From Candidatus Altiarchaeota archaeon (GTDB taxonomy: Archaea > Altiarchaeota > Altiarchaeia > IMC4 > SCGC-AAA252-I15), in NCBI GenBank assembly GCA_043800255.1, contig JAZDNF010000008.1:64001-128000 (forward strand): DNA of 64,000 nucleotides, in the 5' to 3' direction. The notes beneath the pieces are model-generated. The model was not told the origin of the DNA. It saw only the letters and a list, made by a program, of their open reading frames with translations, and made no database searches. The position numbers and the translations under genes are program-made. Within the stretch, counting starts at the first letter, position 1, and the number at the start of each line of letters is the position of its first letter. Below are positions 1 through 64,000 of this stretch, piece by piece.

Positions 1-1
1 C

Positions 2-1576
2 CTCAAGCTGGGGATAAAATGCCACTATGGGAGGTGGCAGATGGACGGGAAGCCTAAGGCGATACTGGTAGACCACAGCGGCTACATGCATGAGGCTGAT
101 GATATTAAGGCCGGCTTGTGGGAGTACGCTCAGGTCGACTCGTTGAATGCTGACAACTGGTTCACTGACCCACTGGTGTGGTCTACTACAGTTGGGATGC
201 TGTTGGAGAGGATCGTCAAAAAGAGGAAATGCAAATGCAGGTGCATCGCCCACTTCCACGAGTGGCTTACTGGTGGGGCGCTGCTGAAGCTCAAACAGGA
301 CAAGTCGGAGATTTCAACGGTGTTCACGACGCATGCTACGGTATTGGGGCGGGCGCTGGCTGAAGCAGGGGAGCCGCTGTACAGTATAATAGGGAGGGGA
401 GAGGACGGCCAGAAGAACATCGACCTAGCAAAGTGGTATAATGTGCTCCCGAAGCATACGATGGAGGTCGCATGCGCAAAACACGCTGACGTTTTCACCA
501 CCGTGAGCGAGGTGACGGCGAAGGAGGCTGCGTATTTTTTAGACCGGACGCCTGACCATCTGCTGTTGAATGGCATAGACTTGTACAGGTACCCGCCATT
601 GGACGAGCTGGTCGTACAGAGGAGGTCCAAGAGGAGGCAGATGAGGGACTTTCTCACGTCATACTTCAGCAGATACTATCACATGGATTTCTACAACATC
701 AGGAGCATGTTCATCTCTGGGAGATATGAATTCAGGAACAAGGGGATAGACCTGTTCATAGACTCCCTCGGCATGCTCAACAGGAGGATGAAGAAGGAAA
801 AGACAGGGAAGAATGTCGTAGCATTCCTCTGGATTCCGTCCAACGTCAAAGGGGAGGACTTCCAAGTATTGAAGAACAAGTCCCTCTATGAGGAGATGAA
901 AGACCACATCGAGGAACTGTGGCCTGACATAGAGGACAGGATGACCCATGTGCTGACCGACGGCGACATGCCTAAGAGCGTCTTAGACGACGAGGACAAG
1001 CAGAAGCTGAGAAAGCTGGCTCAACATTTCGTCGAAAAGAGGGGTGAGACGCCGCCGCTGTGCGCCTTCGAGCTAGCCTATCCGAAGGAGCAGGACACTA
1101 TAATGCAGGCCCTCTGGAAGAACGAACTGTTGAACAGGGAGGAGGACAAGGTCAAAGTGATATACTACCCATCCTATCTGTCAACGACCGACAGGCTCAT
1201 ATCGTTGGACTATGGGGACGCAACGCTCACCTGTGATGTCGGAGTCTTCCCATCCTACTATGAGCCTTGGGGTTACACGCCGCTTGAGACCGCGGCGCAG
1301 GGGAGCCTGGCGATAACGACAGACTGCGCAGGCTTCGGCAAGTTCGTCGAAGGCAAGGGGAAGGGCATATACGTTCTGAAGAGGTGTAATAGAACGTGGG
1401 AGAACATGGTCAAAGACCTCTCGGAGAAGCTGTTCGAGATAGTCACTCTCTCGAGGGAGGAGATGGTGGAGAGGCGCGCTAACGCGCGGGAGCTGGCTGC
1501 ACTGGCAGACTGGAAGGAACTGGTTAAAGGATACTTCAAAGCATATGAGACGCTGGCAGGCCAAAAAGTCAGATGA
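2..1576 (+). CDS. Glycogen synthase, GT3 (eukaryote-like) family, 5'-truncated by the window edge
   Basis: The frame is open from base 2 (LKLGIKCHYGRWQMDGKP). GT3 motifs AHFHEWLTG, FTTHATVLGR, GRYEFRNKG and GVFPSYYEPWGYTP. Confidence 0.9.
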   Translation, partial: LKLGIKCHYGRWQMDGKPKAILVDHSGYMHEADDIKAGLWEYAQVDSLNADNWFTDPLVWSTTVGMLLERIVKKRKCKCRCIAHFHEWLTGGALLKLKQDKSEISTVFTTHATVLGRALAEAGEPLYSIIGRGEDGQKNIDLAKWYNVLPKHTMEVACAKHADVFTTVSEVTAKEAAYFLDRTPDHLLLNGIDLYRYPPLDELVVQRRSKRRQMRDFLTSYFSRYYHMDFYNIRSMFISGRYEFRNKGIDLFIDSLGMLNRRMKKEKTGKNVVAFLWIPSNVKGEDFQVLKNKSLYEEMKDHIEELWPDIEDRMTHVLTDGDMPKSVLDDEDKQKLRKLAQHFVEKRGETPPLCAFELAYPKEQDTIMQALWKNELLNREEDKVKVIYYPSYLSTTDRLISLDYGDATLTCDVGVFPSYYEPWGYTPLETAAQGSLAITTDCAGFGKFVEGKGKGIYVLKRCNRTWENMVKDLSEKLFEIVTLSREEMVERRANARELAALADWKELVKGYFKAYETLAGQKVR

Positions 1577-1577
1577 A

Positions 1578-3434
1578 CTATTTCTCATATGGAGGGCGCC
1601 TGCCAAGGGCATCCTCCAGGTAGGCTCTCAACGGCTCAGCAACACTCCACGCCTGCGATATGCAGCCTCTCGGAAGGTGAGGCGCATCCCCGTCGAATAT
1701 CTCATTGATCGAGCCTAAGGCTCCAACCGATAGGGCACGGTCGAAGAAATCCTCTAAGAGTTTCCGGGCCCTCCTGGAAGCGGCTTTTCCGCCGTACCTG
1801 ACGGATGCTCTCACATAGGGCCCGAGAAGCCAGGGCCAGACTGTCCCATTATGGTATGCCTCTTCCCTCTGCCGGACGCCTCCAGAGTATGAGCCACAAT
1901 AGCTGGAATCATCAGAGGATAGCGTCCTCAACCCGAAAGGAGTCAGGAGTCGTTTCTCAACAGCGGAGAGTATGGATTTAGCTCTCGACTTGTCAACGCA
2001 GGTGTAATCGAGGGACAATGCCATCAGCTGGTTAGGCCTGAACGAGTCAACGCCGATGCAGTCCATAAGATGACTGCCATTCCAGTACTCTCTCAGAAAA
2101 GTTGACTCGAAATCTCCTATAATCTCTGCAGTTGGGAGGGTATTGTCAAGTTGGGCCAGAGTCGAGAATTTCTCAAACGCTTTGAGCGCATTATACCAGA
2201 GAGCCTGGACTTCGACAGCATCATCCCGTCTGAGAGTGTCCATCCAGGTTCCACTGTCATGCATTATGAGGCCGTTTTCGGATATGCTGCTGTAGTATTG
2301 CATGAGGTCAGACAGCCGAGCCCAGTGTTTCCTCAATAGTTCCCTCCCCATATCAGGGCCTGCGTATTTTATGTACTGCATGATGCTGTCAAAAAGCCAC
2401 AAGCTTGAATCATAGTCCCTGTAGACGGGAGTTCCGGACTCGGATTCGGTCATAATCCTGCCGTCATGAACTCTGCCGAGAAAATGCTCTAATATGAGCC
2501 TGGCATCATCTATCCTGCCCCTCACGAGCGTCAGACCAGGCAAGCTTATCATCGCATCCCTTCCCCACTCCCCAAACCAGTGGTAGCCTGCGACCACCGT
2601 CATCCTGCTGCCAGCATCTATGACAAAAGAGTCGGCAGCGGAGCCGAGAACGTCTAACACACTCTCCTTGGTTCTCTTCCCAGGCTGGCCGTATGCCAGC
2701 TTACTCTCCAGACCATCCAAGCCAACAGCAATGACATAGGAGCATGTACTGTCCGGGCTGACATCAGCAGAGTAAGTGAAAGGTATGAGAGACTCGTCGA
2801 CTGCAGGATAGCCTCTCCCCGCCTCCTGCCGGTAGTAGATGTTCCTCATCCAAAGGTTGAGGGAGTTGAAGTCACCCTCAGACGCCCGGAACATGAGCTT
2901 ATGCCCTCCAACCGAGACTGATGCGTTCATCCCATCAGCATTCACTTCAAAATTTTTCTCGCCCTCACGCAAAAGCTCATGGATGCTGCGGAAGCTGATG
3001 TGGGGGGAGACGACATGCCTTATGCGCTCCCCAGACCTGTTACTTAGAGCGTAAGAGACCATGATCTCGTTCTTTCCTGAAGCGATTTTTACCCTCTTAT
3101 CCAGCCTGAAGCCGTCACCCTCATACGTGAAGATGACGTAATCCCTGCCTTTCTCGAATCCGACGAGCTTTTCAAGGCCGGGAGAGACAATACTGCCGCC
3201 GAATTCGACGCAATGGAGTTCGACTCTCTGTGAGCCGACGTATAATGCATCCTCCATCTTCTGCAGGCACACCATCCTCCTCAAGTTCTCAAGCGACGAG
3301 ACCAGCAGCCCATGATACTTCCGCGTGTTCAGCTCCATAACGGTCGAAGAAGAGTAGCCGCCTATGCCGTTGGAAAGAAGCCACTCCAGCTCGGAAGCCG
3401 CTGGAAAACCAAGAGCATTGGGTTTGACCCGCAT
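1578..3434 (-). CDS. Glycogen debranching enzyme / amylo-alpha-1,6-glucosidase (GH133)
   Basis: EWLLSNGIGGYSS, AGYHWFGEWGRD, TWMD, YHNGTVWPWL and CISQAWS motifs. Start codon uncertain (3434-3452). Confidence 0.9.
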   Translation of the reverse strand: MRVKPNALGFPAASELEWLLSNGIGGYSSSTVMELNTRKYHGLLVSSLENLRRMVCLQKMEDALYVGSQRVELHCVEFGGSIVSPGLEKLVGFEKGRDYVIFTYEGDGFRLDKRVKIASGKNEIMVSYALSNRSGERIRHVVSPHISFRSIHELLREGEKNFEVNADGMNASVSVGGHKLMFRASEGDFNSLNLWMRNIYYRQEAGRGYPAVDESLIPFTYSADVSPDSTCSYVIAVGLDGLESKLAYGQPGKRTKESVLDVLGSAADSFVIDAGSRMTVVAGYHWFGEWGRDAMISLPGLTLVRGRIDDARLILEHFLGRVHDGRIMTESESGTPVYRDYDSSLWLFDSIMQYIKYAGPDMGRELLRKHWARLSDLMQYYSSISENGLIMHDSGTWMDTLRRDDAVEVQALWYNALKAFEKFSTLAQLDNTLPTAEIIGDFESTFLREYWNGSHLMDCIGVDSFRPNQLMALSLDYTCVDKSRAKSILSAVEKRLLTPFGLRTLSSDDSSYCGSYSGGVRQREEAYHNGTVWPWLLGPYVRASVRYGGKAASRRARKLLEDFFDRALSVGALGSINEIFDGDAPHLPRGCISQAWSVAEPLRAYLEDALGRRPPYEK

Positions 3435-3508
3435 TCCACAGTCCACGGACAAATATTAAACTTTTATACCTATAATGACATAATAGGAAAATAGACCGGC
3501 CTGACAAG

Positions 3509-4657
3509 ATGATACCAAAGGACGATAAGACGCTGAAGCTCCTTCTGATCGGGCTCGCATCCGCTGCCATAGTACTGAGGAAAATGCCGCTGGCCGCTCT
3601 CTCGCTCGCCATGCTCGGCATACTGTTACTTTCAGAGCGGGCATCCCATCCCATCACAGTGAGAAAGGTGAAGTACAACAAAGACACCGGCAGATTCGAA
3701 GTCTTCGTCGAGAACAAGGGATCAAAGCCTCTGACCGTGAACTATGCGATACGCTCAGTCCAGCCGGAGTATGCTGAAAGCGTCGGCCTCACAGATGAGG
3801 ATGGAATCGAGTTCCTGAGAGGCAGCAGCGGAGGCTACAGGGAGAACTTCTCGCTGATTTCCGCGGAATTCCCAGGCAAGACTCTTGGAGCATGCCAGGC
3901 GGAGCTGATCGAAGCTGCTAGGATGGCACCAGAGGACGGCTGGGACCCAGCGCTCCAGAAGACCGTCCGAATCACGGCAGCATACACCGGAGAGGACATG
4001 GACGCTGTTAGGAAGCTTGAACTCACGGTCCCCGTCGAAGTGTCAGAGAACCACCCTTACCTGAGGAAGGTCGGGGCTGAGAGAGAGTTCGTACTATCGG
4101 ATGGATATGGTGTGGCAGGCAGGGCAGCATCATTGGAGGCCCTGGCAGACCACGTCAGAGGGAAGTCCAGCCATGTTTTGGCACACGTCAGGAACGAGGA
4201 CATACAGCGCTGGGTGATGAACGTCGTGGGCGACAGCGAACTGTCAGACAGGATTTCAAAGATTACCAGCCTGCCTGACGAGCAAATATTGGACACGCTC
4301 GAGGAAACCCTCAGGGAGAGGATTCTTGAACTGAGATACGGTCATCTCGTGGAGAAGCACCCGCTCCTGGCTGATGTTGAGCCATGGCATGCCTTTCACA
4401 TGAAATCAGACCACGAGAATATCATAGGAGTCTGCAGGAGCCTGTCCTCCCTTTTGGAGCTTATTAGAGCATCACCAGAAGAGTGCGTCGGATTCCACCT
4501 CAGAGGGGATAATGACTTCTCAAAGTGGGTGGCGAACACAGTAGGCGACCTGAAACTGTCCGATAGGATAGACGTAATAGACGCCTCAGACATGAGGTAT
4601 GCGAAGCTTAAGCTGATAAGCCTGCTAGAGGAGAGGATACGGGAGCTGGAAGGCTGA
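3509..4657 (+). CDS. Membrane-anchored protein with two tandem DUF5752-like domains
   Basis: Two N-terminal hydrophobic segments and an Ig-like region. Two repeats ending ...DIQRWVMNVVGDSELSDRI and ...NDFSKWVANTVGDLKLSDRI. Lies in the glycogen cluster. Confidence 0.65.
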   Translation: MIPKDDKTLKLLLIGLASAAIVLRKMPLAALSLAMLGILLLSERASHPITVRKVKYNKDTGRFEVFVENKGSKPLTVNYAIRSVQPEYAESVGLTDEDGIEFLRGSSGGYRENFSLISAEFPGKTLGACQAELIEAARMAPEDGWDPALQKTVRITAAYTGEDMDAVRKLELTVPVEVSENHPYLRKVGAEREFVLSDGYGVAGRAASLEALADHVRGKSSHVLAHVRNEDIQRWVMNVVGDSELSDRISKITSLPDEQILDTLEETLRERILELRYGHLVEKHPLLADVEPWHAFHMKSDHENIIGVCRSLSSLLELIRASPEECVGFHLRGDNDFSKWVANTVGDLKLSDRIDVIDASDMRYAKLKLISLLEERIRELEG

Positions 4658-4698
4658 CTTCTGATTTTTAAAAGCATTTGAACAAATAGGGTATTCCA

Positions 4699-5952
4699 AT
4701 GACTGCAGTCTGCTTTTACTTTCAGGTGCACCAGCCGTTCAGGACCACCTGGTTCTGGCCTGACAACGGCATAGACTATAAGGGAAAGCTGGAGGACCTG
4801 TACTTTGACACCAAACTCAATGAGTTCACCTTCAGGAAGGTCGCCGGCAAATGCTACCACAGGGCCAACGACATAATACTGTCGCAGATCGACAGGTTCA
4901 AGGGAGGTAAGAGAAAGTTCAAGGTCAGCTTCTCGCTGTCAGGCACGTTCCTCGACCAGTGCGAACGCTGGGATAAGGACCTGATGGAAAAATTCAGGCA
5001 GATGGCAGACTCCGGGTGCGTTGAATTCCTCGGCGAAACCTACTACCACTCGCTTGCAGGCTTGTACGAGGACAAGGAGGAGTTCACAGACCAGGTCGAA
5101 CAGCACAGGCAGGCGATGAAGGACCTCCTAGGCATGAAGCCGGAAGTCTTCAGGAACACGGAATTACTGTACCATGACGGCATCGGCGAAACGATAGAGA
5201 GGATGGGCTTCAAGGCCACCATGACCGAGGGGACGGAGCGCATACTTGAAGGCTGGAAGAGCCCCAACTACGTGTACAGGAGGAGGGGGGGAGACATCAG
5301 GATACTATTAAGGAACTATAAGCTGTCAGACGACGTCGGATACAGGTTCTCGTCCAAGTGGTGGGAGGAGTATCCGCTGACGGCTGACAAATATTCCGCA
5401 TGGCTCTCATCATCGCCGGGCGACACGATAAACATCTTCATGGACTATGAGACCTTCGGAGAGCACCAGTGGGAGGACACCGGCATATTCTGGTTTTTAG
5501 GGGCAATACCGCAGGAAGTACTCAAGTGGGAGAACCTCGAGTTCTCAACACCGTCTGAAGTTGTCAGAAAGCACGCCCCGAGAGGGGAGATAACAGTCCC
5601 CTACTATGAGACGGTCTCCTGGGCTGACATAGAACGCGACCCCAGCGCATGGTTGGGCAACCACATGCAACATCTGAACTTCAGCCAGATGAAGAGGCTC
5701 GGAAAGCTGGTCAAAGAGTCCGGCAACGAGGAGTTCATCAGAATATGGAAGTACCTGCAGACCGGCGACCACTTCTATTACATGTGCACCAAGTGGCTGG
5801 CAGACGGCGACGTGCACAAGTACTTCAGCCACCACGGCAACCCCTACGACGCAGGCATAAACTATCTGGCCATACTCTCAGACCTTAAGGAGAGGGTTCT
5901 GAGATATATGCTCGAAAACGGCGGAAAGGCTAAGCCGAGAAGAAAAAATTAG
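4699..5952 (+). CDS. GH57 alpha-amylase family protein
   Basis: FQVHQP, ETYYHSL, FRNTEL and FMDYETFGEH motifs. Confidence 0.92.
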   Translation: MTAVCFYFQVHQPFRTTWFWPDNGIDYKGKLEDLYFDTKLNEFTFRKVAGKCYHRANDIILSQIDRFKGGKRKFKVSFSLSGTFLDQCERWDKDLMEKFRQMADSGCVEFLGETYYHSLAGLYEDKEEFTDQVEQHRQAMKDLLGMKPEVFRNTELLYHDGIGETIERMGFKATMTEGTERILEGWKSPNYVYRRRGGDIRILLRNYKLSDDVGYRFSSKWWEEYPLTADKYSAWLSSSPGDTINIFMDYETFGEHQWEDTGIFWFLGAIPQEVLKWENLEFSTPSEVVRKHAPRGEITVPYYETVSWADIERDPSAWLGNHMQHLNFSQMKRLGKLVKESGNEEFIRIWKYLQTGDHFYYMCTKWLADGDVHKYFSHHGNPYDAGINYLAILSDLKERVLRYMLENGGKAKPRRKN

Positions 5953-7124
5953 GCGCTCATCCCATCATACAGGCTGACGTATTTTTTCGCGATATGAGAC
6001 CATGTGAAGTCCCGGACGCTTCTTTTCGCGTTATCGCCCATCCTCCTTATGCTCCCGCCGGTGGGGTCGCCCAGCAGGTATTTAATGCCCCATGCGATGC
6101 TCGACGGGTGCTGGTTTACTTTTATCCCGTTGTAGAAGTTCTTGACAATCTCCCTCGGGCCTCCGATGTCGGTCGCGACAACAGGCTTGGAGGAAGCCCA
6201 CGCCTCCAATGTTATGATCCCGAAGGGCTCGTTCCTGCTGGGTATGCACACCATATCGCATGATTTGAAGAGTTCGTGCTTCTCCTCCTCGCTGACATAT
6301 CCTAGGGTGTGCACTTTGCCGTCCACTCCCAGCCAGTGGGAGCGACCGTTTATGTGGTTTATCATGCTGTCTCCCCCTCCTGCGAAGACGAACTGGGCAT
6401 CATGTCTGAATGATAGAACATCGGGGACTGCCTCAAGCAGCAGGTCAGGGCCCTTCTGATGGCACATCCTCCCCATGAACAGCACGACAGGATCCAGAGG
6501 CCATATCCCATACCGTTCCTTCACCCTGCCGGGGTCGATTTTGCCCTCGAATTCGGACGCGTTTATGCCGTTGTAGTTGACTTCTATCTTATCCCCCGGT
6601 ATCTGGTATTCGCGCATGAGCTCGTCTTTCATAGAGTATGAGACTGTTGTGACAAGCTTGGACAGGTATCCGCCAAGCCACTCGCGGTGCCTCACCCTAC
6701 CAGAGAACCAGTTATCCTGGTAGCTGTTCCCGTTTCTCCCGAGTTCGGTTGAATGGCAGGTCCACACGAAATCATAGCCTTTGTGGTTTTTCAGGTTGGC
6801 GAGGGCGTTCACAACATGCCAGTCGTGGCCGTGGAGTACGTCGAATTTGCCGTATCCGCTTTCTACGTGATGGAAGCAGGATACCATGCTGTCGCACATG
6901 TGGTCCATGTATTCTATGAAGTCCTCGCAGCCTGGGCTCACGCACCTGTGCTCATAGTAATCGTTTATCATCTCATGCTCAGGCTGCCCGTGCCCCATCC
7001 TCGTGAACACGTGAACCTCATGCCCCTGTTTGGCTAGGGCCTGCGCTAGGTTGGATACCACCTCAGCCACACCCCCCACTGGGACAGAATGCTTAGTCTC
7101 CCAGGAGAAGAAGCCAATCCTCAC
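5949..7124 (-). CDS. GT4 glycosyltransferase (glycogen synthase-like)
   Basis: GGVAEVV, HGHDWH, GRMCHQKG and PSRNEPFGIITLEAW motifs. Confidence 0.88.
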   Translation of the reverse strand: MRIGFFSWETKHSVPVGGVAEVVSNLAQALAKQGHEVHVFTRMGHGQPEHEMINDYYEHRCVSPGCEDFIEYMDHMCDSMVSCFHHVESGYGKFDVLHGHDWHVVNALANLKNHKGYDFVWTCHSTELGRNGNSYQDNWFSGRVRHREWLGGYLSKLVTTVSYSMKDELMREYQIPGDKIEVNYNGINASEFEGKIDPGRVKERYGIWPLDPVVLFMGRMCHQKGPDLLLEAVPDVLSFRHDAQFVFAGGGDSMINHINGRSHWLGVDGKVHTLGYVSEEEKHELFKSCDMVCIPSRNEPFGIITLEAWASSKPVVATDIGGPREIVKNFYNGIKVNQHPSSIAWGIKYLLGDPTGGSIRRMGDNAKRSVRDFTWSHIAKKYVSLYDGMSA

Positions 7125-7136
7125 GTCATCACTTCC

Positions 7137-7340
7137 TTAGTTTGTCTTCCTAACGTATGTCTTCGCCTTGCTCCTGTTGATCTCTATCTTGCCTTCGCGG
7201 GCAAGCCATCCTAACGCCATGTAGAAGATGTCATCATTCTTCTTGATCTTCTTCTTCACAGCGCCCACTTCAACGGGAGTGTCTATGCCGCAAAAATAGA
7301 TTTCGCCAGCGGCAAAGCCGACATCAGGTTTTATGTCCAT
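7137..7340 (-). CDS. Small winged-helix protein (DUF2582-like)
   Basis: VGFAAGEIY and MALGWLAREGKI signature; directly upstream of the GT4 gene. Confidence 0.75.
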   Translation of the reverse strand: MDIKPDVGFAAGEIYFCGIDTPVEVGAVKKKIKKNDDIFYMALGWLAREGKIEINRSKAKTYVRKTN

Positions 7341-7490
7341 CTACCCAACCTCCTAGAGCATGCCAGAACACGCTGACAGTGCCAATAATTTATCAAACGG
7401 AGGGCTTAAAAACCCTTCGGAATCAGACCCTACCAGGATATTTATACAATCAAACCAATATGGTAAACTCAAAAAAAACCTCAAAAAAAA

Positions 7491-7615
7491 CCCGCCTTAG
7501 CGTAGCCTGGTTTAACGCGGCCGGCTGTAGTTTGGATCAAGAGGTAGAAGCCTCTCAAAGGCCGTAAAAAATAGCAGGCACCGGCAGACCCCCGGTTCAA
7601 ATCCGGGAGGCGGGA
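7491..7615 (+). tRNA. tRNA-Tyr(GTA) with a 49-nt intron (7531-7579) at 37/38
   Basis: Acceptor CCCGCCT/AGGCGGG, anticodon stem GCCGG/CCGGC, GTA at 7527-7529, T-loop TTCAAAT. BHB central helix CTGT/GCAG. Confidence 0.93.
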
Positions 7616-7638
7616 AAATTCTTCTTTTTGATGTATTG

Positions 7639-7657
7639 GCGGGGCTTTATGCCCCGC
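7639..7657 (+). terminator. T-rich tract followed by a hairpin (GCGGGGC-TTTAT-GCCCCGC) downstream of tRNA-Tyr
   Basis: Perfect 7-bp inverted repeat after TTCTTCTTTTT. Function not established and coordinates approximate. Confidence 0.35.
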
Positions 7658-7708
7658 GATTCGTTATGAGGTTATAGTGCTAACTGCCTTATGCAAGAAA
7701 CCCTATGG

Positions 7709-7912
7709 TTATGTGAGTCCTCCGTTGTTTCCGCCTAGCAGTTCTAGGTACTTGGCGGAGCATTCCACGAGTTTCTGCCTGAGTAGGGGTGCTGACTGCC
7801 AGAAGATAATGCTAACAGTCACCAATGACGCTCCGACTGGACTTAACACGTTCACAAAATCAGAAATAAAAAAGATATAGTCGTCTGCCTGCCTCCGAAG
7901 TGGGTTTTTCAT
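7709..7912 (-). CDS. Small hypothetical protein downstream of the AbrB-like gene
   Basis: 67-aa ORF whose start overlaps the AbrB-like stop; no recognisable motif. Confidence 0.3.
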   Translation of the reverse strand: MKNPLRRQADDYIFFISDFVNVLSPVGASLVTVSIIFWQSAPLLRQKLVECSAKYLELLGGNNGGLT

Positions 7913-8073
7913 TTTCTTTTTTTCCTGGATTCTCCGATTACTGTCAACTCGAGGTTACCTCTCTCGTTGAAATCCCAATCCAGCTCATCCCCCTTCGCAA
8001 GCCCGAGCCGCTTCACCTTCTCCTGCGGAATGCTCACGAAAAATCTTTTTTGGCTTTCCTGAAGCCGCACCAT
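7909..8073 (-). CDS. AbrB/MazE/SpoVT-type DNA-binding protein
   Basis: MVRLQ...FVSIPQEKVKRLGLAKGDELDW matches the swapped-hairpin pattern; ATG at 8073. Confidence 0.75.
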   Translation of the reverse strand: MVRLQESQKRFFVSIPQEKVKRLGLAKGDELDWDFNERGNLELTVIGESRKKRK

Positions 8074-8278
8074 CGTGCTAACATTATACAAAATATAATA
8101 AAAGATTAATGTTTTCGTATATAAAAGCTTACTTTGGCTCAATCAGACAGCCAGAGCGAGAGGCCGGAGACGTCAAAGCCCAACCCAATCGCATAAAACG
8201 AGGATTTAATGCGGTTCTTGCTTCCGAAGAGCTGACTTTTTACGTTTATAATGGTTACTACCAGATAGGTAAGTTCAC

Positions 8279-9358
8279 ATGGACACAAATGCAGCGGCAC
8301 CCATCGTCTTGAAAGCAGACGCGCCGAGGAGGGCGTTCTGCGTGGCCATGCAGAAGGACAACAAGCCAGTGAGAGTCGAGGGCGAATCCTCTGCCGATTT
8401 CACAACCCTTCTAGAGGAGTCTGATGTAGCGTGGGTCAACTTTGTCGTAGACGACATTAACGCCGATGGAGAGGCTATCGCAACCTCTCTAGGATTCAGC
8501 CAGAATCTGGTTTCCACCCTCCTGACAGGGTTCAGGTCCAACTATGAGGACAGGGACGTCGAGCTGGGGATTATGATACCCGCAGTCGACACCGAGAGAC
8601 TAGAGGTCACCATACACCCTCTGGTAATACTGATCAAAAGAGGCCTTATTCTGACAATCCACGGGAAGAACATAAGCCGGCTGGTTAAGTTCTCAAGATA
8701 CGCGAACACCTTCATGAAGAAGATAAAACAGAACATCCCCTGGCAGGACAAGATGACCATACTCCTGTGGAGGATCATGGACGAGAACAATTCCAAGAAT
8801 TTCGACCACCTCAGGGAAATCGAAGAGCAGGCTGATGAGTTGGCGAAGGACATGATGAACCCGATGACGCCGAGAGACAAGCTCGGTCCGGACATCTACA
8901 GGATGAAACATGCCCTCATAATATACCTCGACTCCCTCTGGGCGACGCTTGACGTAATCCACACCCTAAGATACGGCGACGCTGAAGTCCTGTCAGACAA
9001 CAGTAAGATACTTGAGAGGATATCAGTACTCGCGTCTGACGTTACCAGCCAGATATCAATAAGCGAGCACATGTCAGAGGTGCTGGCATCTGGCCTGGAA
9101 GTCTTACAAACCATATACAACAACCAGCTGCAGATGCTGAACAACAGGCTAGCCTTACTGGCAACATGGCTGGCAATCATCGGCACGGCAGTCCTAGTGC
9201 CCAACACCCTGGCAACGATATTCGGAATCCCAACAATATCAGAACACCTAGACTGGCGCCTCACAATACTGATACTAATCGCCTCAACGCTGCTGTCAGC
9301 TTGGATAGCATACTGGGCCATAAGAGCAAAAGGATTAATACCCAAAAGCGTGGAATAG
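8279..9358 (+). CDS. CorA-family divalent cation transporter
   Basis: Long soluble helical domain plus two C-terminal TM helices (PNTLATIFG in place of the GMN motif). Confidence 0.8.
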   Translation: MDTNAAAPIVLKADAPRRAFCVAMQKDNKPVRVEGESSADFTTLLEESDVAWVNFVVDDINADGEAIATSLGFSQNLVSTLLTGFRSNYEDRDVELGIMIPAVDTERLEVTIHPLVILIKRGLILTIHGKNISRLVKFSRYANTFMKKIKQNIPWQDKMTILLWRIMDENNSKNFDHLREIEEQADELAKDMMNPMTPRDKLGPDIYRMKHALIIYLDSLWATLDVIHTLRYGDAEVLSDNSKILERISVLASDVTSQISISEHMSEVLASGLEVLQTIYNNQLQMLNNRLALLATWLAIIGTAVLVPNTLATIFGIPTISEHLDWRLTILILIASTLLSAWIAYWAIRAKGLIPKSVE

Positions 9359-9425
9359 ATCCTTTCACCAGTAACCGCCCGCCAACCCCCATTTTTATTC
9401 CCCAAAGTTTAATATTAACCTTCGC

Positions 9426-9503
9426 TGCCCCGGTAGTGTCAGCAGCCTTTTAAGAAAAGGCTGGCGAAAAGAGGATAGAACACTAAAATTGCCCCGGTAG
9501 TGT
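9426..9503 (+). repeat. 14-bp direct repeat of the tRNA-Asp 5' end enclosing a palindromic element
   Basis: TGCCCCGGTAGTGT at 9426-9439 and 9490-9503. Between them, CAGCCTTTT-AAG-AAAAGGCTG-GCGAAAAG (9443-9471). Confidence 0.85.
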
Positions 9504-9616
9504 AGCGGACTATCATGTAAGCCTGTCGCAACCCTTTTCCGCCTACGGCGCAAAAGCGTTGACGGAAAAAAGATTGCAGTCAGCTTACGACTCGGGTTCG
9601 AATCCCGACCGGGGCG
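9491..9616 (+). tRNA. tRNA-Asp(GTC) with a 53-nt intron (9529-9581) at 37/38
   Basis: Acceptor GCCCCGG/CCGGGGC, anticodon stem TAAGC/GCTTA, GTC at 9525-9527, T-loop TTCGAAT. BHB helix CTGT/GCAG. Confidence 0.93.
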
Positions 9617-9911
9617 TCCAACCCGTAGACCCAATTTAGGGGCCAACAGAGCCCTGCTCTGTATATTTTTCTAGATTCTTCTTATCATAATTGATGGAAT
9701 TACGCGAGTTAGAATATCTATTTAATTCATATGGGAAGAATGAGACCCCAACTATAGCCTATCGGCTGGGGGAGTATTTCTATGACCATCCTGAGCGTTT
9801 TAAATATCTCCAGATAGCAATCGCTGGCCAGATAATGTTTTTGTATCGGATAACCCAGAAACCCGTATATCCGATACATTAGATATAAACCTGTAAGAAC
9901 TAACTAAAGCC

Positions 9912-10325
9912 CTATCTGAACACGTAAAAAATAGCCACTACCAGCAATTCAAGTACGATTACGCTCCATCTCAAAGCTCCTTTTTTACTATACGTTTTGA
10001 GATAATACACATAAATGAGAAGTAAAAACTGCGATATCAATGGAATGAAAAATCGCTTGTACGTAAAGAGAATGTTCTGGATTATTAACTGCAATACATA
10101 ACCAGCAACAAGCATAGCAAATATATTTAAAAGGAAATATTTGAAACCCTTGTTCAGAGTTTCAAAAGTATTTTTGAACCCTTTTACCCAACCTTTTCCT
10201 CCTGAAAAAAGTAGTCCATCGAAATAAAGAACTATTCCCCCGGCCAATAGGATAGACAAATATGGGATTAATGGATCTATGATGTTGTTAGTATAGTCGA
10301 TAATTTCTACTATCATATTTACCAC
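9912..10325 (-). CDS. Hypothetical membrane protein (about 4 TM)
   Basis: Hydrophobic 137-aa ORF with AT-rich codons. Confidence 0.65.
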   Translation of the reverse strand: MVNMIVEIIDYTNNIIDPLIPYLSILLAGGIVLYFDGLLFSGGKGWVKGFKNTFETLNKGFKYFLLNIFAMLVAGYVLQLIIQNILFTYKRFFIPLISQFLLLIYVYYLKTYSKKGALRWSVIVLELLVVAIFYVFR

Positions 10326-10612
10326 TTGATAACACCATGGAATCTATACTTTTAAACATCTTTTGCCCGTATCTGGACGTACCCTCTCTAGATCTACAAG
10401 GTTCTTATTCTCCAACATTTAAAACCTCTTTTTAAGCGGGAAACACATAGATAGCCGTCAGTGGCAAAATGCTACTGGCATGTAAATAACGTTGCGGATT
10501 TGTAAGCGCTTGATCGGGGCGTCTGGCATTTTCAGCATTATGATGGCTTTTTTAGCCTGTTTTAGGCGGGTTCATTGGGCCGGCAGGGATTTGAACACTT
10601 GGTATGGTTTCA

Positions 10613-10963
10613 CTATTCTTGTTTTTCCAGTTCTTTCAGGAGTTGCTTTAGGGGTGTTTTTATCTCCGGTAGTTTTTCTTGGATTGTTTTCCATATGACA
10701 TCGTAGTCGACTCCGAAGTAGCCGTGGATGATTTTGTCCCTCGTCTTGGCCATGTCGCTCCAGGGGATGGCTTTGTTTTTCTGCCTTATGTCGGATGGGA
10801 CGTTCTTCGCCGCCTCGCCGATTATTTCGAGTTTTCTCACGACGGCGCTGGACGTCTTGTCGTCATCTTGGAACTGGGTTAGGCTCATACCGCCTGTGAA
10901 CGTTTGTATCTGAGCTATGGCTTCCAGGATGTCTTTTATCAGCAAGCTGTGTTTACGTTTCAT
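10613..10963 (-). CDS. HepT-like HEPN RNase toxin (DUF86)
   Basis: LEIIGEAAKNV, IPWSDM and RDKIIHGY (Rx4H-x-Y) motifs; overlaps the MNT stop codon. Confidence 0.9.
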   Translation of the reverse strand: MKRKHSLLIKDILEAIAQIQTFTGGMSLTQFQDDDKTSSAVVRKLEIIGEAAKNVPSDIRQKNKAIPWSDMAKTRDKIIHGYFGVDYDVIWKTIQEKLPEIKTPLKQLLKELEKQE

Positions 10964-11253
10964 ATCATCACTGCCTCGGACAGGATGTTCCTTCGAAGCT
11001 CCGGCCTAATGGCCCCCTTTCTCACCACGTCTACTTTCCTGCCCAATGACCTTCGCAGGCTACCTTCAAGTCTTACCAGTTCGAAAAGATCTGGTGTTGA
11101 TGTGAAGTCGACGAGTATGTCGATGTCGCTGCTTTTCTTCTGCTCCCCGCGCACAAACGACCCGAAGACTCCAATCTCGCGAACACCATACTCCGTATGC
11201 AACTTCGCCTTCCTCTTCTGGAGTATCCGTTTAATGTCGCTTAATTTTTTCAT
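10960..11253 (-). CDS. MntA-like minimal nucleotidyltransferase antitoxin
   Basis: GVFGSFVRGEQ...SDIDILVDF and LGRKVDVV motifs. Confidence 0.9.
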   Translation of the reverse strand: MKKLSDIKRILQKRKAKLHTEYGVREIGVFGSFVRGEQKKSSDIDILVDFTSTPDLFELVRLEGSLRRSLGRKVDVVRKGAIRPELRRNILSEAVMI

Positions 11254-11408
11254 CTCCTATACCCAAGATAATTCTCATCTGGCATCCCAGTAGGAACGCC
11301 AGAGCGCATGTTGTACAGATAAGAATGGTGTGCTTTTCCCTAAAATACTCCGATAGCCCCGCTCTAATTGGATAAATGTGGGCTGAGCCAACAAGGCCTG
11401 AATCTAGC

Positions 11409-11807
11409 CTACCTGCTGGTTTTCATGCTCAGGAGGACAACCAAGGTAACGACGACGCCGTATCCTATGAGCACGTTGACGTAACCCACCTGCCTGCCGA
11501 GGAACAGTAGAACCCCTACGATTAGGGAAAGCAACCCAGTCGTCAGAAACACCATCTCGATGATCGATCGGATGAGAGACCTCTTGACGGCGTAGGCAGC
11601 CTCGATGGCGTTCTCCTTCAGCTCCTCGGCTCGGGCTTCAGTCTCCTCCCTGAAGTCGTCAATCCTCTTCTCGATCTGGTAGACGTGGTCCAGGTAGGAG
11701 ACGAACAGGCGTGCGATGCCGTCAACCACGCCAGCGCCCCTCTCGATGCCATGCGACAGCAGCCCCTCAACAGGTGACCTGTCCTTTTTCGACTTTCTGA
11801 ATCCCAT
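11409..11807 (-). CDS. Small membrane protein (YqjE/holin-like topology)
   Basis: N-terminal helical region plus two C-terminal TM helices; follows a YqjD-like gene. Confidence 0.5.
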   Translation of the reverse strand: MGFRKSKKDRSPVEGLLSHGIERGAGVVDGIARLFVSYLDHVYQIEKRIDDFREETEARAEELKENAIEAAYAVKRSLIRSIIEMVFLTTGLLSLIVGVLLFLGRQVGYVNVLIGYGVVVTLVVLLSMKTSR

Positions 11808-11810
11808 AAT

Positions 11811-12176
11811 CTACTTCCTCAGCTTCCTGACCAGCAACGCGGCTGAGATGGCCGCTATAGTCACCCCAACAGCTGCTGCAGCTGCTGCGGCCGCGGTCTT
11901 GGTCGGATGCTTCCTGACTGTTGTGACAATCCTCTGCTCGGCCTTAGAGATGTCAGCCTTTATCTTCTTCTCGTATTTTTTCTTCTCCCGGTTCCAGTCC
12001 TTGCCGGCTGCACTGACCTTCTTCTTGTACTCTGCCCTCAGCTTATTCTCGAGAACGCTCATATCCTTCCTGACCTTGGACTCGTATTTTTTCAAATCCT
12101 TCTTGGCTATTGCCTGGACCTTTTTGACATTTGCCCTGATCTTCCTCTTCGTAGAACTTTTCACCTTGAAAATCAC
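11811..12176 (-). CDS. Basic helical tail-anchored protein (ElaB/YqjD/DUF883-like)
   Basis: Lys-rich helix, then VRKHP followed by a single C-terminal hydrophobic helix and a basic tail. Confidence 0.5.
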   Translation of the reverse strand: MIFKVKSSTKRKIRANVKKVQAIAKKDLKKYESKVRKDMSVLENKLRAEYKKKVSAAGKDWNREKKKYEKKIKADISKAEQRIVTTVRKHPTKTAAAAAAAAVGVTIAAISAALLVRKLRK

Positions 12177-12227
12177 CTCATTATAGTTAAATGTTACAGT
12201 ATTAAATTATTAAAATAAAAGCAGCTG

Positions 12228-12959
12228 ATGATGATGGAACACTGGAAAGCCTTCAAAAAGCCGTTCGACGACGTCTACAAATTGGCTGTTGGAGTGGCGT
12301 TAAGCAGCATACCGATAGTAAGATGGGTCTCGAAAGGCTACATGCTCGAGAACTCAGGGATCGGGGCAGAAAAGCCTTCAGATGAGATGCCGGGATGGGA
12401 GGACTGGCGGACTCTATGGGTGAAAGGATTCCACGCCGCCCTCATAATGATAGCCTACAATCTGCCTGCGATAATAGTCGGCATCGTGGGAGTGAGCATC
12501 GCATCTGCCGGCCTGATTAGCGCATACTCTGCCATACTGACGCCCGACATCATGGAAGAGATGCGAAGCGGGATGCTGGACTTGAAGACCATAACGGAGC
12601 TGACAGTCTCGAATGCTGAGGCCATTATGCCCCACCTTTACAGGCTGATGCCGGCGGTCGCCATAGCTCTGCTCCTGAAGATAATGGCAAGCATACTGAC
12701 GCCGATAGCAACCCTCCAATACCTTGAGAGGGGGAGGATGTCAGACGCCTTCAAATTCAAGAGAATTCTGAGAGTGGTCGCCAGCCTAGACTATGTCATA
12801 GCATGGTTCACCGTGCAAGCCTATACGATGGTGGCAGGCATCATGTTCGCCATGATCCCGCTGGCAGGATACGGGACAGCATACTTTATAACAGGAATAT
12901 ACGCTTACACAGTATATGGCCAAGTATACCGGAATCAGTCCTCGGATACTGTGATGTAG
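12228..12959 (+). CDS. DUF4013-like membrane protein
   Basis: SSIPIV...KGY, MPGWEDW...KG and AFKF patterns; multiple TM helices. Confidence 0.7.
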   Translation: MMMEHWKAFKKPFDDVYKLAVGVALSSIPIVRWVSKGYMLENSGIGAEKPSDEMPGWEDWRTLWVKGFHAALIMIAYNLPAIIVGIVGVSIASAGLISAYSAILTPDIMEEMRSGMLDLKTITELTVSNAEAIMPHLYRLMPAVAIALLLKIMASILTPIATLQYLERGRMSDAFKFKRILRVVASLDYVIAWFTVQAYTMVAGIMFAMIPLAGYGTAYFITGIYAYTVYGQVYRNQSSDTVM

Positions 12960-13399
12960 ACTACGTCCTTAGCGCCTTCGTTGTAATTCTCAGGCTTCGC
13001 TGTCACATCCACACGATACTTGCCTGGAAGAGAGCCTGTCAGAGCGCGGACGTCGAATTTGACCTTCCTCGACTCCTCAGGACCAATCAGGACGTCACTC
13101 TCGAATGCGTATTTTGTCCCGGACTTGACGAAGACGAAGCTCTCATCGTGGGTCTGCGCTTCGATGCTTATTCGCGCATCCTCGTTCTCGTCCAGGTTTT
13201 TGACCTCAATCTCTATGGTGGAGCGTTCACCGATTTTCACCTTCCCAGGGTCGGCGCTGGCGGTTACGCCGATGTTGCCCTGCACAGAGTACCTTGAAGG
13301 CAGATTCAGCAGGATTAGGGCGACTATGATGATAACCACAAGAAGGGCTAGGACAGAGGTCCAGCGCACCTTCGAAAACAGCCTCTTAAGGTCTTCCAT
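12935..13399 (-). CDS. Membrane-anchored Ig-like secreted protein
   Basis: N-terminal TM helix followed by a beta-rich domain (IEVKN, PGKYRVDV). Confidence 0.6.
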   Translation of the reverse strand: MEDLKRLFSKVRWTSVLALLVVIIIVALILLNLPSRYSVQGNIGVTASADPGKVKIGERSTIEIEVKNLDENEDARISIEAQTHDESFVFVKSGTKYAFESDVLIGPEESRKVKFDVRALTGSLPGKYRVDVTAKPENYNEGAKDVVYITVSED

Positions 13400-13460
13400 G
13401 TCCTATTAGATTAGTATTTCGCGTATAAAAATTATTAACCAACCAATCACAGTAGATGAC

Positions 13461-14150
13461 ATGATAGGAGTTCTGGGTGGGACTGGACTGGCTGACGGGT
13501 TCCTGAGAGAGTACAGGAAGACGAGGATAAAGACGCCCTACGGGACAGTGACCGTATTGAGAGGCGACGACATACTCCTGGTGCAACGCCATGGCGCGGA
13601 CAGGAAGACGCCGCCTCACATGATAAACCACAAGGCGAACGCATACGCCCTCAAAAAAGCAGGCATCTCGACTGTTGTCGGCGTGAACTCCTCAGGGTCA
13701 TTGAAGAGGAACATCAAACCAGGATACTTCGTAGTGCCCCACGACTACATCAACTTCTACAACGTGCAGACATACTATGACAGGACGATAAAGCACATAA
13801 CGCCCGGCCTGAGCGAAGATATCAGGGAGAGGATAATAAAGGCCGCACGAAAGGAGAAGGTCAAATTGGTAGAGAGGGGAGTCTACTTCCAGACGAGGGG
13901 GCCGAGGCTCGAAACCAAGGCGGAAATCAGAATGATAAAAGATTACGCTGACATAATTGGGATGACCATGGGCACCGAGGCGACGCTGTGCAAGGAGCTG
14001 GGGCTGGAGTATGCGTCACTGTGCACTGTGGATAATTACGCTAACGGGATTGCTGACGAGAGGATAGACTTCGAGGAAATCTTCAAGAAGTCGAGGAAAA
14101 AATCCGAGAAAGTGAAGAGGGTATTGTACACCATCGCAGGGGAGCTTTGA
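13461..14150 (+). CDS. MTAP-family purine nucleoside phosphorylase (probable methylthioinosine phosphorylase)
   Basis: IGVLGGTG, RHG, PPHMINHKAN, GPRLETKAE and GMT motifs. Confidence 0.9.
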   Translation: MIGVLGGTGLADGFLREYRKTRIKTPYGTVTVLRGDDILLVQRHGADRKTPPHMINHKANAYALKKAGISTVVGVNSSGSLKRNIKPGYFVVPHDYINFYNVQTYYDRTIKHITPGLSEDIRERIIKAARKEKVKLVERGVYFQTRGPRLETKAEIRMIKDYADIIGMTMGTEATLCKELGLEYASLCTVDNYANGIADERIDFEEIFKKSRKKSEKVKRVLYTIAGEL

Positions 14151-15406
14151 TGAGCATACTGGTAGAGGACGTCCTGGTCGACGGAAAAGAGACCAGCATC
14201 TACGTCGAAGAGAACGTCATAACAGAGGTTGGGAGAAAACACGACGCAGACGTTACCATAGACGGAAAAGGAAAGGCAGCCATACCTGGGCTAATAAACG
14301 CGCACACCCACGCTGCCATGACGTTGATGAGAGGATACGCCGATGACTTGGAACTCCACGACTGGCTTCAGAACCACATATGGCCGCTGGAGGCGAAACT
14401 GAAGGAGGAGGACGTCTACTGGGGCGCGAAACTCGCATGCCTTGAGATGATAAAAACTGGCACAACATGCTTCAACGACATGTACTGGCAGCCGGAGGGA
14501 ACTGCAAAAGCTGCCGAGGAGATGGGCATAAGAGGAGTCATATCAAGCGTGTTCATAGACCTCTTCGACAATAAAAGAGCAGAGGAGCAGATAAGAGAGA
14601 ATGAGAAGCTGATGCCGCGGCTCAGGAAAAGATACTCGGACAGGATTGTCCCGGCCCTGGGGCCGCACGCAGTCTACACGGTCTCGAAGGACAGTCTGGA
14701 TTGGATCAGAGAATACTCGCAGGAGAACAACACGCTCATCCACTTCCACCTCGCTGAAACGAGGAAGGAGAACGAGGACTGCCTGAAGCGGAACGGGAAA
14801 AGGCCGATACCATACCTCGATGGGATAGGCTTCCTAACTGACAAACTGGTAGCCTGCCACAGCGTCTGGCTGACGAAGGACGAGATCAGGACGATGGCTA
14901 AACACAACGTTAAGGTCGCCAACAACCCCACGTCGAATATGAAACTTGCGACTGGGGGGGTCATAGCATACCCTCAGATGAAAGCTGCCGGGATGACTGT
15001 AGCATTGGGAACAGACGGCTGCGCGTCAAACAACAACCTGGACATGTTCGAGGCGATGAAATTCGCATCACTGCTGCAGAAAGCCCACCTGTGGGATCAG
15101 ACGGTGATGCCGGCGAAGGAAGCCTACCAGATGGCAACGACAGAGGGAGCTAAAGCCCTGAACCTCAATGCAGGAGCCATAGAAGAGGGCAAACTGGCTG
15201 ACATAATCCTGATAGACCTGAAGAGGCCGGAGCTGACGCCGCACTATAACATCCACTCTGACCTGGTTTACGCTGCAAACGGATCATGCGTTAACACGAC
15301 AATATGCGATGGAAAAGTGCTCATGGAGGACAGAAGAGTGGAGGGGGAGGAGAAGATAATGGAGAAGGCTTCAGAGGTCGCTAAAAAATTGGTGAAAAAT
15401 GCTTGA
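14147..15406 (+). CDS. 5'-deoxyadenosine/MTA/SAH deaminase (DadD/MtaD family)
   Basis: NAHTH, HFHLAET and LGTDGCASNNNLDM amidohydrolase motifs; context with MTAP and hpt. Confidence 0.85.
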   Translation: MMSILVEDVLVDGKETSIYVEENVITEVGRKHDADVTIDGKGKAAIPGLINAHTHAAMTLMRGYADDLELHDWLQNHIWPLEAKLKEEDVYWGAKLACLEMIKTGTTCFNDMYWQPEGTAKAAEEMGIRGVISSVFIDLFDNKRAEEQIRENEKLMPRLRKRYSDRIVPALGPHAVYTVSKDSLDWIREYSQENNTLIHFHLAETRKENEDCLKRNGKRPIPYLDGIGFLTDKLVACHSVWLTKDEIRTMAKHNVKVANNPTSNMKLATGGVIAYPQMKAAGMTVALGTDGCASNNNLDMFEAMKFASLLQKAHLWDQTVMPAKEAYQMATTEGAKALNLNAGAIEEGKLADIILIDLKRPELTPHYNIHSDLVYAANGSCVNTTICDGKVLMEDRRVEGEEKIMEKASEVAKKLVKNA

Positions 15407-15962
15407 AATGCTGAAAAAATCATTGGAAGAGGCGCCTGTGATGAAACGCGGAGAATACAGCTACTTCATACACCCTCTCACGGACGCAATACCCAGAATA
15501 CAGCCTGAACTCCTGGACGAGGTCGCGGAGGCAATCATAGAAAACTCTGAGATGGACGTTGACACGATACTGACGATGGAGGCCATGGGAATCCACATCG
15601 CAGCCGCCATCAGCCTGAAGACAGGCCTGCCGTTCAACATCATAAGGAAGAGGGAATACGGCCTGCCGGGAGAGGTCGTGCTGGACCAGAGCACAGGCTA
15701 CAGCAAGGGGAAGATGTACATCAACGACATCCGCAAGGGAGACAAGGTGACCATAGTGGATGCAGTGATAAGCACTGGCGGGACACTCAACGCGGTCATA
15801 AAAGGGCTTGAGAGGATTGGAGCGGAGATAAAAGACATAATATGCGTCATCGAGAGAGGAGACGGCGTGAAAAAAGTAATGAAGGAGACAGGTTACAAGG
15901 TAAAGACTCTAGTCAAGATAGAGGTTGACGGGAACGTCAAAATAGTGAAGTCAATAGGCTAA
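15399..15962 (+). CDS. hpt: Archaeal hypoxanthine/guanine phosphoribosyltransferase
   Basis: YSYFIHPLTD, EAMGIH, RKREYGLPGE, TGYSKG and VDAVISTGGT motifs. Confidence 0.88.
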   Translation: MLEMLKKSLEEAPVMKRGEYSYFIHPLTDAIPRIQPELLDEVAEAIIENSEMDVDTILTMEAMGIHIAAAISLKTGLPFNIIRKREYGLPGEVVLDQSTGYSKGKMYINDIRKGDKVTIVDAVISTGGTLNAVIKGLERIGAEIKDIICVIERGDGVKKVMKETGYKVKTLVKIEVDGNVKIVKSIG

Positions 15963-16138
15963 GGCAGCCTGTCCAGAAGGTCATCGGGGACGCTGTCAAC
16001 CTTCCTGCCCTGCAGGCACTCCCTGCAGATACCGCCAACAGTGATATCGTTGGGGCAGACCCGCCTGCCGCACAGAGGGCAGGTTAGCAGCTGCTTGGCT
16101 GCGTCACCGCATATGTCGCACAGCCCCGCCGAATTCAT
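15959..16138 (-). CDS. Small zinc-finger protein, 59 aa (absent from the ORF track)
   Basis: Hand translation MNSAGLCDICGDAAKQLLTCPLCGRRVCPNDITVGGICRECLQGRKVDSVPDDLLDRLP. Starts immediately after the upstream stop. Confidence 0.8.
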   Translation of the reverse strand: MNSAGLCDICGDAAKQLLTCPLCGRRVCPNDITVGGICRECLQGRKVDSVPDDLLDRLP

Positions 16139-16139
16139 C

Positions 16140-16562
16140 TTAGCTTGCTTTTTTGAACTTGAGCTGCTCCGGCTTCACCTCAACCTTGGGAAGCTGCATC
16201 GGAGGCGGAAGCTGCAGCTTTCTGGCTATCTCAAGAGACTCCAGGAGGGATTCCCTGACGATTGCAGTCGAAATCTCGGCCACAACGTCCTTCTTCAGCT
16301 CGATACTGTCCTTCGACACCTTGATCATCTTCTCAAGCTCAGAGTTAACGTACCAGAGTCTGCCCTGTACTAGAATGTTCCCGATGTCAGGCTCGTAGTT
16401 GACATCATACTTGAAGGCGACTACAAGATGGTCGCCTATGTTCTTGTCCTTCTCCTTCTTGATGGAGGATATCGTCGACCTCGCGTTAGCCGTAACCCTG
16501 TCCTTGACATCCCCCTTCCGCTCCCCGCTAATCTTCTCAATCTTGATGTTCAGAATTGGCAT
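16140..16562 (-). CDS. Conserved archaeal hypothetical protein
   Basis: MPILNIKIEKISGER...LQLPPPMQLPKV; co-oriented between scpA and the zinc-finger gene. Confidence 0.7.
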   Translation of the reverse strand: MPILNIKIEKISGERKGDVKDRVTANARSTISSIKKEKDKNIGDHLVVAFKYDVNYEPDIGNILVQGRLWYVNSELEKMIKVSKDSIELKKDVVAEISTAIVRESLLESLEIARKLQLPPPMQLPKVEVKPEQLKFKKAS

Positions 16563-16610
16563 AGTATCACCGTGTAGCATATATTAGAAGGTCGGATATA
16601 AAAGTCACCC

Positions 16611-17318
16611 TCAGTCGAGGAACGGGTTACTTCTTATGTAGATTTCGCCGAAGAGCTTCTCCTGCCGCAGGTGAACCTGCTCCCTGTTGGAGAGGTGCAG
16701 AAGCGAAAGGAATGTCGAGATTATCTCCCGTTTGGTCTTAGCGAGCTCGGAGAATAGAACAACCTCCTTCTTCGTCAGTAGATCGAGAACCCGGGTGTAC
16801 GTCTCCTCTATTATGGTGTTAAGGTCGAACTCCTCAGACAGCACCAGGACGTTCAACTCCGGCTCATTCGCGGACTCGAAAAGCCTGCTCTTCTTCACAG
16901 AGTACTCTAAGAGGGCCTTCTCTATGGCCCCGATAAGCTCCTCAGCCGTGACCCGCCGCGTTATGACCCTCTTAGGCTTCAGCCCGAACTCCAGCTCGTC
17001 GAGGCCTGCACCGGTGAAGCTCGAATAGTCCGGAATCTCCTCCCCGAAGAAGTACTGGAAGGATGCTGCCAGCTCATTGTAGGGCTCCTTTTCCACTGGG
17101 TTGAGTATGTCAGCCTTCATCCTGAGGAGGACACTAGAAACGAGCACAACATTCGCGGGAATCCTGAAGTTCATCTCCCGCATCTCCTGAACCCGCTTAG
17201 AGTACCGTGTCGCAAGCTCCGAGAGGTCAATATCCCAGGGGTTGCTCTCCTTTATCACTTCGTAGAGTATGTCCCTCCACGTCAGGTCTTCCGATTCGAT
17301 AAGGGTGTCAAAGTCCAT
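16611..17318 (-). CDS. scpA: Segregation and condensation protein A (kleisin)
   Basis: NPWDIDL, SVLLRMKAD and STFLSLLHL...QEKLFGEIYI motifs. Confidence 0.85.
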   Translation of the reverse strand: MDFDTLIESEDLTWRDILYEVIKESNPWDIDLSELATRYSKRVQEMREMNFRIPANVVLVSSVLLRMKADILNPVEKEPYNELAASFQYFFGEEIPDYSSFTGAGLDELEFGLKPKRVITRRVTAEELIGAIEKALLEYSVKKSRLFESANEPELNVLVLSEEFDLNTIIEETYTRVLDLLTKKEVVLFSELAKTKREIISTFLSLLHLSNREQVHLRQEKLFGEIYIRSNPFLD

Positions 17319-17427
17319 CCTAGAATGATATCACATCAGCCAAAAAACACCCTAGTAGTATATGCACTCCCAGCCTTAAAAACGGAGGGCCTTGTTTTTT
17401 ATCCTCAGTAGTAATAAGTTATGGTGA

Positions 17428-21632
<4,205 letters not shown>

Positions 21633-21828
21633 ATAGTATCACCTGGTTACGTGTTCCAAAAAAAATAAGTAAGAATATCCGATTTTATCCTTATATATGC
21701 GGCGTAAGATTCGACTACGAGAGAATCGGGGCAGGATGGGAGAAGCACATGAAACCCGGGAACGACCTGAAAAAATGCATAAAAGCAGGCTGGCCGTCGG
21801 TTAATAAAAACTGCGGTAAATTACTATT

Positions 21829-23913
21829 GTGACGACCTCCATTTTCGACGCTAAGTCCATTGCAGTCGTAGGCGCATCAAAGGATAAGAGGAAGGTAGGC
21901 CATGCGGTCATCTACAACCTGAAGAGCACATTCAATGGCAGACTCTACCCAGTAAACCCAAAGGAGGACAGGATACTCGGGCTGAAATGCCATCCTACCG
22001 TTAAGTCCATCGGGAAAAAGGTCGACATGGCCGTCATCGCAGTCCCCGCGAAGATTGTGCCCAGCATACTGGAGGACTGCGGGAAATCGAAAATAAAGAA
22101 TGCAGTCATCATATCAGCGGGCTTCAAGGAGGCTGGGAAGGACGGCGGCAAGCTCGAAATCCAGTGCCTCAAGATAGCGAAAAAACATGGCATAAGGATT
22201 CTGGGGCCGAACTGCCTCGGCGTAATAGACACGGAGTCGGGTTTGAACGCGACCTTCGCAAGCCAGAAGGCCCTCAGAGGGAATATAGCGTTCATGTCGC
22301 AGTCAGGCGCCCTCTGCACCGCCATACTCGACTGGGCTGAGAAGGAGAGGATAGGGTTCTCCAAGTTCGTGTCACTGGGCAACAAGGCAGACCTGTCCGA
22401 GAACGACTTCCTGCAGGCCTTCCTCGAAGACAAGAACACGAAGGTGATTCTCACATACCTGGAGGGCTTCGCTAAAGGGGAGGAGTTCATAAGGCTGGCC
22501 AGGCACGTGTCAAAGTCGAAGCCGATAGTACTGCTAAAGGCAGGCCGCACTGCAGCCGGCGCGAGGGCGGTCGCATCCCACACTGGGACCCTCGCAGGCT
22601 CTGACAGTGCATATGACGCTGCCTTCAGGAAGGCCGGCGTGATAAGGGTTGACAACATCGAAGAACTGTTCGACTATGCCATAGCATTCACGACGCAGCC
22701 GATACCGAAGAGCGAGAACGTCGGCATACTAACCAACGCAGGAGGCCCTGGCATAATAGCGACAGACGCGTGCGAGAGGAAAGGCCTGACGCTCTCAACC
22801 TTCAGCCGCTCGACAGTCGCCAAACTGAGCAAGGGGCTGCCGCCGGCAGCGAACATCTACAACCCGGTCGACGTACTGGGTGATGCATTAGAGGACAGGT
22901 ACGAGTACGCGCTTAAGACGATGCTTCAGGACGGAAGCGTCCACTCTATGATAGTCCTGCTCACCCCCCAGCTTATGACAGACTCGAGAAACGTGGCGAA
23001 TGTTATCATAAAGGCTGCGGAAAAAAGCAAGAAGCCGATACTCTGCAGTTTCATCGGAGGCGTCAAAGTGGAGCAAGGCTCCGCACTTTTGAAGAGGGCC
23101 AGCATCCCCAACTACCAATTCCCTGAGAAGGCGGTCAGCAGCCTGAAGTCGCTTGTCACATACAACCAGATAAGGAGGAGGAAGATGTCAAAGCCCCCGA
23201 TGTTCAGATTCAGGGAGGAGCAGATAGGGGACATCATCGGAAGACACGTTAAGGCCGGCAAGGTCAACATCGGCTTAGAGTCGCTGGATATACTTAGACA
23301 CTGCGGGATCAGAACCTGCAGGTCTTTCACTGCGAAAAACGCGGACGAAGCCGTCAGCTTCCAGAAGAAACTCAAGGGACAGGTGGCGATGAAGATCGTG
23401 TCAGATGACATACTGCACAAGACTGACATCGGATGCGTCGCACTCAACGTCAGAGAGCATGATGTGAGGGCAACCTACAACAGGATAGTCTACAACGCCC
23501 TCAGGTACATGCCGCACGCGAGCATCGACGGGGTCCTGGTGCAGGAGATGGTAGGCGACAGCAAGGAGGTCATAGTAGGCGTGAGCAAGGACCCGCAGGT
23601 AGGCCATCTTGTGATGTTCGGTTTGGGCGGGATATACGTTGAAGTCCTGAAAGACGTCTCATTCGGCGTTACCCCCCTGACAGATGATGAGGCGCTCAGC
23701 ATGATAGAGGACGTCAGAGGCTATGGCATACTGAAGGGCGTCAGAGGCGAGGCGCAGTCTGACATCAGCTCCATAAAGGACGTGCTCCTGAGAGTCTCAC
23801 AGCTTTCAAAAAGATTCCCGGAGATTGTCGAACTCGACATTAACCCCTTGAAGGTTTTCGAAACAGGAAAAGGATGCGTCGCAGTTGACGCGCGCATAAT
23901 ACTCAAAAAATGA
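21829..23913 (+). CDS. ADP-forming acetate-CoA ligase, fused alpha-beta
   Basis: AVVGAS, GPNCLG, SQSGA, SHTGTLAG (phospho-His), NAGGPG, HKTDIG and ELDINPL motifs; no GNAT domain. Confidence 0.9.
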   Translation: MTTSIFDAKSIAVVGASKDKRKVGHAVIYNLKSTFNGRLYPVNPKEDRILGLKCHPTVKSIGKKVDMAVIAVPAKIVPSILEDCGKSKIKNAVIISAGFKEAGKDGGKLEIQCLKIAKKHGIRILGPNCLGVIDTESGLNATFASQKALRGNIAFMSQSGALCTAILDWAEKERIGFSKFVSLGNKADLSENDFLQAFLEDKNTKVILTYLEGFAKGEEFIRLARHVSKSKPIVLLKAGRTAAGARAVASHTGTLAGSDSAYDAAFRKAGVIRVDNIEELFDYAIAFTTQPIPKSENVGILTNAGGPGIIATDACERKGLTLSTFSRSTVAKLSKGLPPAANIYNPVDVLGDALEDRYEYALKTMLQDGSVHSMIVLLTPQLMTDSRNVANVIIKAAEKSKKPILCSFIGGVKVEQGSALLKRASIPNYQFPEKAVSSLKSLVTYNQIRRRKMSKPPMFRFREEQIGDIIGRHVKAGKVNIGLESLDILRHCGIRTCRSFTAKNADEAVSFQKKLKGQVAMKIVSDDILHKTDIGCVALNVREHDVRATYNRIVYNALRYMPHASIDGVLVQEMVGDSKEVIVGVSKDPQVGHLVMFGLGGIYVEVLKDVSFGVTPLTDDEALSMIEDVRGYGILKGVRGEAQSDISSIKDVLLRVSQLSKRFPEIVELDINPLKVFETGKGCVAVDARIILKK

Positions 23914-24965
23914 CGACCGCTGTAGTATATCATGAGGGCTGCCTCAAGCACAGGCAGCTGCCAGGACATCCTGAGACACCGGAGAGGCTGAAGTCTACGA
24001 TGGAATACTACGCGAAAAAGGGGGTGCTAGACCATGTGAGACTGCTGAAGCCTGAAAATGCCACTCTGGAGGACATACTTAGAGTCCACGACATAAAACT
24101 AGTAGAGCATATAAGGGAGCTGGCAGAAGGAGGAGGCGGGAGCATAAACTCAGACACATACGTGAGTCCTGAAACCTACGACGCCGCCCTATTGACTGCG
24201 GGAGGCGTTAAGCTCGCTGGAGAGGTTGTCATGACAGGCGAATACGATAATGCGTTTGCGCTGGTGCGCCCCCCAGGACACCATGCTTCAAGGTATGAGG
24301 CAACAGGCTTCTGCTACTTCGACAACGTTTCGGTGATGATAAAGTACCTGCAGCAGAGATACGGCCTGAAGAGGGCGCTAGTTTTCGACTGGGACGCCCA
24401 CAACCCCAACGGCACGATGGACACCTTCTACCATGACCCCACAGTGTTGAACGTCTCGATACACCAGGACCCGCACACACTGTACCCCGGGACAGGGTTC
24501 GTTGAGGACATCGGAGAGGGCAGCGGCAGAGGGTACACCATAAACCTTCCCGTGCCGGCTGGCACAGGAGACGCAGACTATATGCACCTCATAGATGAGG
24601 TCATAACGCCTGCCGCAGAAAGGTTCAGACCCGAACTGATAGTGCTTTCGGCAGGCCAGGACTCACATAGGGATGACCTGCTCTCAGGGCTGTCAGTCAC
24701 AGAGGCAGGCTATGCCGCCATGACCATGAGGTTCATGGAACTGGCTGAAGAGCACTGCAACAGGAGGCTTGTGGTCGAACTCGAGGGAGGATACAATTTG
24801 AACGCCCTCAGAGAGTCGAACTATATGATAATCTCAGCCCTTATGGGAATGAAATTCCTCCCCAATATAACCGGGAAGGTGAGGGAATCAACGAAAGAAC
24901 TGGTAAAAGAATACAATGAGGTGATGATGTCTGCCAGAATATGGGCCGACGCTCCAAGAATATGA
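23910..24965 (+). CDS. Zn-dependent histone deacetylase family protein
   Basis: HPETPERL, RPPGHHA, GFCYF, DWDAH and ELEGGY motifs. Confidence 0.92.
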   Translation: MTTAVVYHEGCLKHRQLPGHPETPERLKSTMEYYAKKGVLDHVRLLKPENATLEDILRVHDIKLVEHIRELAEGGGGSINSDTYVSPETYDAALLTAGGVKLAGEVVMTGEYDNAFALVRPPGHHASRYEATGFCYFDNVSVMIKYLQQRYGLKRALVFDWDAHNPNGTMDTFYHDPTVLNVSIHQDPHTLYPGTGFVEDIGEGSGRGYTINLPVPAGTGDADYMHLIDEVITPAAERFRPELIVLSAGQDSHRDDLLSGLSVTEAGYAAMTMRFMELAEEHCNRRLVVELEGGYNLNALRESNYMIISALMGMKFLPNITGKVRESTKELVKEYNEVMMSARIWADAPRI

Positions 24966-26017
24966 AAGGCATACTGATAAGCTCCACGGAGCCCTACTCC
25001 GGGAAAAGCGCAATCGTCGTCGGGCTGACGCTCGCGTTGAGGAAGAGAGGATACGACGTCGGCTTCATGAAGCCTGTCGGCAACCTGATAACAGACGTTG
25101 ACGGCGTATTGTGCGACGAGGACACGCTTAAGATAATAGACGCCTTGAGGATCAGGGAGCCGCACGAGCACGTGTGCCCCATCCTGCTGACCGACAGCCT
25201 GCTTGTTGACGTTCTGAGCGGGCAGAGCAAGAGGATAAAGGAGAAAATCAGGGAAGCCTACGACAGACTGAAGAAGGGCAGAGACGTGATGCTGGTCGAA
25301 GGCCTTGGAGATTTCGGAGGCGGCGCAATGATGGGCCTATCCGACATCGACATGGCGAAACTCCTCGATCTGAGGATACTGCTGATAGTAAAATACGGCT
25401 CAGTGTACGCGGTCGACAGCCTGCTCAAGGACATCAGTTTCATAAAAGACAGGCGGACGCTTGTCGGAGTAATCCTAAACGACGTCAAGCCGGCGCGCAT
25501 GAACGAAGTCAAAACCAAGGTGAAGCCATTCCTGGAGAGGAGAGGCTTAAGAGTATTGGGCATACTGCCGAGGGACGACATACTGCGCTCGATAAAAGTC
25601 TCCGACATAGTGGAGCAGCTGCACGGGAAGGTCCTCGCAGGCGAGGACTACCTTGACAACCTTGTCAGGAACATAGTCGTCGGAGCCATGGAACCGCACA
25701 ACGCACTGCGCTTCTTTAGGAGAGTAGACGACAAGATTGTGGTGTCAGGCGGCGACAGGTCTGTCGTCCTGACCGCGGCACTGGAGACGTCTACAAAATG
25801 CCTGCTGCTCACCGGAAACCTTAAGCCGACCGCCCAGCTGCTCGCGAGAGCGGAGGAGAGGCACGTGCCTGTGATACTAGTGCCTGACGATACCGCATCG
25901 ACTGTCTACAGGCTGGGGGAGATGCACTCCAGGATAAGAGTCTCAGGCAGCAGGAAAGTGAGCAGGATGAAGTCCATGGTGGAGAAGAACGTAGACCTGA
26001 AGGCGATACTGAGATAG
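24962..26017 (+). CDS. Phosphotransacetylase N-terminal-like protein (BioD-like P-loop plus DRTGG, no Pta catalytic domain)
   Basis: YSGKS, GFMKPVG, VVGAM and SGGDR motifs. Confidence 0.85.
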   Translation: MKGILISSTEPYSGKSAIVVGLTLALRKRGYDVGFMKPVGNLITDVDGVLCDEDTLKIIDALRIREPHEHVCPILLTDSLLVDVLSGQSKRIKEKIREAYDRLKKGRDVMLVEGLGDFGGGAMMGLSDIDMAKLLDLRILLIVKYGSVYAVDSLLKDISFIKDRRTLVGVILNDVKPARMNEVKTKVKPFLERRGLRVLGILPRDDILRSIKVSDIVEQLHGKVLAGEDYLDNLVRNIVVGAMEPHNALRFFRRVDDKIVVSGGDRSVVLTAALETSTKCLLLTGNLKPTAQLLARAEERHVPVILVPDDTASTVYRLGEMHSRIRVSGSRKVSRMKSMVEKNVDLKAILR

Positions 26018-26043
26018 CGGCGCGTAGACAACGGAAACCAAGT

Positions 26044-26454
26044 TCACCTATCGTGAAAGATGCAGGATAATGCGTCAGATACGATTTTCCAGTGGTCGAA
26101 AGCCAGTTCCGGGAGCTTTTCCACGTCGAACATCCTGCACTCGGCAGCGTCATCGCCTCCGGCAGGCTCACCCGACAGCCTCTCGCAGAGGAACACTATG
26201 GAAACGCTGTGGCCTCTCGGGTCTCTGCCAGGGTCAGAGTATACGCCCAATAGCTCTCGAACCTTCACCTTAATGGAAGTTTCCTCATAGACTTCTCTGA
26301 CGACGGCATCCTCGACCCGTTCACCATATTCGACGAATCCGCCAGGAAGAGCCCACATGCCCTTAAACGGCTGGTTCCCCCTCCTGATGAGGAGTATCTT
26401 ATCGTCTTCGACGACCACACCGTCAACCATCAGACTCGGCTTCCTATCGTCCAT
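26044..26454 (-). CDS. NUDIX hydrolase
   Basis: GGFVEYGERVEDAVVREVYEETS Nudix box; RDPRGH and LAFDH. Confidence 0.92.
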   Translation of the reverse strand: MDDRKPSLMVDGVVVEDDKILLIRRGNQPFKGMWALPGGFVEYGERVEDAVVREVYEETSIKVKVRELLGVYSDPGRDPRGHSVSIVFLCERLSGEPAGGDDAAECRMFDVEKLPELAFDHWKIVSDALSCIFHDR

Positions 26455-26503
26455 CCTACAGAAGTTAGAACAATTTTACTAGGTGCTGTTGAGGCGACTT
26501 CGT

Positions 26504-26702
26504 TGCGCTCAGCCCCATCGCAATACTCCTCTTTAGGGTCGTCGAGAGGGCGAAGCCCACGAAGACGGCCCCTTTTCGCCAGCCTCCCAATCGACCTTTG
26601 GTCGATGTTGGAGAGCTTGAAGCTCTCCGACTTTCGGGAAGCGAAGCTTCCCAAAATGGGCGCAAGTTGCCGAAGGCAACTTCGCGTTTGTTAAAAGGCT
26701 GA
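26504..26702 (-). other. Multi-hairpin palindromic element in the tRNA-Val trailer
   Basis: Outer stem CAGCCTTTTAA (26701-26691) / TTGGGAGGCTG (26590-26580) plus a GCGAAAAG foot. It encloses four perfect hairpins, with more hairpins beyond. Confidence 0.75.
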
Positions 26703-26703
26703 G

Positions 26704-26777
26704 TGGGCCCAGCCGGATTCGAACCGGCGATCTTCGCCTCGTAAAGGCGACGTCATAACCAGCTAGACTATGGGCCC
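26704..26777 (-). tRNA. tRNA-Val(TAC), intronless
   Basis: GGGCCCA...TCGCC-TT-TAC-GA-GGCGA...GCCGG-TTCGAAT-CCGGC-TGGGCCC-A. Confidence 0.96.
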
Positions 26778-26826
26778 TGACGTATAGGAGGTATTATTAT
26801 GGGATATGCGGGTTATAAATCTTGCG

Positions 26827-27363
26827 CTAGATTGTTGTTGTGGTTGTTACTATTGTGGTCGTTGGAGGTGGCGGTGGCGGCCCTCCGATGGTTATGCCAG
26901 TGTCCAATGAGGCGCATGTGCTGTAGTCGACGTCTATGCCGACGACTGCTGCGAATTCCACAATAGCTAATACTATGAGAGCCCCGATTATCGCGTTTTT
27001 TATGTACTCTTTGCCTTCGGATCTCTTTTCCGGGTTGTCGGCGTTTACGGTGGTGATTATCACTCCCAGTATTAGCATTATCACAACAAGTGCGGGCGTG
27101 AGGAGTAGGAGTATGCAGAGTAGTCGGCCGACTGCGACAAAAGAGCGCGGCAGACAGGCTGTGCTCCCCCCCGCAAAGCATTGTTTGTTGCCTTGGATGT
27201 CGGCGAAACCGCAGACCTCTCCGGACGCGCATAGATTTGGACCGCACCTGCAGGAGTAACTGCTCGGTGAGGCGCAGTTGTCAGCGCATCTAATCTCTTG
27301 CGCCCCAGCATATCCTATCGCACTTGAGAGGATCAGGATGAGGATTAGAAAGTTTTTTGTCAT
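26827..27363 (-). CDS. Pilin-like (TrbC/VirB2-like topology) protein with a Cys-rich N-terminus
   Basis: Signal peptide, about 7 Cys, two TM helices joined by PEKRSEGKEYIKNAIIG, and a Pro/Thr tail. Confidence 0.6.
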   Translation of the reverse strand: MTKNFLILILILSSAIGYAGAQEIRCADNCASPSSYSCRCGPNLCASGEVCGFADIQGNKQCFAGGSTACLPRSFVAVGRLLCILLLLTPALVVIMLILGVIITTVNADNPEKRSEGKEYIKNAIIGALIVLAIVEFAAVVGIDVDYSTCASLDTGITIGGPPPPPPTTTIVTTTTTI

Positions 27364-27365
27364 AT

Positions 27366-28292
27366 TTATTCGAATTCTATCGTAGCCGGGGGCTTGTTTG
27401 TCAGGTCGTATAGTACTCTTGTCACTTTGGGAAGCTCTCTTGGTATTCTGTCAGCTATTTTTCGCAGGATTTTCCAGTCAACTTCTTGCGCGTTCGCTGT
27501 CATAGCATCCAGTGAGTCGACGATCCTGACGCATATCATGTGCCCATAGTCTCTTGAGTCTCCTTTGACGCCTGTCACCTTCCCTTCCAGGAGGACTGCG
27601 AAAGCCTGCCAGGATTTCAGGCGGGCTTTGTCAACCTCATCTTTCACTATCGCATCAGCCTCTCGTACTAGGTCTACCTTCTCAGGAGTTATCTCTCCTA
27701 CGACGCGGACCGCCAGGCCAGGCCCTGGGAAGGGCATTCTCTCGCTTATCTCCTCGGGCAGGCCCAGCTTGCGGGCGACTATCCTAACTTCGTCCTTGTA
27801 CAGCTCCCTGAGGGGTTCGACGATTTTCAGCTTCATCCCATGGGGGAGCGTCACATTGTGGTGGGATTTTATCTTCCCGCCGGTTTCAATCCAATCCGGG
27901 GCTATGGTGCCCTGCACCAGGCATTTGGCTTTCTCCTTCTTCGCGTGCCGTTCGAAGACTTCTATGAACTTGTGTCCTATGATCTTCCGCTTCTCCTCCG
28001 GGTCGGAGACGCCGTTCAATTCTTTCATGAACTCCTTGCCCGCGTCCACAAGCCGGAAGTTCAGGTGGAACTTCCCCTCAAACGTCTTTTTTATCTCATC
28101 AGCCTCGCCCTTCCGCATGAACCCGGTGTCAACGAAAATAGAGACTAAATTGGCTCCGACGGCCTTGTGAGTCAGCACCGCGGCCACAGAGGAGTCCACT
28201 CCCCCGGAAAGGCCGATAATCGCCTTACCACCGCCGATATCCGCCCGGATTTTCTTCACAGCATCATCGATAAAGGCCTTCGCATCGAACAT
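27366..28292 (-). CDS. guaAB: GMP synthase subunit B (ATP pyrophosphatase)
   Basis: SGGVDSS, IKSHHNV, PFPGPGL and KPPATIEFE motifs; no GATase domain. Confidence 0.93.
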   Translation of the reverse strand: MFDAKAFIDDAVKKIRADIGGGKAIIGLSGGVDSSVAAVLTHKAVGANLVSIFVDTGFMRKGEADEIKKTFEGKFHLNFRLVDAGKEFMKELNGVSDPEEKRKIIGHKFIEVFERHAKKEKAKCLVQGTIAPDWIETGGKIKSHHNVTLPHGMKLKIVEPLRELYKDEVRIVARKLGLPEEISERMPFPGPGLAVRVVGEITPEKVDLVREADAIVKDEVDKARLKSWQAFAVLLEGKVTGVKGDSRDYGHMICVRIVDSLDAMTANAQEVDWKILRKIADRIPRELPKVTRVLYDLTNKPPATIEFE

Positions 28293-28336
28293 GTTATCTT
28301 ATGACAGTATGGATTTTAAAGCAGAGCCTGTTGAGA

Positions 28337-30133
28337 CTATTTCGGCAGTATCACTGTTACGGTTGTGCCCGCCCCCTCCTCGCTTTCTATCTTCAGCTCG
28401 CCGCTGTGGGCTTTTACGATACTGCTGACGCTCCAGAGCCCTAACCCAGTGCCGTCTTGGACGCCATGCTGCCCTCTGAAAAATTCTTCTGTCACCTTAG
28501 CCCTATCTGATTCCGGTATCCCGATACCGTTATCTTTGACGTAGATTTCAACGTATTTTTTGCCGTCGCGTTCGACTTCACGCACGCCTGCCGTTACTCT
28601 GCCCTTCTCGCCTTCCGGAAACTTTTTGGCTGCCGTGAATTTTATCGCATTATTGACCATGTTATCAACAGCCTGCATTAGCTTGGACCTGTCTGCGGGA
28701 ACGTCTATCCTGCTTTTTTCGAGTTGCTGGTCAAATTCCAACTGCACACCCCTAACGGCTGCAAGTTGTCTGTGGCCGGAGACGCTGATGCCTACCACCT
28801 CACCCACGTTCACCGACTTTTTTAGGATATCAATCCTCCCCTTTTCTCTAAACCAAGCGTTCAGCTTATAGGCTTCAACTGCATCTTTCATAGTAGTTGC
28901 CCGCGCTAGGATGTCAGTTATCACGTCAATAGCCTCATCGTTGCCAGCAAACATTTCTGCAAGATCCTCTGCGCTTGATATTATTATATTAGTATCGTTT
29001 CCAATATTGTGGATTGCCCCGGCTGCCATCTTTTTGACTGTCTCATGCGTGCGGGCGTTTATTATTGCCGATGCTGTCACGTTCGTGAGTGCTCGGAGTC
29101 TGTCGATGTTGGCGTGTTTCGCCTTTTCGGGGTCCTTGTAGTAGACTCGCATCGCGACAATGTCCTCGCCCTTCAGTTCTATCGGTATGTTGTAGATTAC
29201 GCCGTCCTCCATATCAATGTCGCGCATAAGCTCTGGGTCGACTCTGCTTTCCTTCCCTTTTGCAACCTCATCCTTGACGTTTATCACCTCAACGTCCTTT
29301 TTTTCCAGCAATTCGCGGATTAGAGGCCTGGTTTCGCCTTTTTTTCTCACCTCTGCGATGTAACGGTCCAGACTCTCCTGTTCTTTCCCGCTGAAGCCTT
29401 TCATGTAGATGTCAATATCGTGCAGGGTGTGTACGTTCCTCAATCTTATGTCAACCTTGTCCGCTCCGGATACTTTCAGTGCGGCTTCCATGATGTCCTC
29501 TATCGTATCGTCCAGTTTTAATCTGTTGGCGTGCGCTGTTACCGCGTACAGTAGGTTATCATGGTAGTCTTTGACTTGGGCGCCCCTTATCATGGCACCC
29601 CCAAGCTTGCTTAGGAGGTTCAGCCCGAACAGCTGCTCTCCGGTTATCTCCTTCTTGTCCTCATTGTCCGCCCATATGACTCCGACCAGTTTTTGTTTGT
29701 CATCGAATAGTGGAACGGTGGCGAACTCCTGGAATTCTATGTAACCCCTGGATAATCTTGGATCGCGTCTAGCGTCCTTAAAGTGGTGGGCTTCTGTGTT
29801 CCCCGCCAGCGCCTCGCGGGCCGTATGCGCCATCGCATCACCCTCAGCGTCCAATGGCATGGTGGCTTTCCCAGGGGGAGAGGACAGTCTCTTACCCTTC
29901 AGTTCGAATCTGCTTTCCAGGGTTTTCTCCTCCGGATTGAAAAAGTACAGTCCTGCGCGTTTCAAACCTAAGTCATCCACCACATGTTTCAGGATATCCT
30001 TTGATGCCGTGCTTAACGCAGATGCGCTTGTATACTCTTTGAACGCGTTTTCAACATCCCACACGCCTGGAAGCCCCTTCTGCTGCGTTGGGGATGTATT
30101 ATCCTGAGGAGTTTTGAAAGCCTCATGCACCAT
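28337..30133 (-). CDS. Cytoplasmic GAF-domain sensor histidine kinase
   Basis: Two GAF-like regions; NMVNNAIKFT, VKDNGIGI and GTGLGL HATPase boxes. Confidence 0.85.
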   Translation of the reverse strand: MVHEAFKTPQDNTSPTQQKGLPGVWDVENAFKEYTSASALSTASKDILKHVVDDLGLKRAGLYFFNPEEKTLESRFELKGKRLSSPPGKATMPLDAEGDAMAHTAREALAGNTEAHHFKDARRDPRLSRGYIEFQEFATVPLFDDKQKLVGVIWADNEDKKEITGEQLFGLNLLSKLGGAMIRGAQVKDYHDNLLYAVTAHANRLKLDDTIEDIMEAALKVSGADKVDIRLRNVHTLHDIDIYMKGFSGKEQESLDRYIAEVRKKGETRPLIRELLEKKDVEVINVKDEVAKGKESRVDPELMRDIDMEDGVIYNIPIELKGEDIVAMRVYYKDPEKAKHANIDRLRALTNVTASAIINARTHETVKKMAAGAIHNIGNDTNIIISSAEDLAEMFAGNDEAIDVITDILARATTMKDAVEAYKLNAWFREKGRIDILKKSVNVGEVVGISVSGHRQLAAVRGVQLEFDQQLEKSRIDVPADRSKLMQAVDNMVNNAIKFTAAKKFPEGEKGRVTAGVREVERDGKKYVEIYVKDNGIGIPESDRAKVTEEFFRGQHGVQDGTGLGLWSVSSIVKAHSGELKIESEEGAGTTVTVILPK

Positions 30134-30215
30134 GAGTTACTATAGGACGGCGGAAACTAAAAGGTGTTCAGATGCCAACAGACGGGTTTTATTGTCCAAA
30201 TCCCCAAGGTAATAC

Positions 30216-31046
30216 ATGAGCACTCCGATAAGGTTAAATAGCAATCGTGCCTTCATTGTCGGAGGGTACAGCCACGTTAATCCCGCTGAATTCTCAGACC
30301 ATATAAACTTTTTCGATTCTGTGTCGATGCTCTTGCAGTACCGTTACAGGATGAACCCATCCTACGCCCTCAGGGATAATGAGGCTAACCTTCTTAATCT
30401 TCCAACGTGGGATGAGCAGCGCCGGGCAACCTACCAGGGAGACATCAGTTACGTAACACACTCCGGGCTGATAGTGGCCGAGCTGACGCACCCTTCAACA
30501 GGGACCGGGCAGGAGCTGCAGTCTGCGGCAGACAACGGCATCCCAGTAATCGCCCTGATGAGAGGCGAAGAGGGCAAGCGCGTTGACATAACGTATGCCG
30601 TGCGAAACAACGACCATGGAGCTGAAGAAGGCTTCAAGCTTACGCGCGGCGTCGGCGGGATATCGAAGATGGCGGATGGCAATCCTGCAATAATTGCCAG
30701 ACTACCTTATGGGACCTACTCTGAGGCGCTGAGGAAACTGGACAAGGTGCTGCAGGAGAAGTTCGGCCTCGTGCCAGAATCTAAGAAATACCTTGAAGCC
30801 GCGAGCATCGAAGAAAAGTCTGGGAACGTTGAAAAGGCTTCGGAACTCAAGAGGAAGGCGCGATTGATAGACAATCTTCTGGAGTTCAAGCCAGAGGAGA
30901 ACAGACCTAAGAAATACGAAAAAGAGTTCCCGCACAATGAGCGGCTTCCGTTGGAAGACGTCGAGTGGGAGCTTAAGAAGAATCCATCTCACAAGAGGGA
31001 GCCACAGTCCGGGGAAGTGACAAAGCACGTTAGAAAGACGACATAA
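30216..31046 (+). CDS. Nucleoside 2-deoxyribosyltransferase/RCL-like protein
   Basis: YQGDISYV...IVAELTHPSTGTGQEL...GIPVIAL pattern. Confidence 0.65.
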   Translation: MSTPIRLNSNRAFIVGGYSHVNPAEFSDHINFFDSVSMLLQYRYRMNPSYALRDNEANLLNLPTWDEQRRATYQGDISYVTHSGLIVAELTHPSTGTGQELQSAADNGIPVIALMRGEEGKRVDITYAVRNNDHGAEEGFKLTRGVGGISKMADGNPAIIARLPYGTYSEALRKLDKVLQEKFGLVPESKKYLEAASIEEKSGNVEKASELKRKARLIDNLLEFKPEENRPKKYEKEFPHNERLPLEDVEWELKKNPSHKREPQSGEVTKHVRKTT

Positions 31047-31051
31047 GCATA

Positions 31052-31645
31052 ATGTTAGATTATAGCACCATCGTCAAGGGCATTGTGCTGTTATCTTGGG
31101 GTATTGTCATTCTTGTCTCAGTCGCCAACCCCCTGACGTTGATGTTCAGGAGATTCTTGCGCAGGATATTCTCAAAGTTGGGCGAAATCCCGTACCTTAT
31201 CCTGTTAGCTCTGATGTTACTGTCAACACTGCTGCTTGCCTATTCGCTGAGGGAGAGAATCCTCTCCCATCGCCTGAGTCTGCCGCCTGCAGCAGACTAT
31301 GCCGGCGTTCTCATCCTGCTGTCCGGATTTTTCCTGGATTTCTGGGCCACCTCGAGTTTAGGGTGGAAGGCAGTGCTGAATATTCCAACAGCGGTAGGCT
31401 CTGAGGGCATGAGGAGACTGACAAGAGAAGGCGCCTACGCGTTCTCGAGGAACCCCCTCTACGTCGGAGACGCCCTAATCGTGGCAGGCCTTCTGCTGCT
31501 GACAGGTTATGCGAGCCTCATTCTCCTGTTAGTAATCTACTTGGCTCATGTGCTCGTCCAAGTCAGGCTTGAGGAGCATGAGCTGACAGAGACTTTCGGA
31601 AAAGAATATTATGGGTATATGAGGACAGTGCCCAGATTCTTGTGA
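31052..31645 (+). CDS. ICMT/PEMT-family membrane methyltransferase
   Basis: GAYAFSRNPLY and EEHEL...FGKEY...VPRF motifs. Confidence 0.85.
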   Translation: MLDYSTIVKGIVLLSWGIVILVSVANPLTLMFRRFLRRIFSKLGEIPYLILLALMLLSTLLLAYSLRERILSHRLSLPPAADYAGVLILLSGFFLDFWATSSLGWKAVLNIPTAVGSEGMRRLTREGAYAFSRNPLYVGDALIVAGLLLLTGYASLILLLVIYLAHVLVQVRLEEHELTETFGKEYYGYMRTVPRFL

Positions 31646-31656
31646 AAACAGCTAAA

Positions 31657-32112
31657 CTATTTTCTGCGGGGGACATAGAGCGTCTCAGCCGAGTACATGT
31701 CGACTGTGAGGAACCTGTTCAGGCGCTCCAGCGCGTCGTTGTGTCTTCTTCTCTCCTCAGACGACTTCCACATGTCGTTGGACACTTTCATCATGTGCGA
31801 GTAGAGCGTTTTTATGCTGTCCTTGATCTTTTGGGCGTTGATGCCTGAGAGGCCCGCCCCCCTGCTGCATGAGTAGGCGAATGACTCCCACTCGTCATAG
31901 GAGAATGAGGATTTCGGCTCTAGCGTGTCCTTTATCACCATGTTAGCAACACGCCAATCGTAGCATGCGTTTATTTCGGCTTTGCTCAGGTTGCGTGACC
32001 CTCCGAGTGAAACGCACTCGAATGAGTCTTGCATGAGATTGTAGTAATTCCTTAGATTGACTGGGTTGATGCCTTTAGAACTTTGGAACTGTTTCATTAA
32101 GCTGCCCCGCAT
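31657..32112 (-). CDS. Hypothetical protein
   Basis: 151-aa ORF with ATG start filling the gap between genes. Confidence 0.55.
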   Translation of the reverse strand: MRGSLMKQFQSSKGINPVNLRNYYNLMQDSFECVSLGGSRNLSKAEINACYDWRVANMVIKDTLEPKSSFSYDEWESFAYSCSRGAGLSGINAQKIKDSIKTLYSHMMKVSNDMWKSSEERRRHNDALERLNRFLTVDMYSAETLYVPRRK

Positions 32113-32282
32113 ATTATAAGGGATTGGAAGGTAATAAACGCGTTATATTTGCATTTATTAACCCATCCTGCGTATACTACTCCTCAGTAGATAAAAGAGT
32201 ATAATTGATTTCGATAGTATTCGGCTGAAAATTGTCTTTTTTTCTACGTTATTAGCTTAAACAGCAAGAGGTGATATTTGAG

Positions 32283-32423
32283 ATGGCACAAGACCAGTTT
32301 GGCAGGGATCTGCACACTACCGTATGCTCTAAGTGCGGGAATGAAGCTCAGGTTCCATTCAAGCCCACAGAAGGCAAACCAGTTTACTGTCGCGACTGCT
32401 TCAGATCGAACAGGCGATTCTAG
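32283..32423 (+). CDS. CxxC-x17-CxxC zinc-ribbon protein, 46 aa (absent from the ORF track)
   Basis: MAQDQFGRDLHTTVCSKCGNEAQVPFKPTEGKPVYCRDCFRSNRRF, with GAGGTGA upstream. Confidence 0.88.
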   Translation: MAQDQFGRDLHTTVCSKCGNEAQVPFKPTEGKPVYCRDCFRSNRRF

Positions 32424-32527
32424 ACTAGGAAATCCCCGAAAAGGATTCCAGACTTCGAGGATTTCTATTCCTCGAACACTATTTTTTTATTCTATTATGT
32501 CTAACATTACTTTCAGATACTGTTCTT

Positions 32528-32623
32528 TCTTGGGGGATGCGGCCGACCTTTGGTCGGGCGCGTGTCGAACCTTTAGGTCGCCACATAGAACAACTTTCTT
32601 TCTTACAAGAAAGAAAGGGGTCT
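32528..32623 (-). other. Hairpin cluster in the tRNA-Ile2 trailer, bounded by a degenerate 3'-end copy
   Basis: CTTTCTTTCTT-GT-AAGAAAGAAAG (near-copy of the intron hairpin) and CGACC-AAA-GGTCG (shared with the Val trailer). Ends in GCCGCATCCCCCAAGA versus the tRNA end GCCGCAGGCCCAAGA. Confidence 0.65.
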
Positions 32624-32757
32624 TGGGCCTGCGGCGATTCGAACGCCGGACCACTCGATCTCTCCAACCTTCTTTCTTTTCGCGAACGTTTTCTTTCTTC
32701 CTAAGAAAGAAAAGGTTCTATGAGTCGAGCGCTCTGACCAGTCTGAGCTACAGGCCC
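32624..32757 (-). tRNA. tRNA with CAT anticodon, probably Ile2, with a 59-nt intron (32660-32718) at 37/38
   Basis: Acceptor GGGCCTG/CAGGCCC, anticodon stem CTCGA/TCGAG, T-loop TTCGAAT. The GGGCC start fits archaeal Ile2 better than initiator or elongator Met. Confidence 0.88.
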
Positions 32758-32908
32758 GTCTTTATTCTTTTTTTATTATTGGGCCATTAAGCGACCGATT
32801 GGGAGCGCATATGGCTCAACCGAGACATCCGTCTCGGTGAGCACGAAGACGAATGTCTTCGTTGCTCCTTTGGCCAGCCTTTAAAAAGGCTGTGAGCTAC
32901 AGGCCCGT
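32744..32908 (-). repeat. 16-bp direct repeat of the tRNA 5' end enclosing a hairpin-rich insert
   Basis: ACGGGCCTGTAGCTCA at 32908-32893 and 32759-32744. The insert starts CAGCCTTTTTAAAGGCTG-GCCAAAG. Confidence 0.88.
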
Positions 32909-32947
32909 TTTGTGGATATAGTATTTGGTGTTTAATAAAAAATACGG

Positions 32948-33160
32948 TCAGCCTTCGATTTTGAGGTTGTCTATCCATTGTCTGACGTCGTCTTCGGTGT
33001 CGCCTTTGGTGCGTTTCATCACCATCTTGTGGAGGTTTGAGAGGAAGTCGAGGTTGTATTCTTCGGCCAGAGGATGGGGGTCAGCGAGGAGGTACTCTGA
33101 GAGTTCTTGGTTTATCCGGTGGTAGAATCTTCTGATTTCTGTGGGGTGGGTTTTGTCCAT
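32948..33160 (-). CDS. Small hypothetical protein
   Basis: 70-aa ORF with ATG start in an intergenic gap. Confidence 0.5.
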   Translation of the reverse strand: MDKTHPTEIRRFYHRINQELSEYLLADPHPLAEEYNLDFLSNLHKMVMKRTKGDTEDDVRQWIDNLKIEG

Positions 33161-33204
33161 CTTATATTCTGTTTATCATTTTCTTTTCATTATAATATAA
33201 TGTC

Positions 33205-33657
33205 ATGGTTGAGGCTCAGAAGCCGATTCAGAAGGGGAGTGAGATGCCCAAGCCGAAGGAGCTTGGCAGGGTGGATGATCTCATCAGACGCTTGGGCGGG
33301 AGCCATTGGGAGGCTGTTAAGGCTATGAAATCGCTTGATGCCTTGGGTGATGAGGTTGTGCCGCAGCTTCTGGAGGCGGCATCCTCTGATAAGCCCACTG
33401 TTAGGGGCAATGCTATCGCAGTCTTAGGGTTGAAGAAGGATGGGAAGCATTTGAGTTTGTTTGAGGAGGCTCTTGAGGACGAGGGGGACTATGTTGTAAA
33501 GCAGGCCGTAGTCGCCGTGGAGAGGACGGCCGGCTTGGATGAGGCTGACAGGATTATCAGAAAACACTCTAAAGCTAAGACCATCTCAATGATGGACCGC
33601 CCTGAGAACGTCTCAAAAGACAACCCAGAATATGTCAGGACATTAGGGTCAAAATGA
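33205..33657 (+). CDS. HEAT-repeat protein
   Basis: VVPQLLEA...VRGNAIAVLG...ALEDE..VVKQAVVA repeat pattern. Confidence 0.75.
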   Translation: MVEAQKPIQKGSEMPKPKELGRVDDLIRRLGGSHWEAVKAMKSLDALGDEVVPQLLEAASSDKPTVRGNAIAVLGLKKDGKHLSLFEEALEDEGDYVVKQAVVAVERTAGLDEADRIIRKHSKAKTISMMDRPENVSKDNPEYVRTLGSK

Positions 33658-33773
33658 ACAAGACTGCCATACTCTCGCTTCTCATAATCTAGGTATATTG
33701 GACATACAGTACGAGTTCATAAAATCCTGCCTTTAGGACCGATTTATCCTCTGACAGCATAATATGTAATACT

Positions 33774-34301
33774 GTGAGAACCAAGGCGAAGGGTTTCTGC
33801 AGGGTATACGACCGCAAGCCAGTCGAATGCGAGGAGGCAGAGTGCCCCATTGCGGCGATAGAGCCTAAAGAGCTGGAAAAACCCGGCAGATGCAGGCTGG
33901 GATGCATAGAATGCTGCCTTGGCGTCAACGTGATCTATGACGAATCATCCAACACTTTTGTGCTAGACTCTGAGGGGAAAGGCCCATGCCAGCAGCTTGA
34001 GATAGAGAAGGGGCCAGAATGGCTGCTGGAAAAAGCAGCGTCCAGAGGAGTCTCTGATGTGGACGCATTCGATGTTGTGCTCTCTCGAGAGGAGAGGGCA
34101 GAGAGGGAGGCTAAACTCGGAAGAGCATTGTCCTCGCTAAACGAGAGTGACCGAGAGTTTATAGTGGACGTGTTCGGCCTTGGCGGGAAGAGAGCCAAAA
34201 GCTTGGAGGACATGTCAAAAGAGTCTGCAATCCCGCTTAAAGACCTGGAAAAGAGAAAAGAGAGTGTAGTAGGCGAGATGAGGAAGTTTTTCCCCAAATA
34301 G
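33774..34301 (+). CDS. Cys-rich N-terminal domain fused to a sigma70 region-4-like HTH
   Basis: Eight Cys in the first 75 aa; ALSSLNESDREFIVDVFGLGG..KSLEDMS resembles sigma region 4. Confidence 0.55.
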   Translation: MRTKAKGFCRVYDRKPVECEEAECPIAAIEPKELEKPGRCRLGCIECCLGVNVIYDESSNTFVLDSEGKGPCQQLEIEKGPEWLLEKAASRGVSDVDAFDVVLSREERAEREAKLGRALSSLNESDREFIVDVFGLGGKRAKSLEDMSKESAIPLKDLEKRKESVVGEMRKFFPK

Positions 34302-34378
34302 GGAGGATAACAAAACCCTTTAGCCGCGAATGTCACACTGCTCAAGGATAAATTTATGCCTATGCTAATATTGTGGAG

Positions 34379-35431
34379 ATGGACGTTTCCGTTATTGTTC
34401 CAACACTGAACGAGGAGGGGTATATCAGCGTCTGCCTGAAGTCCATAGCATCGCAGAACACTGACTTAGAATATGAGATCATAGTCTGCGACGGCGGGAG
34501 CGAGGACAGGACAACAGAGCTGGCTGGAGAATATGCCAAAGTTGTCGAATCGGATGCGCGGAGCGTCGGACTACAACGCAACCTCGGTGCTGACAACTCA
34601 AAAGGGAAGTACCTGCTCTTCGTTGACGCTGACACCATACTGCCTCCGGATTACATGGACAATGCTGTGAAGAAATTCGATGAAAACCCGGAACTTGTGG
34701 GTCTGAGCTCAAGCTTCAGGTTTTCTGAGCGAAACAGCAGATACGTATTCACGGAGAAGGCGACAAACGCATACCTCATGTTCAGGGACAGGATAGGCAC
34801 GCCAACACTGCCAGGCTTCAACATCCTCTTAACGAGGGAAGCATTGGATGAGGTCGGCGGCTTCAAGGACGTTCCCCTCGAGGACATCGACATGAGCAGG
34901 CGCCTTGCTAGGGTGGGGAAGACACGCTATTACACGGACTTCTATGTCATAACCTCAGCAAGAAGGCTTGAGGGTCTGGGACTGCTGGGGACGCTGAAGT
35001 ACTATCTTGAAATGGACCTGGCGCGCATGAACCCCGACCTGAAAAGGCTGCTGACGTATGACGAATACGTTTCATGCAGGATTGATTCCACAGCCCTGGT
35101 GGACGCCTTCGGAGAAGTCAGCAACCCCGTGACGCCAGCAGGAAGGCTGAACAAACCACTGAGGAATTACGCACTGGACAGGCTGACCGCATTAACGGAT
35201 AGCATGAGAGATGAACTAGATGAGAGCGAAGAGTGGGCTAAAAAAATGAGAAAACGCCTCATGGAGAAGGTCCTGGTCGTCTCAGATTCGATTGCCTACT
35301 TGGAGTCCAAGACCATAGACTCGGACATAATCGACAGCGCTCTGAAGCAGGTTGAGAAAAAACTCAGACGCAACGGGAATACAATGCGGAAAAGTGAGGG
35401 CATCCTAGAGGCTGCCCCCAAACAGGTTTAA
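34379..35431 (+). CDS. GT2 glycosyltransferase with a C-terminal helical extension
   Basis: SVIVPTLNEE, CDGGSED, FVDAD and LEDID motifs. Confidence 0.88.
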   Translation: MDVSVIVPTLNEEGYISVCLKSIASQNTDLEYEIIVCDGGSEDRTTELAGEYAKVVESDARSVGLQRNLGADNSKGKYLLFVDADTILPPDYMDNAVKKFDENPELVGLSSSFRFSERNSRYVFTEKATNAYLMFRDRIGTPTLPGFNILLTREALDEVGGFKDVPLEDIDMSRRLARVGKTRYYTDFYVITSARRLEGLGLLGTLKYYLEMDLARMNPDLKRLLTYDEYVSCRIDSTALVDAFGEVSNPVTPAGRLNKPLRNYALDRLTALTDSMRDELDESEEWAKKMRKRLMEKVLVVSDSIAYLESKTIDSDIIDSALKQVEKKLRRNGNTMRKSEGILEAAPKQV

Positions 35432-37602
35432 CTTTGGGAGAGGGGAATGCTTATAAGATTCCAGCCTGGGAGAAGTTGCATTTGTGCCCTTGCAGGGTGT
35501 ACTGTTATCGTACCGCTCATGCTGGGATAGTATTGGCAGTGGTAATTGATTGTTCCGGTGTTGTTGAACTGGAAGCTGAAGGACTCGCCCTGCTCAAGGT
35601 CTCCTGAGTCAAAAAGCGAACTGCTATCATCTACCAGACGATGTATCGGATACTCCCAGTTAGTCCAGTTTATGATGTCATAAGCCAGTATTATCCTGTC
35701 CTGGGGGTCGAACCTGCTGTCGGTCATATTGACATTCAACGTTTCTATGATAGTAGTCGTCGTTGACGTGGACGACGTGGTGCTGGTCGACGTCGTCGTC
35801 GACGAAATCAAAGTCGAAGTCGAGGTGGTGCTGGTTGAGGTGCTGGTTGAAGTTGAAGATGAAGTGCTGGTTGAAGTTGAAGATGTGGTGCTCGTTGAGG
35901 TGCTGGTCGAGCTCGTGGAACTGGTTGAACTTGATGAGGTGGTCGTAGTTGTAACCCCTGTGCAGACCGCATCGCCGCTGCATTCTCCGTCATTGCAGTT
36001 CAACAGTCCGTCCTGGTCGTTGTCTGCCGAGTCCGAACAGTAGGTCTCATTGCCACAATCTGCTGAGCATGCTTCCCCCACATCGCAGAAACCATCACCG
36101 CAACTGGAACTGACATCAAAATTGATATGCACGAAGTCAATATTCTGGTAGGTTATCGTGATGTTGGGGTAGTCAACCCAAGAGTCAGGGCTTGACCAAT
36201 TCCCGACCTCTGCGAGCCCCAGACCATTGTCCATAGCCTCCAAGAGATAATTGCGAGTGTGGTCCACATCTTCCCTCTGCGCTTCCCAGTACAGCAAGTC
36301 GGCCATGACGGAATCGGCTGACACCGCGTCAACTGCGAAAAAGAGCAGTTCAGGTGTTCCCTCTGACCCGAATCTCCTGGTCCACAGGGAGGGGGGATTA
36401 TAGTTACTACTAACACCGCCGATTATAGCATCGCCTAAAACGAGGATAGTCTTGTCCCGGATGTGAGTGTTGTTGTATATGTCGACGAGGCAGTTGTCTG
36501 TGCGGTTGAATCTGGCATTATGGAATGCTGTGCTGAAGGTAGTCCCCCCGTCGGGTCTTATAGAGCCAAAATGGTTTTTGAAGGCTAGCGTCGCCGACGG
36601 ATTCGGATAGGTACCATGCCGCTTTACAATCGGGATGTTTATCAGATAGTCGGCATTGACTAGCGCGTCATTTAAGGCTAATGTCAGGTTTGGATTATAC
36701 CTGAAGGTTATGTTCGAGTTGTGTGTGGCTCCGCTGAATGTTGTGAGGTTGACATTCGATGGTTTTCCGCTGGAGATTGCGCTGAAGAAGGTTATGTTAT
36801 AGGTTGAACGGTTTATGAATTCGCCAACGTAAAAGGTCTTGTACGACTCGTAGACCCAGACATCTTGGGCTGATATGTCAGAGCCAAAAGCCTCCAGCAG
36901 ACTTTTTACCAGAGAGTTCACAATCTCGATCAGCGCATCGATGTCCGGATCGCTGGCTAATGTCCCAGTCCACGATGCAACATTATTCATGTTCACCTTT
37001 ACTGCAATCTTCTGGTGGGCGGTGTAGTTTGGGATTAGGACATGCCATGCGTCTGTGACGTTAGCGGTTCCTGTCAACTCTGTCAGGCCTCTGTAGGTCA
37101 TCTCATCTATGACGGTCTGGTTTATCATAGTCCAATAGGGATCGCCTGTGCTGTTCCAGGTGCTCGCATCCCTGTTATGGACCACAACAACCCTGTGAGG
37201 TGAGGGGAGTGAAGACTGCGCTGGACTGAAGAGAGAGGAGCGGAGTACAGGCCTGGCCGCCAACTCAGCCCTCAGCGACTCCAACTCTGCCAACTCCCTC
37301 GAAATCAGAACCCTGTCATAGGCCTGGAAGACAGAGAACGCGAGCAATCCGACAACGGCGACAAACAGAACCGAACCGCATAGTCTGGTCCAGTTTAACT
37401 TTTCCCTGAAAAAGACGACAGCCTCCCGGAAGTAGAAGGACGGCACGGCAATGAAAAAGAGGTAGGAGTTGTACGCAGCAGCTTTCTGGCAGGGGTAGTT
37501 TATCCTCGAAGGCCTCCTCCCAGTTCTAAGCAGGAGCCAGAATAGGGAGAAGATACTGAAAAACAGGTAATTTTGTTTGAAACGCCGCCACAATCTTATC
37601 AT
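35428..37602 (-). CDS. DUF362-like exported protein with Cys-rich region, Ser/Thr linker and cupredoxin-like C-terminal domain
   Basis: LRTGRRPSRINYPCQ, KIAVKVN, INIPIVKRH and TLAFKNHFG motifs; T/S linker; C-terminal FDSGDL...YHCQYYPSMSGTITV. Confidence 0.75.
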   Translation of the reverse strand: MIRLWRRFKQNYLFFSIFSLFWLLLRTGRRPSRINYPCQKAAAYNSYLFFIAVPSFYFREAVVFFREKLNWTRLCGSVLFVAVVGLLAFSVFQAYDRVLISRELAELESLRAELAARPVLRSSLFSPAQSSLPSPHRVVVVHNRDASTWNSTGDPYWTMINQTVIDEMTYRGLTELTGTANVTDAWHVLIPNYTAHQKIAVKVNMNNVASWTGTLASDPDIDALIEIVNSLVKSLLEAFGSDISAQDVWVYESYKTFYVGEFINRSTYNITFFSAISSGKPSNVNLTTFSGATHNSNITFRYNPNLTLALNDALVNADYLINIPIVKRHGTYPNPSATLAFKNHFGSIRPDGGTTFSTAFHNARFNRTDNCLVDIYNNTHIRDKTILVLGDAIIGGVSSNYNPPSLWTRRFGSEGTPELLFFAVDAVSADSVMADLLYWEAQREDVDHTRNYLLEAMDNGLGLAEVGNWSSPDSWVDYPNITITYQNIDFVHINFDVSSSCGDGFCDVGEACSADCGNETYCSDSADNDQDGLLNCNDGECSGDAVCTGVTTTTTSSSSTSSTSSTSTSTSTTSSTSTSTSSSTSTSTSTSTTSTSTLISSTTTSTSTTSSTSTTTTIIETLNVNMTDSRFDPQDRIILAYDIINWTNWEYPIHRLVDDSSSLFDSGDLEQGESFSFQFNNTGTINYHCQYYPSMSGTITVHPARAQMQLLPGWNLISIPLSQS
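35750..35955 (-). repeat. Ser/Thr-coding low-complexity imperfect repeats (protein linker)
   Basis: Recurring GTGCTGGTTGA(A/G)GT units in frame within the CDS. Confidence 0.7.
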
Positions 37603-37634
37603 GATTAATAAATTATAAAACAGAATAAAGTATC

Positions 37635-38402
37635 ATGAGATATGGCAGGGCATATTCTGTTTGCATGGCTTTTGTTTTCGCATTCGTTATTCTTTCGGCT
37701 TTTTCCGCAGGACAGGCTAACAAGACGTCGGACGATAGGATAGAAAAGGCGGTCAATTATGCCATATCCGAGCTGACAAAAGGCGTTGAGCCGAAAGAGA
37801 TTGCTGACGCTCTGATAGACAGAGGTTACAGCAACCAGGAGATCAGACAGGTGCAGGAGAAAGCGAACGCGAAAATTCTGGAGATTAGAGCAGACCTCGG
37901 GCAGATAAACAAGGATGGAGTAGATATCGCATCAACCAGGGATTACCTGAGAGAACAGGGATTCACCGACGAGCAGATAGATGAGAGTATGAGATTCCTG
38001 AAGGAGAGGATGATGGCAGCCGAGGAGACGGTCAGCGCAGGCAAGACTGATGAGAGAACATCCGACAGCCTTCTCTCATGGGATTTGATACTGAATCTTA
38101 TCATAATACTGCTGCTGTTTTTCATAATCGTGCTCATCTTCTACGTCTACTGGAAGAGCAGGAGAGACTCCAGAAGAGAAGGGTCAGACGAGGACATGGA
38201 ATCTGAGCTGAAAAAGCTGACGGACGAGAAAAAAGAGCTTGAGGAGCTGATAAGCCTCGCCCAGAAAAAATACCACAAGAGGAAGATAGACGAGGAAAGC
38301 TTCAGGGAAATAGTAAGAGACCACCAGAAGAAGCTCATAGAAGTAGAATCAAAGATAAGCAAAATCGAGAAGAGGGTTAAAAAGCTCGAAGACAAGAGTT
38401 AA
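37635..38402 (+). CDS. Signal peptide plus single-TM protein with a cytoplasmic coiled coil
   Basis: N-terminal signal, TM helix at about aa 150-173 and a K/E-rich heptad tail. Confidence 0.7.
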   Translation: MRYGRAYSVCMAFVFAFVILSAFSAGQANKTSDDRIEKAVNYAISELTKGVEPKEIADALIDRGYSNQEIRQVQEKANAKILEIRADLGQINKDGVDIASTRDYLREQGFTDEQIDESMRFLKERMMAAEETVSAGKTDERTSDSLLSWDLILNLIIILLLFFIIVLIFYVYWKSRRDSRREGSDEDMESELKKLTDEKKELEELISLAQKKYHKRKIDEESFREIVRDHQKKLIEVESKISKIEKRVKKLEDKS

Positions 38403-38407
38403 TGCCC

Positions 38408-38851
38408 TCAGCCGAGCACCAACAGCTTCGAAACCCTTGAATTCTGCTTAAGCTTCAAGCCGGTGCCGCCAACATCCAATGGGAGGACATAATCGCCCTT
38501 CCATTCATGGACTACCAGCGTCGTGTGAGTGCTGCCTGACTTCAGAAGCCGCGGATGAGGCGACAGCAGGCCCAGACCGTCTATGGGCGCCACAGACTCA
38601 TTTAAAGTTATCAGATAGCGTCCCCCACCAAGATCCCACCAGCCGTGCTCTTCGCCCTTTTTCTTTGAAGGCGCGAGCTTCTCCCTTTTAGGTTCAATAT
38701 GCTCGCTTCCCCCGAAATCAAGCTGACCCCCGCCCGTAAGCCGGTACACTTCCTTCACGGTCAGGTCCACACTGTACCTGTGAACCTGCTTTTCCGAGGA
38801 GAGTATATTCTTCACGGAATCAGCCAAATCCTCGCCGGATATAAGTTCCAT
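38408..38851 (-). CDS. dCTP deaminase/dUTPase-like protein
   Basis: SVDLTV, GQLDFGGSE and WWDLGGGRYLITLNE patterns. Confidence 0.7.
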   Translation of the reverse strand: MELISGEDLADSVKNILSSEKQVHRYSVDLTVKEVYRLTGGGQLDFGGSEHIEPKREKLAPSKKKGEEHGWWDLGGGRYLITLNESVAPIDGLGLLSPHPRLLKSGSTHTTLVVHEWKGDYVLPLDVGGTGLKLKQNSRVSKLLVLG

Positions 38852-38865
38852 CAGCAACCACCTCC

Positions 38866-39501
38866 TTATTTATGATGTTCTGCTATAGCCTCATAAAGTT
38901 TATCGAAATTCCTATCCTGCAGCGCGGAAAGCTCGACCACAGGATACTCAGAGTAGACTTCCCTGATCGTCCTAGCATCGGCGTCGGGGAGGTCTGCCTT
39001 GTTCGCCACCAGTATGGCTGGGATGCTCTTAGACTCAAGAGCCCCGAGGATGAGAGAGTTCACAGGGTCCAGGGGATCCTCAGTGGAATCGAACACCAGG
39101 AGGGCGACGTCAATGTGGTCTAAAAGCTTCACGGCCATCTTCACGCCGTCTATGGCCTCCCTAACCCTAAGATTAGCCTCCTCATTGCTCATGTGCTTAA
39201 GAAAGGACTGGAAGTGCTTGCCCATCAGATCCCGCTTGTGCGATATGCCTGGAACGTCTATCAGGTCTATAGTAATCTCCTTGCCCTTGACCTTGATCTT
39301 GACTTCCTTGATCTGTTTGATCCTCCGCGTCTCATGCGGGAGGTCGGATACCTTTCCCAATTCTTTGCCAGTCCACTCCAGGCTTATCCTGTTCGCTAGA
39401 CTGGTTTTGCCTGCGTTGGGAATCCCGTAGATTGCCAGCCTGAAGCTTTTTTTGCGGCCGAATATCCGGTTAACCCACCTGAGAAAACGCCTCAAAGGCA
39501 T
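38866..39501 (-). CDS. Archaeal Era-like GTP-binding protein
   Basis: GIPNAGKT, PHETRR, DVPG, NKAD and SAL motifs. Confidence 0.85.
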   Translation of the reverse strand: MPLRRFLRWVNRIFGRKKSFRLAIYGIPNAGKTSLANRISLEWTGKELGKVSDLPHETRRIKQIKEVKIKVKGKEITIDLIDVPGISHKRDLMGKHFQSFLKHMSNEEANLRVREAIDGVKMAVKLLDHIDVALLVFDSTEDPLDPVNSLILGALESKSIPAILVANKADLPDADARTIREVYSEYPVVELSALQDRNFDKLYEAIAEHHK

Positions 39502-39554
39502 GTTATTGATTGTGACTAGGATATAATAAACCTGCCCGCCCCTAATTTAAACTG

Positions 39555-40247
39555 ATGGCTGTGAATGAGAAAAGGGGAGTGTCTGCAAAATCTTTCAGGG
39601 TTCTCACCGAGAAAGAGGTCGAAGCCAGACGGAAGGCTCTGACGAAAAACCTTCCATCACAGACTCTTATAGGGACTGGCGGCAGCCAGCTGAGTGAGAT
39701 AAAAACCATGCGAACAGGGGAGAGACTCTTCATGCAATATGAGAGCCTGCCGCCTGAGGAGCAGAGAACCCATGAGAAGTGCATGAGAGACGCCATCAAG
39801 GTGACTCTGGAGGGCATCGAAGAAGGGAACACGCCGTTCGGCGCCGTAATAATCAGCCCAGAGGGGAAGACAGTCAGCAGAAGCCATAATACCGTCTGGC
39901 AGCCGCCTGTGGACCCGACAAGGCACGCCGAGAATAATGCCATAAACGAGGCCTTCAAAACCCTTAACCTGAAGAACCCAAAACTCGAAGGACACACGCT
40001 GTACACCACCTGCGAGCCCTGCCCGATGTGCCTGTCGGCAGCCCACTGGGCTGGCATAGGAACAGTAGTCTTCGGCGCAAGGATAGGTGACGCGCAGAAG
40101 GCCGGCTTCACCGAACTAACAATATCGGCGGAGGATATGATAAGACTGGGCGGCAGCCAGATGAAGGTGGTTGAAGGCGTCCTCGAAGGCGAATGCAGAC
40201 AACTCTTCGACATCTGGAAGAGGAAGGGAAAAAGCGGAGTCTACTGA
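39555..40247 (+). CDS. Nucleoside/guanine deaminase (CDA fold) with N-terminal extension
   Basis: PFGAVI, HAE and CEPCPMC motifs. Confidence 0.85.
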   Translation: MAVNEKRGVSAKSFRVLTEKEVEARRKALTKNLPSQTLIGTGGSQLSEIKTMRTGERLFMQYESLPPEEQRTHEKCMRDAIKVTLEGIEEGNTPFGAVIISPEGKTVSRSHNTVWQPPVDPTRHAENNAINEAFKTLNLKNPKLEGHTLYTTCEPCPMCLSAAHWAGIGTVVFGARIGDAQKAGFTELTISAEDMIRLGGSQMKVVEGVLEGECRQLFDIWKRKGKSGVY

Positions 40248-40783
40248 ACGAACTCTTCTATCGCATAAACTATGCCGTTTATTATCAGGCTGCTGCTCTC
40301 CGACTTTACGCTGATATTCTTCAGTTTTTTCCCGTCTGAGAAGTAATCCGAGCTGAAAGCATGCCTGAGAAAGTGAACTGCGGATGAAGGGACCGGACCG
40401 AGTTCGACAGAGTGTGAGCCTGACTCAACGCCGACGGAATCGGGAAAGCTCCCGCAGTAGAACAATAGTGTCGCAGGCTTTCCCTCCAGCTTCCTGAAGT
40501 CGCTTTCAGGGATGCCGAGTACCGGGTCGAACTCGTATTTGACTCCTTCAACGATGTCAAGCAACTGTATGATAACATCCGGCATGTTCTCAGACGTCAG
40601 GTCCGACTTCAGCAGGTCAACATGAGACTTGGCCTCCGCCACCGTACTAACTTCGACACCGGAGAATAGGCGAACGACTGGGAGAGGTTTCGGCAGGGTG
40701 TCAACGGTGCCAGCCTCCCCGGCGAGGCGGATTTTGATCCTCGTCAGACTGAACAGCTTCTTCACGTTCTTCGAGTGCCGCAT
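40241..40783 (-). CDS. Hypothetical protein
   Basis: ORF filling the gap between genes; ATG at 40783 avoids overlap with the divergent rnhC. Confidence 0.55.
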   Translation of the reverse strand: MRHSKNVKKLFSLTRIKIRLAGEAGTVDTLPKPLPVVRLFSGVEVSTVAEAKSHVDLLKSDLTSENMPDVIIQLLDIVEGVKYEFDPVLGIPESDFRKLEGKPATLLFYCGSFPDSVGVESGSHSVELGPVPSSAVHFLRHAFSSDYFSDGKKLKNISVKSESSSLIINGIVYAIEEFVQ

Positions 40784-40815
40784 ATTATTAGAATAGCGCT
40801 TCAAAGTATTATCCA

Positions 40816-41448
40816 ATGGCTGAGGGCAGGATCGGGACGGACGAAGCCGGCAAGGGAGACTACTTCGGATACCTTGTTGTCGCAGGAGTGTATGCTGACG
40901 CTGAGATCGAGAAGACCCTCAAGCATTATGGCGTGAAAGACTCGAAGATGCTGTCGGATAGGAGAGTGAATGAGATTGCGAAACTCGTGAGGAGAACCTG
41001 CCAGCATGATATCGTCAGGATAAGCCCGAAAAAGTACAACCAACTCTATGATAAGCTCGGGAACATGAACCTGATACTGGCGTGGGCCCATGCTAGGGCG
41101 ATAGAGAACCTGCTGCCGAAGGTGAAATGCGACACCGTGATATCAGACCAGTTCGGGGACAGGAAGTTCCTGGAGGAGAAGCTGATGGAGGAGGGCAGAA
41201 AAGTCAGGCTGATCCAGAAGTTCAGGGCCGAATCGGACACAGCAGTCGCGGCAGCGTCGATACTCGCAAGAGACTACTATTTGAGCAGCCTGAAAAGGCT
41301 GTCCCAAAGATACGGAATAGAACTGCCGAAAGGCTCAACCCATGTTATGGAAGCCGGCAGGGAGCTGGTGAAAAAACACGGCCAAGAGGTGCTGGATGAG
41401 ATTGCGAAAAAGCATTTTAAGACGACCTCGACAATATTAAGGAGCTAG
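40816..41448 (+). CDS. rnhC: Ribonuclease HIII catalytic domain (no N-terminal TBP-like domain)
   Basis: IGTDEAGKGDYFG, GVKDSK, YNQLY...N.NLILAWAH, DQF, AAASILAR, LPKG and KKHF motifs. Confidence 0.82.
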   Translation: MAEGRIGTDEAGKGDYFGYLVVAGVYADAEIEKTLKHYGVKDSKMLSDRRVNEIAKLVRRTCQHDIVRISPKKYNQLYDKLGNMNLILAWAHARAIENLLPKVKCDTVISDQFGDRKFLEEKLMEEGRKVRLIQKFRAESDTAVAAASILARDYYLSSLKRLSQRYGIELPKGSTHVMEAGRELVKKHGQEVLDEIAKKHFKTTSTILRS

Positions 41449-41449
41449 G

Positions 41450-42070
41450 ATGTACCCAGTATACTATTACGAGCCGAAGCCGCCAGTGAGGATAGGACCG
41501 TTCACATTCTCGAGGAGGGAGCTGCACGACATATTCTGGTCGTGGCTTGTCATCTCCCTCGCATTCACGATAGTGATGTCACCCTCAGGGCTGACGCCCG
41601 CACTGTTCGGCGTATTCATATTCTCCGCCCTCACAGTTGGAATAGGATTCCTCTCCCACGAGCTCGCCCACAGGACGATGGCAAGGAGATACGGATGCCA
41701 CGCCGAATTCGTCGGATTCCCGAACATGTGGTGGATTGCGCTGCTGAGCTCGCTCATCGGATTCATCTTCGCAGCCCCGGGAGCCGTCATGATATCAGGA
41801 TACGTCGACAGGAGGAGGAACGGCATCATCAGCCTCGCAGGGCCGGTGACGAACCTGCTGATAGCGATCATATTCCTGGCGCTCGCCCCCCATCTGGGAG
41901 ACACTATCCTGAGAGACTTCGCCCTCTTCGGCTACAGGATAAACGGCTGGCTGGCGCTTTTCAACCTCATACCCTTCGGAGGCCTTGACGGCTCGAAAGT
42001 TTTAGCCTGGAACAAGGGCGTCTACGCTGCCGCATTCATGGCAGCCTTCGTCTTCGCCTTCATCCTGTAA
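41450..42070 (+). CDS. Site-2 protease (M50) family metalloprotease
   Basis: HELAH, LAGPVTN and FNLIP..GLDG motifs. Confidence 0.9.
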   Translation: MYPVYYYEPKPPVRIGPFTFSRRELHDIFWSWLVISLAFTIVMSPSGLTPALFGVFIFSALTVGIGFLSHELAHRTMARRYGCHAEFVGFPNMWWIALLSSLIGFIFAAPGAVMISGYVDRRRNGIISLAGPVTNLLIAIIFLALAPHLGDTILRDFALFGYRINGWLALFNLIPFGGLDGSKVLAWNKGVYAAAFMAAFVFAFIL

Positions 42071-42135
42071 ACAACCGCCGATCAGAGACTGGTGGAATAT
42101 CGCGTTTAAAAAGCGGCTGACAATAGTATTATTCT

Positions 42136-43434
42136 ATGGAAAAACCGAGGGTAGAAGCCAGCCTGAAGAGGGAGCTCGGCCTGTTCGAGACAACAGCGTA
42201 CGGCATAGGGATAATACTGGGCGCGGGGATATACGTTCTGATAGGGAAGGCTGCGGGAGTCGCCGGAAACTCCGTCTGGCTTTCCTTCATGATAGCGGCC
42301 GTCCTAGCGTCGTTCACGGGATTAAGCTACGCTGAACTGTCATCATTGTTCCAGAAGGATTCCGCAGAATACACCTACACGAAGAAGGCCTTCAGGAACC
42401 CGCTGCTGTCTTTCATGATAGGCTATCTGATAGTCGTGACAGGAGTCGTTGGAACCGCAACCGTCGCGTTAGGGTTCAGCGGATACTTCTCAGCCCTCTT
42501 CCACACGCCCATAATCATGATAGCTATCCTGGCGATAATCCTCTTCTCCATCCTGAACTTTTACGGCATAAAGCAGTCGGCAGAGATTAACGTGATATTC
42601 ACCTTCATAGAGGCCGGCGGCCTCGTGCTCATAATCCTGCTGGGCTTGAACCACATAGGAGAGGTAGACTACTTCGAGATGCCTGCAGGATTCTCCGGCG
42701 TGCTGACAGCATCCGCGCTCATATTCTTCGCCTACATCGGGTTTGAGGACATCGTGAAACTGGGCGAGGAGGTTAAGGACCCGCAGAAGACGCTGCCGAA
42801 GGCCCTCATACTATCGATAATAATAACCACTGTAATCTACATCCTGCTGTCGGTGTCTGTCATCAGCATCATGCCTGCCGATGAGCTGGGGAAATCCGAC
42901 GCGCCGCTTGCCGACGTCGCTGCAAAGGCGATGGGCTCCAAGGCGTTCCTAATCCTTTCGGTGGTGGCATTGTTCTCCACCTCAAACACTGTGCTCATAC
43001 TGCTCATCTCGACCTCGAGGATGCTGTACGGCCTAAGCTGCGAGAGGTGCCTTCCAAAGTACCTGATGAAAGTGCATCCGAAGACGGCGACGCCGTGGCT
43101 TTCAATCATCACCGTGATGGCAGCTGCAGTCGCATTCTCGATGGCAGGCAGCATAGAGTACGTCGCCAATGTGACGAACCTCGGGACTTTTCTAGTCTTC
43201 ACGCTCGTGAACCTGTCGCTGATAAAGCTGAGATACAGCATGCCCGATGCCGAGCGGGGCTTCAAGGTGCCTTTCAACATAGGAAGATTCCCGCTGACGG
43301 CCGGAGTCGGCATCGTTTTCACATTGTTCATGGTAGGACAGTTCACGGCTGACATACTCATTTCTGGAGCAGGTATAATAGGGTTCGGGCTGCTGCTCTA
43401 CGGCGTACTGGGGCAGGTAAGAAAATCAGGATGA
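42136..43434 (+). CDS. APC-family amino acid permease
   Basis: ILGAGIY, YAELSS and FFAYIGFE motifs; about 12 TM helices. Confidence 0.9.
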   Translation: MEKPRVEASLKRELGLFETTAYGIGIILGAGIYVLIGKAAGVAGNSVWLSFMIAAVLASFTGLSYAELSSLFQKDSAEYTYTKKAFRNPLLSFMIGYLIVVTGVVGTATVALGFSGYFSALFHTPIIMIAILAIILFSILNFYGIKQSAEINVIFTFIEAGGLVLIILLGLNHIGEVDYFEMPAGFSGVLTASALIFFAYIGFEDIVKLGEEVKDPQKTLPKALILSIIITTVIYILLSVSVISIMPADELGKSDAPLADVAAKAMGSKAFLILSVVALFSTSNTVLILLISTSRMLYGLSCERCLPKYLMKVHPKTATPWLSIITVMAAAVAFSMAGSIEYVANVTNLGTFLVFTLVNLSLIKLRYSMPDAERGFKVPFNIGRFPLTAGVGIVFTLFMVGQFTADILISGAGIIGFGLLLYGVLGQVRKSG

Positions 43435-44087
43435 GATTCGAACTGCATTCTCACACCAACGTCATCGACGGCCGAAGCACACCAGAGGAAATCGTAAGAG
43501 CCGCCGTCGGCAGGGGATTGGACGGCATAGCCATAACAGACCACGATCAGGTGAGAGGCAACCTGGAGGCGAGAAGATTCGCGCCTGAGGGTTTCACCGT
43601 AATCCCAGGAATCGAACTCTCTGCTAGGGAGGGCCACATAATCTGCCTCGGCAGCATCGACATACCTGAAGACTTTCTGGGGGTGATGAAGAATCCTGAA
43701 AAGCAGAAGCCTGCCTCAGAGATCATTAACCTGATACACGACATCGGAGGGCTGGCGATAGCAGCCCACCCCTATGACCTGATAAGGAACGGCGTCGGAG
43801 ACCTTGTCTACGAGCTGGAGTTCGACGCCATAGAGGTTTTGAACGGCCACACGCTATTGAACAGGAAAAGCCCTGTCAAGGCCGCGAAGAAACTGGGAAT
43901 TCCGATGGTCGGCGGGACGGACGCCCACAACGCATACGAGGTGGGAAACGTGACAGTAGAATGCGGAGCAGACATCCTAGACGAGATAAGGAATGACAAG
44001 GTTAGGATAATATCTGCCAGCAGAGCAAAGCTGGCTGCAGACTTCATGAGATCAGGGATACTGAAGTCGTATTTCAGGTTGGCGTGA
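43431..44087 (+). CDS. PHP-domain metal-dependent phosphoesterase
   Basis: LHSHT, AITDHD, AHPY and GGTDAH motifs. Confidence 0.88.
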   Translation: MRFELHSHTNVIDGRSTPEEIVRAAVGRGLDGIAITDHDQVRGNLEARRFAPEGFTVIPGIELSAREGHIICLGSIDIPEDFLGVMKNPEKQKPASEIINLIHDIGGLAIAAHPYDLIRNGVGDLVYELEFDAIEVLNGHTLLNRKSPVKAAKKLGIPMVGGTDAHNAYEVGNVTVECGADILDEIRNDKVRIISASRAKLAADFMRSGILKSYFRLA

Positions 44088-44271
44088 ACTCCTCTCTAGA
44101 GTAGCCGTCTTCTTCCGTCTCCTGGTGCACGTCCCCGTACATGTCCCTGTAGTATCCTGCATCCTCTGACACTGCAGGAGACGTGTCCTCTGACGCCGCA
44201 GGAGACGTGTCCTCGATGATCTTTTTCGTCGTCTTCTTCTTCCTGACTGTTGCCTTCTTTTTTCCGGCCAT
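44074..44271 (-). CDS. Small protein with basic N-terminus and acidic 8-aa tandem repeat
   Basis: MAGKKKATVRKKK then EDTSPAAS/EDTSPAVS; 24-bp tandem repeat at 44162-44214. Confidence 0.5.
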   Translation of the reverse strand: MAGKKKATVRKKKTTKKIIEDTSPAASEDTSPAVSEDAGYYRDMYGDVHQETEEDGYSREEFTPT

Positions 44272-44309
44272 CTTCTAATATTTATCCATTAGGCTTTATA
44301 TCTGATAGT

Positions 44310-45698
44310 ATGCAAGTGAGTATAAAAAGCAGGAGGATAAGGTCTGCTGAACTCGACCCGCTGTACGTTTACAGCCAGTTCAAGGGAAAGAACACTTACA
44401 TCCTGGAGTCTGTCGAAGGCGGCGAGAAGGTCGCAAGATACTCCATCATAGGCTTGAACCCGAAGCTGCGGCTCAGGATAAAGGAGGGGAAGGCAGACTG
44501 CAAGACAGACCTGAAACTGAAGTTAGGAAGAGAGAAAAATCCTCTGAACACGCTTCGGAAGGTGTCCCACAGCTTCTCCCTCAAGGAGGGCACGAAGACC
44601 AGGTTCACCGGCGGCCTGGTAGGGTACTTCTCGTATGACATGGTAAGGTACGCCTACGACATCGGAGACTCTGCGGAGGATGACCTACACCACCCGGACT
44701 GCGAGTACGTCATGGCAGGGAACAACATCATCTTCGACCACGTGAAGAAGGAAATCCATGTGACAGCCAACGTCATAGGAGACGACGACTCCACGCTCGG
44801 GAAGATGGACGACGCATATGAGACAATCCTGAACCTCCCGCTGGGGAAGAAGGTCTACGAGAGGCCAAGCAGCAGGAAAATCGACTTCCAATCGAATATG
44901 ACGGAACACGAGTACAAGGAGTCTGTGAAATCAGCCAAAGAGTACATAAAGGCTGGTGATATATTCCAGGTAGTGCTCTCACAGAGGCTGAGCGCGGAAT
45001 ACGACGAGGATCCATTAAGGGCTTACAGCTTTCTGAAGAGGATAAACCCGAGCCCCTACATGTACTTCCTCGACTTCGGGGACAGGAAGGTCGCAGGCTC
45101 GAGCCCGGAGATGCTTGCGAGGGTGGAAGACGGCAGAGTGTGGACTCACCCGATAGCAGGCACGAGGCCTAGAGGCAAGACCATAAGGGAGGACCAGAAG
45201 CTTGAGAGGGAGATGCTCAAGGACAGGAAGGAGAGAGCCGAGCATCTGATGCTGGTAGACTTGGGCAGGAACGACGTCGGCAGAGTGGCTGACTTCGGCA
45301 CCGTCAACGTGAAACGGTTCATGAAAGTTGAAAAATACTCCCACGTCCAGCACATAGTCTCTGAGGTAATGGGAGAGATGAGAGACGACAGGGACGAGTT
45401 CGACGCCCTCATATCGATATTCCCGGCTGGAACCGTCTCCGGAGCTCCTAAGGTGAGGGCTATGGAGATCATAGAGGAGCTGGAGCCGACCAGGAGGGGA
45501 ATCTACGCAGGCAGCGTCGGCTACTTCTCCTACAACAGGAACATGGACACCGCGATAGCGATACGGACGATAGTGTTCGACAAAAAGAGGGCCTACGCCC
45601 AGTCCGGCGGAGGGATAGTGGCAGACTCGAAACCTCAGAAGGAGTACATGGAGGCCAGAAACAAGGCCAAGGCGCTGCTCAAGGCCATCCGCTATTAG
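44310..45698 (+). CDS. trpE: Anthranilate synthase component I
   Basis: LESVEGG, GDIFQVVLSQR, NPSPYMY, EHLMLVDLGRND and PAGTVSGAPK motifs. Confidence 0.9.
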   Translation: MQVSIKSRRIRSAELDPLYVYSQFKGKNTYILESVEGGEKVARYSIIGLNPKLRLRIKEGKADCKTDLKLKLGREKNPLNTLRKVSHSFSLKEGTKTRFTGGLVGYFSYDMVRYAYDIGDSAEDDLHHPDCEYVMAGNNIIFDHVKKEIHVTANVIGDDDSTLGKMDDAYETILNLPLGKKVYERPSSRKIDFQSNMTEHEYKESVKSAKEYIKAGDIFQVVLSQRLSAEYDEDPLRAYSFLKRINPSPYMYFLDFGDRKVAGSSPEMLARVEDGRVWTHPIAGTRPRGKTIREDQKLEREMLKDRKERAEHLMLVDLGRNDVGRVADFGTVNVKRFMKVEKYSHVQHIVSEVMGEMRDDRDEFDALISIFPAGTVSGAPKVRAMEIIEELEPTRRGIYAGSVGYFSYNRNMDTAIAIRTIVFDKKRAYAQSGGGIVADSKPQKEYMEARNKAKALLKAIRY

Positions 45699-45762
45699 GA
45701 AGGTTTTGTTTTACAACCAATTGCACACTATTTTTATACGAAATGTAATAACTTTAGACAAA

Positions 45763-46818
45763 ATGGACAAGCTGAACGTCGGCATACTCGGAGCCACAGG
45801 AATGGTAGGCCAGAGGTTTATCGAAGGACTGGTAGACCACCCGTACTTTGAGATAAAGGCGCTCGCAGCCTCTGAGAGGAGCGAGGGAAAAAGGTACAAG
45901 GATGCCGCGAAATGGTACCTCAGCGGCGAGATACCTGCGGACATAGCGTCAGCAGAGGTCGTTGACATGAGCGAGTCCATCGTCGAGAAGTACGACCTTG
46001 ACATAATATTCTCAGCAATACCGGCGGAAATAGCCGAAAAGGTTGAGGGAAGCTTTGCCAAGAAGATTCCATTGTTTTCGAACACGAAAACATACAGGAT
46101 GGAGGATGACGTCCCCCTCATCATCCCGGAAGTGAACCCGGAGCACCTGAGCCTCCTCGAAGTCCAGAAGAAGAGGAGGAAGTGGGAGGGCTTCATAATA
46201 ACGAACCCGAACTGCTCGACCGTGGGGCTTGTCGTGCCGCTGAAGCCGATAATGGACAAGTACGGGCTGAAGTGGGTCAACGTGGCGACCATGCAGGCGC
46301 TCTCAGGCGCAGGCTACAACGGCGTGCCGTCTATGGCCATACTTGACAACATGATACCGTTCATCGGGGGCGAAGAGCCTAAGGTAGAGACAGAGACCCT
46401 TAAGATACTCGGGAAGTTCGGGAACTCGAAGGTAGATTATGCCAAATTCGCCGTGTTCGCGTCCTGCAACAGGATAGCGACCTTGAACGGCCACATGGAA
46501 GCGGCCTTCATCGGAACCGAAAAGGACTGCAGCGAAGACGACATAAAGAAGGCGCTCTCAGGATTCAAGGGCGAACCTCAGAAGCTGAAGCTGCCGTCAG
46601 CTCCGAACCCGGTGATAATAGTCCGGGAGGAGGATGACAGGCCTCAGCCACGGTTGGACAGGGATGCGGGGAAGGGCATGGCAGTCACCTGCGGCAGAAT
46701 CAGGAAGAAGATGGAGAATGTGTTCAAGTTCACCTGCCTGTCCCACAACACCATCAGAGGGGCTGCGGGAGCGAGCATACTGAACGCTGAACTGGTGTAC
46801 AAGAAAGGATTAATCTGA
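45763..46818 (+). CDS. asd: Aspartate-semialdehyde dehydrogenase (archaeal/fungal type)
   Basis: [25 protein letters not shown] and HNTIRGAAG motifs. Confidence 0.94.
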
Positions 46819-46820
46819 GC

Positions 46821-47024
46821 TTATCCTGTAGTAACTTTGCCGCGCCTGCGCTCGCCGATGCTGAACGGCTCCATTCCAGCGACCTTGTCTATGGGGGATT
46901 CTATCATAATCTTCGGCAGGCTTGCCTTTACAGCGTCAGGCCTCAGAGGCTGGCCGGTTTCGACCCTCTCATTAATCTCCCTCAGGCCAGGAGGCTTCTT
47001 CCTCTCGGACTCGACTTCCCTCAT
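46821..47024 (-). CDS. Small hypothetical protein
   Basis: 67-aa ORF with ATG start, convergent with asd. Confidence 0.4.
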   Translation of the reverse strand: MREVESERKKPPGLREINERVETGQPLRPDAVKASLPKIMIESPIDKVAGMEPFSIGERRRGKVTTG

Positions 47025-47203
47025 GATAGGATATACACAATACTACGATAAAAATCATATGACCTGGCATGTCAAGAACCATCAGCCTCTGAGAGGAGGC
47101 AGGTAATGTGGTTCTTGGCAGAAGATTTCCACGCCAGTCTATAGATTGGTGGAAATCTTGGATTTATATTGTGTGGTCGTATCTTTAATACACGGTGCAT
47201 GAG

Positions 47204-47689
47204 ATGGCTGACGATTTGCGCATTCTGGAGCTGCTTGAGGAGAACGCTGGCCTGACGGAGGATGAGATAGCGAAGATGCTGGACGAGAATCCTGCTAAAG
47301 TGAGGAAAAGCATCACAGACCTCAAAAAGAGGAAGATCATCCTGAAGTCCAAGGCGATAGTAGACTGGAAGAAGGCAGGCAGGCCTTACGCGACGGCTGC
47401 GATACAGATCAAGGTGGTGCCGCAGGAGAGGGCAGGGTTCGCGAGGATATGCGAGACGCTGGCTAAGGACAATAGGGTTACTGACGTGTTCGTGGTCACA
47501 GGAGAGTACGACCTCCTCATCATGATAAGAGCCGAGAGCCTGGAGGAGGTAAGCGACTTCGTCACCGAAAAGCTGGCCCCGAAGAGGGAGGTTGTCGGAA
47601 CCTACACTCACATCATAATGAGCGAGTACAAGAGGGACGGCGCAGCAATATCGAACGACAAGGCCAAGAGGCTTGCCGTCTCCATCTAA
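47204..47689 (+). CDS. Lrp/AsnC-family transcriptional regulator
   Basis: N-terminal HTH and VTGEYDL RAM domain; paired with an aminotransferase. Confidence 0.88.
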   Translation: MADDLRILELLEENAGLTEDEIAKMLDENPAKVRKSITDLKKRKIILKSKAIVDWKKAGRPYATAAIQIKVVPQERAGFARICETLAKDNRVTDVFVVTGEYDLLIMIRAESLEEVSDFVTEKLAPKREVVGTYTHIIMSEYKRDGAAISNDKAKRLAVSI

Positions 47690-47697
47690 CGGAGAAA

Positions 47698-48849
47698 ATG
47701 ATTTCTAAACGGGTTAAAAGCATACCCTACTCAGGTATCAGGAGGTTCTTCGAACTGGTTGAGCAGAGCGAGGACGTCGTAAGCCTGGGAGTGGGAGAGC
47801 CTGACTTCCCCACGCCTGACCCTATGAAGGAGGCGGGCATCATGGCGATAGAGAGGGATTACACGTCGTACACCTCGAATTACGGGATACTGGAGCTGAG
47901 GGAGAGGATAGCAGACAAACTTAGGAGGGAGAACGGCATCAGAGTCGATCCGAAGAATCAGGTGCTCATAACGACCGGGACCAGTGAAGCATTAGACCTG
48001 GTGTTCAGGGCGGTATTGGAGCCTGGAGACGAGGTCATAGTCCCGGAGCCGTCTTACGTGTCATATAAGCCGTGCGTGTGGTTCACCCACGCGAATCCAG
48101 TGCCAGTTCCGACATCGGAGGAGAATGAGTTCAGGGTGAGGGCAGAGGACATCGAAAAGAGGATAACGAAGAAGACGAAGGCAGTAATAGTTGCGTCACC
48201 TAACAATCCCACCGGGAGCGTCCTGGGCAAAAAGGACCTGAAGCAGATAGCAGACGTCGCATTGGAGCATGACCTCCTCGTAGTGTCAGACGAACTTTAC
48301 GAGTACCTCATATACGACAAGACTAAACACTACAGCATCGCATCCTTCAAGGGGATGGAAGACAACGTCGTGACCATAAACGGCTTTTCAAAGGGATGCG
48401 CGTTCACAGGCTGGAGGCTAGGCTACGCATGCGGCCCTTCCGAGATCATAGAAGCGATGATGAAGATACACCAGTACAGCATGCTCTCAGCGCCGTCCAT
48501 CTCGCAGTATGCTGCATTGAAGGCGTTCGATTGCAAGAAGCATGTCAGGAGCATGGTCGCAGAATACGACAGGAGGAGGAAGCTGCTCGTGAAGGGTTTG
48601 AATGAGCTAAAGGGCATAAGCTGCATCATGCCGAAGGGCGCCTTCTACGCGTTCCCCAACATCAGGGAAACACGTATGTCGTCTGAGGATTTCGCGCAGA
48701 GGCTCCTGAAGGAGGCCGGTGTTGCAGTAGTCCCAGGCTCAACCTTCGGGGACTCGGGCGAAGGATACGTCAGATGCTCATACTCTGTTTCCAAGGAGAA
48801 CATAATAGAGGCCCTGGTGAGGATGGAAAGGTTCGCCTCAAAGCTCTGA
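47698..48849 (+). CDS. Class I/II PLP-dependent aminotransferase
   Basis: GEPDF, PNNPTG, SDELY and FSK..AFTGWRLG motifs. Confidence 0.92.
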   Translation: MISKRVKSIPYSGIRRFFELVEQSEDVVSLGVGEPDFPTPDPMKEAGIMAIERDYTSYTSNYGILELRERIADKLRRENGIRVDPKNQVLITTGTSEALDLVFRAVLEPGDEVIVPEPSYVSYKPCVWFTHANPVPVPTSEENEFRVRAEDIEKRITKKTKAVIVASPNNPTGSVLGKKDLKQIADVALEHDLLVVSDELYEYLIYDKTKHYSIASFKGMEDNVVTINGFSKGCAFTGWRLGYACGPSEIIEAMMKIHQYSMLSAPSISQYAALKAFDCKKHVRSMVAEYDRRRKLLVKGLNELKGISCIMPKGAFYAFPNIRETRMSSEDFAQRLLKEAGVAVVPGSTFGDSGEGYVRCSYSVSKENIIEALVRMERFASKL

Positions 48850-48896
48850 AGTTGAACAATATCTGATTTTTAGTTCTCGGATGGCCTATATCATAC

Positions 48897-50549
48897 ATGC
48901 CAGACGCTAAGCCGAAACAACGTATAAGAGACGGTAAAGCATGGCAGACTGTAGAAGGACTCCCTGAGATTCTAAGCGTTAAGGAGGAGAGGAGGAGCAC
49001 CATAAGAAAGCGTGAAGGCGAATGGTATAAGCAAGAGAGGGGCAAATACGGGGTATACGACGATAACGTAAGGGCTTGGACGCACGCAACGCACGTTTCC
49101 CACGCCAAAGAGGAATTTCTGGTCTACCCTACGCAGATAAGGGAGAAGGACAGAACCTCCGAGGAAAGGGTTTATTCTAATGCTATCGCGGTAGACAGCA
49201 TAACCACAGGCGAGAGGTATACTTTATATGAGACTTGGTTTGACAGGACAGGCCGCGGAGAAGTCAGCGAAAAAGACGCTAACCCCGACAAGCACATCAG
49301 AAAATGGACTCTCAGGGGCGGGCCGAAGGACATGTACGCAGGCGCAAGGAAGAGGACGAACTTCCTGCTTAACCCTGATGACGGCATAATAGAGGCCAGG
49401 TCCAGGACATCGGGCGAGACCAGAACCGACTTCGTGCTTGGCGGCAACCTGACGAGCGACGAGAGAAGATTCTTCATAGGCGGCTTCACGACGACGATAG
49501 GATACTGGGAGAAACAGTATCAGATGCTGAAGGACAGCGTACAGCTCTTAACCTATAGGATTAGAGGGCATGACGTCACAAGAGCCGGGAGGCAGATGGA
49601 AGACCCGACAGAGTATCTGGGAAACATCACCAAGAAGCCGGAAGCCTATCTGAAACACTGCGCAAATGACATTGGAGTAGCAATAGACGAGAGCAATAGG
49701 ATTCTGAGGATACTGCCGGTACTTTCAAAAGCGTCTCAGGAGAGCGATGACATACCAGGCGAGTTCAAATTCGCTGACACTAGGAGAACGAACAAGGCTA
49801 AAACAGTAGAGCAGGTTGACCTGATAGGCCACAGCATGGGAGGCATGATCGCAAGGAAATCCATAGTAGACAACCCAGATCACGTCAAGAGCCTGACGCT
49901 CGTCTGCTCGCCGCCGGACAGAGTACTGCTGAGGGACGTTAAAGCCCTGAGCATAGTCTCCGGGCTGCCTGCGAGCGTGCCGATACCGACAGGCGTGAAA
50001 GTGGGGGCGTATGTCGGAGCCAGAATCGTCTGGGACATGCTACCCAAGAGTGTCGGCAGGTCGATAGGAACCAGTCTCGCCACGGCAGGACTGTGGACGC
50101 TGAAAAAGCTGGCAACTTCGGCTGCGATAAGGAACAGTTTGAACGTAGGCTACAGGGCTCAGGCGGCGATCAGGGGGACTAAGGCCATGGACTGGGAGCA
50201 GTTCGACACGTACATAGGAAAATTCCGGCAGACTCCAGCGTATACACTCCAGCACGCCCTCAAGGCCATGGCATCCTTCAACCCTAAAAGCTTCCGCGAA
50301 TTCGCAAAATCGCTGGAATGCACCACCCCGATAATGATAGTCGCTGGGGGCAGGGACTCGATAGTGGACCCAGCGGACTGCGAGAATGAAGCGAAGGACA
50401 TAGGAGCGCTTTTCGTGAGCTTCACGAACTGCGATCATGGCCTCCCCATGGAGGAGCCGGAGCTGTTCCATGATGTGACCGAAGAGTTCATAAGGACCGG
50501 CAACGTCACTCCACAGGATGGGATAGAAGTCAGAGACTACAGGAAGTAG
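48897..50549 (+). CDS. Alpha/beta hydrolase with a long unique N-terminal region
   Basis: GHSMGG nucleophile elbow, GGRDSIVD and CDHGLPME. Confidence 0.75.
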   Translation: MPDAKPKQRIRDGKAWQTVEGLPEILSVKEERRSTIRKREGEWYKQERGKYGVYDDNVRAWTHATHVSHAKEEFLVYPTQIREKDRTSEERVYSNAIAVDSITTGERYTLYETWFDRTGRGEVSEKDANPDKHIRKWTLRGGPKDMYAGARKRTNFLLNPDDGIIEARSRTSGETRTDFVLGGNLTSDERRFFIGGFTTTIGYWEKQYQMLKDSVQLLTYRIRGHDVTRAGRQMEDPTEYLGNITKKPEAYLKHCANDIGVAIDESNRILRILPVLSKASQESDDIPGEFKFADTRRTNKAKTVEQVDLIGHSMGGMIARKSIVDNPDHVKSLTLVCSPPDRVLLRDVKALSIVSGLPASVPIPTGVKVGAYVGARIVWDMLPKSVGRSIGTSLATAGLWTLKKLATSAAIRNSLNVGYRAQAAIRGTKAMDWEQFDTYIGKFRQTPAYTLQHALKAMASFNPKSFREFAKSLECTTPIMIVAGGRDSIVDPADCENEAKDIGALFVSFTNCDHGLPMEEPELFHDVTEEFIRTGNVTPQDGIEVRDYRK

Positions 50550-50594
50550 AAAGAGCAGGTATTTTAATCCTATTCCCATTTTTTATTCCAGATC

Positions 50595-53408
50595 ATGGCT
50601 GAAGAGGTTGATTTCAAAAATGTCGAGGAGAAGTGGCTGAAAAATTGGGAGGACTCTAAAGCCTTCCAGTCGAACCCAGACGGCAGGGAAAGATTCTATA
50701 TCACCGTAGCCTACCCCTACCCTTCTGGTAGCATGCACGTCGGCCACGCGCGCACTTACACTGTGCCTGATGTCATAGCCCGCTTCAAGCGCATGCAAGG
50801 CTATAACGTCCTGTTCCCCATGGCCTGGCATGTGACTGGCACTCCCATAATAGGCGCAGTCAACAGGCTGAAAAACAGGGAGGAAAAGCAGCTCAGGATC
50901 CTGAAGGAAGTGTGCGGCGTCTCGGAATCTGACTTGAAGCAGATGGAGACACCCATGGGCTACGCCCGCTATTTCATAGAGAACCACTACTACGCGTCAA
51001 TGAGACGGCTCGGGTATACCATAGACTGGAGGCGGCAGTTCACCACAAACGACAAGCACTATAACATGTTCGTCACCTGGCAGTACCTGAGCCTGCACAA
51101 GAGGGGGCTCCTGAAGGAGGGACTGCATCCCGTGAAATACTGCCTCCATGACAGGAACCCGGTGACAACCCACGACCTCCTTGAGGGGGAGGATGCTGAC
51201 ATCCAGGAGTTCACGCTCCTGAAGTTCAAATTCGACAAGGAGTATCTGATTGCCGCGACACTGAGGCCTGAGACGGTGTTCGGGCAGACTAACATGTGGG
51301 TCGGCCCGGACATAGAGTATGTAAAGGCTAAAGTCGGGAGCGAGAGTTGGATAATAAGCGAACAGTGCGCGAAGAAGCTAGAACTCCAGGGCAAGAAAGT
51401 CGAAGTTACGGGGAAGGTTAAAGGCTCCAGCTTGATAGGAGAGTACTGCACCGCTCCCGGAATAAAAAGGGACATAATAATCCTGCCATCAGGGTTCTGC
51501 GACCCTGCGATCGGCTCAGGCCTCGTGACATCGGTGCCGAGCGACGCGCCCTACGACTGGATGGGCTTGAAGGATTTACAGGAGAACAATGAGCTATGTG
51601 AGAAGTACGGCCTCGACTGGAACAAGGTAAAGAGCATAGAGGTCATACCAATAATAAGGACAGAGGAGTTTGGCGACAGGGCAGCCTTGAAAGTCTGCGA
51701 GGATATGGGAATAACAAGCCAGAAGGACACTAAAAAGCTCGAAGAGGCGACGAGCATAGTCTACAAGACCGGCTTCCATTCCGGCGTCATGAACGAGAAC
51801 TGCGGCAGATACAAGGGCATGGCAGTCGTCAGGGCGAAGGAGAAGGTAAAAGAAGAGCTCCTCGAGAACGGCGAAGCAGACAAGATGCTCGAATTCTCCG
51901 AAAAAGTCAGGTGCAGGTGCGGCGGAGATGTGGTGGTCGCGAACGCGGAATCATGGTTCGTCGACTACAGCAACGAAGACTGGAAAGAGGTTACAAGAGC
52001 GGCCATAGGGCAGCTTAACACGATACCTGAGAAGACCAAGCAGGAGTACCTTAACACGGTCGACCGGATGCACCCTTGGCCGTGCATCAGGAACTTCGGT
52101 CTCGGAACCAGACTGCCGATCGACGACAGGTTCATGATAGAGCCGCTCTCCGATTCCACGATATACATGGCCTACTATACGATATCCCACATCCTGAAGG
52201 AATTGAAGCCGGAGCAGCTGTCTGAGGAGTTCTTCAGCTATGTCTTCAGGAACGAGGGGAAACCTGATGAAGTCAGCAAGAGAACAGGCATCAAGCTTGA
52301 GACGCTAAAAAAGATAAAGGAAAGCTTCGACTACTGGTACCCGCAGAACTGGAGGTGCTCGGCCTTGGAGCTGATACAGAACCACCTCACGTTCATGATG
52401 TACCACCACACAGCCCTCTTCAACGCGGACAAATGGCCTCGGGGGATAGCAACCTTCGGGATGGGCCTGCTGGAGGGGCAGAAGATGTCCTCTTCGAAGG
52501 GGAATGTCGTCCTCCTAAAGGACGCGATCGTAAAACACGGCGCAGACGTCATTAGACTGTTCCTCATGGGCAACGCCGAGCCTTGGCAGGATTTTGACTG
52601 GAGGGAGAGTTTCGTCCAGAGCACCTCCAAAAAGATGAGGAACTTCTATGAGATGGTATCGGAGCCAAAGGGCAGCGACCTGGAAGTGAGGGACATCGAC
52701 AGGTGGCTTCTCTCAAGGCTTAACAGGACAATCAAGGGAACGACAGAGTCTCTGGAGATATTCCAGACGCGGAAGGCATTGCAGCAGGCGTTCTATGAGA
52801 TGTTCGGGGACATCAACTGGTACATGAGGAGAGCTGAACCTAACCGGAAGGCCCTCTCCAGAGTCTACCACGCCTGGGTCAGGCTGATGGCACCGTTCAC
52901 CCCCTTCATCTGCGAGGAGCTGTGGAGTAGGATGGGAGAGAAAGGCTTCATCTCCAACGCAGAGTACCCGAAACCCGATGAGAGCCTGATAAACCCAGAA
53001 ATAGAGGCCATCGAGAGCATGATACAGGCAGTGATGGATGACGTGCAGAACATACTTGACGTCACCAAGGTGACGCCGAAGACAATCCACCTTTACGTCG
53101 CTCCGGAATGGAAGCGGAAAGTCTATAATGCGATAGCAGACAACAGGGGGATGAAGGAGCTGATGGCCGACCCTGAGCTGAAAAAATACGGCAAAGAGAT
53201 TGCCAACATCATGAAGAAGAGGAGGGATGAGCTTCCCAGGACGATTGCCACATCATCAAGGGAAAAGCAGGCCCTGGATGATGCTGTTGGATTCTTGGAA
53301 GAGGAGTTCAGCTGCCAGTTCAAAGTCCACGAGAAAGCTGACTTCGACCCTGAGGGCAAGGCTAGATACGCTCTGCCTGCGAAGCCAGGCATCTACATAG
53401 AATCCTAG
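50595..53408 (+). CDS. leuS: Leucyl-tRNA synthetase (archaeal type)
   Basis: [28 protein letters not shown] and KMSSSKGN motifs. Confidence 0.96.
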
Positions 53409-54163
53409 GATGCCGACGCGTCAATGCAGTCTTCCGCGAAATCGCGTATGACACCCAGATCAAGTTTGCCCTTCTTTGACTGAAGGTTGCTGGGGCAGAA
53501 CAGCTGCGGGACGGTGCCGATGTCATAGTAGCCTGCAGCGCACTCTGGAAGCCGGTCAGATGAGTCTCCCATCAGTATCCTCCTGACAGTGTAAGGTTTC
53601 CCCTCATAGTCCAACTCCGCCAGCTCACCCAAGTACTCATCCACCTCATCGCATCCGGGGCAGTTCATGGAATAGTAGTAGATTATAGTATCAGCCCCTA
53701 TCCCATATTTTGAGAAGCACTCACCAGCATTCCCAATGTTAGCCCTCAGGACTTCACATGCCTTTTCATTGAATGTGAGAGTGCACAGCGCCTCCGCAAT
53801 ATTATGCTTGCTCCTCGCTATCGTAAGATACGCCCTCCCCTTGTAGACAACATACAGTGAAGGATTATAGACCGTGTCCGAGATGACGGGATTGATGGGA
53901 ACATCGAACTCAGAGCCTATGGAATCCAAAACCTGAGCATCACCGTAAAACGTGTCACAATCCTCGCAGGTCGGCGGAACCCTCTTCGAACAGTCAACGC
54001 ACCTGCCAGGATACATGTAGAACACCCCCACATCATCAGAATAATTATAGGAGAACGGAAGCCCCCCATCCGGATTCAAGAAAAAAGCCTGATAAATCCT
54101 AAAACCCAAGACGAAACCGACCAAAGTCAACAACACAATCATCAACGCAGTCTTAGTCTTCAT
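53405..54163 (-). CDS. Membrane-anchored Cys-rich thioredoxin-like protein
   Basis: N-terminal TM helix, CxxC motifs (CVDC, CEDC, CPGC) and VPQLFC. Confidence 0.6.
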
Positions 54164-54250
54164 CTTTTTTTACCATAATACCACTATAGGTATACCAATT
54201 TGTAACCACACTATAAAAAGTTACAAAACCAGATAATACAAAGATAACAC

Positions 54251-54331
54251 AATGCCAGGGTGGCAGTCAAACCTCGCCTCAAAAAAGGCTCAGACCCGCC
54301 ACCCCAGAAGAATAAAATGCCGGGGTGGCGG
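54251..54331 (+). repeat. Imperfect direct repeat of the tRNA-Ser 5' end plus an antisense copy
   Basis: AATGCCAGGGTGGC (54251-54264) versus AATGCCGGGGTGGC (54316-54329). CCGCCACCCC (54296-54305) is the exact complement of 54322-54331. Confidence 0.75.
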
Positions 54332-54460
54332 AGCACGGTTCATCGCGCAAGCCTGGAACAACCTTTTCCCGCCCCTCACGGGGCGGCAAAACGTTAACGA
54401 AAAGAATACAGCCAGCTTGTCGTCCATGCGGCGGCTTGGGTTCAAATCCCAACCCCGGCG
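54319..54460 (+). tRNA. tRNA-Ser(GGA) with a 55-nt intron (54359-54413) at 37/38
   Basis: Acceptor GCCGGGG/CCCCGGC, anticodon stem CAAGC/GCTTG, GGA at 54355-54357, long variable arm, TTCAAAT loop. Confidence 0.92.
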
Positions 54461-54605
54461 ATCTACTCAAAGTACAAATCCCCTCCTCATTTTCAGATAT
54501 TTGGTAGGTATCCCCGATTCTGCACGTTTCATAAGACCAACATAGGGGCCGGAGAAAAAGAAAATAGCACGAGAGCAAGGGAAAAATAAGGGTGTATAAT
54601 TAAAG

Positions 54606-55250
54606 TTAGGAGCTTGAATTTTGTTGAATATCTTGTTGAGACCGGATTACTTCGATTGTTCCAGTGTCTTTTAGAATAACAGTATCATCAGATAGAATTT
54701 CAATAAAAAGAGGTACATCTTGGTTCAATGTAATAATACTGTCTGCAGTTTTCCCAATAAATAATATCTTTCTTTCTGAACCTTCTGCTAATTTGCCATA
54801 GGCATATTTGTCAACATTTATCGTCCCACCAAAATTACCAGGCTCAGATGACGATCCCAAGAGAGGGTACAATTCAGAGTTAACTGGTCGAATATTTTCA
54901 ATATGTTCAGGATAATACTTAATCACAAGAGTAGTTTCTTCATATATCCTATTACCGAGTGGGTACTCAAGATCCATGCGAGTTATGAATGTAGAATTTT
55001 CAGATATTTTTTTAATGCCGGTTCTATCATTTGCCCACGAGTAGTTGGTATTAATAATATCTCGCAATTCTATGTCAGAAGTTTCAAGAATAGCAATACC
55101 TGGCCCTATTGGGTAGATAAGTTTAATTCTGAAAGATGGTGGATCTGCATTAGTTTGATATGGAACACTCCCTAAACCACCGTTATCCATGCACCCAGAT
55201 ACCATAACTAAGGTGAGAATAACTGTACTAATCTCCTTTTTCATCCTCAT
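54606..55250 (-). CDS. Hypothetical lipoprotein
   Basis: Signal peptide ending in a VSGC lipobox. Confidence 0.65.
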   Translation of the reverse strand: MRMKKEISTVILTLVMVSGCMDNGGLGSVPYQTNADPPSFRIKLIYPIGPGIAILETSDIELRDIINTNYSWANDRTGIKKISENSTFITRMDLEYPLGNRIYEETTLVIKYYPEHIENIRPVNSELYPLLGSSSEPGNFGGTINVDKYAYGKLAEGSERKILFIGKTADSIITLNQDVPLFIEILSDDTVILKDTGTIEVIRSQQDIQQNSSS

Positions 55251-55292
55251 TATGTTTACATATTTAATATACAGAGGGTATAAAAAGATTAC

Positions 55293-56771
55293 ATGCCAAC
55301 ATTCTTTGTAGATTCTAATCTTTTTTTACAGTGTAAAAAAATTCAAGAAATCCCATGGGGGGACGTATCAGATGAGGATAGTACCCTTGTCTTGATACCA
55401 CGGCCAGTTCAAATTGAGATAGATAGATTAAAACAATCTGGGAATACACGCCTAGCAAAAAGAGCAAGAGAGGCCAACTCCTTTTTCAGGGATATGATTG
55501 ACAATAACGACACATTTCAGTTCAATCAAAATTCAAAGGCTATATGCTTTAAGTTTGCTCCAAACTATAAAACTTCGGAATTGGAAAAACAAGACGATCG
55601 ATTAGATATTAGCAAAACGGATGACGAGATAATTGCAAATGCAATAATTTATAGAAAAGAAACCAGTGACCTAGATGTCTTCCTATTAACTCATGACACA
55701 AATCCAATTTTAACTGCCAAACAATGTGGATTACCGTATAAAAGAATTCCGGATTCTTGGCTACTAGCCCCCGAACTGGATAGTAGGGATAAACGGATTG
55801 CTAAACTTGAGGAAGAGATCAAGACAATTAAAAAATCTTCCCCTAATGTAAAAATCGAACACTCTATAGATAGCGAGAATAGTACTGATGGGTATATAGA
55901 AGTTAAAACTTTTAATGATCTTTCAGAAGATGAAAAATCAACTATCATTGATCAGTTAAAATCAAAATTCCCACTCAAAGATGATTTTTCATTTGAACAC
56001 ATACGAAAAGATAGAACTAGGGATTATGGGGTTATGTCATTACTATTTGGTGAAAAACAATTCGTACCTCCAGATAAAGAAGATATTGAGGATTATAAAA
56101 ATAACAGATATCCAGATTGGATTAATAAAGTAAGGTCTTGGTTAAATGAAATACCACAGTATCTTCAATATCCTTTTCACAGGCTCAGATTACGATTAAA
56201 CGTATCAAATGATGGTAATACCCCTATTGAACATTTTTTATTAGCATTCAAGAGCCATGGAGGTATTCTAATAAAACCAGGAGATAATGATTTAGAGTCT
56301 GATGAACAGCTTAAAATATCACCAATTCCGCCACCCCCTCGGCTTCCAGAGGGAAAATGGATAAGAGTAAATACATCCTTCTTATCACAGATGAAGGGTA
56401 TATCCGATCTTTCTGGAACTCTTAGAGATCAATATCTTGGTTTAATTCCTGAAAATATTGTGCCATATACAAACTCTTCATCAAGGAGAGATCGTCATGG
56501 GATATATTATAAAGGATCCAGACCAACAGATTTTGTAGATTCATTTGAATGTGAATGTGATGAATTTAGACATAAAATTGATCCAGAAACTTTTGATTTG
56601 ATTGTATCTATCCCAACTGATGAGAAAATAGTAGAGGGAGTTATATCTTGCATAATAACAGGAACTAATCTACCAGAACCAAAGAGAGAACATATCAAGT
56701 TAAATTTTAAACATGCTACAGGAGATAGTTATACCGAAGTTCAAAGATTGATAAGTGAATTAAATCCATAA
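55293..56771 (+). CDS. PIN-domain protein with coiled coil and unknown C-terminal domain
   Basis: FVDSN, EIDRLK, TDDEII and LLTHD acidic PIN residues. Confidence 0.75.
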   Translation: MPTFFVDSNLFLQCKKIQEIPWGDVSDEDSTLVLIPRPVQIEIDRLKQSGNTRLAKRAREANSFFRDMIDNNDTFQFNQNSKAICFKFAPNYKTSELEKQDDRLDISKTDDEIIANAIIYRKETSDLDVFLLTHDTNPILTAKQCGLPYKRIPDSWLLAPELDSRDKRIAKLEEEIKTIKKSSPNVKIEHSIDSENSTDGYIEVKTFNDLSEDEKSTIIDQLKSKFPLKDDFSFEHIRKDRTRDYGVMSLLFGEKQFVPPDKEDIEDYKNNRYPDWINKVRSWLNEIPQYLQYPFHRLRLRLNVSNDGNTPIEHFLLAFKSHGGILIKPGDNDLESDEQLKISPIPPPPRLPEGKWIRVNTSFLSQMKGISDLSGTLRDQYLGLIPENIVPYTNSSSRRDRHGIYYKGSRPTDFVDSFECECDEFRHKIDPETFDLIVSIPTDEKIVEGVISCIITGTNLPEPKREHIKLNFKHATGDSYTEVQRLISELNP

Positions 56772-56852
56772 AAATCGCAGTCCTCTGGTTTTGGGCCGGG
56801 CTTTGAAGACTGAAGCCACCTCTCAACCTCGGCGTAGCGTTTTTTATGCGCG

Positions 56853-57074
56853 TTAGGATAGGGATTGTCTGTTGATTTTTTTGTCGAGTAGGGAGCTCAT
56901 GGAGATTCCTTCTTTCTCAGCCTCTTCTTTCAATTTCCAGTATGTTCTGTATTGTATTGTAAAACTTCTGGTGACTTTGTCTAAAGCGAACTCTCTGTTT
57001 TTATCATATTCCTCGAACATTTTCGTGTACTTTTTGTTATCATCCAAGATCAACAAGGTTTCCTTATCCAACAT
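56853..57074 (-). CDS. Putative antitoxin with a ribbon-helix-helix-like C-terminus
   Basis: TRSFTI...LKEEAEKEGISMSSLLD; overlaps the Fic gene end. Confidence 0.55.
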   Translation of the reverse strand: MLDKETLLILDDNKKYTKMFEEYDKNREFALDKVTRSFTIQYRTYWKLKEEAEKEGISMSSLLDKKINRQSLS

Positions 57075-57435
57075 TGTTTTTTCCTCCGCTTATCGCGTAT
57101 CTCAACCTGTATTCGATTCTTTTAGCATCGTCTAACACAGTCTTTGTTACTTTCAAGAGTTGTTTCGCAAGACGTTCCTTTCTATCATCCGTAAGTTGAT
57201 AACCATGCCTAAAAAACAACACAGCCGCTATGTCAAAGGCCGTTCTCTTATCAGCGTCTGAAAAACTGCGGTCTACTAATATAGCACGCCACAACAATGC
57301 GATTTTTCTGAACACGTTTTTGTTTTTTCCCGCATCTAAAGCAAAACTTAAACTTCCCATATTCAATTGTCCCCCGCCCCCTCCTTTTTTGTTAATTTCT
57401 ATGATATCCTCTAAAGTGAGGTCTTTCTCATCCAT
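57064..57435 (-). CDS. Fic/Doc-family protein with a degenerate catalytic motif
   Basis: DIIEIN, GSLSFAL and RSFSDADKRTA (canonical HxFxDGNKRT). Confidence 0.72.
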   Translation of the reverse strand: MDEKDLTLEDIIEINKKGGGGGQLNMGSLSFALDAGKNKNVFRKIALLWRAILVDRSFSDADKRTAFDIAAVLFFRHGYQLTDDRKERLAKQLLKVTKTVLDDAKRIEYRLRYAISGGKNNVG

Positions 57436-57668
57436 TTTAGGACAGTTATCAACATTTTGGTAAATTTTAGTTTACTATATATAATATTATATAACTTGAT
57501 ATAAATACTATTAGAAATCGATAAATTGCAACATATTCATATAGTTGATTAAATAATCAAGTATTAAAATCATATATATAAATTTATACATTGAATCTTG
57601 CAAATAGATTCATTCCCGATGATTTTTTCTTAATAATCGCGTAGAACGGTATTGTTAACCTGGACACC

Positions 57669-58193
57669 TTGAAAGCGTCTGGGAGTTCTAAGGCGGGGAA
57701 ACTGGCGAAGAAGAATCTCAGGAGGGAAGACCATGAGGCGTTGGCGGTTTGGGCTGCTGACTGCGCCGAGCATGTGCTCCCCTACTTTGAGAAAGAATAC
57801 CCAGAAGATGATCGCCCTCGGAAAGCCATCAAAGCATGCCGAAGGTGGGCGCGTACCGGCGTGTTCAGGATGGCAGACGTGCGAAGAGACTCGCTCGCAG
57901 CCCACGCTGCCGCACGCGAAGCGAAAGAGGACAGCGCAGCCCGCTATGCAGCCCGCGCCGCAGGCCAAGCAGTAGCGACTGCACACGCGCCCAGGCATGC
58001 GATCGGCCCCGCATGGTATGGTATCAAAGCCGCCGAAGCTGCAGGCGTTGCAGATGAGCGTGAGTGGCAGCACTCGCACCTCCCGAAACGTCTTCATCCA
58101 ATGGTGTCCGCTGAAGCAACACGACACGGCAGAAAAAACCCGGGACGAAAAAGATACCGACATTTAAGTATTGCATCAAAGGACATGCAGTAA
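57669..58193 (+). CDS. Imm5-like putative immunity protein
   Basis: LAVWAADCAEHVLPYFE...DDRPRKAI...AHAAAR...AARAAGQAVATAH...EREWQ. TTG start is uncertain; GC-richer than its neighbours. Confidence 0.72.
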   Translation: MKASGSSKAGKLAKKNLRREDHEALAVWAADCAEHVLPYFEKEYPEDDRPRKAIKACRRWARTGVFRMADVRRDSLAAHAAAREAKEDSAARYAARAAGQAVATAHAPRHAIGPAWYGIKAAEAAGVADEREWQHSHLPKRLHPMVSAEATRHGRKNPGRKRYRHLSIASKDMQ

Positions 58194-58538
58194 ATCCGTT
58201 ATCATTGAGAGGGGATTCGAACTCCCAGCACCGCTCTGAACTCTGGCGATTAATTTGCTCTTCTCAGAAAAAAAGAAATCTGGGAGTTAGGGTTCCCGAT
58301 TGCAATAGACATTGGTTCACGGCAAAAAGTGCGCGAAAGGGCGAGAATATGGCTTAAAACGCTATATAGCGGGGCTGGAGAACGATGGCTGCGGCTCCGG
58401 TATATTTTTATATTTTTGTTTGAAATAATCATATGGAGTATCTTGTCTACCGGTCTTCGATCCTGGGGTTGGGAGGATGGCGCATATCCTGATTTTGGAT
58501 AGGGGATGTTGAAGGGAAATCGCAAAGACTTCTGAAAA

Positions 58539-59366
58539 ATGAATGAAACGCAACTAATTGAGAATTTGGACATCATCTTTAAGAGAGAGTATTTCTATCG
58601 AGTGCAGCATGACGGCATTGACAGAAAGTATGAGAAAAGACAGTGGGGAGGAAAAATCAGAAGAGTCATATCATTGGATGATAATGTGACGTCTGACTCA
58701 TCCAGTTCCTCTACAACAGACTACATAGAGAAGAATCCCAAGAAGGTAACATTAAAGTTTCCAGCATTAGAATATCTGGAGAAACTTCATGAACAGGTTA
58801 AATGTGACAATAACCTGAATTCAAAATTCATGGAATACTTGGATAAGACTCTGGCCAACACACCAGACTGGAGGACTGTAGTCTCATACCTGTCATTTGA
58901 ATTCCTGCTGAAGAACGGATTTCTGAATGAAGCCTTAGAGGGATTCAAAGAGATGGCCAAATCGAAAATCCCGTCCAGAAATCTCGTGAACATACTGAAT
59001 GGCATACTGAGTTATGAGCACTACAGATTCAACAGGAATGACTTCGATAAAATCGAGGATACGTTAGACTCCATATTGGACAAATACCCCGGCTTCTATC
59101 TACTATACAACCCTCTGTTGACGATAATAAATACCCTGAAATTCGAAAGACTGAAGTCGGAATTGGACTCCATAACAGACGCCAGGATAAGGAGGGACAT
59201 CCTGATATCCCTCCAAAAGCTGACGGAGGAGGAGAAACTATCGCTTGAAAAACACAAGGTCATTATCATCGACAAACTGTCTGACTTGCCTCAAGCGATC
59301 TTCGAGAAATATTGCCAATACAACGCATACGAACCAGCGGACATACAATTTACAGATGTAAGCTGA
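58539..59366 (+). CDS. Hypothetical protein (island)
   Basis: 275-aa AT-rich ORF with no recognisable motif. Confidence 0.6.
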   Translation: MNETQLIENLDIIFKREYFYRVQHDGIDRKYEKRQWGGKIRRVISLDDNVTSDSSSSSTTDYIEKNPKKVTLKFPALEYLEKLHEQVKCDNNLNSKFMEYLDKTLANTPDWRTVVSYLSFEFLLKNGFLNEALEGFKEMAKSKIPSRNLVNILNGILSYEHYRFNRNDFDKIEDTLDSILDKYPGFYLLYNPLLTIINTLKFERLKSELDSITDARIRRDILISLQKLTEEEKLSLEKHKVIIIDKLSDLPQAIFEKYCQYNAYEPADIQFTDVS

Positions 59367-59434
59367 TACTCCACGGGAATTCTGTTTCTGTCCTGTGGGG
59401 GCAAATTTTTTTAAGCCTAAATCCTGGTGCTTTT

Positions 59435-60373
59435 TTATTCTAATTTCACGTATCCGATGATTCTGGGGTTTTTGCGATTGGGATCCAGTAGGAGGATGCG
59501 GTCCGATATCAGGGGTATCTGTTTTTCCAGCTTGATTTTCAACACTCCGGTTCCGCCAGGCTTCAGTGAGCCTGAGACCAGGCTTGCGGGAGTGTAATTC
59601 ATGCTTGAGTTTACCATGATCTGGTCGCCTTCCTCCAGGCCGGGGCGGGCGTACTTCGATAAAGCAGCCTCCGATTCAATAATGTCGGCGACAGGAATGT
59701 CGCTTCGCGTTGAAAGGATGCTCCCCCGCTCAACCTGATCAGGTTTCACGTCCTTGAGGGCGACTCCAACGCAGACCCCACAGCCGGCCTCGGCAACGTC
59801 AGTATCGTGAACCTGGATGGACTTGACAAGAGTCTCAATCTTTTTGGGGTAAATCAGGACGCTATCGTGCTTGCGCAACACCCCTTCCTTTACGACGCCC
59901 AACGCGACCGTGCCGACGCCTTTCACCGGAAAACAATGATCCACCTGCACTACAGGCTCGCCCTCAGAATGCAACGACAATTTTGAAAGAGCATCCCTGA
60001 TGGAGACTACCTGATTCTCCACCTTAGGATAGGAGGAGAGTACGGTGCCGCCGAAAAGAGGCTCCACAGCCTCAGCAGGTATGCCGCCCAGGATTACGTA
60101 GCCGGTCTCCAGCCCGTAAGCGTCAATGGCGACAATCATCTCCCCCAGTAGGCTGTCAACCGCGTCAACCTTCAGGAGAACCTGGTCCGCGATGTTAAGA
60201 GCTGACGCGAGAGACTGGATTTTCTCAGGGTATGATGTAGGCGCCACAAAAGACAACAACACATCATTATGCCTGTGATTGAACAATGTCACATCGCTTT
60301 CAGTCCCCTTCCTCCCCAACGAAGGCCCCAGACCAGCCCCCAAGACGACGGTAACATTCCCCTTCGAAGACAT
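59435..60373 (-). CDS. Archaeal SelB-like translation factor with a degenerate G domain (aSelBL type)
   Basis: LGRKGTESDVTLFN, YPEKIQSL, VDHCFPVKGVGTVALG and KSIQVHD; no P-loop; ATG at 60373. Confidence 0.78.
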   Translation of the reverse strand: MSSKGNVTVVLGAGLGPSLGRKGTESDVTLFNHRHNDVLLSFVAPTSYPEKIQSLASALNIADQVLLKVDAVDSLLGEMIVAIDAYGLETGYVILGGIPAEAVEPLFGGTVLSSYPKVENQVVSIRDALSKLSLHSEGEPVVQVDHCFPVKGVGTVALGVVKEGVLRKHDSVLIYPKKIETLVKSIQVHDTDVAEAGCGVCVGVALKDVKPDQVERGSILSTRSDIPVADIIESEAALSKYARPGLEEGDQIMVNSSMNYTPASLVSGSLKPGGTGVLKIKLEKQIPLISDRILLLDPNRKNPRIIGYVKLE

Positions 60374-60460
60374 GTAAAAAGAATAAAACGGCCGAGAATA
60401 ATAATCACAGGAAAACCCCAGCAACTGGTCTTTTATTCCCTGCCTGCCCTTTATTTTACT

Positions 60461-61345
60461 ATGGAGGTTATAGACGCCCACTGCCACGCTGACAGCAGAA
60501 GCCTCACCGACTTCAGAAGGCTCGCCGAAGCAGGCTATAAGGGGATTATAACCCTGGCGATGCACAAAACAGAGCCCAGGAGGGCTGAGACGCTGCTCGA
60601 CTACTGGGACGTGCTGCTCAAAAACTATTCCGGAGAGTTGAAGGACACCGGCCTCACATCATATCTGGGACTGGGGATACACCCAAGGAATGCCCACTTC
60701 ACGGGAGAGAAGAACTATGAAGTAGCATATGATGCGCTTGGAGGTTATCTGCAGAAGGAGAACGTCACCGCCCTCGGAGAGGTCGGGTTGGATAGGATAG
60801 ACAAAACAGAGAAGGAAGTCCTGAGAAGACAACTGCAAATCGCAAAAGAGATCCGAAAGCCGGCGGTGATACACACCCCCGGAAAGAGAAAAAGCGAGGC
60901 ACTGGATGAGACGCTCAAGATACTGAAGGAGGTTGGATTCCCCCCGAAGCTCACAGTATTGGACCACACAGACCTGACGACGCTCGACAGGGTGCTGGCA
61001 CACGGGAGCATGATAGGCTTGAGCATAAAGTCTGACAAACTTGACATACCAACTGTTATCAGAATACTGAAAGAACACCCAGAAGCCGTCGACAGGTTCA
61101 TGCTCAACACGGACTTCGGATACAGCGCCTCGCATTTCGAAGAGCTTAACGGAGTAAGAAGAGCTGCTGAGGAGATTGCCGCAGAGCTTGGGAGGAGCAC
61201 AGCAGCAAAAGCTGCCTCAGACAATGCGATACGGTTCTTCAAGCTCGGCCTGCCGCTCGAACTCTCAGACGACATAAGGAAGAAAGGCATAGGAGACATC
61301 GAAAGAGGCCTCAGAGGAGGGCATAAACCTAGGAACAGGGTGTAG
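60461..61345 (+). CDS. TatD-family hydrolase
   Basis: IDAHCH, LGIHPR, GEVGLD, VIHTP and LNTD motifs; ATG at 60461. Confidence 0.88.
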   Translation: MEVIDAHCHADSRSLTDFRRLAEAGYKGIITLAMHKTEPRRAETLLDYWDVLLKNYSGELKDTGLTSYLGLGIHPRNAHFTGEKNYEVAYDALGGYLQKENVTALGEVGLDRIDKTEKEVLRRQLQIAKEIRKPAVIHTPGKRKSEALDETLKILKEVGFPPKLTVLDHTDLTTLDRVLAHGSMIGLSIKSDKLDIPTVIRILKEHPEAVDRFMLNTDFGYSASHFEELNGVRRAAEEIAAELGRSTAAKAASDNAIRFFKLGLPLELSDDIRKKGIGDIERGLRGGHKPRNRV

Positions 61346-61351
61346 ACTACC

Positions 61352-62254
61352 ATGGGCGAGAAGATTACGGCAGTCGTTCCAGCATACAACGAGGAAAACT
61401 GGATCAAAAATGTCCTGACGACGCTGAAGGAGGCGAAAGAGGCCGGCATAATTGACGACATTATCGTAGTAGACGACGGCAGCACCGACAGGACGGGAGA
61501 GATTGCCAAAGAACTTGGAATCAGAGTCATAAGACACGACACAAACAAGGGAAAAAGCGAAGGATTCATGACAGCAGCCAGAGACGCCAGAGAATCTGAC
61601 ATAATATTCATGACAGACGCTGACATGACAAACCTCACGCCCGAGAAGATAGAAAAGTTCCTGAACGGGATAAAAGGCAGGGACGACGTCTGGATGATAC
61701 GATCAGGGTACAAGCAGAATGAGATTTCCCCTAAAGGGAAACTCGAGGCAGAGTGCCTCCCACAGCATTCAGGATTCAGGGCAATCAGGACCTCAGCACT
61801 GCAGCCGCTATACAACGGCTGGGATGCCCTGGAAAAAGGGGAGACGCCGTCCAATGCATACAGGAAATGGATGAGATACTTGAGCGCCGGAGGATTCGGC
61901 CTGGAGAAGGCGCTCGAAGAGCTGATACCAGAGAACCGGAAAGCAGAGGCAGAAGGCTTAAATCTAAGTTCCAGAGAGCGGGGCAGGGGAGGCCATCCCC
62001 TCTCAACCATAAAGTATGATTTCGAAAAGGTCGATAGGGCGGCGGAGCAGAGGTCACGGACTGCCGAGAGCCTCAACATCCTGAGAAAGCTGCGCTCATC
62101 AAGGCCTGACGACCAGCTGGTCACAGGCAGAGGGAGAGAAGAGCTCGTCAGGGTTGCGGAGATGCTGCCGAGAGCTGAGATAGAGAAGATAAGACAGGAA
62201 CTGGAAGCAGCCGACAGGGAAGGCACTAAGGGTAAATTTAGGGAAAAGCACTAG
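61352..62254 (+). CDS. GT2 glycosyltransferase with a charged C-terminal extension
   Basis: VVPAYNEE, VVDDGSTD, NKGKS, DAD and SGFRA motifs. Confidence 0.85.
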   Translation: MGEKITAVVPAYNEENWIKNVLTTLKEAKEAGIIDDIIVVDDGSTDRTGEIAKELGIRVIRHDTNKGKSEGFMTAARDARESDIIFMTDADMTNLTPEKIEKFLNGIKGRDDVWMIRSGYKQNEISPKGKLEAECLPQHSGFRAIRTSALQPLYNGWDALEKGETPSNAYRKWMRYLSAGGFGLEKALEELIPENRKAEAEGLNLSSRERGRGGHPLSTIKYDFEKVDRAAEQRSRTAESLNILRKLRSSRPDDQLVTGRGREELVRVAEMLPRAEIEKIRQELEAADREGTKGKFREKH

Positions 62255-62341
62255 AAAGGTATTTTTATACTCGTCTGACAAATAAAATATTCTTAGATTT
62301 TTCTATAGGTTTGGATGTTACATTAATGAGGTGATGAGGAT

Positions 62342-63976
62342 ATGACAAACGGAACACCGATAATCATACTACCGGAAGGAGCGTTTAGAACGCAAGGAAG
62401 AGATGCCCAGAGGGGCAACATAATGGCCGCGAAAGCGGTCGGCGAGATAGTGAAGACAACACTGGGCCCGATGGGAATGGACAAGATGGTCGTCGACGAC
62501 ATGGGAGACGTCATCATAACAAACGACGGCGCAACCATCGTGAACGAGCTGAACGTCGAGCACCCGGCGGCGAAGATGATAATCGAAGTCGCCAAAACAC
62601 AGGACGAAGAGGTCGGCGACGGCACAACGACAGCGGTCGTACTGGCAGGAGAGCTCCTAGCACAGGCTGAAAAGCTCCTGGACATGGGAATACACCCGAC
62701 AGTAATCACTGCAGGATACAGGATGGCGGCCAAAGAATCGTTCAAGATACTCGACAACATATCGGAGAAGATAACGCTGGAAGACGAACAGCTCCTGCGA
62801 AAGATAGCATCGACAGCCATGACGGGCAAGGGAGCAGATTCAGCGAAAGAAGCCCTCAACACTCTCACAGTCAGGGCGGTGAAACTGGTCGCTGAAGAGG
62901 AGAACGGGAAGACAGTAGTGGACCAGGACAACATCACGCTTGAGAAAAAACAGGGAGGCAGCATAACAGACTCGGAAATCATCGAGGGAGTGATGCTTGA
63001 CAAGGAGAGGGCAAGCAATAGCATGCCATCCAGGATAGAGTCCGCCAAAATCGCCGTACTGGACATTGGGATTGAGATAAAGAAGACAGAGACTGACGCG
63101 AAAATCAAGATAACGTCACCAGACCAGCTGTCGGCGTTTGCCATGCAGGAGGAGAAAATCCTCAAAGATAAGGTGGACCAGGTAGCGAAGTCCGGCGCGA
63201 ACGTCCTCTTCTGCCAGAAGAGCATCGACGACATGGCACTGCACTACCTGTCAAAGGCAGGCATACTGACGGTGAAAAGCGTCAGCGAATCAGACATCAA
63301 AAAGCTGTCGAAGGCCACCGGAGCGAGGATACTGACAAACATGAAAGACATCTCCAAAGCGGACCTAGGCTACGCCAAGGTCGTGGAAGAGATCAAGGTT
63401 TCAGGCGACGAGATGATATTCGTAAGAGGGTGCAAGAACCCGAAAGCGGTGACGGTCTTCATAAGAGGCGGCACAGAGCACGTAGTCGACGAAGCCGAGA
63501 GAGCTGTCGAGGACGCGATAAAGGGCGTCGCAGCCTCTGTCGAAGTCGGCAGATTCGTCACAGGCGGCGGAGCCCTCGAAATCGAGCTCTCGATGAGACT
63601 CAGAGAATACGCCGAGACCATCGGAGGCAGAGAGCAGCTTGCGATAGCAGCATTCGCCAACGCCCTAGAGACGATACCAAGAACGCTCGCCAAGAGCGCT
63701 GGCATGGACGTCATAGACACGATGGTGAAGCTCATATCAGAACATGAGAAGAAAGCGAAGAACGCCGGCGTCGACGTGCTCGAAAACAAAGTCTCCGACA
63801 TGAGGAAGAAAGGAATCATCGAGCCGCTGAAAATCAAGACGCAGGCCATAAAATCCGCAAGCGAGGCAGCCGAGCTGATACTCAGGATAGACGACATAAT
63901 CTCAGCCTCGAAGAAGGAGATGCCCTCCATGCCTCCAGGAGGAGGCGGCTGCGGCATGGGCGGGATGGGAATGTGA
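62342..63976 (+). CDS. ths: Thermosome (group II chaperonin) subunit
   Basis: TTLGPMGMDKM, TNDGATI and VGDGTTT motifs; GGM tail. Confidence 0.96.
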   Translation: MTNGTPIIILPEGAFRTQGRDAQRGNIMAAKAVGEIVKTTLGPMGMDKMVVDDMGDVIITNDGATIVNELNVEHPAAKMIIEVAKTQDEEVGDGTTTAVVLAGELLAQAEKLLDMGIHPTVITAGYRMAAKESFKILDNISEKITLEDEQLLRKIASTAMTGKGADSAKEALNTLTVRAVKLVAEEENGKTVVDQDNITLEKKQGGSITDSEIIEGVMLDKERASNSMPSRIESAKIAVLDIGIEIKKTETDAKIKITSPDQLSAFAMQEEKILKDKVDQVAKSGANVLFCQKSIDDMALHYLSKAGILTVKSVSESDIKKLSKATGARILTNMKDISKADLGYAKVVEEIKVSGDEMIFVRGCKNPKAVTVFIRGGTEHVVDEAERAVEDAIKGVAASVEVGRFVTGGGALEIELSMRLREYAETIGGREQLAIAAFANALETIPRTLAKSAGMDVIDTMVKLISEHEKKAKNAGVDVLENKVSDMRKKGIIEPLKIKTQAIKSASEAAELILRIDDIISASKKEMPSMPPGGGGCGMGGMGM

Positions 63977-64000
63977 GGAAACCAACCTCACATCTTTTCT

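What the first reader, a model, noticed from the sequence alone, without database searches (positions are those of the whole stretch)
7491..58250. Candidate tRNA-targeting mini-element system acting at tRNA 5' ends, anticodon loops and 3' ends
Seen: every tRNA in the window is decorated. Four have 49-59 nt introns, three have a 14-16 bp duplicate of their 5' end enclosing a hairpin insert, and all five have a degenerate 11-16 bp duplicate of their 3' end bounding a hairpin cluster or gene cassette. One stem-plus-foot motif recurs in introns, leaders and a trailer, always in tRNA sense. Known: tRNA 3' ends are standard targets of tyrosine integrases and some casposons, and REP-type hairpins are mobilised by HUH (RAYT/TnpA) nucleases. 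I do not know of one element family documented in all three positions. Inference: a non-autonomous element spreads among tRNA loci, survives where tRNA processing (RNase P, RNase Z, splicing endonuclease) removes it, and so creates new introns. No candidate enzyme is in the window.
Basis: partly seen in the sequence, partly recalled or inferred. Interest (0 to 1): 0.88.

Follow-up and report, generated by a model that had tools for sequence, protein, structure and literature searches.

The report
Mirror-repeat hairpin element decorating archaeal tRNAs
A small, oddly symmetric DNA/RNA hairpin recurs inside, before and after tRNA genes across a whole group of groundwater-type archaea, has also appeared at a few other genes, and may show how tRNA introns are born.

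Summary
The core observation is real. The window holds 5 tRNAs, 4 with 49-59 nt introns. A shared ~40-55 nt motif sits in three of those introns, in the Asp and Met leaders after exact 14-nt copies of the tRNA 5' end, and in the Val trailer. The claimed 3'-end duplicates at all five tRNAs are no better than chance.

The motif is a hairpin (4-bp lower stem, C.C mismatch, pyrimidine/purine helix) followed by a purine tail. The tail mirrors the hairpin's purine strand at 224 of 231 positions, and 0 of 5000 shuffles reach that. The lower stem pairs fully in 46 of 52 copies, against 83 of 847 cross-copy controls. This is triplex-type architecture.

The motif core occurs in 45 of 60 relatives, most often directly after tRNA 3' ends. 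Trailer copies are conserved across families. Other copies are recent: congeners differ at ahcY and at the Asp leader. Genome-wide, 8 of 32 tRNAs have their 5' end duplicated upstream, against 3 of 944 controls.

No transposase, reverse transcriptase or Cas1 was found. The best reading is a lineage-specific structured element, occasionally copied to new sites and tolerated where RNA processing removes it. Its mechanism is unknown.

The parts
7491..7615 (+). tRNA-Tyr(GUA) with a 49-nt intron (about 7531-7579). The intron does NOT carry the motif.
   Evidence: ARAGORN -i; sequence; fold z -1.1 with no motif
9426..9439 (+). Exact 14-nt copy of the tRNA-Asp 5' end (the upstream fragment), preceded by a TATA-like TTTTTATT
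9440..9489 (+). 50-nt leader insert: a minimal motif (9-bp hairpin CAGCCTTTT/AAAAGGCTG, then GCG and an A-run tail) plus an A/T-rich spacer
   Evidence: fold -11.2 kcal/mol, z -3.2
9490..9620 (+). tRNA-Asp(GUC). The intron (about 9530-9582, 53 nt) starts with the motif. By inspection, its conserved 3' end (..TTGCAGTCA) forms the central BHB helix with the anticodon region.
26568..26702 (-). tRNA-Val trailer: the motif's outer stem (AGCCTTTT ... GGGAGGCT, then GGCGAAAAG) encloses four nested small hairpins. Two segments are absent from contigs of related populations.
   Evidence: fold -68 kcal/mol, z -5.8; joints skipping 26605-26655 and 26442-26572
26703..26777 (-). tRNA-Val(UAC), no intron
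32592..32623 (-). tRNA-Met trailer: a pyrimidine/purine hairpin (CCCCTTTCTTTCTT-GTA-AGAAAGAAAG) right after the 3' end, with no clear mirrored tail
   Evidence: sequence
32624..32757 (-). tRNA-Met(CAU). The intron is about 32660-32718, with the full motif at 32668-32717: lower stem GAAC/GTTC, C.C mismatch, 11-bp Y/R helix, and a tail that mirrors R at 13 of 13 positions.
   Evidence: fold -14.2 kcal/mol, z -2.1
32758..32892 (-). 135-nt Met leader insert: a degenerate motif (about 32867-32892), a nested two-hairpin module (32816-32866, absent from one related contig), then an A/T-rich promoter-like stretch homologous to the one upstream of a paralogous tRNA at G000 C11:41966
32893..32908 (-). 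Exact copy of the first 14 nt of tRNA-Met, plus 2 shared upstream bases (the upstream fragment)
54251..54264 (+). Degenerate (13 of 14) copy of the tRNA-Ser 5' end. The insert that follows has no recognisable motif.
   Evidence: sequence; only a 10-nt reverse-complement match
54318..54461 (+). tRNA-Ser(GGA). The intron (54360-54414, 55 nt) starts with the motif, here with a G+C-rich upper hairpin nested in a TTTT/AAAA helix.
   Evidence: fold -18.4 kcal/mol, z -3.7
54470..58250 (.). Low-G+C stretch (0.38-0.39, against about 0.52) next to the tRNA-Ser 3' end. No significant 3'-end duplicate bounds it, and membership in the element system is not shown.

Best explanation
WHAT IT IS. A lineage-specific family of small (about 40-55 nt) structured non-coding elements. 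Each has a 4-bp lower stem, a conserved C.C mismatch and a polypyrimidine/polypurine helix. A short turn follows, then a purine tail that is the mirror image of the helix's purine strand. That is the layout of an intramolecular triple helix.

HOW IT BEHAVES. Its main and oldest home is the position directly after tRNA 3' ends. Over evolutionary time, copies have also appeared in three other settings: tRNA anticodon loops, where they are introns; tRNA 5' regions, where an 11-23 nt copy of the gene's start is left upstream; and a few other genes (a C/D-box-like sRNA and ahcY). Copies persist where they do no harm, either because RNase P, RNase Z or the splicing endonuclease cuts them out of the transcript, or because a duplicated gene start keeps one copy intact. 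Smaller hairpins then insert into or drop out of these elements quickly.

SHOWN: the anatomy and its covariation, the enrichment at tRNAs and the orientation bias, the target duplications, spread across 29 of 31 genera, conservation of trailer copies, and filled versus empty alleles between congeners.

INFERRED: that new copies arise by DNA-level copying without a dedicated transposase. My best guess is template switching or break repair at a structure-prone sequence in heavily transcribed genes. Also inferred: that RNA processing is what makes the copies tolerable, and that the triplex actually forms.
For: ANATOMY. R' mirrors its own R at 224 of 231 positions. Best-shift direct repeat scores 187 and Watson-Crick pairing to Y scores 177. 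Own-copy mirror identity is 0.97 against 0.74 for other copies, 0 of 5000 shuffles reach the observed value, and 21 of 21 parsed copies are distinct. The pattern's two free gaps are mirror-identical in 19 of 19 G000 matches and 30 of 34 matches in relatives. The lower stem is fully paired in 46 of 52 unique copies, against 83 of 847 cross-copy controls, with 13 linker types. The hairpin is recovered by folding.

ASSOCIATION. 28 of 35 nhmmer hits are at tRNAs (14 in introns, 9 in trailers, 5 in leaders) and 25 of those 28 are in tRNA sense. In 32 loci from relatives holding 36 motif copies, the contexts were: 11 trailer in sense, 6 leader, 4 intron, 1 trailer in antisense, 3 further than 150 nt from a tRNA, and 11 with no ARAGORN tRNA.

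DUPLICATIONS. The 5' end is repeated upstream (13 nt or more, exact) at 8 of 32 tRNAs, against 3 of 944 controls. The 3' end is repeated downstream at 4 of 32, against 7 of 944. The inserts between duplicates are 50-166 nt. The same fragment-motif-spacer-gene layout occurs in other genera (L076, L079, L080), at a C/D-box-like sRNA and at ahcY.

TURNOVER. ahcY is filled in G000, G001, G038 and G036 but empty in the congeners G011 and G033 and in the other roughly 19 of the 25 anchored loci, one of them (G026) ambiguous. The Asp leader motif is in G033 but not in G038. The Asp intron is present in 10 of 15 genomes. Contigs of related populations skip nested hairpin modules.

PROCESSING MACHINERY is present: RNase P RNA and EndA.

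NO KNOWN MOBILISING ENZYME: searches found nothing, and there are 0 hits on viral contigs.
Against: All 21 parsed copies differ, and mean similarity within genomes equals that between genomes (0.379 against 0.372), so there is no sign of a recent burst. Trailer copies are conserved across families (normalised alignment scores 0.87-0.91 for Leu and 0.82 for Phe) while the sequence next to them differs. That fits selection for a host function as well as it fits a mobile element.

No donor-recipient pair, no enzyme and no consistent junction microhomology was found. Intron and trailer copies carry no target duplication, so one insertion mechanism may not cover all three positions. Gain and loss cannot be told apart without a species tree. 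The contig joints are single, low-depth contigs laid at 85% likeness. A strict BHB was not recovered by MFE folding at ARAGORN's boundaries. There is no RNA data.
Confidence: 0.5

Rival explanations
1. A host functional module rather than a selfish element. On this view the motif is a conserved signal at the 3' end of stable-RNA genes. It could be an oligo-T terminator reinforced by a hairpin or triplex roadblock, T-rich on both strands and so bidirectional. Or it could be a docking or stability structure for pre-tRNA processing. Leader, intron and ahcY copies would then be by-products of recombination or repair at a structure-prone, break-prone sequence.
For: Trailer copies start right after the discriminator base, with ACC and a T-run, in G000 and in several other families. 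Trailer is the commonest context in relatives. Trailer copies are conserved across families (normalised alignment scores 0.82-0.91) although the sequence after them diverges. The motif also follows a C/D-box-like sRNA. Three-strand covariation shows long-term selection on structure. No transposase was found. That archaeal RNA polymerase terminates at oligo-T, and that H-DNA-type mirror repeats block polymerases and provoke breaks, are recalled knowledge, not results of any call.
Against: By my reading, only about 9-10 of 32 G000 tRNAs have the motif or a variant in the trailer, so it is not a general terminator. 14 of 35 hits lie inside introns, where a terminator would be harmful. The recurrent, recent and independent appearance upstream of one protein gene in four lineages is hard to ascribe to function. 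No termination or processing data exist.
Confidence: 0.3
2. Scars of integrase-mediated integration. Plasmids or viruses that integrate into tRNA genes bring their own copy of the tRNA's end and leave the displaced host fragment behind, as proposed for Caldiarchaeum tRNA-Thr. What remains today is the element's terminal motif after the rest was deleted.
For: The layout [promoter][5' fragment ending in the D-arm][insert][intact tRNA] and its mirror image at 3' ends is the layout reported by Sugahara et al. 2012 (PMC3293823; abstract and first part of Results read). The 22 duplicated codons of ahcY differ at 9 codons, 6 of them synonymous, as if one copy came from another lineage. For tRNA-Met, the ancestral-type promoter sits next to the intact gene, whereas for its paralogue it sits next to the fragment. 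One tyrosine recombinase is encoded.
Against: All 13 inserts examined are 50-166 nt long and non-coding. No insert contains a recombinase or any gene. The single integrase-family gene is far from any tRNA. There are 0 hits to the motif on viral contigs. Trailer and intron copies have no flanking duplicate. Precise loss of every element body down to the same motif boundary at many loci is improbable.
Confidence: 0.1
3. Low-complexity coincidence: A/T-rich purine and pyrimidine runs near tRNA genes that merely look alike.
For: The tracts are low in complexity. For period-4 purine repeats, mirror and direct repeats are hard to tell apart; best-shift direct identity is still 187 of 231.
Against: 0 of 5000 composition-preserving shuffles reach the mirror score. 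The backwards-read control pattern gives 0 hits against 20 in G000, and 0-3 per strand in relatives against up to 15 (up to 20 per genome). The G+C-containing lower stem co-varies.
Confidence: 0.02

Closest known systems
tRNA intron 'transposition' in Thermoproteales (Fujishima et al. 2010). I did not read the paper itself; I know it only through passages of PMC4090602 and section 2.5 of bioRxiv 10.64898/2026.10.13.758758.
   Same: Within one genome, closely related intron sequences sit in tRNAs of different isotypes. The spread is presumed to be at DNA level, its mechanism is unknown, and the BHB is thought to decide where introns can stay.
   Different: Here the shared unit is a defined structural motif that also occurs outside introns: in leaders, trailers, an sRNA gene and a protein gene. 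Non-intron copies carry target duplications, and the motif has a mirror-repeat (triplex-type) design. In the parts of those two texts that I read, neither feature is mentioned. The introns here are long (23-113 nt). ARAGORN, which only looks near the anticodon loop, places them all at or near the canonical site.
tRNA gene disruption by a mobile element in Caldiarchaeum subterraneum (Sugahara et al. 2012, PMC3293823; abstract and first part of Results read)
   Same: A 5' tRNA fragment ending in the D-arm or anticodon-stem region lies upstream of an insert, followed by an intact tRNA. There is population-level heterogeneity at the locus, and the authors link this to intron gain.
   Different: Their insert is 1,868 bp and encodes a putative recombinase. 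Here the inserts are 50-166 nt, non-coding and built around the motif. The phenomenon affects 8 of 32 tRNAs in one genome and recurs in other genera.
REP/RAYT elements and MITEs (bacterial and archaeal small non-autonomous repeats; recalled knowledge)
   Same: Short structured intergenic repeats present in many copies, with nested insertions and presence/absence polymorphism.
   Different: There are no terminal inverted repeats, no short fixed-length target duplication and no cognate HUH or DDE transposase in the genome. The copies are all different rather than near-identical, and targeting is tied to tRNA genes.
H-DNA / intramolecular triplex-forming mirror repeats, and the triple helix next to the tRNA-like mascRNA at the MALAT1 3' end (recalled knowledge)
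   Same: Homopurine-homopyrimidine tracts with mirror symmetry. In MALAT1, a triple helix sits directly beside a tRNA-shaped RNase P substrate.
   Different: MALAT1 uses two U-rich strands and one A-rich strand. Here the sense strand has one pyrimidine strand and two purine strands; the antisense strand would have the MALAT1-like composition. No triplex has been demonstrated here.
Integrative elements and genomic islands at tRNA genes (SSV-type viruses and others; passages of PMC4090602)
   Same: tRNA ends are duplicated as direct repeats flanking inserted DNA.
   Different: No integrase or cargo lies between the repeats, and the inserts are two orders of magnitude smaller.

Membership tests
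Archaeal BHB-type tRNA intron | Interrupts a tRNA gene, so that removing it restores a full tRNA | tested here: met
   ARAGORN -i finds 4 intron-bearing tRNAs in the window. Rfam tRNA matches Met and Ser over model positions 1-71 across the insertion.
Archaeal BHB-type tRNA intron | Bulge-helix-bulge (3-4-3) motif at the exon-intron junctions | tested here: inconclusive
   A strict 3-4-3 search on MFE folds of 8 pre-tRNA segments found none (0 of 8). By hand, Asp fits the canonical layout if the boundaries shift by 1 nt, and Met fits a relaxed form with one A.G pair.
Archaeal BHB-type tRNA intron | Splicing endonuclease encoded in the genome | tested here: met
   One tRNA_int_endo hit at 109.7 bits, in a 179-aa open frame, at G000 C8:119565-119825
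Archaeal BHB-type tRNA intron | Spliced product or excised intron seen in RNA | not testable with these tools
   No RNA run is listed for this stretch
Transposed tRNA intron families (Thermoproteales type) | Similar introns in tRNAs of different isotypes within one genome | tested here: met
   Family-A motif in the introns of Leu(UAG), Leu(UAA), Cys, Ser(GCU), Gly(UCC), Gly(GCC), Met, Thr(UGU) and Ala(GGC), plus Asp and Ser(GGA) in the window. Family B is in 6 introns and family C in 3.
Transposed tRNA intron families (Thermoproteales type) | [quoted passage not shown] | tested here: inconclusive
   ARAGORN only searches near the anticodon loop, and it found just 33 tRNA candidates, so tRNAs with other intron positions may be missed.
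MITE / REP-type non-autonomous transposable element | Cognate transposase (HUH Y1/RAYT, TnpB or similar) in the genome | tested here: not met
   0 hits for PF01797 and PF07282 in the 93%-complete genome. DDE families were not searched.
MITE / REP-type non-autonomous transposable element | Short target-site duplication of fixed length, and near-identical copies | tested here: not met
   Duplications are 11-23 nt at tRNAs and 24 and about 66 nt at ahcY. There are none at intron or trailer copies. 21 of 21 parsed copies are distinct.
Integrase-mediated integrative element at a tRNA | Direct repeats of part of the tRNA flank the insert | tested here: met
   5' repeats at 8 of 32 tRNAs and 3' repeats at 4 of 32 (13 nt or more)
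Integrase-mediated integrative element at a tRNA | Integrase or other genes inside the insert | tested here: not met
   The inserts are 50-166 nt and non-coding. The only Phage_integrase hit is at C7:191315-191800.
Intramolecular triplex-forming (H-DNA-type) mirror repeat | Homopurine/homopyrimidine tracts with mirror symmetry, plus a complementary strand | tested here: met
   224 of 231 mirrored positions, 0 of 5000 shuffles reach this; gap symmetry in 19 of 19 and 30 of 34 matches
Intramolecular triplex-forming (H-DNA-type) mirror repeat | Physical formation of a triple helix | not testable with these tools
   ViennaRNA cannot model base triples, and the tail is left unpaired in the folds
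Archaeal oligo-T terminator | A T-run directly downstream of the gene on the sense strand | tested here: met
   Trailer copies begin ACC followed by TTTT(T)C right after the discriminator base. The rule that oligo-T terminates archaeal transcription is recalled.
Archaeal oligo-T terminator | Transcripts end there | not testable with these tools
   No RNA data

The most novel reading that the evidence does not exclude
A new kind of mobile element that needs no transposase. On this reading, a triplex-forming hairpin is copied by host replication or repair (or by an RNA-primed route in which the purine tail acts as a primer) into heavily transcribed genes. It survives only where RNase P, RNase Z or the splicing endonuclease can excise it. 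It would then be the direct source of new tRNA introns in this archaeal phylum. That would give the first concrete donor sequence and insertion footprint for archaeal tRNA intron gain.
Probability: 0.2. Interest if true: 0.92.

Novelty: new variant of a known kind. Interest (0 to 1): 0.74.

Why it matters
How archaeal tRNA introns arise is an open question. According to the passages I read in PMC4090602, the mechanism of the proposed Thermoproteales intron transposition is still unknown. The abstract of the 2026 Asgard preprint says that how introns arrive 'remains open', and its section 2.5 reports that none of the routes tested gives a general explanation.

This lineage offers three things those studies lacked:
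- a recognisable sequence unit shared by introns and by non-intron sites;
- insertion footprints, namely duplicated gene starts;
- filled and empty alleles between species of one genus.

Together these make the question testable, both by phylogenetic reconstruction and at the bench.

Separately, the three-strand mirror covariation is rare natural evidence for selection on a triple-helix-type fold placed next to tRNA genes. It deserves biophysical study whichever way the biology turns out.

Tried and rejected
REJECTED READINGS
- C/D-box guide RNAs inside the motif introns: no C or D boxes occur in family A (box consensus recalled).
- K-turn reading of the ..GGCGAAAAG.. tail: there are no tandem G.A positions on the opposite strand (by eye; rule recalled).
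- The 8-nt 'linker' as a mini-hairpin: replaced by the lower-stem model once covariation with the 5' flank was seen.
- R' as a direct repeat of R, or as a Watson-Crick partner of Y: both score lower than the mirror relation.
- Simple tandem duplication of [motif-spacer-fragment]: rejected because the sequence upstream of the fragment differs from the spacer at Asp (window) and at L080.
- GGGTTGATAAG as the element's other end: it is mostly a tRNA leader or promoter-like module in G023 and G026, and in G001 it resembles the native ahcY upstream region of G011. Left open.

STEPS THAT LED NOWHERE
- A covariance model was not built, because MAFFT could not register the variable-length arm. An IUPAC pattern was used instead.
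- CorA-based related loci were taxonomically scattered, showed no synteny and were not used further. That call spent the genome-contig scan.
- Taxon name: not obtained. The Atlas gives only a lead, with the nearest LeuRS cluster mostly Nitrososphaerota.
- The class and phylum scopes returned the same 61 genomes (42 at 80% completeness or more), so occurrence outside this phylum was not tested.
- Viral contigs: 0 matches to one long variant of the motif. Other variants were not scanned.
- No RNA holder is listed for the stretch, and only three DNA runs of one groundwater study hold small shares of it.
- PADLOC found nothing for 4 ORFs at or beside the low-G+C island, and Pfam found only PIN_4.
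- Strict BHB search on MFE folds: 0 of 8.
- Supplementary files of papers were not consulted. Supplements of the Asgard preprint and of Sugahara 2012 may bear on intron families and insertion sequences.
- Fujishima 2010 itself was not read.

Full report
WHAT IS THERE

The window is G000:C11:64001-128000 of a 1.75-Mb assembly in 17 contigs, about 50% G+C and 93% complete. Default ARAGORN and Rfam see only tRNA-Val. With introns allowed, ARAGORN finds five tRNAs:
- Tyr, 49-nt intron
- Asp, 53-nt intron
- Val, no intron
- Met, 59-nt intron
- Ser(GGA), 55-nt intron

Rfam at E<=1 recovers Met and Ser across the whole tRNA model. Genome-wide, ARAGORN makes 33 calls and 27 have introns of 23-165 nt; the 165-nt call at C11:47317 looks false. 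RNase P RNA and one splicing endonuclease (a 179-aa frame) are encoded. The organism is an archaeon. I could not name it. Its phylum is represented by the same 61 species-level genomes at class and phylum scope. The only sequencing runs that hold part of the stretch are groundwater metagenomes from one study.

THE MOTIF

The introns fall into a few sequence families. Aligning 24 copies and parsing 21 of them gives this anatomy:
- four variable bases;
- a C;
- a pyrimidine run Y;
- a 3-4 nt loop;
- a purine run R, complementary to Y;
- an 8-nt segment C-NNNN-(A/G)(C/T)G;
- a second purine run R'.

Two covariation results define the fold.

First, R' is the mirror image of its own R at 224 of 231 anchored positions. 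The best-shift direct-repeat score is 187 and the best-shift Watson-Crick score against Y is 177. Own-copy mirror identity is 0.97, against 0.74 for other copies' R. None of 5000 composition-preserving shuffles reaches the observed value. All 21 triples are different. In the search pattern the two variable gaps were free to differ, yet they are mirror-identical in 19 of 19 G000 matches and 30 of 34 matches in relatives.

Second, the four bases before the C pair with bases 2-5 of the 8-nt segment in 46 of 52 unique copies from four genomes. The cross-copy control gives 83 of 847. There are 13 linker types, including GAAC/GTTC, CAAC/GTTG, AAAC/GTTT, CAGC/GCTG and GCAC/GTGC.

So the element is a hairpin with a conserved C.C mismatch, followed by a purine tail that runs antiparallel to the hairpin's purine strand and matches it base for base. 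From recalled knowledge, that is the design of an intramolecular purine-motif triplex. The complementary strand has the design of a pyrimidine-motif triplex. Folding recovers the hairpin and leaves the tail unpaired, as the software must. Longer intron versions add a stem that encloses the tail as a loop. Family B introns follow a related three-strand logic (by eye). No Rfam family matches these sites.

WHERE IT SITS

In G000, 28 of 35 nhmmer hits (E<=0.1) lie inside or within 130 nt of a tRNA gene. Of these, 14 are in introns, 9 in trailers and 5 in leaders, and 25 of the 28 are in tRNA sense. The seven others comprise:
- three at a C/D-box-like sRNA gene on C13 (boxes recognised by eye; consensus recalled);
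- one at the 5' end of ahcY on C16;
- three further sites: C5:7727, C13:42861 and C7:276354.

Trailer copies begin immediately after the discriminator base. Leader copies are preceded by a copy of the tRNA's first 11-23 nt, ending in the D-arm.

In the window:
- the Asp, Met and Ser introns carry the motif;
- the Asp and Met leaders carry shortened versions after exact 14-nt 5' fragments;
- the Val trailer is a motif whose loop holds four nested hairpins;
- the Tyr intron is unrelated.

THE DUPLICATIONS

Across 32 tRNAs, the 5' end is repeated upstream in the same orientation (13 nt or more, exact) at 8 of them. The control, searching each tRNA's end in other tRNAs' flanks, gives 3 of 944. All 9 repeats of 11 nt or more begin at the tRNA's base 1 or 2. 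The 3' end is repeated downstream at 4 of 32, against 7 of 944.

The 13 inserts between duplicates are 50-166 nt long. Seven of the nine 5' inserts contain the motif or a degenerate form, often with small nested hairpins; the Ala(GGC) and Ser(GCU) inserts do not. At tRNA-Arg(UCU) the same layout occurs at the 3' end with the motif inverted, so that it points towards the tRNA.

There is no exact repeat of 9 nt or more within 400 nt. The best matches within 5 kb are equalled or beaten by 31 to 198 of 200 shuffled queries.

BEYOND THIS GENOME

The core pattern occurs 20 times in G000, against 0 for the backwards-read control. It occurs in 45 of 60 relatives, with up to 20 copies per genome against 0-3 control hits per strand. 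It is common in the window's family and order and sparse in the two families of other orders.

In 32 fetched loci from relatives, holding 36 copies, the contexts were:
- 11 trailer, in sense
- 6 leader
- 4 intron
- 1 trailer, antisense
- 3 further than 150 nt from a tRNA
- 11 with no ARAGORN tRNA; by eye, at least L071 among these is also a trailer, as are L072 (counted among the 3 'far') and L088 (counted as a leader copy, between two tRNAs)

The fragment-motif-spacer-tRNA layout recurs in other genera: L076 (tRNA-Thr, two tandem units with different motif variants), L079 (tRNA-Val) and L080 (tRNA-Met, two tandem units).

OLD AND NEW COPIES

Trailer copies of tRNA-Leu have normalised alignment scores of 0.87-0.91 between G000, G001 and G026, which belong to two families. 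The Phe trailer scores 0.82 between G000 and G001. Mean similarity within genomes equals that between genomes, 0.379 against 0.372.

tRNA-Gly(UCC) carries the motif in its intron in two families, with a compensatory change in the lower stem.

tRNA-Asp has an intron at the same site, with a minimal motif and a conserved 3' end, in 10 of 15 genomes. It has none in 5: G012, G024, G027, G028 and G039. BLAST adjacency suggests two more intron-less cases, G023 and G031.

Recent changes between species of one genus are clear in three places:
- The motif with a duplicated gene start lies upstream of ahcY in G001 but not in its congener G011.
- The motif lies upstream of ahcY in G038 but not in its congener G033.
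- A motif lies in the tRNA-Asp leader of G033 but not of G038, although the upstream gene end is homologous.

Of the 25 ahcY loci I could anchor, G000 and G038 carry the motif and G036 a degenerate form. G001 could not be anchored but is filled (L090). G026 is ambiguous and the other 21 are empty.

In G001 the fragment and its upstream sequence match G011's native promoter region. The upstream fragment is therefore the original gene start, and the motif plus a second copy of the start is the addition.

In G000 the duplicated 22 codons of ahcY differ at 9 codons, 6 of them synonymous. The upstream copy ends at a stop codon in the motif loop.

Contigs of related groundwater populations skip exactly a nested two-hairpin module in the Met leader (32816-32866) and parts of the Val trailer cluster (26605-26655 and 26442-26572). 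Each skip rests on one low-depth contig.

ENZYMES

The genome has no hit to Y1/RAYT-type HUH transposases, TnpB, RVT_1 reverse transcriptases or Cas1. It has one tyrosine recombinase, at C7:191 kb. One long variant of the motif has no match in the viral contig collection.

INTERPRETATION

The facts fit best with a structured element that has lived at tRNA 3' ends for a long time. It is occasionally copied into new places in heavily used genes and is kept where it is harmless. In an anticodon loop it can be spliced out. By hand, the Asp intron forms a canonical bulge-helix-bulge, although an automatic strict search found none in 8 folds. In a leader or trailer, RNase P or RNase Z would remove it. 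In ahcY, a duplicated start keeps an intact reading frame.

The mechanism of copying is not shown. Variable duplication lengths, locus-specific spacers and the absence of a transposase make a classical transposon unlikely. I favour host replication or repair errors at a structure-prone sequence, but this is inference.

The main rival is that the motif is a host signal at the ends of stable-RNA genes, such as a terminator or a processing platform, and that the other copies are collateral. Conservation of trailer copies supports that rival. The copies inside introns argue against it, as does the fact that, by my reading, only about a third of G000 tRNAs have a trailer copy. An integrase-scar model like that of Sugahara et al. 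2012 explains the duplications but not the tiny gene-free inserts.

COMPARISON AND NOVELTY

The nearest precedents are the Thermoproteales intron families (Fujishima 2010, known to me only through) and the Caldiarchaeum tRNA-Thr locus (PMC3293823).

Full-text searches found nothing describing this motif:
- tRNA + archaea + mirror repeat + triplex: 1 irrelevant paper
- tRNA intron + polypurine + archaea: 1 irrelevant paper
- a broader search on tRNA genes, archaea, intron, leader, trailer and repetitive element: nothing relevant among the 12 of 135 papers listed

These searches cover only the held library.

I file the finding as a new variant of a known kind: tRNA-associated intron and repeat families. 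Its boldest surviving reading, a structure-driven element without a transposase that seeds tRNA introns, would be categorically new.

Noticed in passing
G000 contigs: family B at C2:12565, C5:9242, C5:18255, C7:37011, C11:41966, C11:63260; family C at C4:4471, C8:129048, C12:11512: Two further intron sequence families. Family B (GAGCCCCTTTCTTTT..AAAAGAAAGGTGCTTCACCCCCAAAGAAAA..) is in 6 tRNAs and has a related three-strand layout. Some members end in C-box-like GATGA/TGATGA stretches. Family C (two G+C-rich hairpins) is in 3 tRNAs.
   Followed up: partly
window 54470-58250: Low-G+C island (0.38-0.39) directly after tRNA-Ser. It holds a 492-aa PIN_4 protein and ORFs with no family. No integrase and no defence-model hit was found. 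An 11-mer resembling another tRNA-Ser 3' end lies at about 56824, but it is not significant.
   Followed up: partly
G000 C13:11530-11870: A C/D-box-like sRNA gene (terminal stem, C, D', C' and D boxes, by eye). Its first 26 nt are duplicated upstream before a motif copy. Its 3' end plus motif is tandemly duplicated downstream.
   Followed up: partly
L075, L076 (G023), L083 (G026); G000 C16:33041: A conserved module GGGTTGATAAGGG..hairpin..CCCTTAT lies immediately upstream of tRNA 5' ends in other genera. In G000 the same module precedes only a 16-nt 3' fragment of tRNA-Leu(UAG), which looks like the remains of a displaced gene copy.
   Followed up: partly
L062, L064, L066, L068, L073, L077, L081, L083; G000 C8:132.9-133.1 kb (tRNA-Arg(GCG) leader insert): In several genera the motif is followed by a second conserved hairpin of the form GGAATT-nnn-TTCG-nnn-AATTC, forming a composite unit.
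   Followed up: no
G000 Gly(GCC) and Thr(GGU) introns; Arg(GCG), Phe and Met (window 32816-32866) leaders: A roughly 52-nt two-hairpin module (CAACGAAGAC..GTCTTCG, then CAACGAGAC..GTCTCGTT) is inserted just after the CG of the motif's linker at five loci. It is absent from one related-population contig at the Met leader.
   Followed up: partly
G000 C5:9242-9427; C11:47317-47570; C8:129048; C12:11512; C11:41966: ARAGORN's anticodon assignments look unreliable for long-intron tRNAs: one 'tRNA-Stop(tta)', one probably false call with a 165-nt intron, and anticodon positions of 88 and 96. Only 33 candidates were found, so tRNAs with non-canonical introns are probably missed.
   Followed up: no
window 24836-24940 (+): A weak match to the fluoride riboswitch model, below threshold (21.8 bits against a gathering score of 34, E 0.12).
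   Followed up: no
window 30193-31052: One contig from a related groundwater population replaces 858 nt (the ORF at 30216-31046) with 310 other letters, which is gene-content variation between populations.
   Followed up: no
window 26827-27363 (-): An ORF next to tRNA-Val has a T4SS_pilin-like domain (E 5e-07) and a Pro/Thr-rich C-terminus.
   Followed up: no

Follow-up and report, generated by a model that had tools for sequence, protein, structure and literature searches.

The window analysed here is a 64,000-nt stretch of a Candidatus Altiarchaeota genome (GCA_043800255.1, contig JAZDNF010000008.1, positions 64,001 to 128,000). Three of its tRNA genes, for tRNA-Asp(GTC), a tRNA(CAT) and tRNA-Ser(GGA), carry predicted canonical introns, and the tRNA-Asp gene is preceded by a leader hairpin starting at 9443 (Table 1). 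The four strings singled out in a sequence-only reading of the window, namely the three introns and this hairpin, are all present at the places it gave. They belong to one structured repeat family of 30-60 nt elements, here called E. The tRNA(CAT) is putatively tRNA-Ile2, as its anticodon arm resembles that of the tRNA with anticodon GAT; aragorn calls it Met.

Table 1. Positions of tRNA genes, E copies and associated features in the window
Feature	Positions	Strand	Basis or remark
First copy of the direct repeat: a T, then 13 nt from the start of tRNA-Asp (5' gene fragment)	9426..9439	+	identical 14 nt again at 9490-9503
Short-form E in the tRNA-Asp leader: perfect CAGCC/GGCTG stem, T4/A4 arms, GCG linker, AAAAG foot	9443..9471	+	
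Tail between leader E and tRNA-Asp; its ACACTA is complementary to TAGTGT at the repeat end	9472..9489	+	sequence reading
tRNA-Asp(GTC) gene, predicted canonical intron 9529-9581 (53 nt)	9491..9616	+	aragorn -i; Rfam tRNA 46.5 bits (locus L006)
E in the Asp intron: CCC/G/G subtype, G+C-rich inner hairpin; N1 = first intron base	9529..9572	+	model R1 32.8 bits
Partial E-like trailer of tRNA(CAT): pyrimidine/purine hairpin without linker or foot, 4 nt past the tRNA 3' end	32594..32620	-	sequence reading
tRNA(CAT) gene, predicted canonical intron 32660-32718 (59 nt)	32624..32757	-	aragorn -i
E in the tRNA(CAT) intron: T4-C-T3-C-T2 arm, mirrored foot A4-G-A3-G-A2	32670..32718	-	fold z -2.31
tRNA-Ser(GGA) gene, predicted canonical intron 54359-54413 (55 nt)	54319..54460	+	aragorn -i
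E in the Ser(GGA) intron: G+C-rich inner hairpin; N1 = first intron base	54359..54406	+	fold z -3.65

All three introns lie one base 3' of the anticodon, the canonical 37/38 site (aragorn -i; coordinates checked by eye). On inspection, the exon-intron junction of tRNA(CAT) offers CTC/GAG, 3-nt bulges and an AACC/GGTT helix, that of tRNA-Asp CTGT/GCAG with a G·U pair, and that of tRNA-Ser 3 bp only, with the second helix absent; a clean bulge-helix-bulge was absent from the minimum free energy folds of all three. In tRNA(CAT), E is followed by GGTT, a possible pairing partner of the AACC with which the intron begins. In the Ile2(CAT) and Asp introns alike the starting AACC can pair with the intron 3' end to form a splice-site helix, so that the stem proposed in the sequence-only reading is not the only possible fold. 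A gapped stem-plus-foot pattern gave 3 matches in the window against 0.00 expected (100 shuffles); the Asp intron copy was missed by this pattern because of one extra C/G.

The leader copy had been taken for an extragenic, free-standing occurrence of the motif. It lies instead in the tRNA-Asp leader, with a duplicated tRNA-Asp 5' end (13/14 nt) on one side and the gene itself on the other. As read from the sequence, a TATA-like box (about 9408-9419) precedes the 5' fragment, and the whole arrangement matches other loci of the order fragment, E, gene. The hairpin folds at -11.2 kcal/mol (z -1.86); its stem is perfect and lacks the C·C mismatch described below. Copies 97% identical to it occur in two other genomes (G026 and G003), and the copy in G026, which belongs to another family, also stands between a 5' tRNA fragment and a full tRNA. 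Orthologues of the tRNA-Asp gene are intronless in G012, G024 and G028 and contain the same intron in G010; G012 has neither intron nor leader. A tRNA-Ser(GGA) with E at 37/38 was also found in two named records of other lineages (L183 and L190). Bare hairpins similar to the tRNA(CAT) trailer follow tRNA-Val(GAC) and tRNA-Cys elsewhere in the genome.

A copy of E opens with N1-N2-A-C, which pairs with G-T-N2'-N1' in a 4-bp outer stem, followed by a conserved C·C mismatch. Further in, a pyrimidine arm and its complementary purine arm enclose a loop that is short or replaceable, and the element closes with the linker ACG and a purine foot. In this genome nhmmer detected 22 copies with E-values below 1e-6, and model R1 gave at least 29 matches at E-values up to 0.01 (150 of 2,043 candidates scored), a set that excludes the Ser(GGA) and leader copies. 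A search of the window against Rfam at the gathering threshold returned tRNA-Val only, with no match on E; six E-bearing loci searched at E-values up to 1 gave tRNA and weak C/D sRNA matches, none of them on E.

Among 97 parsed simple-hairpin copies taken from this genome and its relatives, 96 have an outer stem of Watson-Crick pairs throughout, with 9 different combinations at the three variable pairs. The stem triplets are AAC/GTT in 75 of the 97, CAC/GTG in 19, GAC/GTC in 2 and the unpaired AAC/GTG in 1. In an alignment of 134 matches, 98.5% of cells at paired positions were able to pair (86.0% in shuffles) and 218 cells were changed on both sides (63 in shuffles), values reached in none of 500 shuffles; double-sided changes occurred at 12 of 13 pairs, and slid controls gave 58-79%. 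These figures carry a bias in that the alignment was fitted to the model, and the shuffle tests overstate independence because the copies are related by descent. The covariation of outer pairs proposed from the four strings of the window thus holds on a far larger set, and covariation and conservation of the foot both persist in the larger alignment.

The foot had been described as a conserved, unpaired CGAAAA. It is conserved, but the purine tract continues beyond these bases and mirrors the 3' arm: the foot of E complements the 5' arm in parallel orientation, which makes it the mirror of the 3' purine arm. Foot and parallel complement agree with an identity of 0.979 and a Jaccard index of G positions of 0.90, as compared with 0.35±0.03 for shuffled feet (observed value reached in 0 of 2,000 shuffles); a direct-repeat model of the foot scored 0.15, and 0.61 at the best shift. 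The state of C count and first run is concordant across all three strands in 93 of 97 copies. When shuffling was restricted to first-run classes the observed value was 0.81 against 0.39±0.04, again reached in 0 of 2,000. There are 30 distinct run patterns, and the mirror rule is kept in 69 of 78 unique copies, in which purine arm and foot form a homopurine-homopyrimidine mirror repeat with a short spacer, of the H-DNA type. A second intron family with a different linker, present in five tRNAs of this genome, follows the same rule as far as its sequence can be read. A single strand of E therefore holds three segments ordered and oriented as in an intramolecular purine·purine-pyrimidine triplex, and E may form such a triplex. 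The outer stem and a third strand beginning directly after it would probably be difficult to combine geometrically, and all-RNA purine-motif triplexes are considered unstable. In the copies with a G+C-rich hairpin (Asp, Ser and a Glu leader) the foot is kept and does not mirror that hairpin, so a full triplex is unnecessary for persistence or splicing.

Of 107 parsed copies, 33 are tRNA trailers, 18 are introns, 9 lie at most 150 nt upstream of a tRNA and 47 are placed elsewhere; many of the last are at tRNAs missed by aragorn, at C/D sRNA ends or at gene fragments. Besides introns, the settings of E thus include tRNA 3' trailers and leaders, the downstream side of C/D sRNAs, the flanks of protein genes and the opposite strand at tRNA 3' ends. 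The proposal that the intron motif also exists outside tRNAs is borne out by these trailers, leaders, sRNA ends and protein-gene flanks, if not by the window's own copy. The starting points of E are the tRNA discriminator base in trailers, the 5' splice site in introns, or the joint that follows a duplicated gene end and precedes the intact gene. In 20 of 30 trailers N1 falls at -2 or -1 relative to the tRNA end given by aragorn, and in 16 of 18 intron copies it falls within -1 to +2 of the first intron position; E is co-oriented with the nearby tRNA in 66 of 72 pairs.

The motif shared by introns of different tRNAs is confirmed by identities of 62-93% among nine introns. The tRNA(CAT) intron is 93% identical to that of Leu(TAG), 90% to Gly(TCC), 88% to Cys and 86% to Thr, with lower values for Asp (72%) and Ser(GGA) (62%); the last two are 81% identical to each other. 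A threshold of at least 70-80% identity between introns of different isotypes within one genome is thus reached by pairs such as CAT and Leu(TAG), but not by Ser(GGA) and CAT.

The core pattern was found in 29 of 41 genomes of the order, with 1-13 raw matches per carrier genome (overlapping matches counted twice) and 0 matches for the reversed control, and the model in 52 of 61 genomes of the phylum. Among the matches listed from named genomes, 52 of 117 stretches had parsed arms, core and foot. Of these 52 listed stretches, 45 include one or more copies whose outer stem is Watson-Crick throughout, and 51 are archaeal by title, the remaining one being bacterial and imperfect. Carriers beyond Altiarchaeota are records titled ANME-1, Syntrophoarchaeum and several DPANN groups. 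Intron transfer in Thermoproteales, invoked in the sequence-only reading, is an analogy only; the lineage is not Thermoproteales, and the carrier records bear the titles Altiarchaeota, ANME-1 and DPANN groups.

Exact direct repeats of at least 14 nt surround 32 of 103 E copies, as compared with 3 of 576 mismatched controls; in named records they surround 9 of 47. The repeats are gene ends, namely tRNA 5' ends of 13-31 nt, open reading frame (ORF) 5' ends of up to 54 nt, including perfect 54-nt repeats, and tRNA 3' ends, and they start within -9 to +1 of the gene boundary. The DNA between them is 45-250 nt long, non-coding and built around E. One contig contains six tandem units of promoter, tRNA-Lys positions 1-30 and E, followed by the full gene. 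Intron and plain trailer copies have no such flanking repeats. The sole orthologue comparison is with G033, in which the gene has neither E nor fragment; the stretch from E to the gene is the native upstream region, and what is new is the fragment with E plus a 3.4-kb difference, so this is not a clean filled-versus-empty site. Pattern matches in viral contigs showed the E architecture in 0 of 20 cases, and no vector was found.

The family as such, the covariation, the three-strand rule, the positions, the flanking duplications and the distribution are direct observations. Our preferred reading, whose chances we consider evenly balanced, is that E is a non-autonomous DNA element with the capacity for triplex formation that inserts or recombines, that it is tolerated only in places from which RNA processing removes it, and that these introns derive from it. 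E would spread, or be captured at breaks, and leave duplicated gene ends alongside. It would persist only in discarded transcript: from the discriminator base on in a trailer, before the mature 5' end in a leader, and between the cuts of the splicing endonuclease in an intron. A copy that landed at 37/38 with a tail able to form a bulge-helix-bulge site would be a tRNA intron, and E would be the stock from which tRNA introns are drawn. E would on this reading be mobile and be served by a presumed enzyme. The sequence-only reading saw in the extragenic motif a pointer to the source of the introns; these copies do bear on the source, and we infer the direction, from flanking or extragenic copy to intron. 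A bolder version, speculative and rather unlikely, makes E a mobile element of a kind new to archaea, a protein-less single-strand fold-back unit whose hairpin would be clamped into an intramolecular triplex by the mirrored purine strand; it would be captured or move at DNA breaks near highly transcribed genes, duplicate their ends, cross phyla and physically bring archaeal tRNA genes their protein-spliced introns.

Several observations count against insertion by a mobile element. The repeat starts are tighter than random insertion followed by selection predicts. Terminal inverted repeats are absent from E, whose inverted repeat is internal, and the length of the flanking repeats ranges over 13-54 nt, which does not resemble the footprint of a transposase. 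The search for transposase-side genes covered PF01797, PF00589 and PF00078: in this 93% complete assembly the Y1 transposase (PF01797) and reverse transcriptase (PF00078) families had 0 matches each, and the one tyrosine recombinase (PF00589) match is on a contig distinct from those of the E copies listed, which leaves no enzyme to move E among the former two families. A conserved host function would account equally well for the near identity of the core in different phyla and for trailers being the most frequent position. E could be a cis-acting 3'-end formation module of stable-RNA units, set directly behind tRNAs, C/D sRNAs and other small RNAs as a bidirectional stop with oligo-T on both strands and/or a platform for a processing factor, with introns and leaders derived from trailer-leader joints of split, permuted or tandem genes and the duplications as side effects of a structure-prone site. 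We regard this as a genuine possibility, though short of probable. The prevalence of trailers (more are among the copies placed elsewhere), N1 at the discriminator base, E after box D ends of C/D sRNAs, bare T/A hairpins of a like kind after other tRNAs, conservation of the core phylum-wide and beyond, co-orientation with the neighbouring tRNA and the absence of a transposase match in the families searched all favour it. However, a T-run terminator in nine introns of this genome would abort the tRNA, there are only about 20-30 copies per genome and many tRNAs are without E, and a stop signal requires neither a covarying outer stem nor a mirrored foot. E also stands before protein genes beside duplicated 5' coding fragments, and on the opposite strand at tRNA 3' ends.

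The duplications could also be integration scars, larger mobile elements having brought replacement gene ends of which E is the surviving part of the attachment region after deletion. The repeats do run from inside the gene exactly to its boundary, as at classical tRNA attachment sites, and in four cases the repeat extends to the T-loop of a reverse-complemented tRNA; a diverged 72-nt S-adenosylhomocysteine-hydrolase-like fragment differs from its gene mostly synonymously (codon reading), as expected of another allele, and integration of this kind has been proposed in print as the origin of tRNA fragments and a new intron (PMC3293823). We nevertheless consider this improbable: the DNA between the repeats is short and without a gene, the many different target genes would not be accepted by a site-specific integrase, this genome has one tyrosine recombinase, none of the 20 viral-contig matches is an E copy, and repeats are absent at intron and plain trailer copies. 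An RNA route, in which tRNA ligase joined excised E introns or trailers to the 5' portions of cut tRNAs or mRNAs and the chimera was copied to DNA and recombined beside the source gene, would account for fragments that begin at the mature or primary RNA 5' end and, in tRNAs, end in D, anticodon or T loops, which are sites of RNA cutting. RNA processing sites fall at the 5' edge of E, and the foot can pair antiparallel with the 5' arm and could self-prime. That model is wholly inferential, and we hold it to be about as improbable as integration scars: the reverse transcriptase family is unmatched in this genome, no encoded CCA was seen at the junctions inspected, and the reverse-strand class, with repeats starting at the tRNA 3' end, breaks the 5'-end rule. 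Chance, or the low-complexity bias of T-run/A-run hairpins, can draw on the low complexity of the arms and the modest single-copy fold z (-1.9 to -3.7). It is practically negligible and is refuted by the window counts, the reversed-pattern control, the covariation and mirror statistics, and the almost exclusively archaeal titles of the listed stretches with the architecture.

Integron attC sites and REP palindromes are structured single-strand hairpins with little sequence conservation except AAC...GTT-like triplets and a fixed unpaired position; they lie at gene ends and are sometimes tandemly amplified with a cassette. E may share these features, among them AAC/GTT triplets that, as in attC as generally understood, close its imperfect hairpin in most copies. 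It differs in that the loci read hold no ORF cassette arrays and the genome a single tyrosine recombinase, in that its junctions are at its 5' edge rather than inside GTT, and in its purine foot, which has no counterpart; no integron integrase or RAYT-type gene was found in this genome. H-DNA and designed purine-motif triplexes have the order pyrimidine, loop, purine, linker, purine, with the third segment antiparallel to the purine arm. E shares with them the homopurine mirror repeat, short spacer and joint changes from T·A·A to C·G·G; textbook triplex design, in contrast, has no place for a 4-bp outer stem between arm and foot, and the motif is expected to be weak if E is active as RNA. Like MITEs, E is short, non-coding, multi-copy, structured and flanked by direct repeats; unlike them, it lacks terminal inverted repeats, its repeats are variable in length and no related transposase was found.

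In Thermoproteales, near-identical short introns occur across isotypes of one genome (Fujishima et al. 2010, as cited in PMC4033280, PMC4090602 and a 2026 preprint), and passages of PMC4033280 and PMC4090602 describe spread as thought to occur at the DNA level, with persistence bounded by the need for a bulge-helix-bulge. E introns share the near identity between isotypes; compared via these reviews, however, E is also abundant in trailers, leaders, sRNA ends and beside ORFs, has a covarying structure, a mirrored foot and gene-end duplications, and occurs in other phyla. Introns of related species have counterparts in the leaders of split and tri-split tRNAs (Fujishima 2009, as cited in PMC10714607 and PMC4033280); intron-like sequence in the leaders and trailers of tRNA pieces implies that introns and flanks interconvert. 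At E loci, in contrast, the adjacent genes are complete, and the tRNA pieces redundantly duplicate parts of the full gene next to them. Closest in arrangement is a 5' tRNA fragment upstream of the full gene as a direct repeat, tied to intron gain (Sugahara 2012, PMC3293823); there, however, 1.8 kb encoding a recombinase separates the repeats.

The route by which archaeal tRNA introns arrive is called unknown in passages of PMC4090602 and in section 2.5 of a 2026 preprint, where copying, mobile elements and reverse transcription were tested in Asgard archaea and no general route was found. Within the same genomes E occurs as intron, as trailer, as leader and at the joint of fresh gene-end duplications, including the perfect 54-nt repeats and the six-fold tandem array, so that intermediate stages of intron gain can be searched for directly. 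For a natural nucleic-acid element, three-way covariation in which T·A·A changes jointly to C·G·G is unusual as a signature, and it can be tested with oligonucleotides. E also explains the failure of tRNA finders to detect some genes of these lineages, and may explain assembly breaks at tRNA loci as well. Through E, the question of where archaeal tRNA introns originate becomes directly testable.

The repeated element, here designated E, is 30-60 nt long. Its 5' half consists of N1-N2-A-C, a single C and a T-rich pyrimidine arm with 1-3 C; between the halves there are either 0-4 loop nt or a G+C hairpin insert, and the 3' half consists of the complementary purine arm, a single C, G-T-N2'-N1', the linker A-C-G (rarely GCG or ATG) and a purine foot. 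The sequence-only reading had proposed that introns of the Asp, Ile2 and Ser tRNAs share this stem and foot. All of the strings that it quoted were found in the window, and the likeness is above chance, with 3 window matches to a gapped pattern of arm and foot against 0.00 expected. Except for tRNA-Val, the tRNA genes of the window were invisible to ARAGORN without intron mode and to Rfam at gathering threshold. Across the whole genome the Rfam tRNA model gave 13 matches, 11 of them above cut-off, a scan that does not resolve multi-intron genes. The assembly is 93% complete, yet its tRNA T-arms number just about 31. The features are summarized in the table.

Positions of tRNA genes, E copies and associated features; entries without a contig number are counted within the window, and C-numbers are contigs of the source genome
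Feature	Position	Strand	Remarks
tRNA-Asp(GTC)	9491-9616	+	intron 53 nt, one base past anticodon (aragorn -i)
CAT-anticodon tRNA	32757-32624	-	intron 59 nt, one base past anticodon (aragorn -i)
tRNA-Ser(GGA)	54319-54460	+	intron 55 nt, one base past anticodon (aragorn -i)
Short leader E hairpin	9443-9471	+	between tRNA-Asp 5'-end copy and tRNA-Asp gene
tRNA-Asp 5'-end copy	9426-9439	+	13 nt; 14 nt counting the preceding T
tRNA-Tyr(GTA)	7491-7615		canonical intron of 49 nt, outside the E family
tRNA-Val(TAC)	26703-26777		without intron
Two-hairpin module	C11:63290-63360 (-); C13:42535-42600 (-)		conserved between both sites
Long E form	C8:132990-133030		also in many relatives, e.g. loci L023, L025, L027, L028, L031, L032
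Second intron family	C11:63260-63444 (just left of window); C5:9242-9427; C5:18255-18417; C11:41966-42128; C7:37011-37171		
AhcY-like 5' coding fragment, then E, then intact gene	C16:37700-38000	-	also loci L078 and L096 of relatives

Regular expressions, nhmmer and a covariance model all recovered one element in the source genome. With nhmmer, 22 copies were found across the 1.75-Mb assembly at an E-value below 1e-6; the covariance model gave at least 29 matches at an E-value of 0.01 or less, with 150 of 2,043 candidates scored. No Rfam family matches E. The model was seeded with 11 equal-length copies (alignment A2), replacing a MAFFT alignment of 22 copies in which the 5' arms were misaligned. 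The pattern used to pick copies from relatives prescribes the linker and the first part of the foot and leaves the 5' arm free. Parsing gave 107 copies, of which 10 were set aside because their inserts were long or odd or because they did not begin with CC; the remaining 97, from 23 parsed sites of the source genome and from relatives, have a simple hairpin. The outer stem N1N2A/TN2'N1' is paired in 96 of these 97 in nine combinations, which bears out the proposed covariation of the outer pairs. In an alignment of 134 model matches from 100 loci, 98.5% of the cells are paired against 86.0% after shuffling, and double-changed cells number 218 against 63 (0 of 500 shuffles as high), figures that measure consistency and not independent events, the alignment being fitted to the model and the copies being kin. 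Double-sided changes occur in 12 of the 13 pairs of the model alignment, and pairing falls to 58-79% when partners are slid by 1-3 columns.

The foot is conserved as claimed, but does not keep to the one sequence CGAAAA: its run lengths follow those of the 5' arm in identical order. For example, a T5-C-T3 5' arm has the partner arm A3-G-A5 and the foot A5-G-A3. Where the 5' arm opens with one more C, the purine arm closes and the foot opens with one more G. The C/G state is concordant across the three strands in 93 of 97 copies. Compared with the parallel complement of the 5' arm, the feet of the 97 copies show an identity of 0.979 and a G-position Jaccard index of 0.90; shuffled feet give 0.35±0.03, and 0 of 2,000 shuffles reach the observed value. 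A stricter test, with shuffling within first-run classes and only the distal G counted, gave 0.81 vs 0.39±0.04. A direct-repeat model of the foot reached 0.15, or 0.61 at optimal shift. There are 30 different run patterns among E copies, and 69 of 78 unique copies fit the mirror rule.

Pyrimidine, loop, purine, linker and mirrored purine follow one another as in an intramolecular purine-motif triplex, and the purine arm together with the foot forms a mirror repeat of the H-DNA type. To our knowledge, no copying process produces mirror repeats. On these two grounds we infer a candidate three-strand contact in E. It is weakened by the copies with a G+C inner hairpin (Asp, Ser and the Glu leader, i.e. 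the copy in the tRNA 5' flank), which carry an old foot without a mirror of that hairpin, by the awkward placement of the 4-bp outer stem between arm and foot, and by minimum free energy (MFE) folding, which sometimes favours antiparallel pairing of foot and 5' arm, as in the Asp copy and the CAT pre-tRNA. This alternative pairing accounts for part of the fold energy; it predicts a direct, not a mirrored, repeat.

The source genome also holds a second intron family in five tRNAs (Met, Glu, one with a GAT anticodon, Arg(TCG) and one more); two of the aragorn isotypes are doubtful, namely 'Stop', and 'Ser' for the gene with the anticodon loop GAT. In these introns a pyrimidine/purine hairpin is joined by a 10-nt linker of fixed sequence (GGTGCTTCAC; GTGCTTCAT in one copy) to a C-run and a purine tract that mirrors the purine arm of the hairpin. 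As read from the sequence, the mirror rule thus holds here too, with a different linker.

Canonical introns with an E core occur in the source genome in Leu(TAA), Leu(TAG), Gly(TCC), Cys, Ser(GCT), Thr(TGT), Asp, CAT and Ser(GGA) tRNAs. As claimed, the intron motif also lies outside introns: in trailers (tRNA 3' flanks), in leaders, at an sRNA, at an ORF flank and on the opposite strand. E starts with the discriminator base at tRNA-Gly(TCC), Phe, Thr(TGT), Leu(GAG) and Glu. Further copies precede the Asp, Glu, Arg(GCG) and Thr(TGT) tRNAs and one Met tRNA, and a copy on the opposite strand adjoins tRNA-Arg(TCT). E is also upstream of one protein gene, whose product presumably has an S-adenosylhomocysteine hydrolase (AhcY)-like N-terminus. 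A box C/D sRNA (C13:11500-11900, locus L011; weak Rfam sR2 match at L011:127-181) is flanked by E on both sides. On its 5' side the first 28 nt of the sRNA are duplicated ahead of E; its 3' side is a tandem duplication of the last 14 nt of the sRNA, E and the 5' leader of the next ORF. Upstream of the Met tRNA and beside tRNA-Arg(TCT), E is followed by a module of two hairpins, each with compensating changes in its stem, and a similar GGCCG...CGGCC hairpin follows tRNA-Arg(TCG). The long form of E has a second hairpin directly past the foot (GGAATTT-stem-loop-stem-AAATTC) with covarying stem bases.

Of 72 pairs of E and a neighbouring tRNA, 66 are co-oriented. For 20 of 30 aragorn-called trailers, N1 is at position -2 or -1 relative to the tRNA end, so that the outer stem opens with the discriminator base; for 16 of 18 introns, its distance from the intron start is between -1 and +2. 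The 5' edge of E thus falls on a predicted RNA processing site in trailers and introns alike. In the CAT and Asp introns, AACC past N1 can pair with GGTT/GATT near the intron 3' end as a helix beside the 5' splice bulge; as modelled, the proposed outer stem and the splice-site fold can be competing folds there. ACG and outer stem as a bulge-helix-bulge site of their own were rejected: such a site requires a 3-nt bulge on the 5' strand, which at that place has one C, that of the C·C mismatch.

The linker and foot pattern was found in 29 of the 41 genomes of the order, in seven families, with 0 matches for the reversed control; within the phylum, the model matched 52 of 61 genomes, each with at least 1-36 copies. 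Several copies lie less than 60 nt from contig ends (for example G040:C18:21-72, G038:C41:13-56, G039:C67:23-66 and G017:C30:55-110). A pattern scan of named species genomes gave at least 117 stretches. Among the matches listed, arms, core and foot were parsed in 52 of 117; 45 of these 52 have an all-Watson-Crick outer stem in at least one copy, and 51 have archaeal titles, the remaining one being imperfect. The carriers among the matches listed are titled Methanophagales/ANME-1, Syntrophoarchaeum, Hydrothermarchaeaceae, Iainarchaeum, Micrarchaeota, Aenigmatarchaeota, Nanoarchaeota, Altiarchaeota/Altiarchaeales and untitled archaea; bacterial stretches among them are as many as expected by chance. 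The lineage of the window accordingly lies outside Thermoproteales. In Iainarchaeum- and Nanoarchaeota-titled records E is the 37/38 intron of Ser(GGA), Ser(GCT) and Thr(TGT), with four tandem copies in one Ser(GGA) intron; an untitled archaeon also has E in Ser(GGA). Three ANME-1-titled loci (L135, L159 and L188; Methanophagales or Halobacteriota) contain a uniform T4-C-T4 subtype directly past one conserved 25-nt non-tRNA sequence. Viral contigs gave 20 pattern matches, 0 with the E architecture.

Many copies are associated with duplicated gene ends. When the 80 nt preceding E were searched against the 260 nt following it, exact repeats of at least 14 nt were found at 32 of 103 copies, vs 3 of 576 mismatched pairs (4 of the 107 copies were too close to a locus end), and at 9 of 47 named-record copies with an all-Watson-Crick outer stem. 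The layout is invariably repeat, 0-6 nt, E, 4-170 nt and repeat. The repeats comprise the first 13-31 nt of a tRNA or the first 19-54 nt of an ORF, each with the intact gene downstream; the 14-19 nt at the 3' end of a tRNA, downstream of a trailer copy, which in some cases may be paralogous neighbour tRNAs; and, in four cases, a tRNA 3' end in reverse-complement form as far as the T-loop. They start at -9 to +1 of the gene boundary, and those derived from tRNAs terminate in the D, anticodon or T loop. A TATA-like box is usually read past E in the 5' class, at promoter distance from the intact gene. At the AhcY-like gene, ORF-type fragment and E recur in three genera, with other genes elsewhere; the 72-nt fragment in the source genome differs from the gene mainly at synonymous positions. 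One locus of a relative (L268; G021:C185:2050-3150) has six tandem units of ~132 nt, each of AT-rich promoter-like DNA, tRNA-Lys 1-30 and E, before a complete tRNA-Lys(TTT). For a 54-nt perfect repeat in G038, the orthologue in its congener G033 has neither E nor fragment; the stretch from E to the gene is the native upstream region of the gene, so fragment plus E is the novelty. The two genomes differ by an additional 3.4 kb upstream, so that the site is not a cleanly empty one. By eye, and uncounted, junction microhomology occurs at some junctions (sRNA, Asp, L160) and is absent at others.

The leader hairpin of the window exists as described, but is not free-standing: it sits between the tRNA-Asp fragment and the gene. 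Copies 97% identical to this short form occur in two other genomes; in one of the two, G026 from another family, the copy is likewise flanked by a 5' tRNA fragment and the full tRNA. tRNA-Asp is intronless without E upstream in G012, G024 and G028, has the same E intron without leader copy in G010 and a different intron in G001. In G010 (locus L118, contig C75) this gene is followed by a second copy of the tRNA 3' part, its T-loop split by ~85 nt of hairpin-rich DNA.

Chance resemblance was excluded. We consider it about an even chance that E is a non-autonomous, structure-bearing DNA element, prone to insertion, break capture and local duplication, with the introns as its products. Such a reading is favoured by the gene-end duplications, by copies that adjoin ORFs or lie on the opposite strand, by T-runs within nine introns, and by a patchy cross-phylum spread with near-identical cores. 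E could instead be a host module forming the 3' ends of stable RNAs and moved into leaders and introns by gene rearrangement. The predominance of trailers and the deep conservation agree with such a module, as does the source genome, which has no integrase surplus and, for the three families searched, 0 matches to Y1 transposase, 0 to reverse transcriptase and 1 to tyrosine recombinase; the covarying stem and mirrored foot would be superfluous for a stop signal, and we regard the module as possible but rather unlikely. Repeats that start exactly at the gene boundary would be accounted for by integration scars and equally by a route of RNA ligation and reverse transcription, both of which we rate as very improbable; for both, enzymes or cargo are missing.

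Cross-isotype intron families and DNA-level movement are published for Thermoproteales in PMC4033280 and PMC4090602, intron-like leaders of split tRNAs in PMC10714607 and PMC4033280, and tRNA fragments from an integrating element in PMC3293823. Literature searches found no description of E, the three-strand rule, the gene-end duplications or an occurrence of E in genomes titled Altiarchaeota, ANME-1 or DPANN, nor of the extragenic copies, of which earlier mention is possible (Fujishima 2010, supplements); 'Altiarchae' paired with 'tRNA intron' returned nothing. That E is a categorically new, triplex-clamped mobile element delivering tRNA introns appears doubtful. As a repeat, E may cause assembly breaks at tRNA loci and hide tRNA genes. 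If it is a DNA element, the intron copies would be its products, and to be harmless E would have to be cut out by RNase P, RNase Z or the splicing endonuclease.

Follow-up and report, generated by a model that had tools for sequence, protein, structure and literature searches.

The window, a stretch of 64,000 nucleotides from an archaeal assembly of 1.75 Mb (93% complete), contained on its minus strand an intact tRNA(CAU) gene with a canonical intron, preceded by a row of hairpins and a displaced copy of its own first nucleotides. The gene was missed by the default tRNA scan, which was run without introns and found one tRNA in the window, while the intron-aware scan found six. It scored 53.7 bits against the Rfam tRNA model (cut-off 29) over model positions 1-71, and the gene after the stub was thus complete; at the gathering threshold, Rfam reported nothing besides the tRNA across the window. 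This tRNA(CAU) is probably tRNA-Ile2, since its sequence closely resembled that of tRNA-Ile(GAT) of the genome and the two other CAT tRNAs resembled the initiator and elongator Met tRNAs. The features of the locus were as follows.

32931-32944, minus strand: T/A-rich TATA-like box TATTTTTTATTAAA, at -38 to -25 from G1 of the stub (32906)
32893-32908, minus strand: displaced 5' stub, AC plus tRNA nucleotides 1-14 (GGGCCTGTAGCTCA), first copy of the exact 16-nt repeat
32760-32892, minus strand: interval of 133 nt between the 16-mer copies
32875-32892, minus strand: hairpin 1, CAGCCTTTTTAAAGGCTG, directly after the stub
32814-32862, minus strand: double-hairpin module, nested in the cassette
32843-32862, minus strand: first hairpin of the double module, ACGAAGAC-ATTC-GTCTTCGT
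inside 32814-32842, minus strand: second hairpin of the double module, GCTCA-CCGAGAC-GGAT-GTCTCGG-T-TGAGC
32781-32817, minus strand: terminal stem-loop, GAGCCAT-ATGCGCTC..TCGCTTA-ATGGCCC
32758-32780, minus strand: A-rich spacer AATAATAAAAAAAGAATAAAGAC, without a well-placed TATA box
32744-32759, minus strand: second 16-mer copy, opening the intact tRNA(CAU)
32624-32757, minus strand: intact tRNA(CAU) (aragorn -i; Rfam tRNA)
32719-32757, minus strand: tRNA(CAU) exon 1
32660-32718, minus strand: tRNA(CAU) canonical intron, 59 nt
32624-32659, minus strand: tRNA(CAU) exon 2
32523-32620, minus strand: tRNA(CAU) 3' trailer, with the TTTCTTT/AAAGAAA hairpin, two more hairpins (one of them CCGACC-AAA-GGTCGG) and then AAGAAAGAA

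The 16-mer ACGGGCCTGTAGCTCA, which covers positions -2 to +14 of the tRNA, matched the window exactly twice, both times on the minus strand, and occurred twice in none of 100 dinucleotide-preserving shuffles (mean 0.00). The exact 16-bp duplication of the tRNA 5' end claimed in a preliminary description was thereby confirmed, and the 133-nt length of the interval and its three hairpins agreed with that description. As described there, hairpin 1 directly followed the repeat and two further hairpins lay inside the interval; all were read on the minus strand. The cassette of hairpins comprised 112 bases and was joined to a 14-base copy of the tRNA(CAU) start; its last six nucleotides, GGCCCA (including the A that follows the stem-loop), were identical to the 3' end of the tRNA. 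The interval ended in ...AAAGAATAAAGAC and the sequence before the tRNA-Ser gene at 54318 in ...CAGAAGAATAAAAT, in agreement with the shared ending that had been pointed out. A 63-codon frame overlapping the hairpins was the single ORF across the interval.

The GGCCCA at the end of the cassette would be explained if the upstream unit were a dead second copy of the gene in tandem, with its body lost or overwritten. A piece of 5-7 nt of the 3' acceptor strand was likewise present late in the interval at several tRNA(CAU) loci, and the tRNA-Ile(GAT) locus of the same genome carried three 5' copies of falling completeness, the third one longer, which also fits such a history. However, a permissive Rfam search (E up to 10, positions 32300-33100) returned the intact tRNA only, with no partial tRNA in 32760-32892, and the interval held no remnant of a D-, anticodon- or T-arm. 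The hairpin modules were situated on the stub side of the 3'-like piece rather than beyond it, the cassette was unlike the real trailer of the gene, and the breaks fell in loops at many independent loci. A decayed tandem tRNA gene is thus a very unlikely origin for the unit.

The tRNA genes without a stub in this genome showed a T/A box centred near -35. At the tRNA(CAU) locus, the sole TATA-like box at this usual distance preceded the stub, which upheld the claim that the promoter is aligned with the fragment, while the full copy of the gene was preceded only by an A-run at -23 to -10. The box was taken as the original tRNA promoter (P1). Stub and cassette probably now serve as a 5' leader of some length. 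When the promoter region of a stub-less congener was aligned, it scored 22 against the sequence upstream of the stub and 11 against the interval, and a second comparison gave 16 against 13, all of these being weak alignments. The DNA runs containing the stretch were groundwater metagenomes, and no RNA run was listed as containing positions 32480-32980; in the contigs of four metagenome DNA runs, in which rare variants are dropped by assembly, neither an empty site nor an excision joint was found.

The same arrangement could be read as a gene in which the stub is the true first exon, with the cassette, the spacer and the second copy of nucleotides 1-14 spliced out as a giant intron of the D-loop. 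The repeat ended 2 nt past the self-complementary AGCT, as a central splice helix between the copies requires, and the same was true of the ..GGTT junctions in relatives; yet AGCT and C(C/T)GG are ordinary sequences of the tRNA D-arm. A scan for bulge-helix-bulge motifs ranked the true intron first, with 3 of 4 pairs in the central helix and flanks of 7 and 8 bp, whereas the motif between stub and gene had a full central helix (4 of 4, AGCT with AGCT) and flanks of only 2 and 1 bp. Flanking helices were limited to 0-2 bp here and in nearly all of the 14 own and 9 related repeat pairs: a single own pair reached 3 and 3, and at the repeat end none of the pairs at the 9 related loci reached 2 and 2. 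Homotetrameric splicing endonucleases have strict motif needs, and the genome contained one splicing-endonuclease ORF of 179 residues, a size that suggests the homotetramer type. Given the short flanks in comparison with those of the true intron, together with this single ORF, splicing of the stub onto the gene is unlikely and was rejected for its missing flanking helices; the giant intron as a whole appears extremely improbable. Two related candidates were also set aside. An ordinary bulge-helix-bulge intron did not fit a downstream gene that is complete without the stub and a mature RNA that is uninterrupted, and a split or permuted tRNA gene did not fit an adjacent intact gene with no splice motif between the pieces.

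Our results further showed that the tRNA(CAU) unit is one of a family that spans the genome and the order, which the preliminary description had overlooked. The genome gave 36 tRNA calls, some of them mis-typed, and long introns were present in most of the tRNA genes found; many expected anticodons were absent, and additional tRNA genes may have escaped detection owing to multiple or non-canonical introns, or be located in unassembled DNA. Stubs were measured as the longest exact match of the first 35 nt of each tRNA to its own 300 nt upstream. By this measure, 9 of the 36 tRNA genes had their own 5' end copied exactly (at least 12 nt, within 300 nt upstream), as against 9 of 1260 mismatched pairs of gene and flank, and 4 genes had at least 14 nt of their 3' end repeated downstream, as against 4 of 1260 mismatched pairs. 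Five further tRNA genes had copies of 8-10 nt from position 1. The 5' repeats began between tRNA positions -2 and +2 and ended in the D-loop or the anticodon loop, and 4 of 5 3' repeats started in the T-loop. Across the family, the repeats measured 8-33 nt and the intervals 39-220 nt, none with an integrase or other gene; there was one exception of 1.4 kb. At this exceptional locus (L139, C5:7812-9427), the last 16 nt of a tRNA-Pro(TGG)-like gene recurred 1.4 kb downstream, and the interval held a 236-residue ORF, pseudouridine-synthase-like when its translation was judged by eye, and an apparent 3' piece of a tRNA on the reverse strand. This locus could represent an insertion like the stub-cassette units but of greater size.

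Further members lay in the window itself. The tRNA-Asp(GTC) gene, on the plus strand from 9491 onward, had a copy of its 5' end of 13-14 nt (stub 9427-9439) located 64 nt upstream and followed by the hairpin-1 cassette CAGCAGCCTTTTAAGAAAAGGCTGGCGAAAAG, near-identical to one before a tRNA-Ile in a genome of another family. About 65 nt upstream of the tRNA-Ser gene at 54318 (plus strand, about 54252-54330) lay GCCAGGGTGGC, an 11/12 match to the start of that gene; this stub was followed by a stem-loop of tRNA-like sequence and then AAGAATAAAAT. The aragorn call of a tRNA-Cys with a 1102-nt intron at 42648-43840 on the plus strand is a candidate only.

The genome contained another 206-nt unit, 89% identical to that of tRNA(CAU), at a distance of 54 kb before tRNA-Ile(GAT). 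The cassettes of the two loci were identical at 110 of 112 positions and the spacers at 18 of 23, while the upstream flank could be aligned over about half of its columns. Stub and tRNA alike had A at position 9 at the CAT locus, and alike had G there at the Ile(GAT) locus. The whole unit was covered by a 964-nt contig from a strain about 96% identical, which differed in the spacer and in hairpin 1, there in the loop; the spacer was the most variable part both in this strain and between the two loci. The gene directly upstream of the Ile(GAT) stub (L002; C11, about 42480-42700) ended ...GVSGTIKKARQKWIK and may encode an RNase P protein subunit (Pop5-type), which it resembles.

The hairpins of the cassette were not confined to stub-bearing loci. 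The double hairpin occurred at 7 loci of the genome, 2 of them in canonical introns (Thr-GGT and Gly-GCC) and 5 upstream of tRNA genes. It was also found in relatives, and a scan of genome contigs returned only 2 records outside the genome of the window. One named record with the double hairpin is listed as Altiarchaeota in a passage of PMC8561730, and from the loci they share, the genome of the window probably belongs near this record. The TTTCTTT/AAAGAAA hairpin opened both the intron and the trailer of tRNA(CAU) and had 78 matches on both strands, 52 of which lay in a tRNA gene or at most 300 nt from one; other hairpin types of the tRNA(CAU) trailer also recurred at tRNA flanks. Hairpin 1 belonged to a module in which a short A-rich linker joins an A(A/G)CC hairpin with a T-run to a second stem-loop; the module was found directly 3' of five tRNA 3' ends, three stubs, the SRP RNA and the 5S rRNA (Rfam scores of 132.4 and 77.7 bits, respectively). 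After the SRP RNA (C15:21916-22246) and the 5S rRNA (C16:63862-64004), the two-hairpin trailer AACCTTTTCCAAAGGTTGATCAAATG... followed directly, as it does for tRNA genes; it is a candidate for a shared 3'-end or termination signal of stable RNAs. The terminal stem-loop type was also present in the trailers of Ser-GCT, Arg-GCG and Ala-GGC. By this sharing of modules, the unit reads, in order, as a stub, a standard trailer of stable RNAs in which the double hairpin is nested, the spacer and the gene. Such trailers probably do not stop transcription, since two tRNA genes 90 nt apart had the same trailer type and an A-run between them and no TATA-like box was seen there. Some modules occurred in either orientation relative to the tRNA. 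A loose descriptor of the second stem-loop module gave no excess (47 matches in the genome and 57 in the reversed genome).

A metagenome scan with the hairpin-1 pattern (at least 120 stretches) returned mostly unrelated hairpins, and few of the matches listed adjoined a repeated flank. In relative G027, a hairpin matching ACGAAGACATTCGTCTTCGT exactly, loop included, lay between protein genes and away from any tRNA (L010 and L014), where it sits within a longer inverted repeat. On one metagenome contig (L078, about 2430-2640), the hairpin-1 cassette separated a truncated copy of the first 17 codons of a protein gene from the full gene, which is hydrogenase-small-subunit-like as named by eye. 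Compared by eye, 7 codons were identical, 6 differed synonymously and 4 non-synonymously, with an identical core of 10 nt. Since the copies differed mostly at synonymous sites, the arrival of a homologous gene end from elsewhere explains them better than copying in place.

In the relatives of the order, two copies of a 5' end 40-200 nt apart were found in 9 of 49 genomes, and the reversed pattern in none of the 49. Of the 49 genomes, 27 yielded the tRNA(CAU) locus; its 5' stub was present in 10 and absent in 17 of these, and in an eleventh genome a stub lay at a locus truncated where the contig ends. Five genomes in which the upstream match was a neighbouring, different tRNA were excluded from this count. 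The junction of stub and cassette followed nucleotide 12 in three genomes, nucleotide 14 in the present genome, nucleotides 21-23 in six (including the truncated one) and nucleotides 32-33 in one. The cassettes among the tRNA(CAU) loci were mostly unrelated in sequence and similar in build, and in one genome the stub and cassette were doubled in exact tandem. Position 6 of the tRNA was C in 3 and T in 8 genomes, and the stub agreed with its own tRNA in all 11. In two congeneric species with an alignable cassette, position 6 differed alike in both copies while the flanks barely aligned, and a stem of the cassette showed a compensatory change from G-C to A-T. Decayed stubs were observed as well: that of G008 matched at 20 of 22 positions, and those of G023, G026 and G030 were imperfect.

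These observations bear on whether the RNA of stub and cassette is itself under selection, as a structured 5' leader or a small RNA that is released, its 5' strand imitating the acceptor stem, and acts on the maturation or regulation of its own tRNA. The predicted fold of the stub-cassette leader had an energy of -62.6 kcal/mol (z -6.9), and none of 200 shuffles folded equally well. The conservation of the cassette between the CAT and Ile(GAT) loci beside a more divergent spacer and upstream flank, the agreement of the stub with the tRNA at positions 9 and 6, the compensatory stem change, and the confinement of the changes in the ~96% identical strain to the spacer and a hairpin loop are all in keeping with such a function. 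Against it, more than half of the relatives with the orthologous tRNA had no stub and others had unrelated cassettes, stubs had decayed in some genomes, and some modules occurred in both orientations relative to the tRNA. Moreover, when the stub was paired with the end of the cassette, the resulting closing helix surpassed shuffles (p < 0.06) at only 3 of 22 loci, and such pairing as a general feature was rejected as unsupported. A selected leader RNA seems unlikely to us on this balance.

The preliminary description had proposed an insertion with target duplication. The displaced stub, which is not a second gene, and the structured insert were consistent with this proposal, whereas duplication of the transposon type did not follow from repeats of 8 to 33 nt. 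If a miniature hairpin element had been inserted by an enzyme making widely staggered cuts, both copies would derive from the target, which would explain why the stub equals the tRNA at positions that vary between loci and species; modules that are multi-copy, modular and found in both orientations would be expected as well. But the repeat length was not fixed, one end of the repeat always coincided with the end of the tRNA, which a fixed stagger does not predict, and no terminal inverted repeats were seen by eye. The differences at mostly synonymous sites between the two protein-gene copies of L078 also speak against copies derived from one target. Neither a transposase nor a Cas1-like integrase turned up, and searches of the genome (93% complete) for Cas1, reverse transcriptase (RVT_1), the TnpB zinc-ribbon and Y1_Tnp found none. 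An insertion of this type is, in our view, decidedly unlikely. Since the repeats run from the tRNA end to a loop and measure 8-33 nt, recombination at an attachment site fits them at least as well.

As judged from its sequence, the unit is a member of a family of small, intron- or trailer-like hairpin cassettes accompanied by duplicated tRNA gene ends, and most likely a product of DNA recombination that regenerated the gene. More specifically, there is about an even chance that it records the entry of a small hairpin cassette, mobile or recombining, into the 5' part of the gene, with regeneration of the gene in the process. A short, hairpin-rich cassette, made up of the trailer module with the nested double hairpin and the A-rich spacer, would have recombined into the 5' part of tRNA(CAU) by DNA-level recombination of the attachment-site type, with the crossover in the D-loop and the new 5' end supplied by the incoming DNA. 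The event would have restored a complete gene and left tRNA nucleotides 1-14 as a stub behind the original promoter. The element would measure about 135 bp and lack a recombinase gene, whether from the outset or after reduction. Transcription would run from the old promoter through the stub and cassette, RNase P would free the tRNA from a leader of about 160 nt, and repeated recombination between the copies would keep the stub identical to the tRNA.

Repeats that reach from the gene end to a loop are the expected outcome of attachment-site recombination, and the direct repeat found here was identical to the terminal part of the tRNA and reached the gene end. However, no mobile element with a recombinase lay between the repeats, and the single tyrosine recombinase of the genome (350 residues) was far from the locus, in what appeared by eye to be a defence-type gene island. 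In addition, if loci with unlike bases at position 9 had recombined by a simple attachment-site crossover, stub and gene would no longer match each other, which counts against recombination of this kind as the source of the unit. The gene-less intervals, their small and uniform size and the co-change of stub and tRNA also stand against a simple scar. The co-change, together with a shared cassette carrying a compensatory change, is not how a dead scar should behave, and calls for recombination that still continues, for insertion over and over again, or for selection.

The closest known case is the integration of pTN3-like elements. According to passages of PMC8371274, tyrosine integrases use the dyad-symmetric anticodon and T stem-loops, archaeal attB may extend over the D-loop, and pTN3-like integrases target a tRNA gene's 5' half, and once regenerated this gene is expressed from the element. 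The use of the 5' half is shared with the present locus. In the same passages, the pTN3-like elements are plasmids or viruses whose integrase gene spans the attachment site, whereas the interval here has 133 nt and no gene, is conserved between species, and belongs to an architecture present at a quarter of the tRNA genes of the genome. In Caldiarchaeum subterraneum, a 5' fragment (tRNA-Thr-F) lies upstream of an intact tRNA-Thr-II (Sugahara et al. 2012, PMC3293823), as here, and both cases tie mobile DNA to intron gain and the disruption of tRNA genes. That report describes 1.8 kb with a recombinase gene between the two, at one locus in one population, while the present cassettes have about 40-220 nt, share modules with introns and trailers, and occur at many loci and in many genomes. 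Genomic islands at tRNA genes (Islander, PMC4383910; tRNA gene fragments, PMC9897764) likewise have the regenerated gene and a partial copy at their two ends, and the 3' copies here start in the T-loop like those of classical islands; however, such islands span kilobases (for the archaeal ones in PMC9897764, 9-23 kb of viral DNA) and the inserted DNA here is gene-less. Intron transposition between tRNA genes is reported for Thermoproteales (Fujishima et al. 2010), with related modules in introns of different tRNA genes in a single genome, as seen here, but the present modules also lie outside the mature tRNA, in leaders and trailers, and are accompanied by duplicated gene ends.

Bacterial REP and other miniature palindromic elements are short, multi-copy, modular non-coding hairpins that occur in both orientations. 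Unlike REP elements, the hairpins here are tied to stable-RNA genes and duplicated gene ends, and a search of the genome for a RAYT-type (Y1) transposase came back empty. The literature searched contained no account of stub-cassette units without genes, the supplementary tRNA-fragment tables of PMC3218864 and PMC9897764 lying outside that search, and no paper on tRNA introns in Altiarchaeota was found either.

The origin of archaeal tRNA introns and split tRNA genes is an open question, on which the stub-cassette units may bear. A speculative and rather unlikely extension of the recombination reading is that the units are living intermediates on an unrecognised path of hairpin cassettes into archaeal genes. 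A cassette whose usual place is in a stable-RNA trailer or at the core of an intron would enter a loop of the tRNA, with the gene end duplicated and the gene still functional; loss of the start of the second copy would then yield a non-canonical intron and separation of the parts a split gene, while continuing exchange between the copies, or selection on a leader RNA resembling the acceptor stem, would preserve the stub. One genome here holds the modules in three states, as cores of true introns, as trailers of stable RNAs and as inserts flanked by duplicated tRNA ends, and its relatives show units gained, lost, doubled in tandem and changing together with the tRNA. The stubs and long introns also help to account for the low tRNA counts that standard finders give in such genomes. 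The stub-cassette family thus offers a concrete and testable system for the movement of intron-like cassettes at the DNA level.
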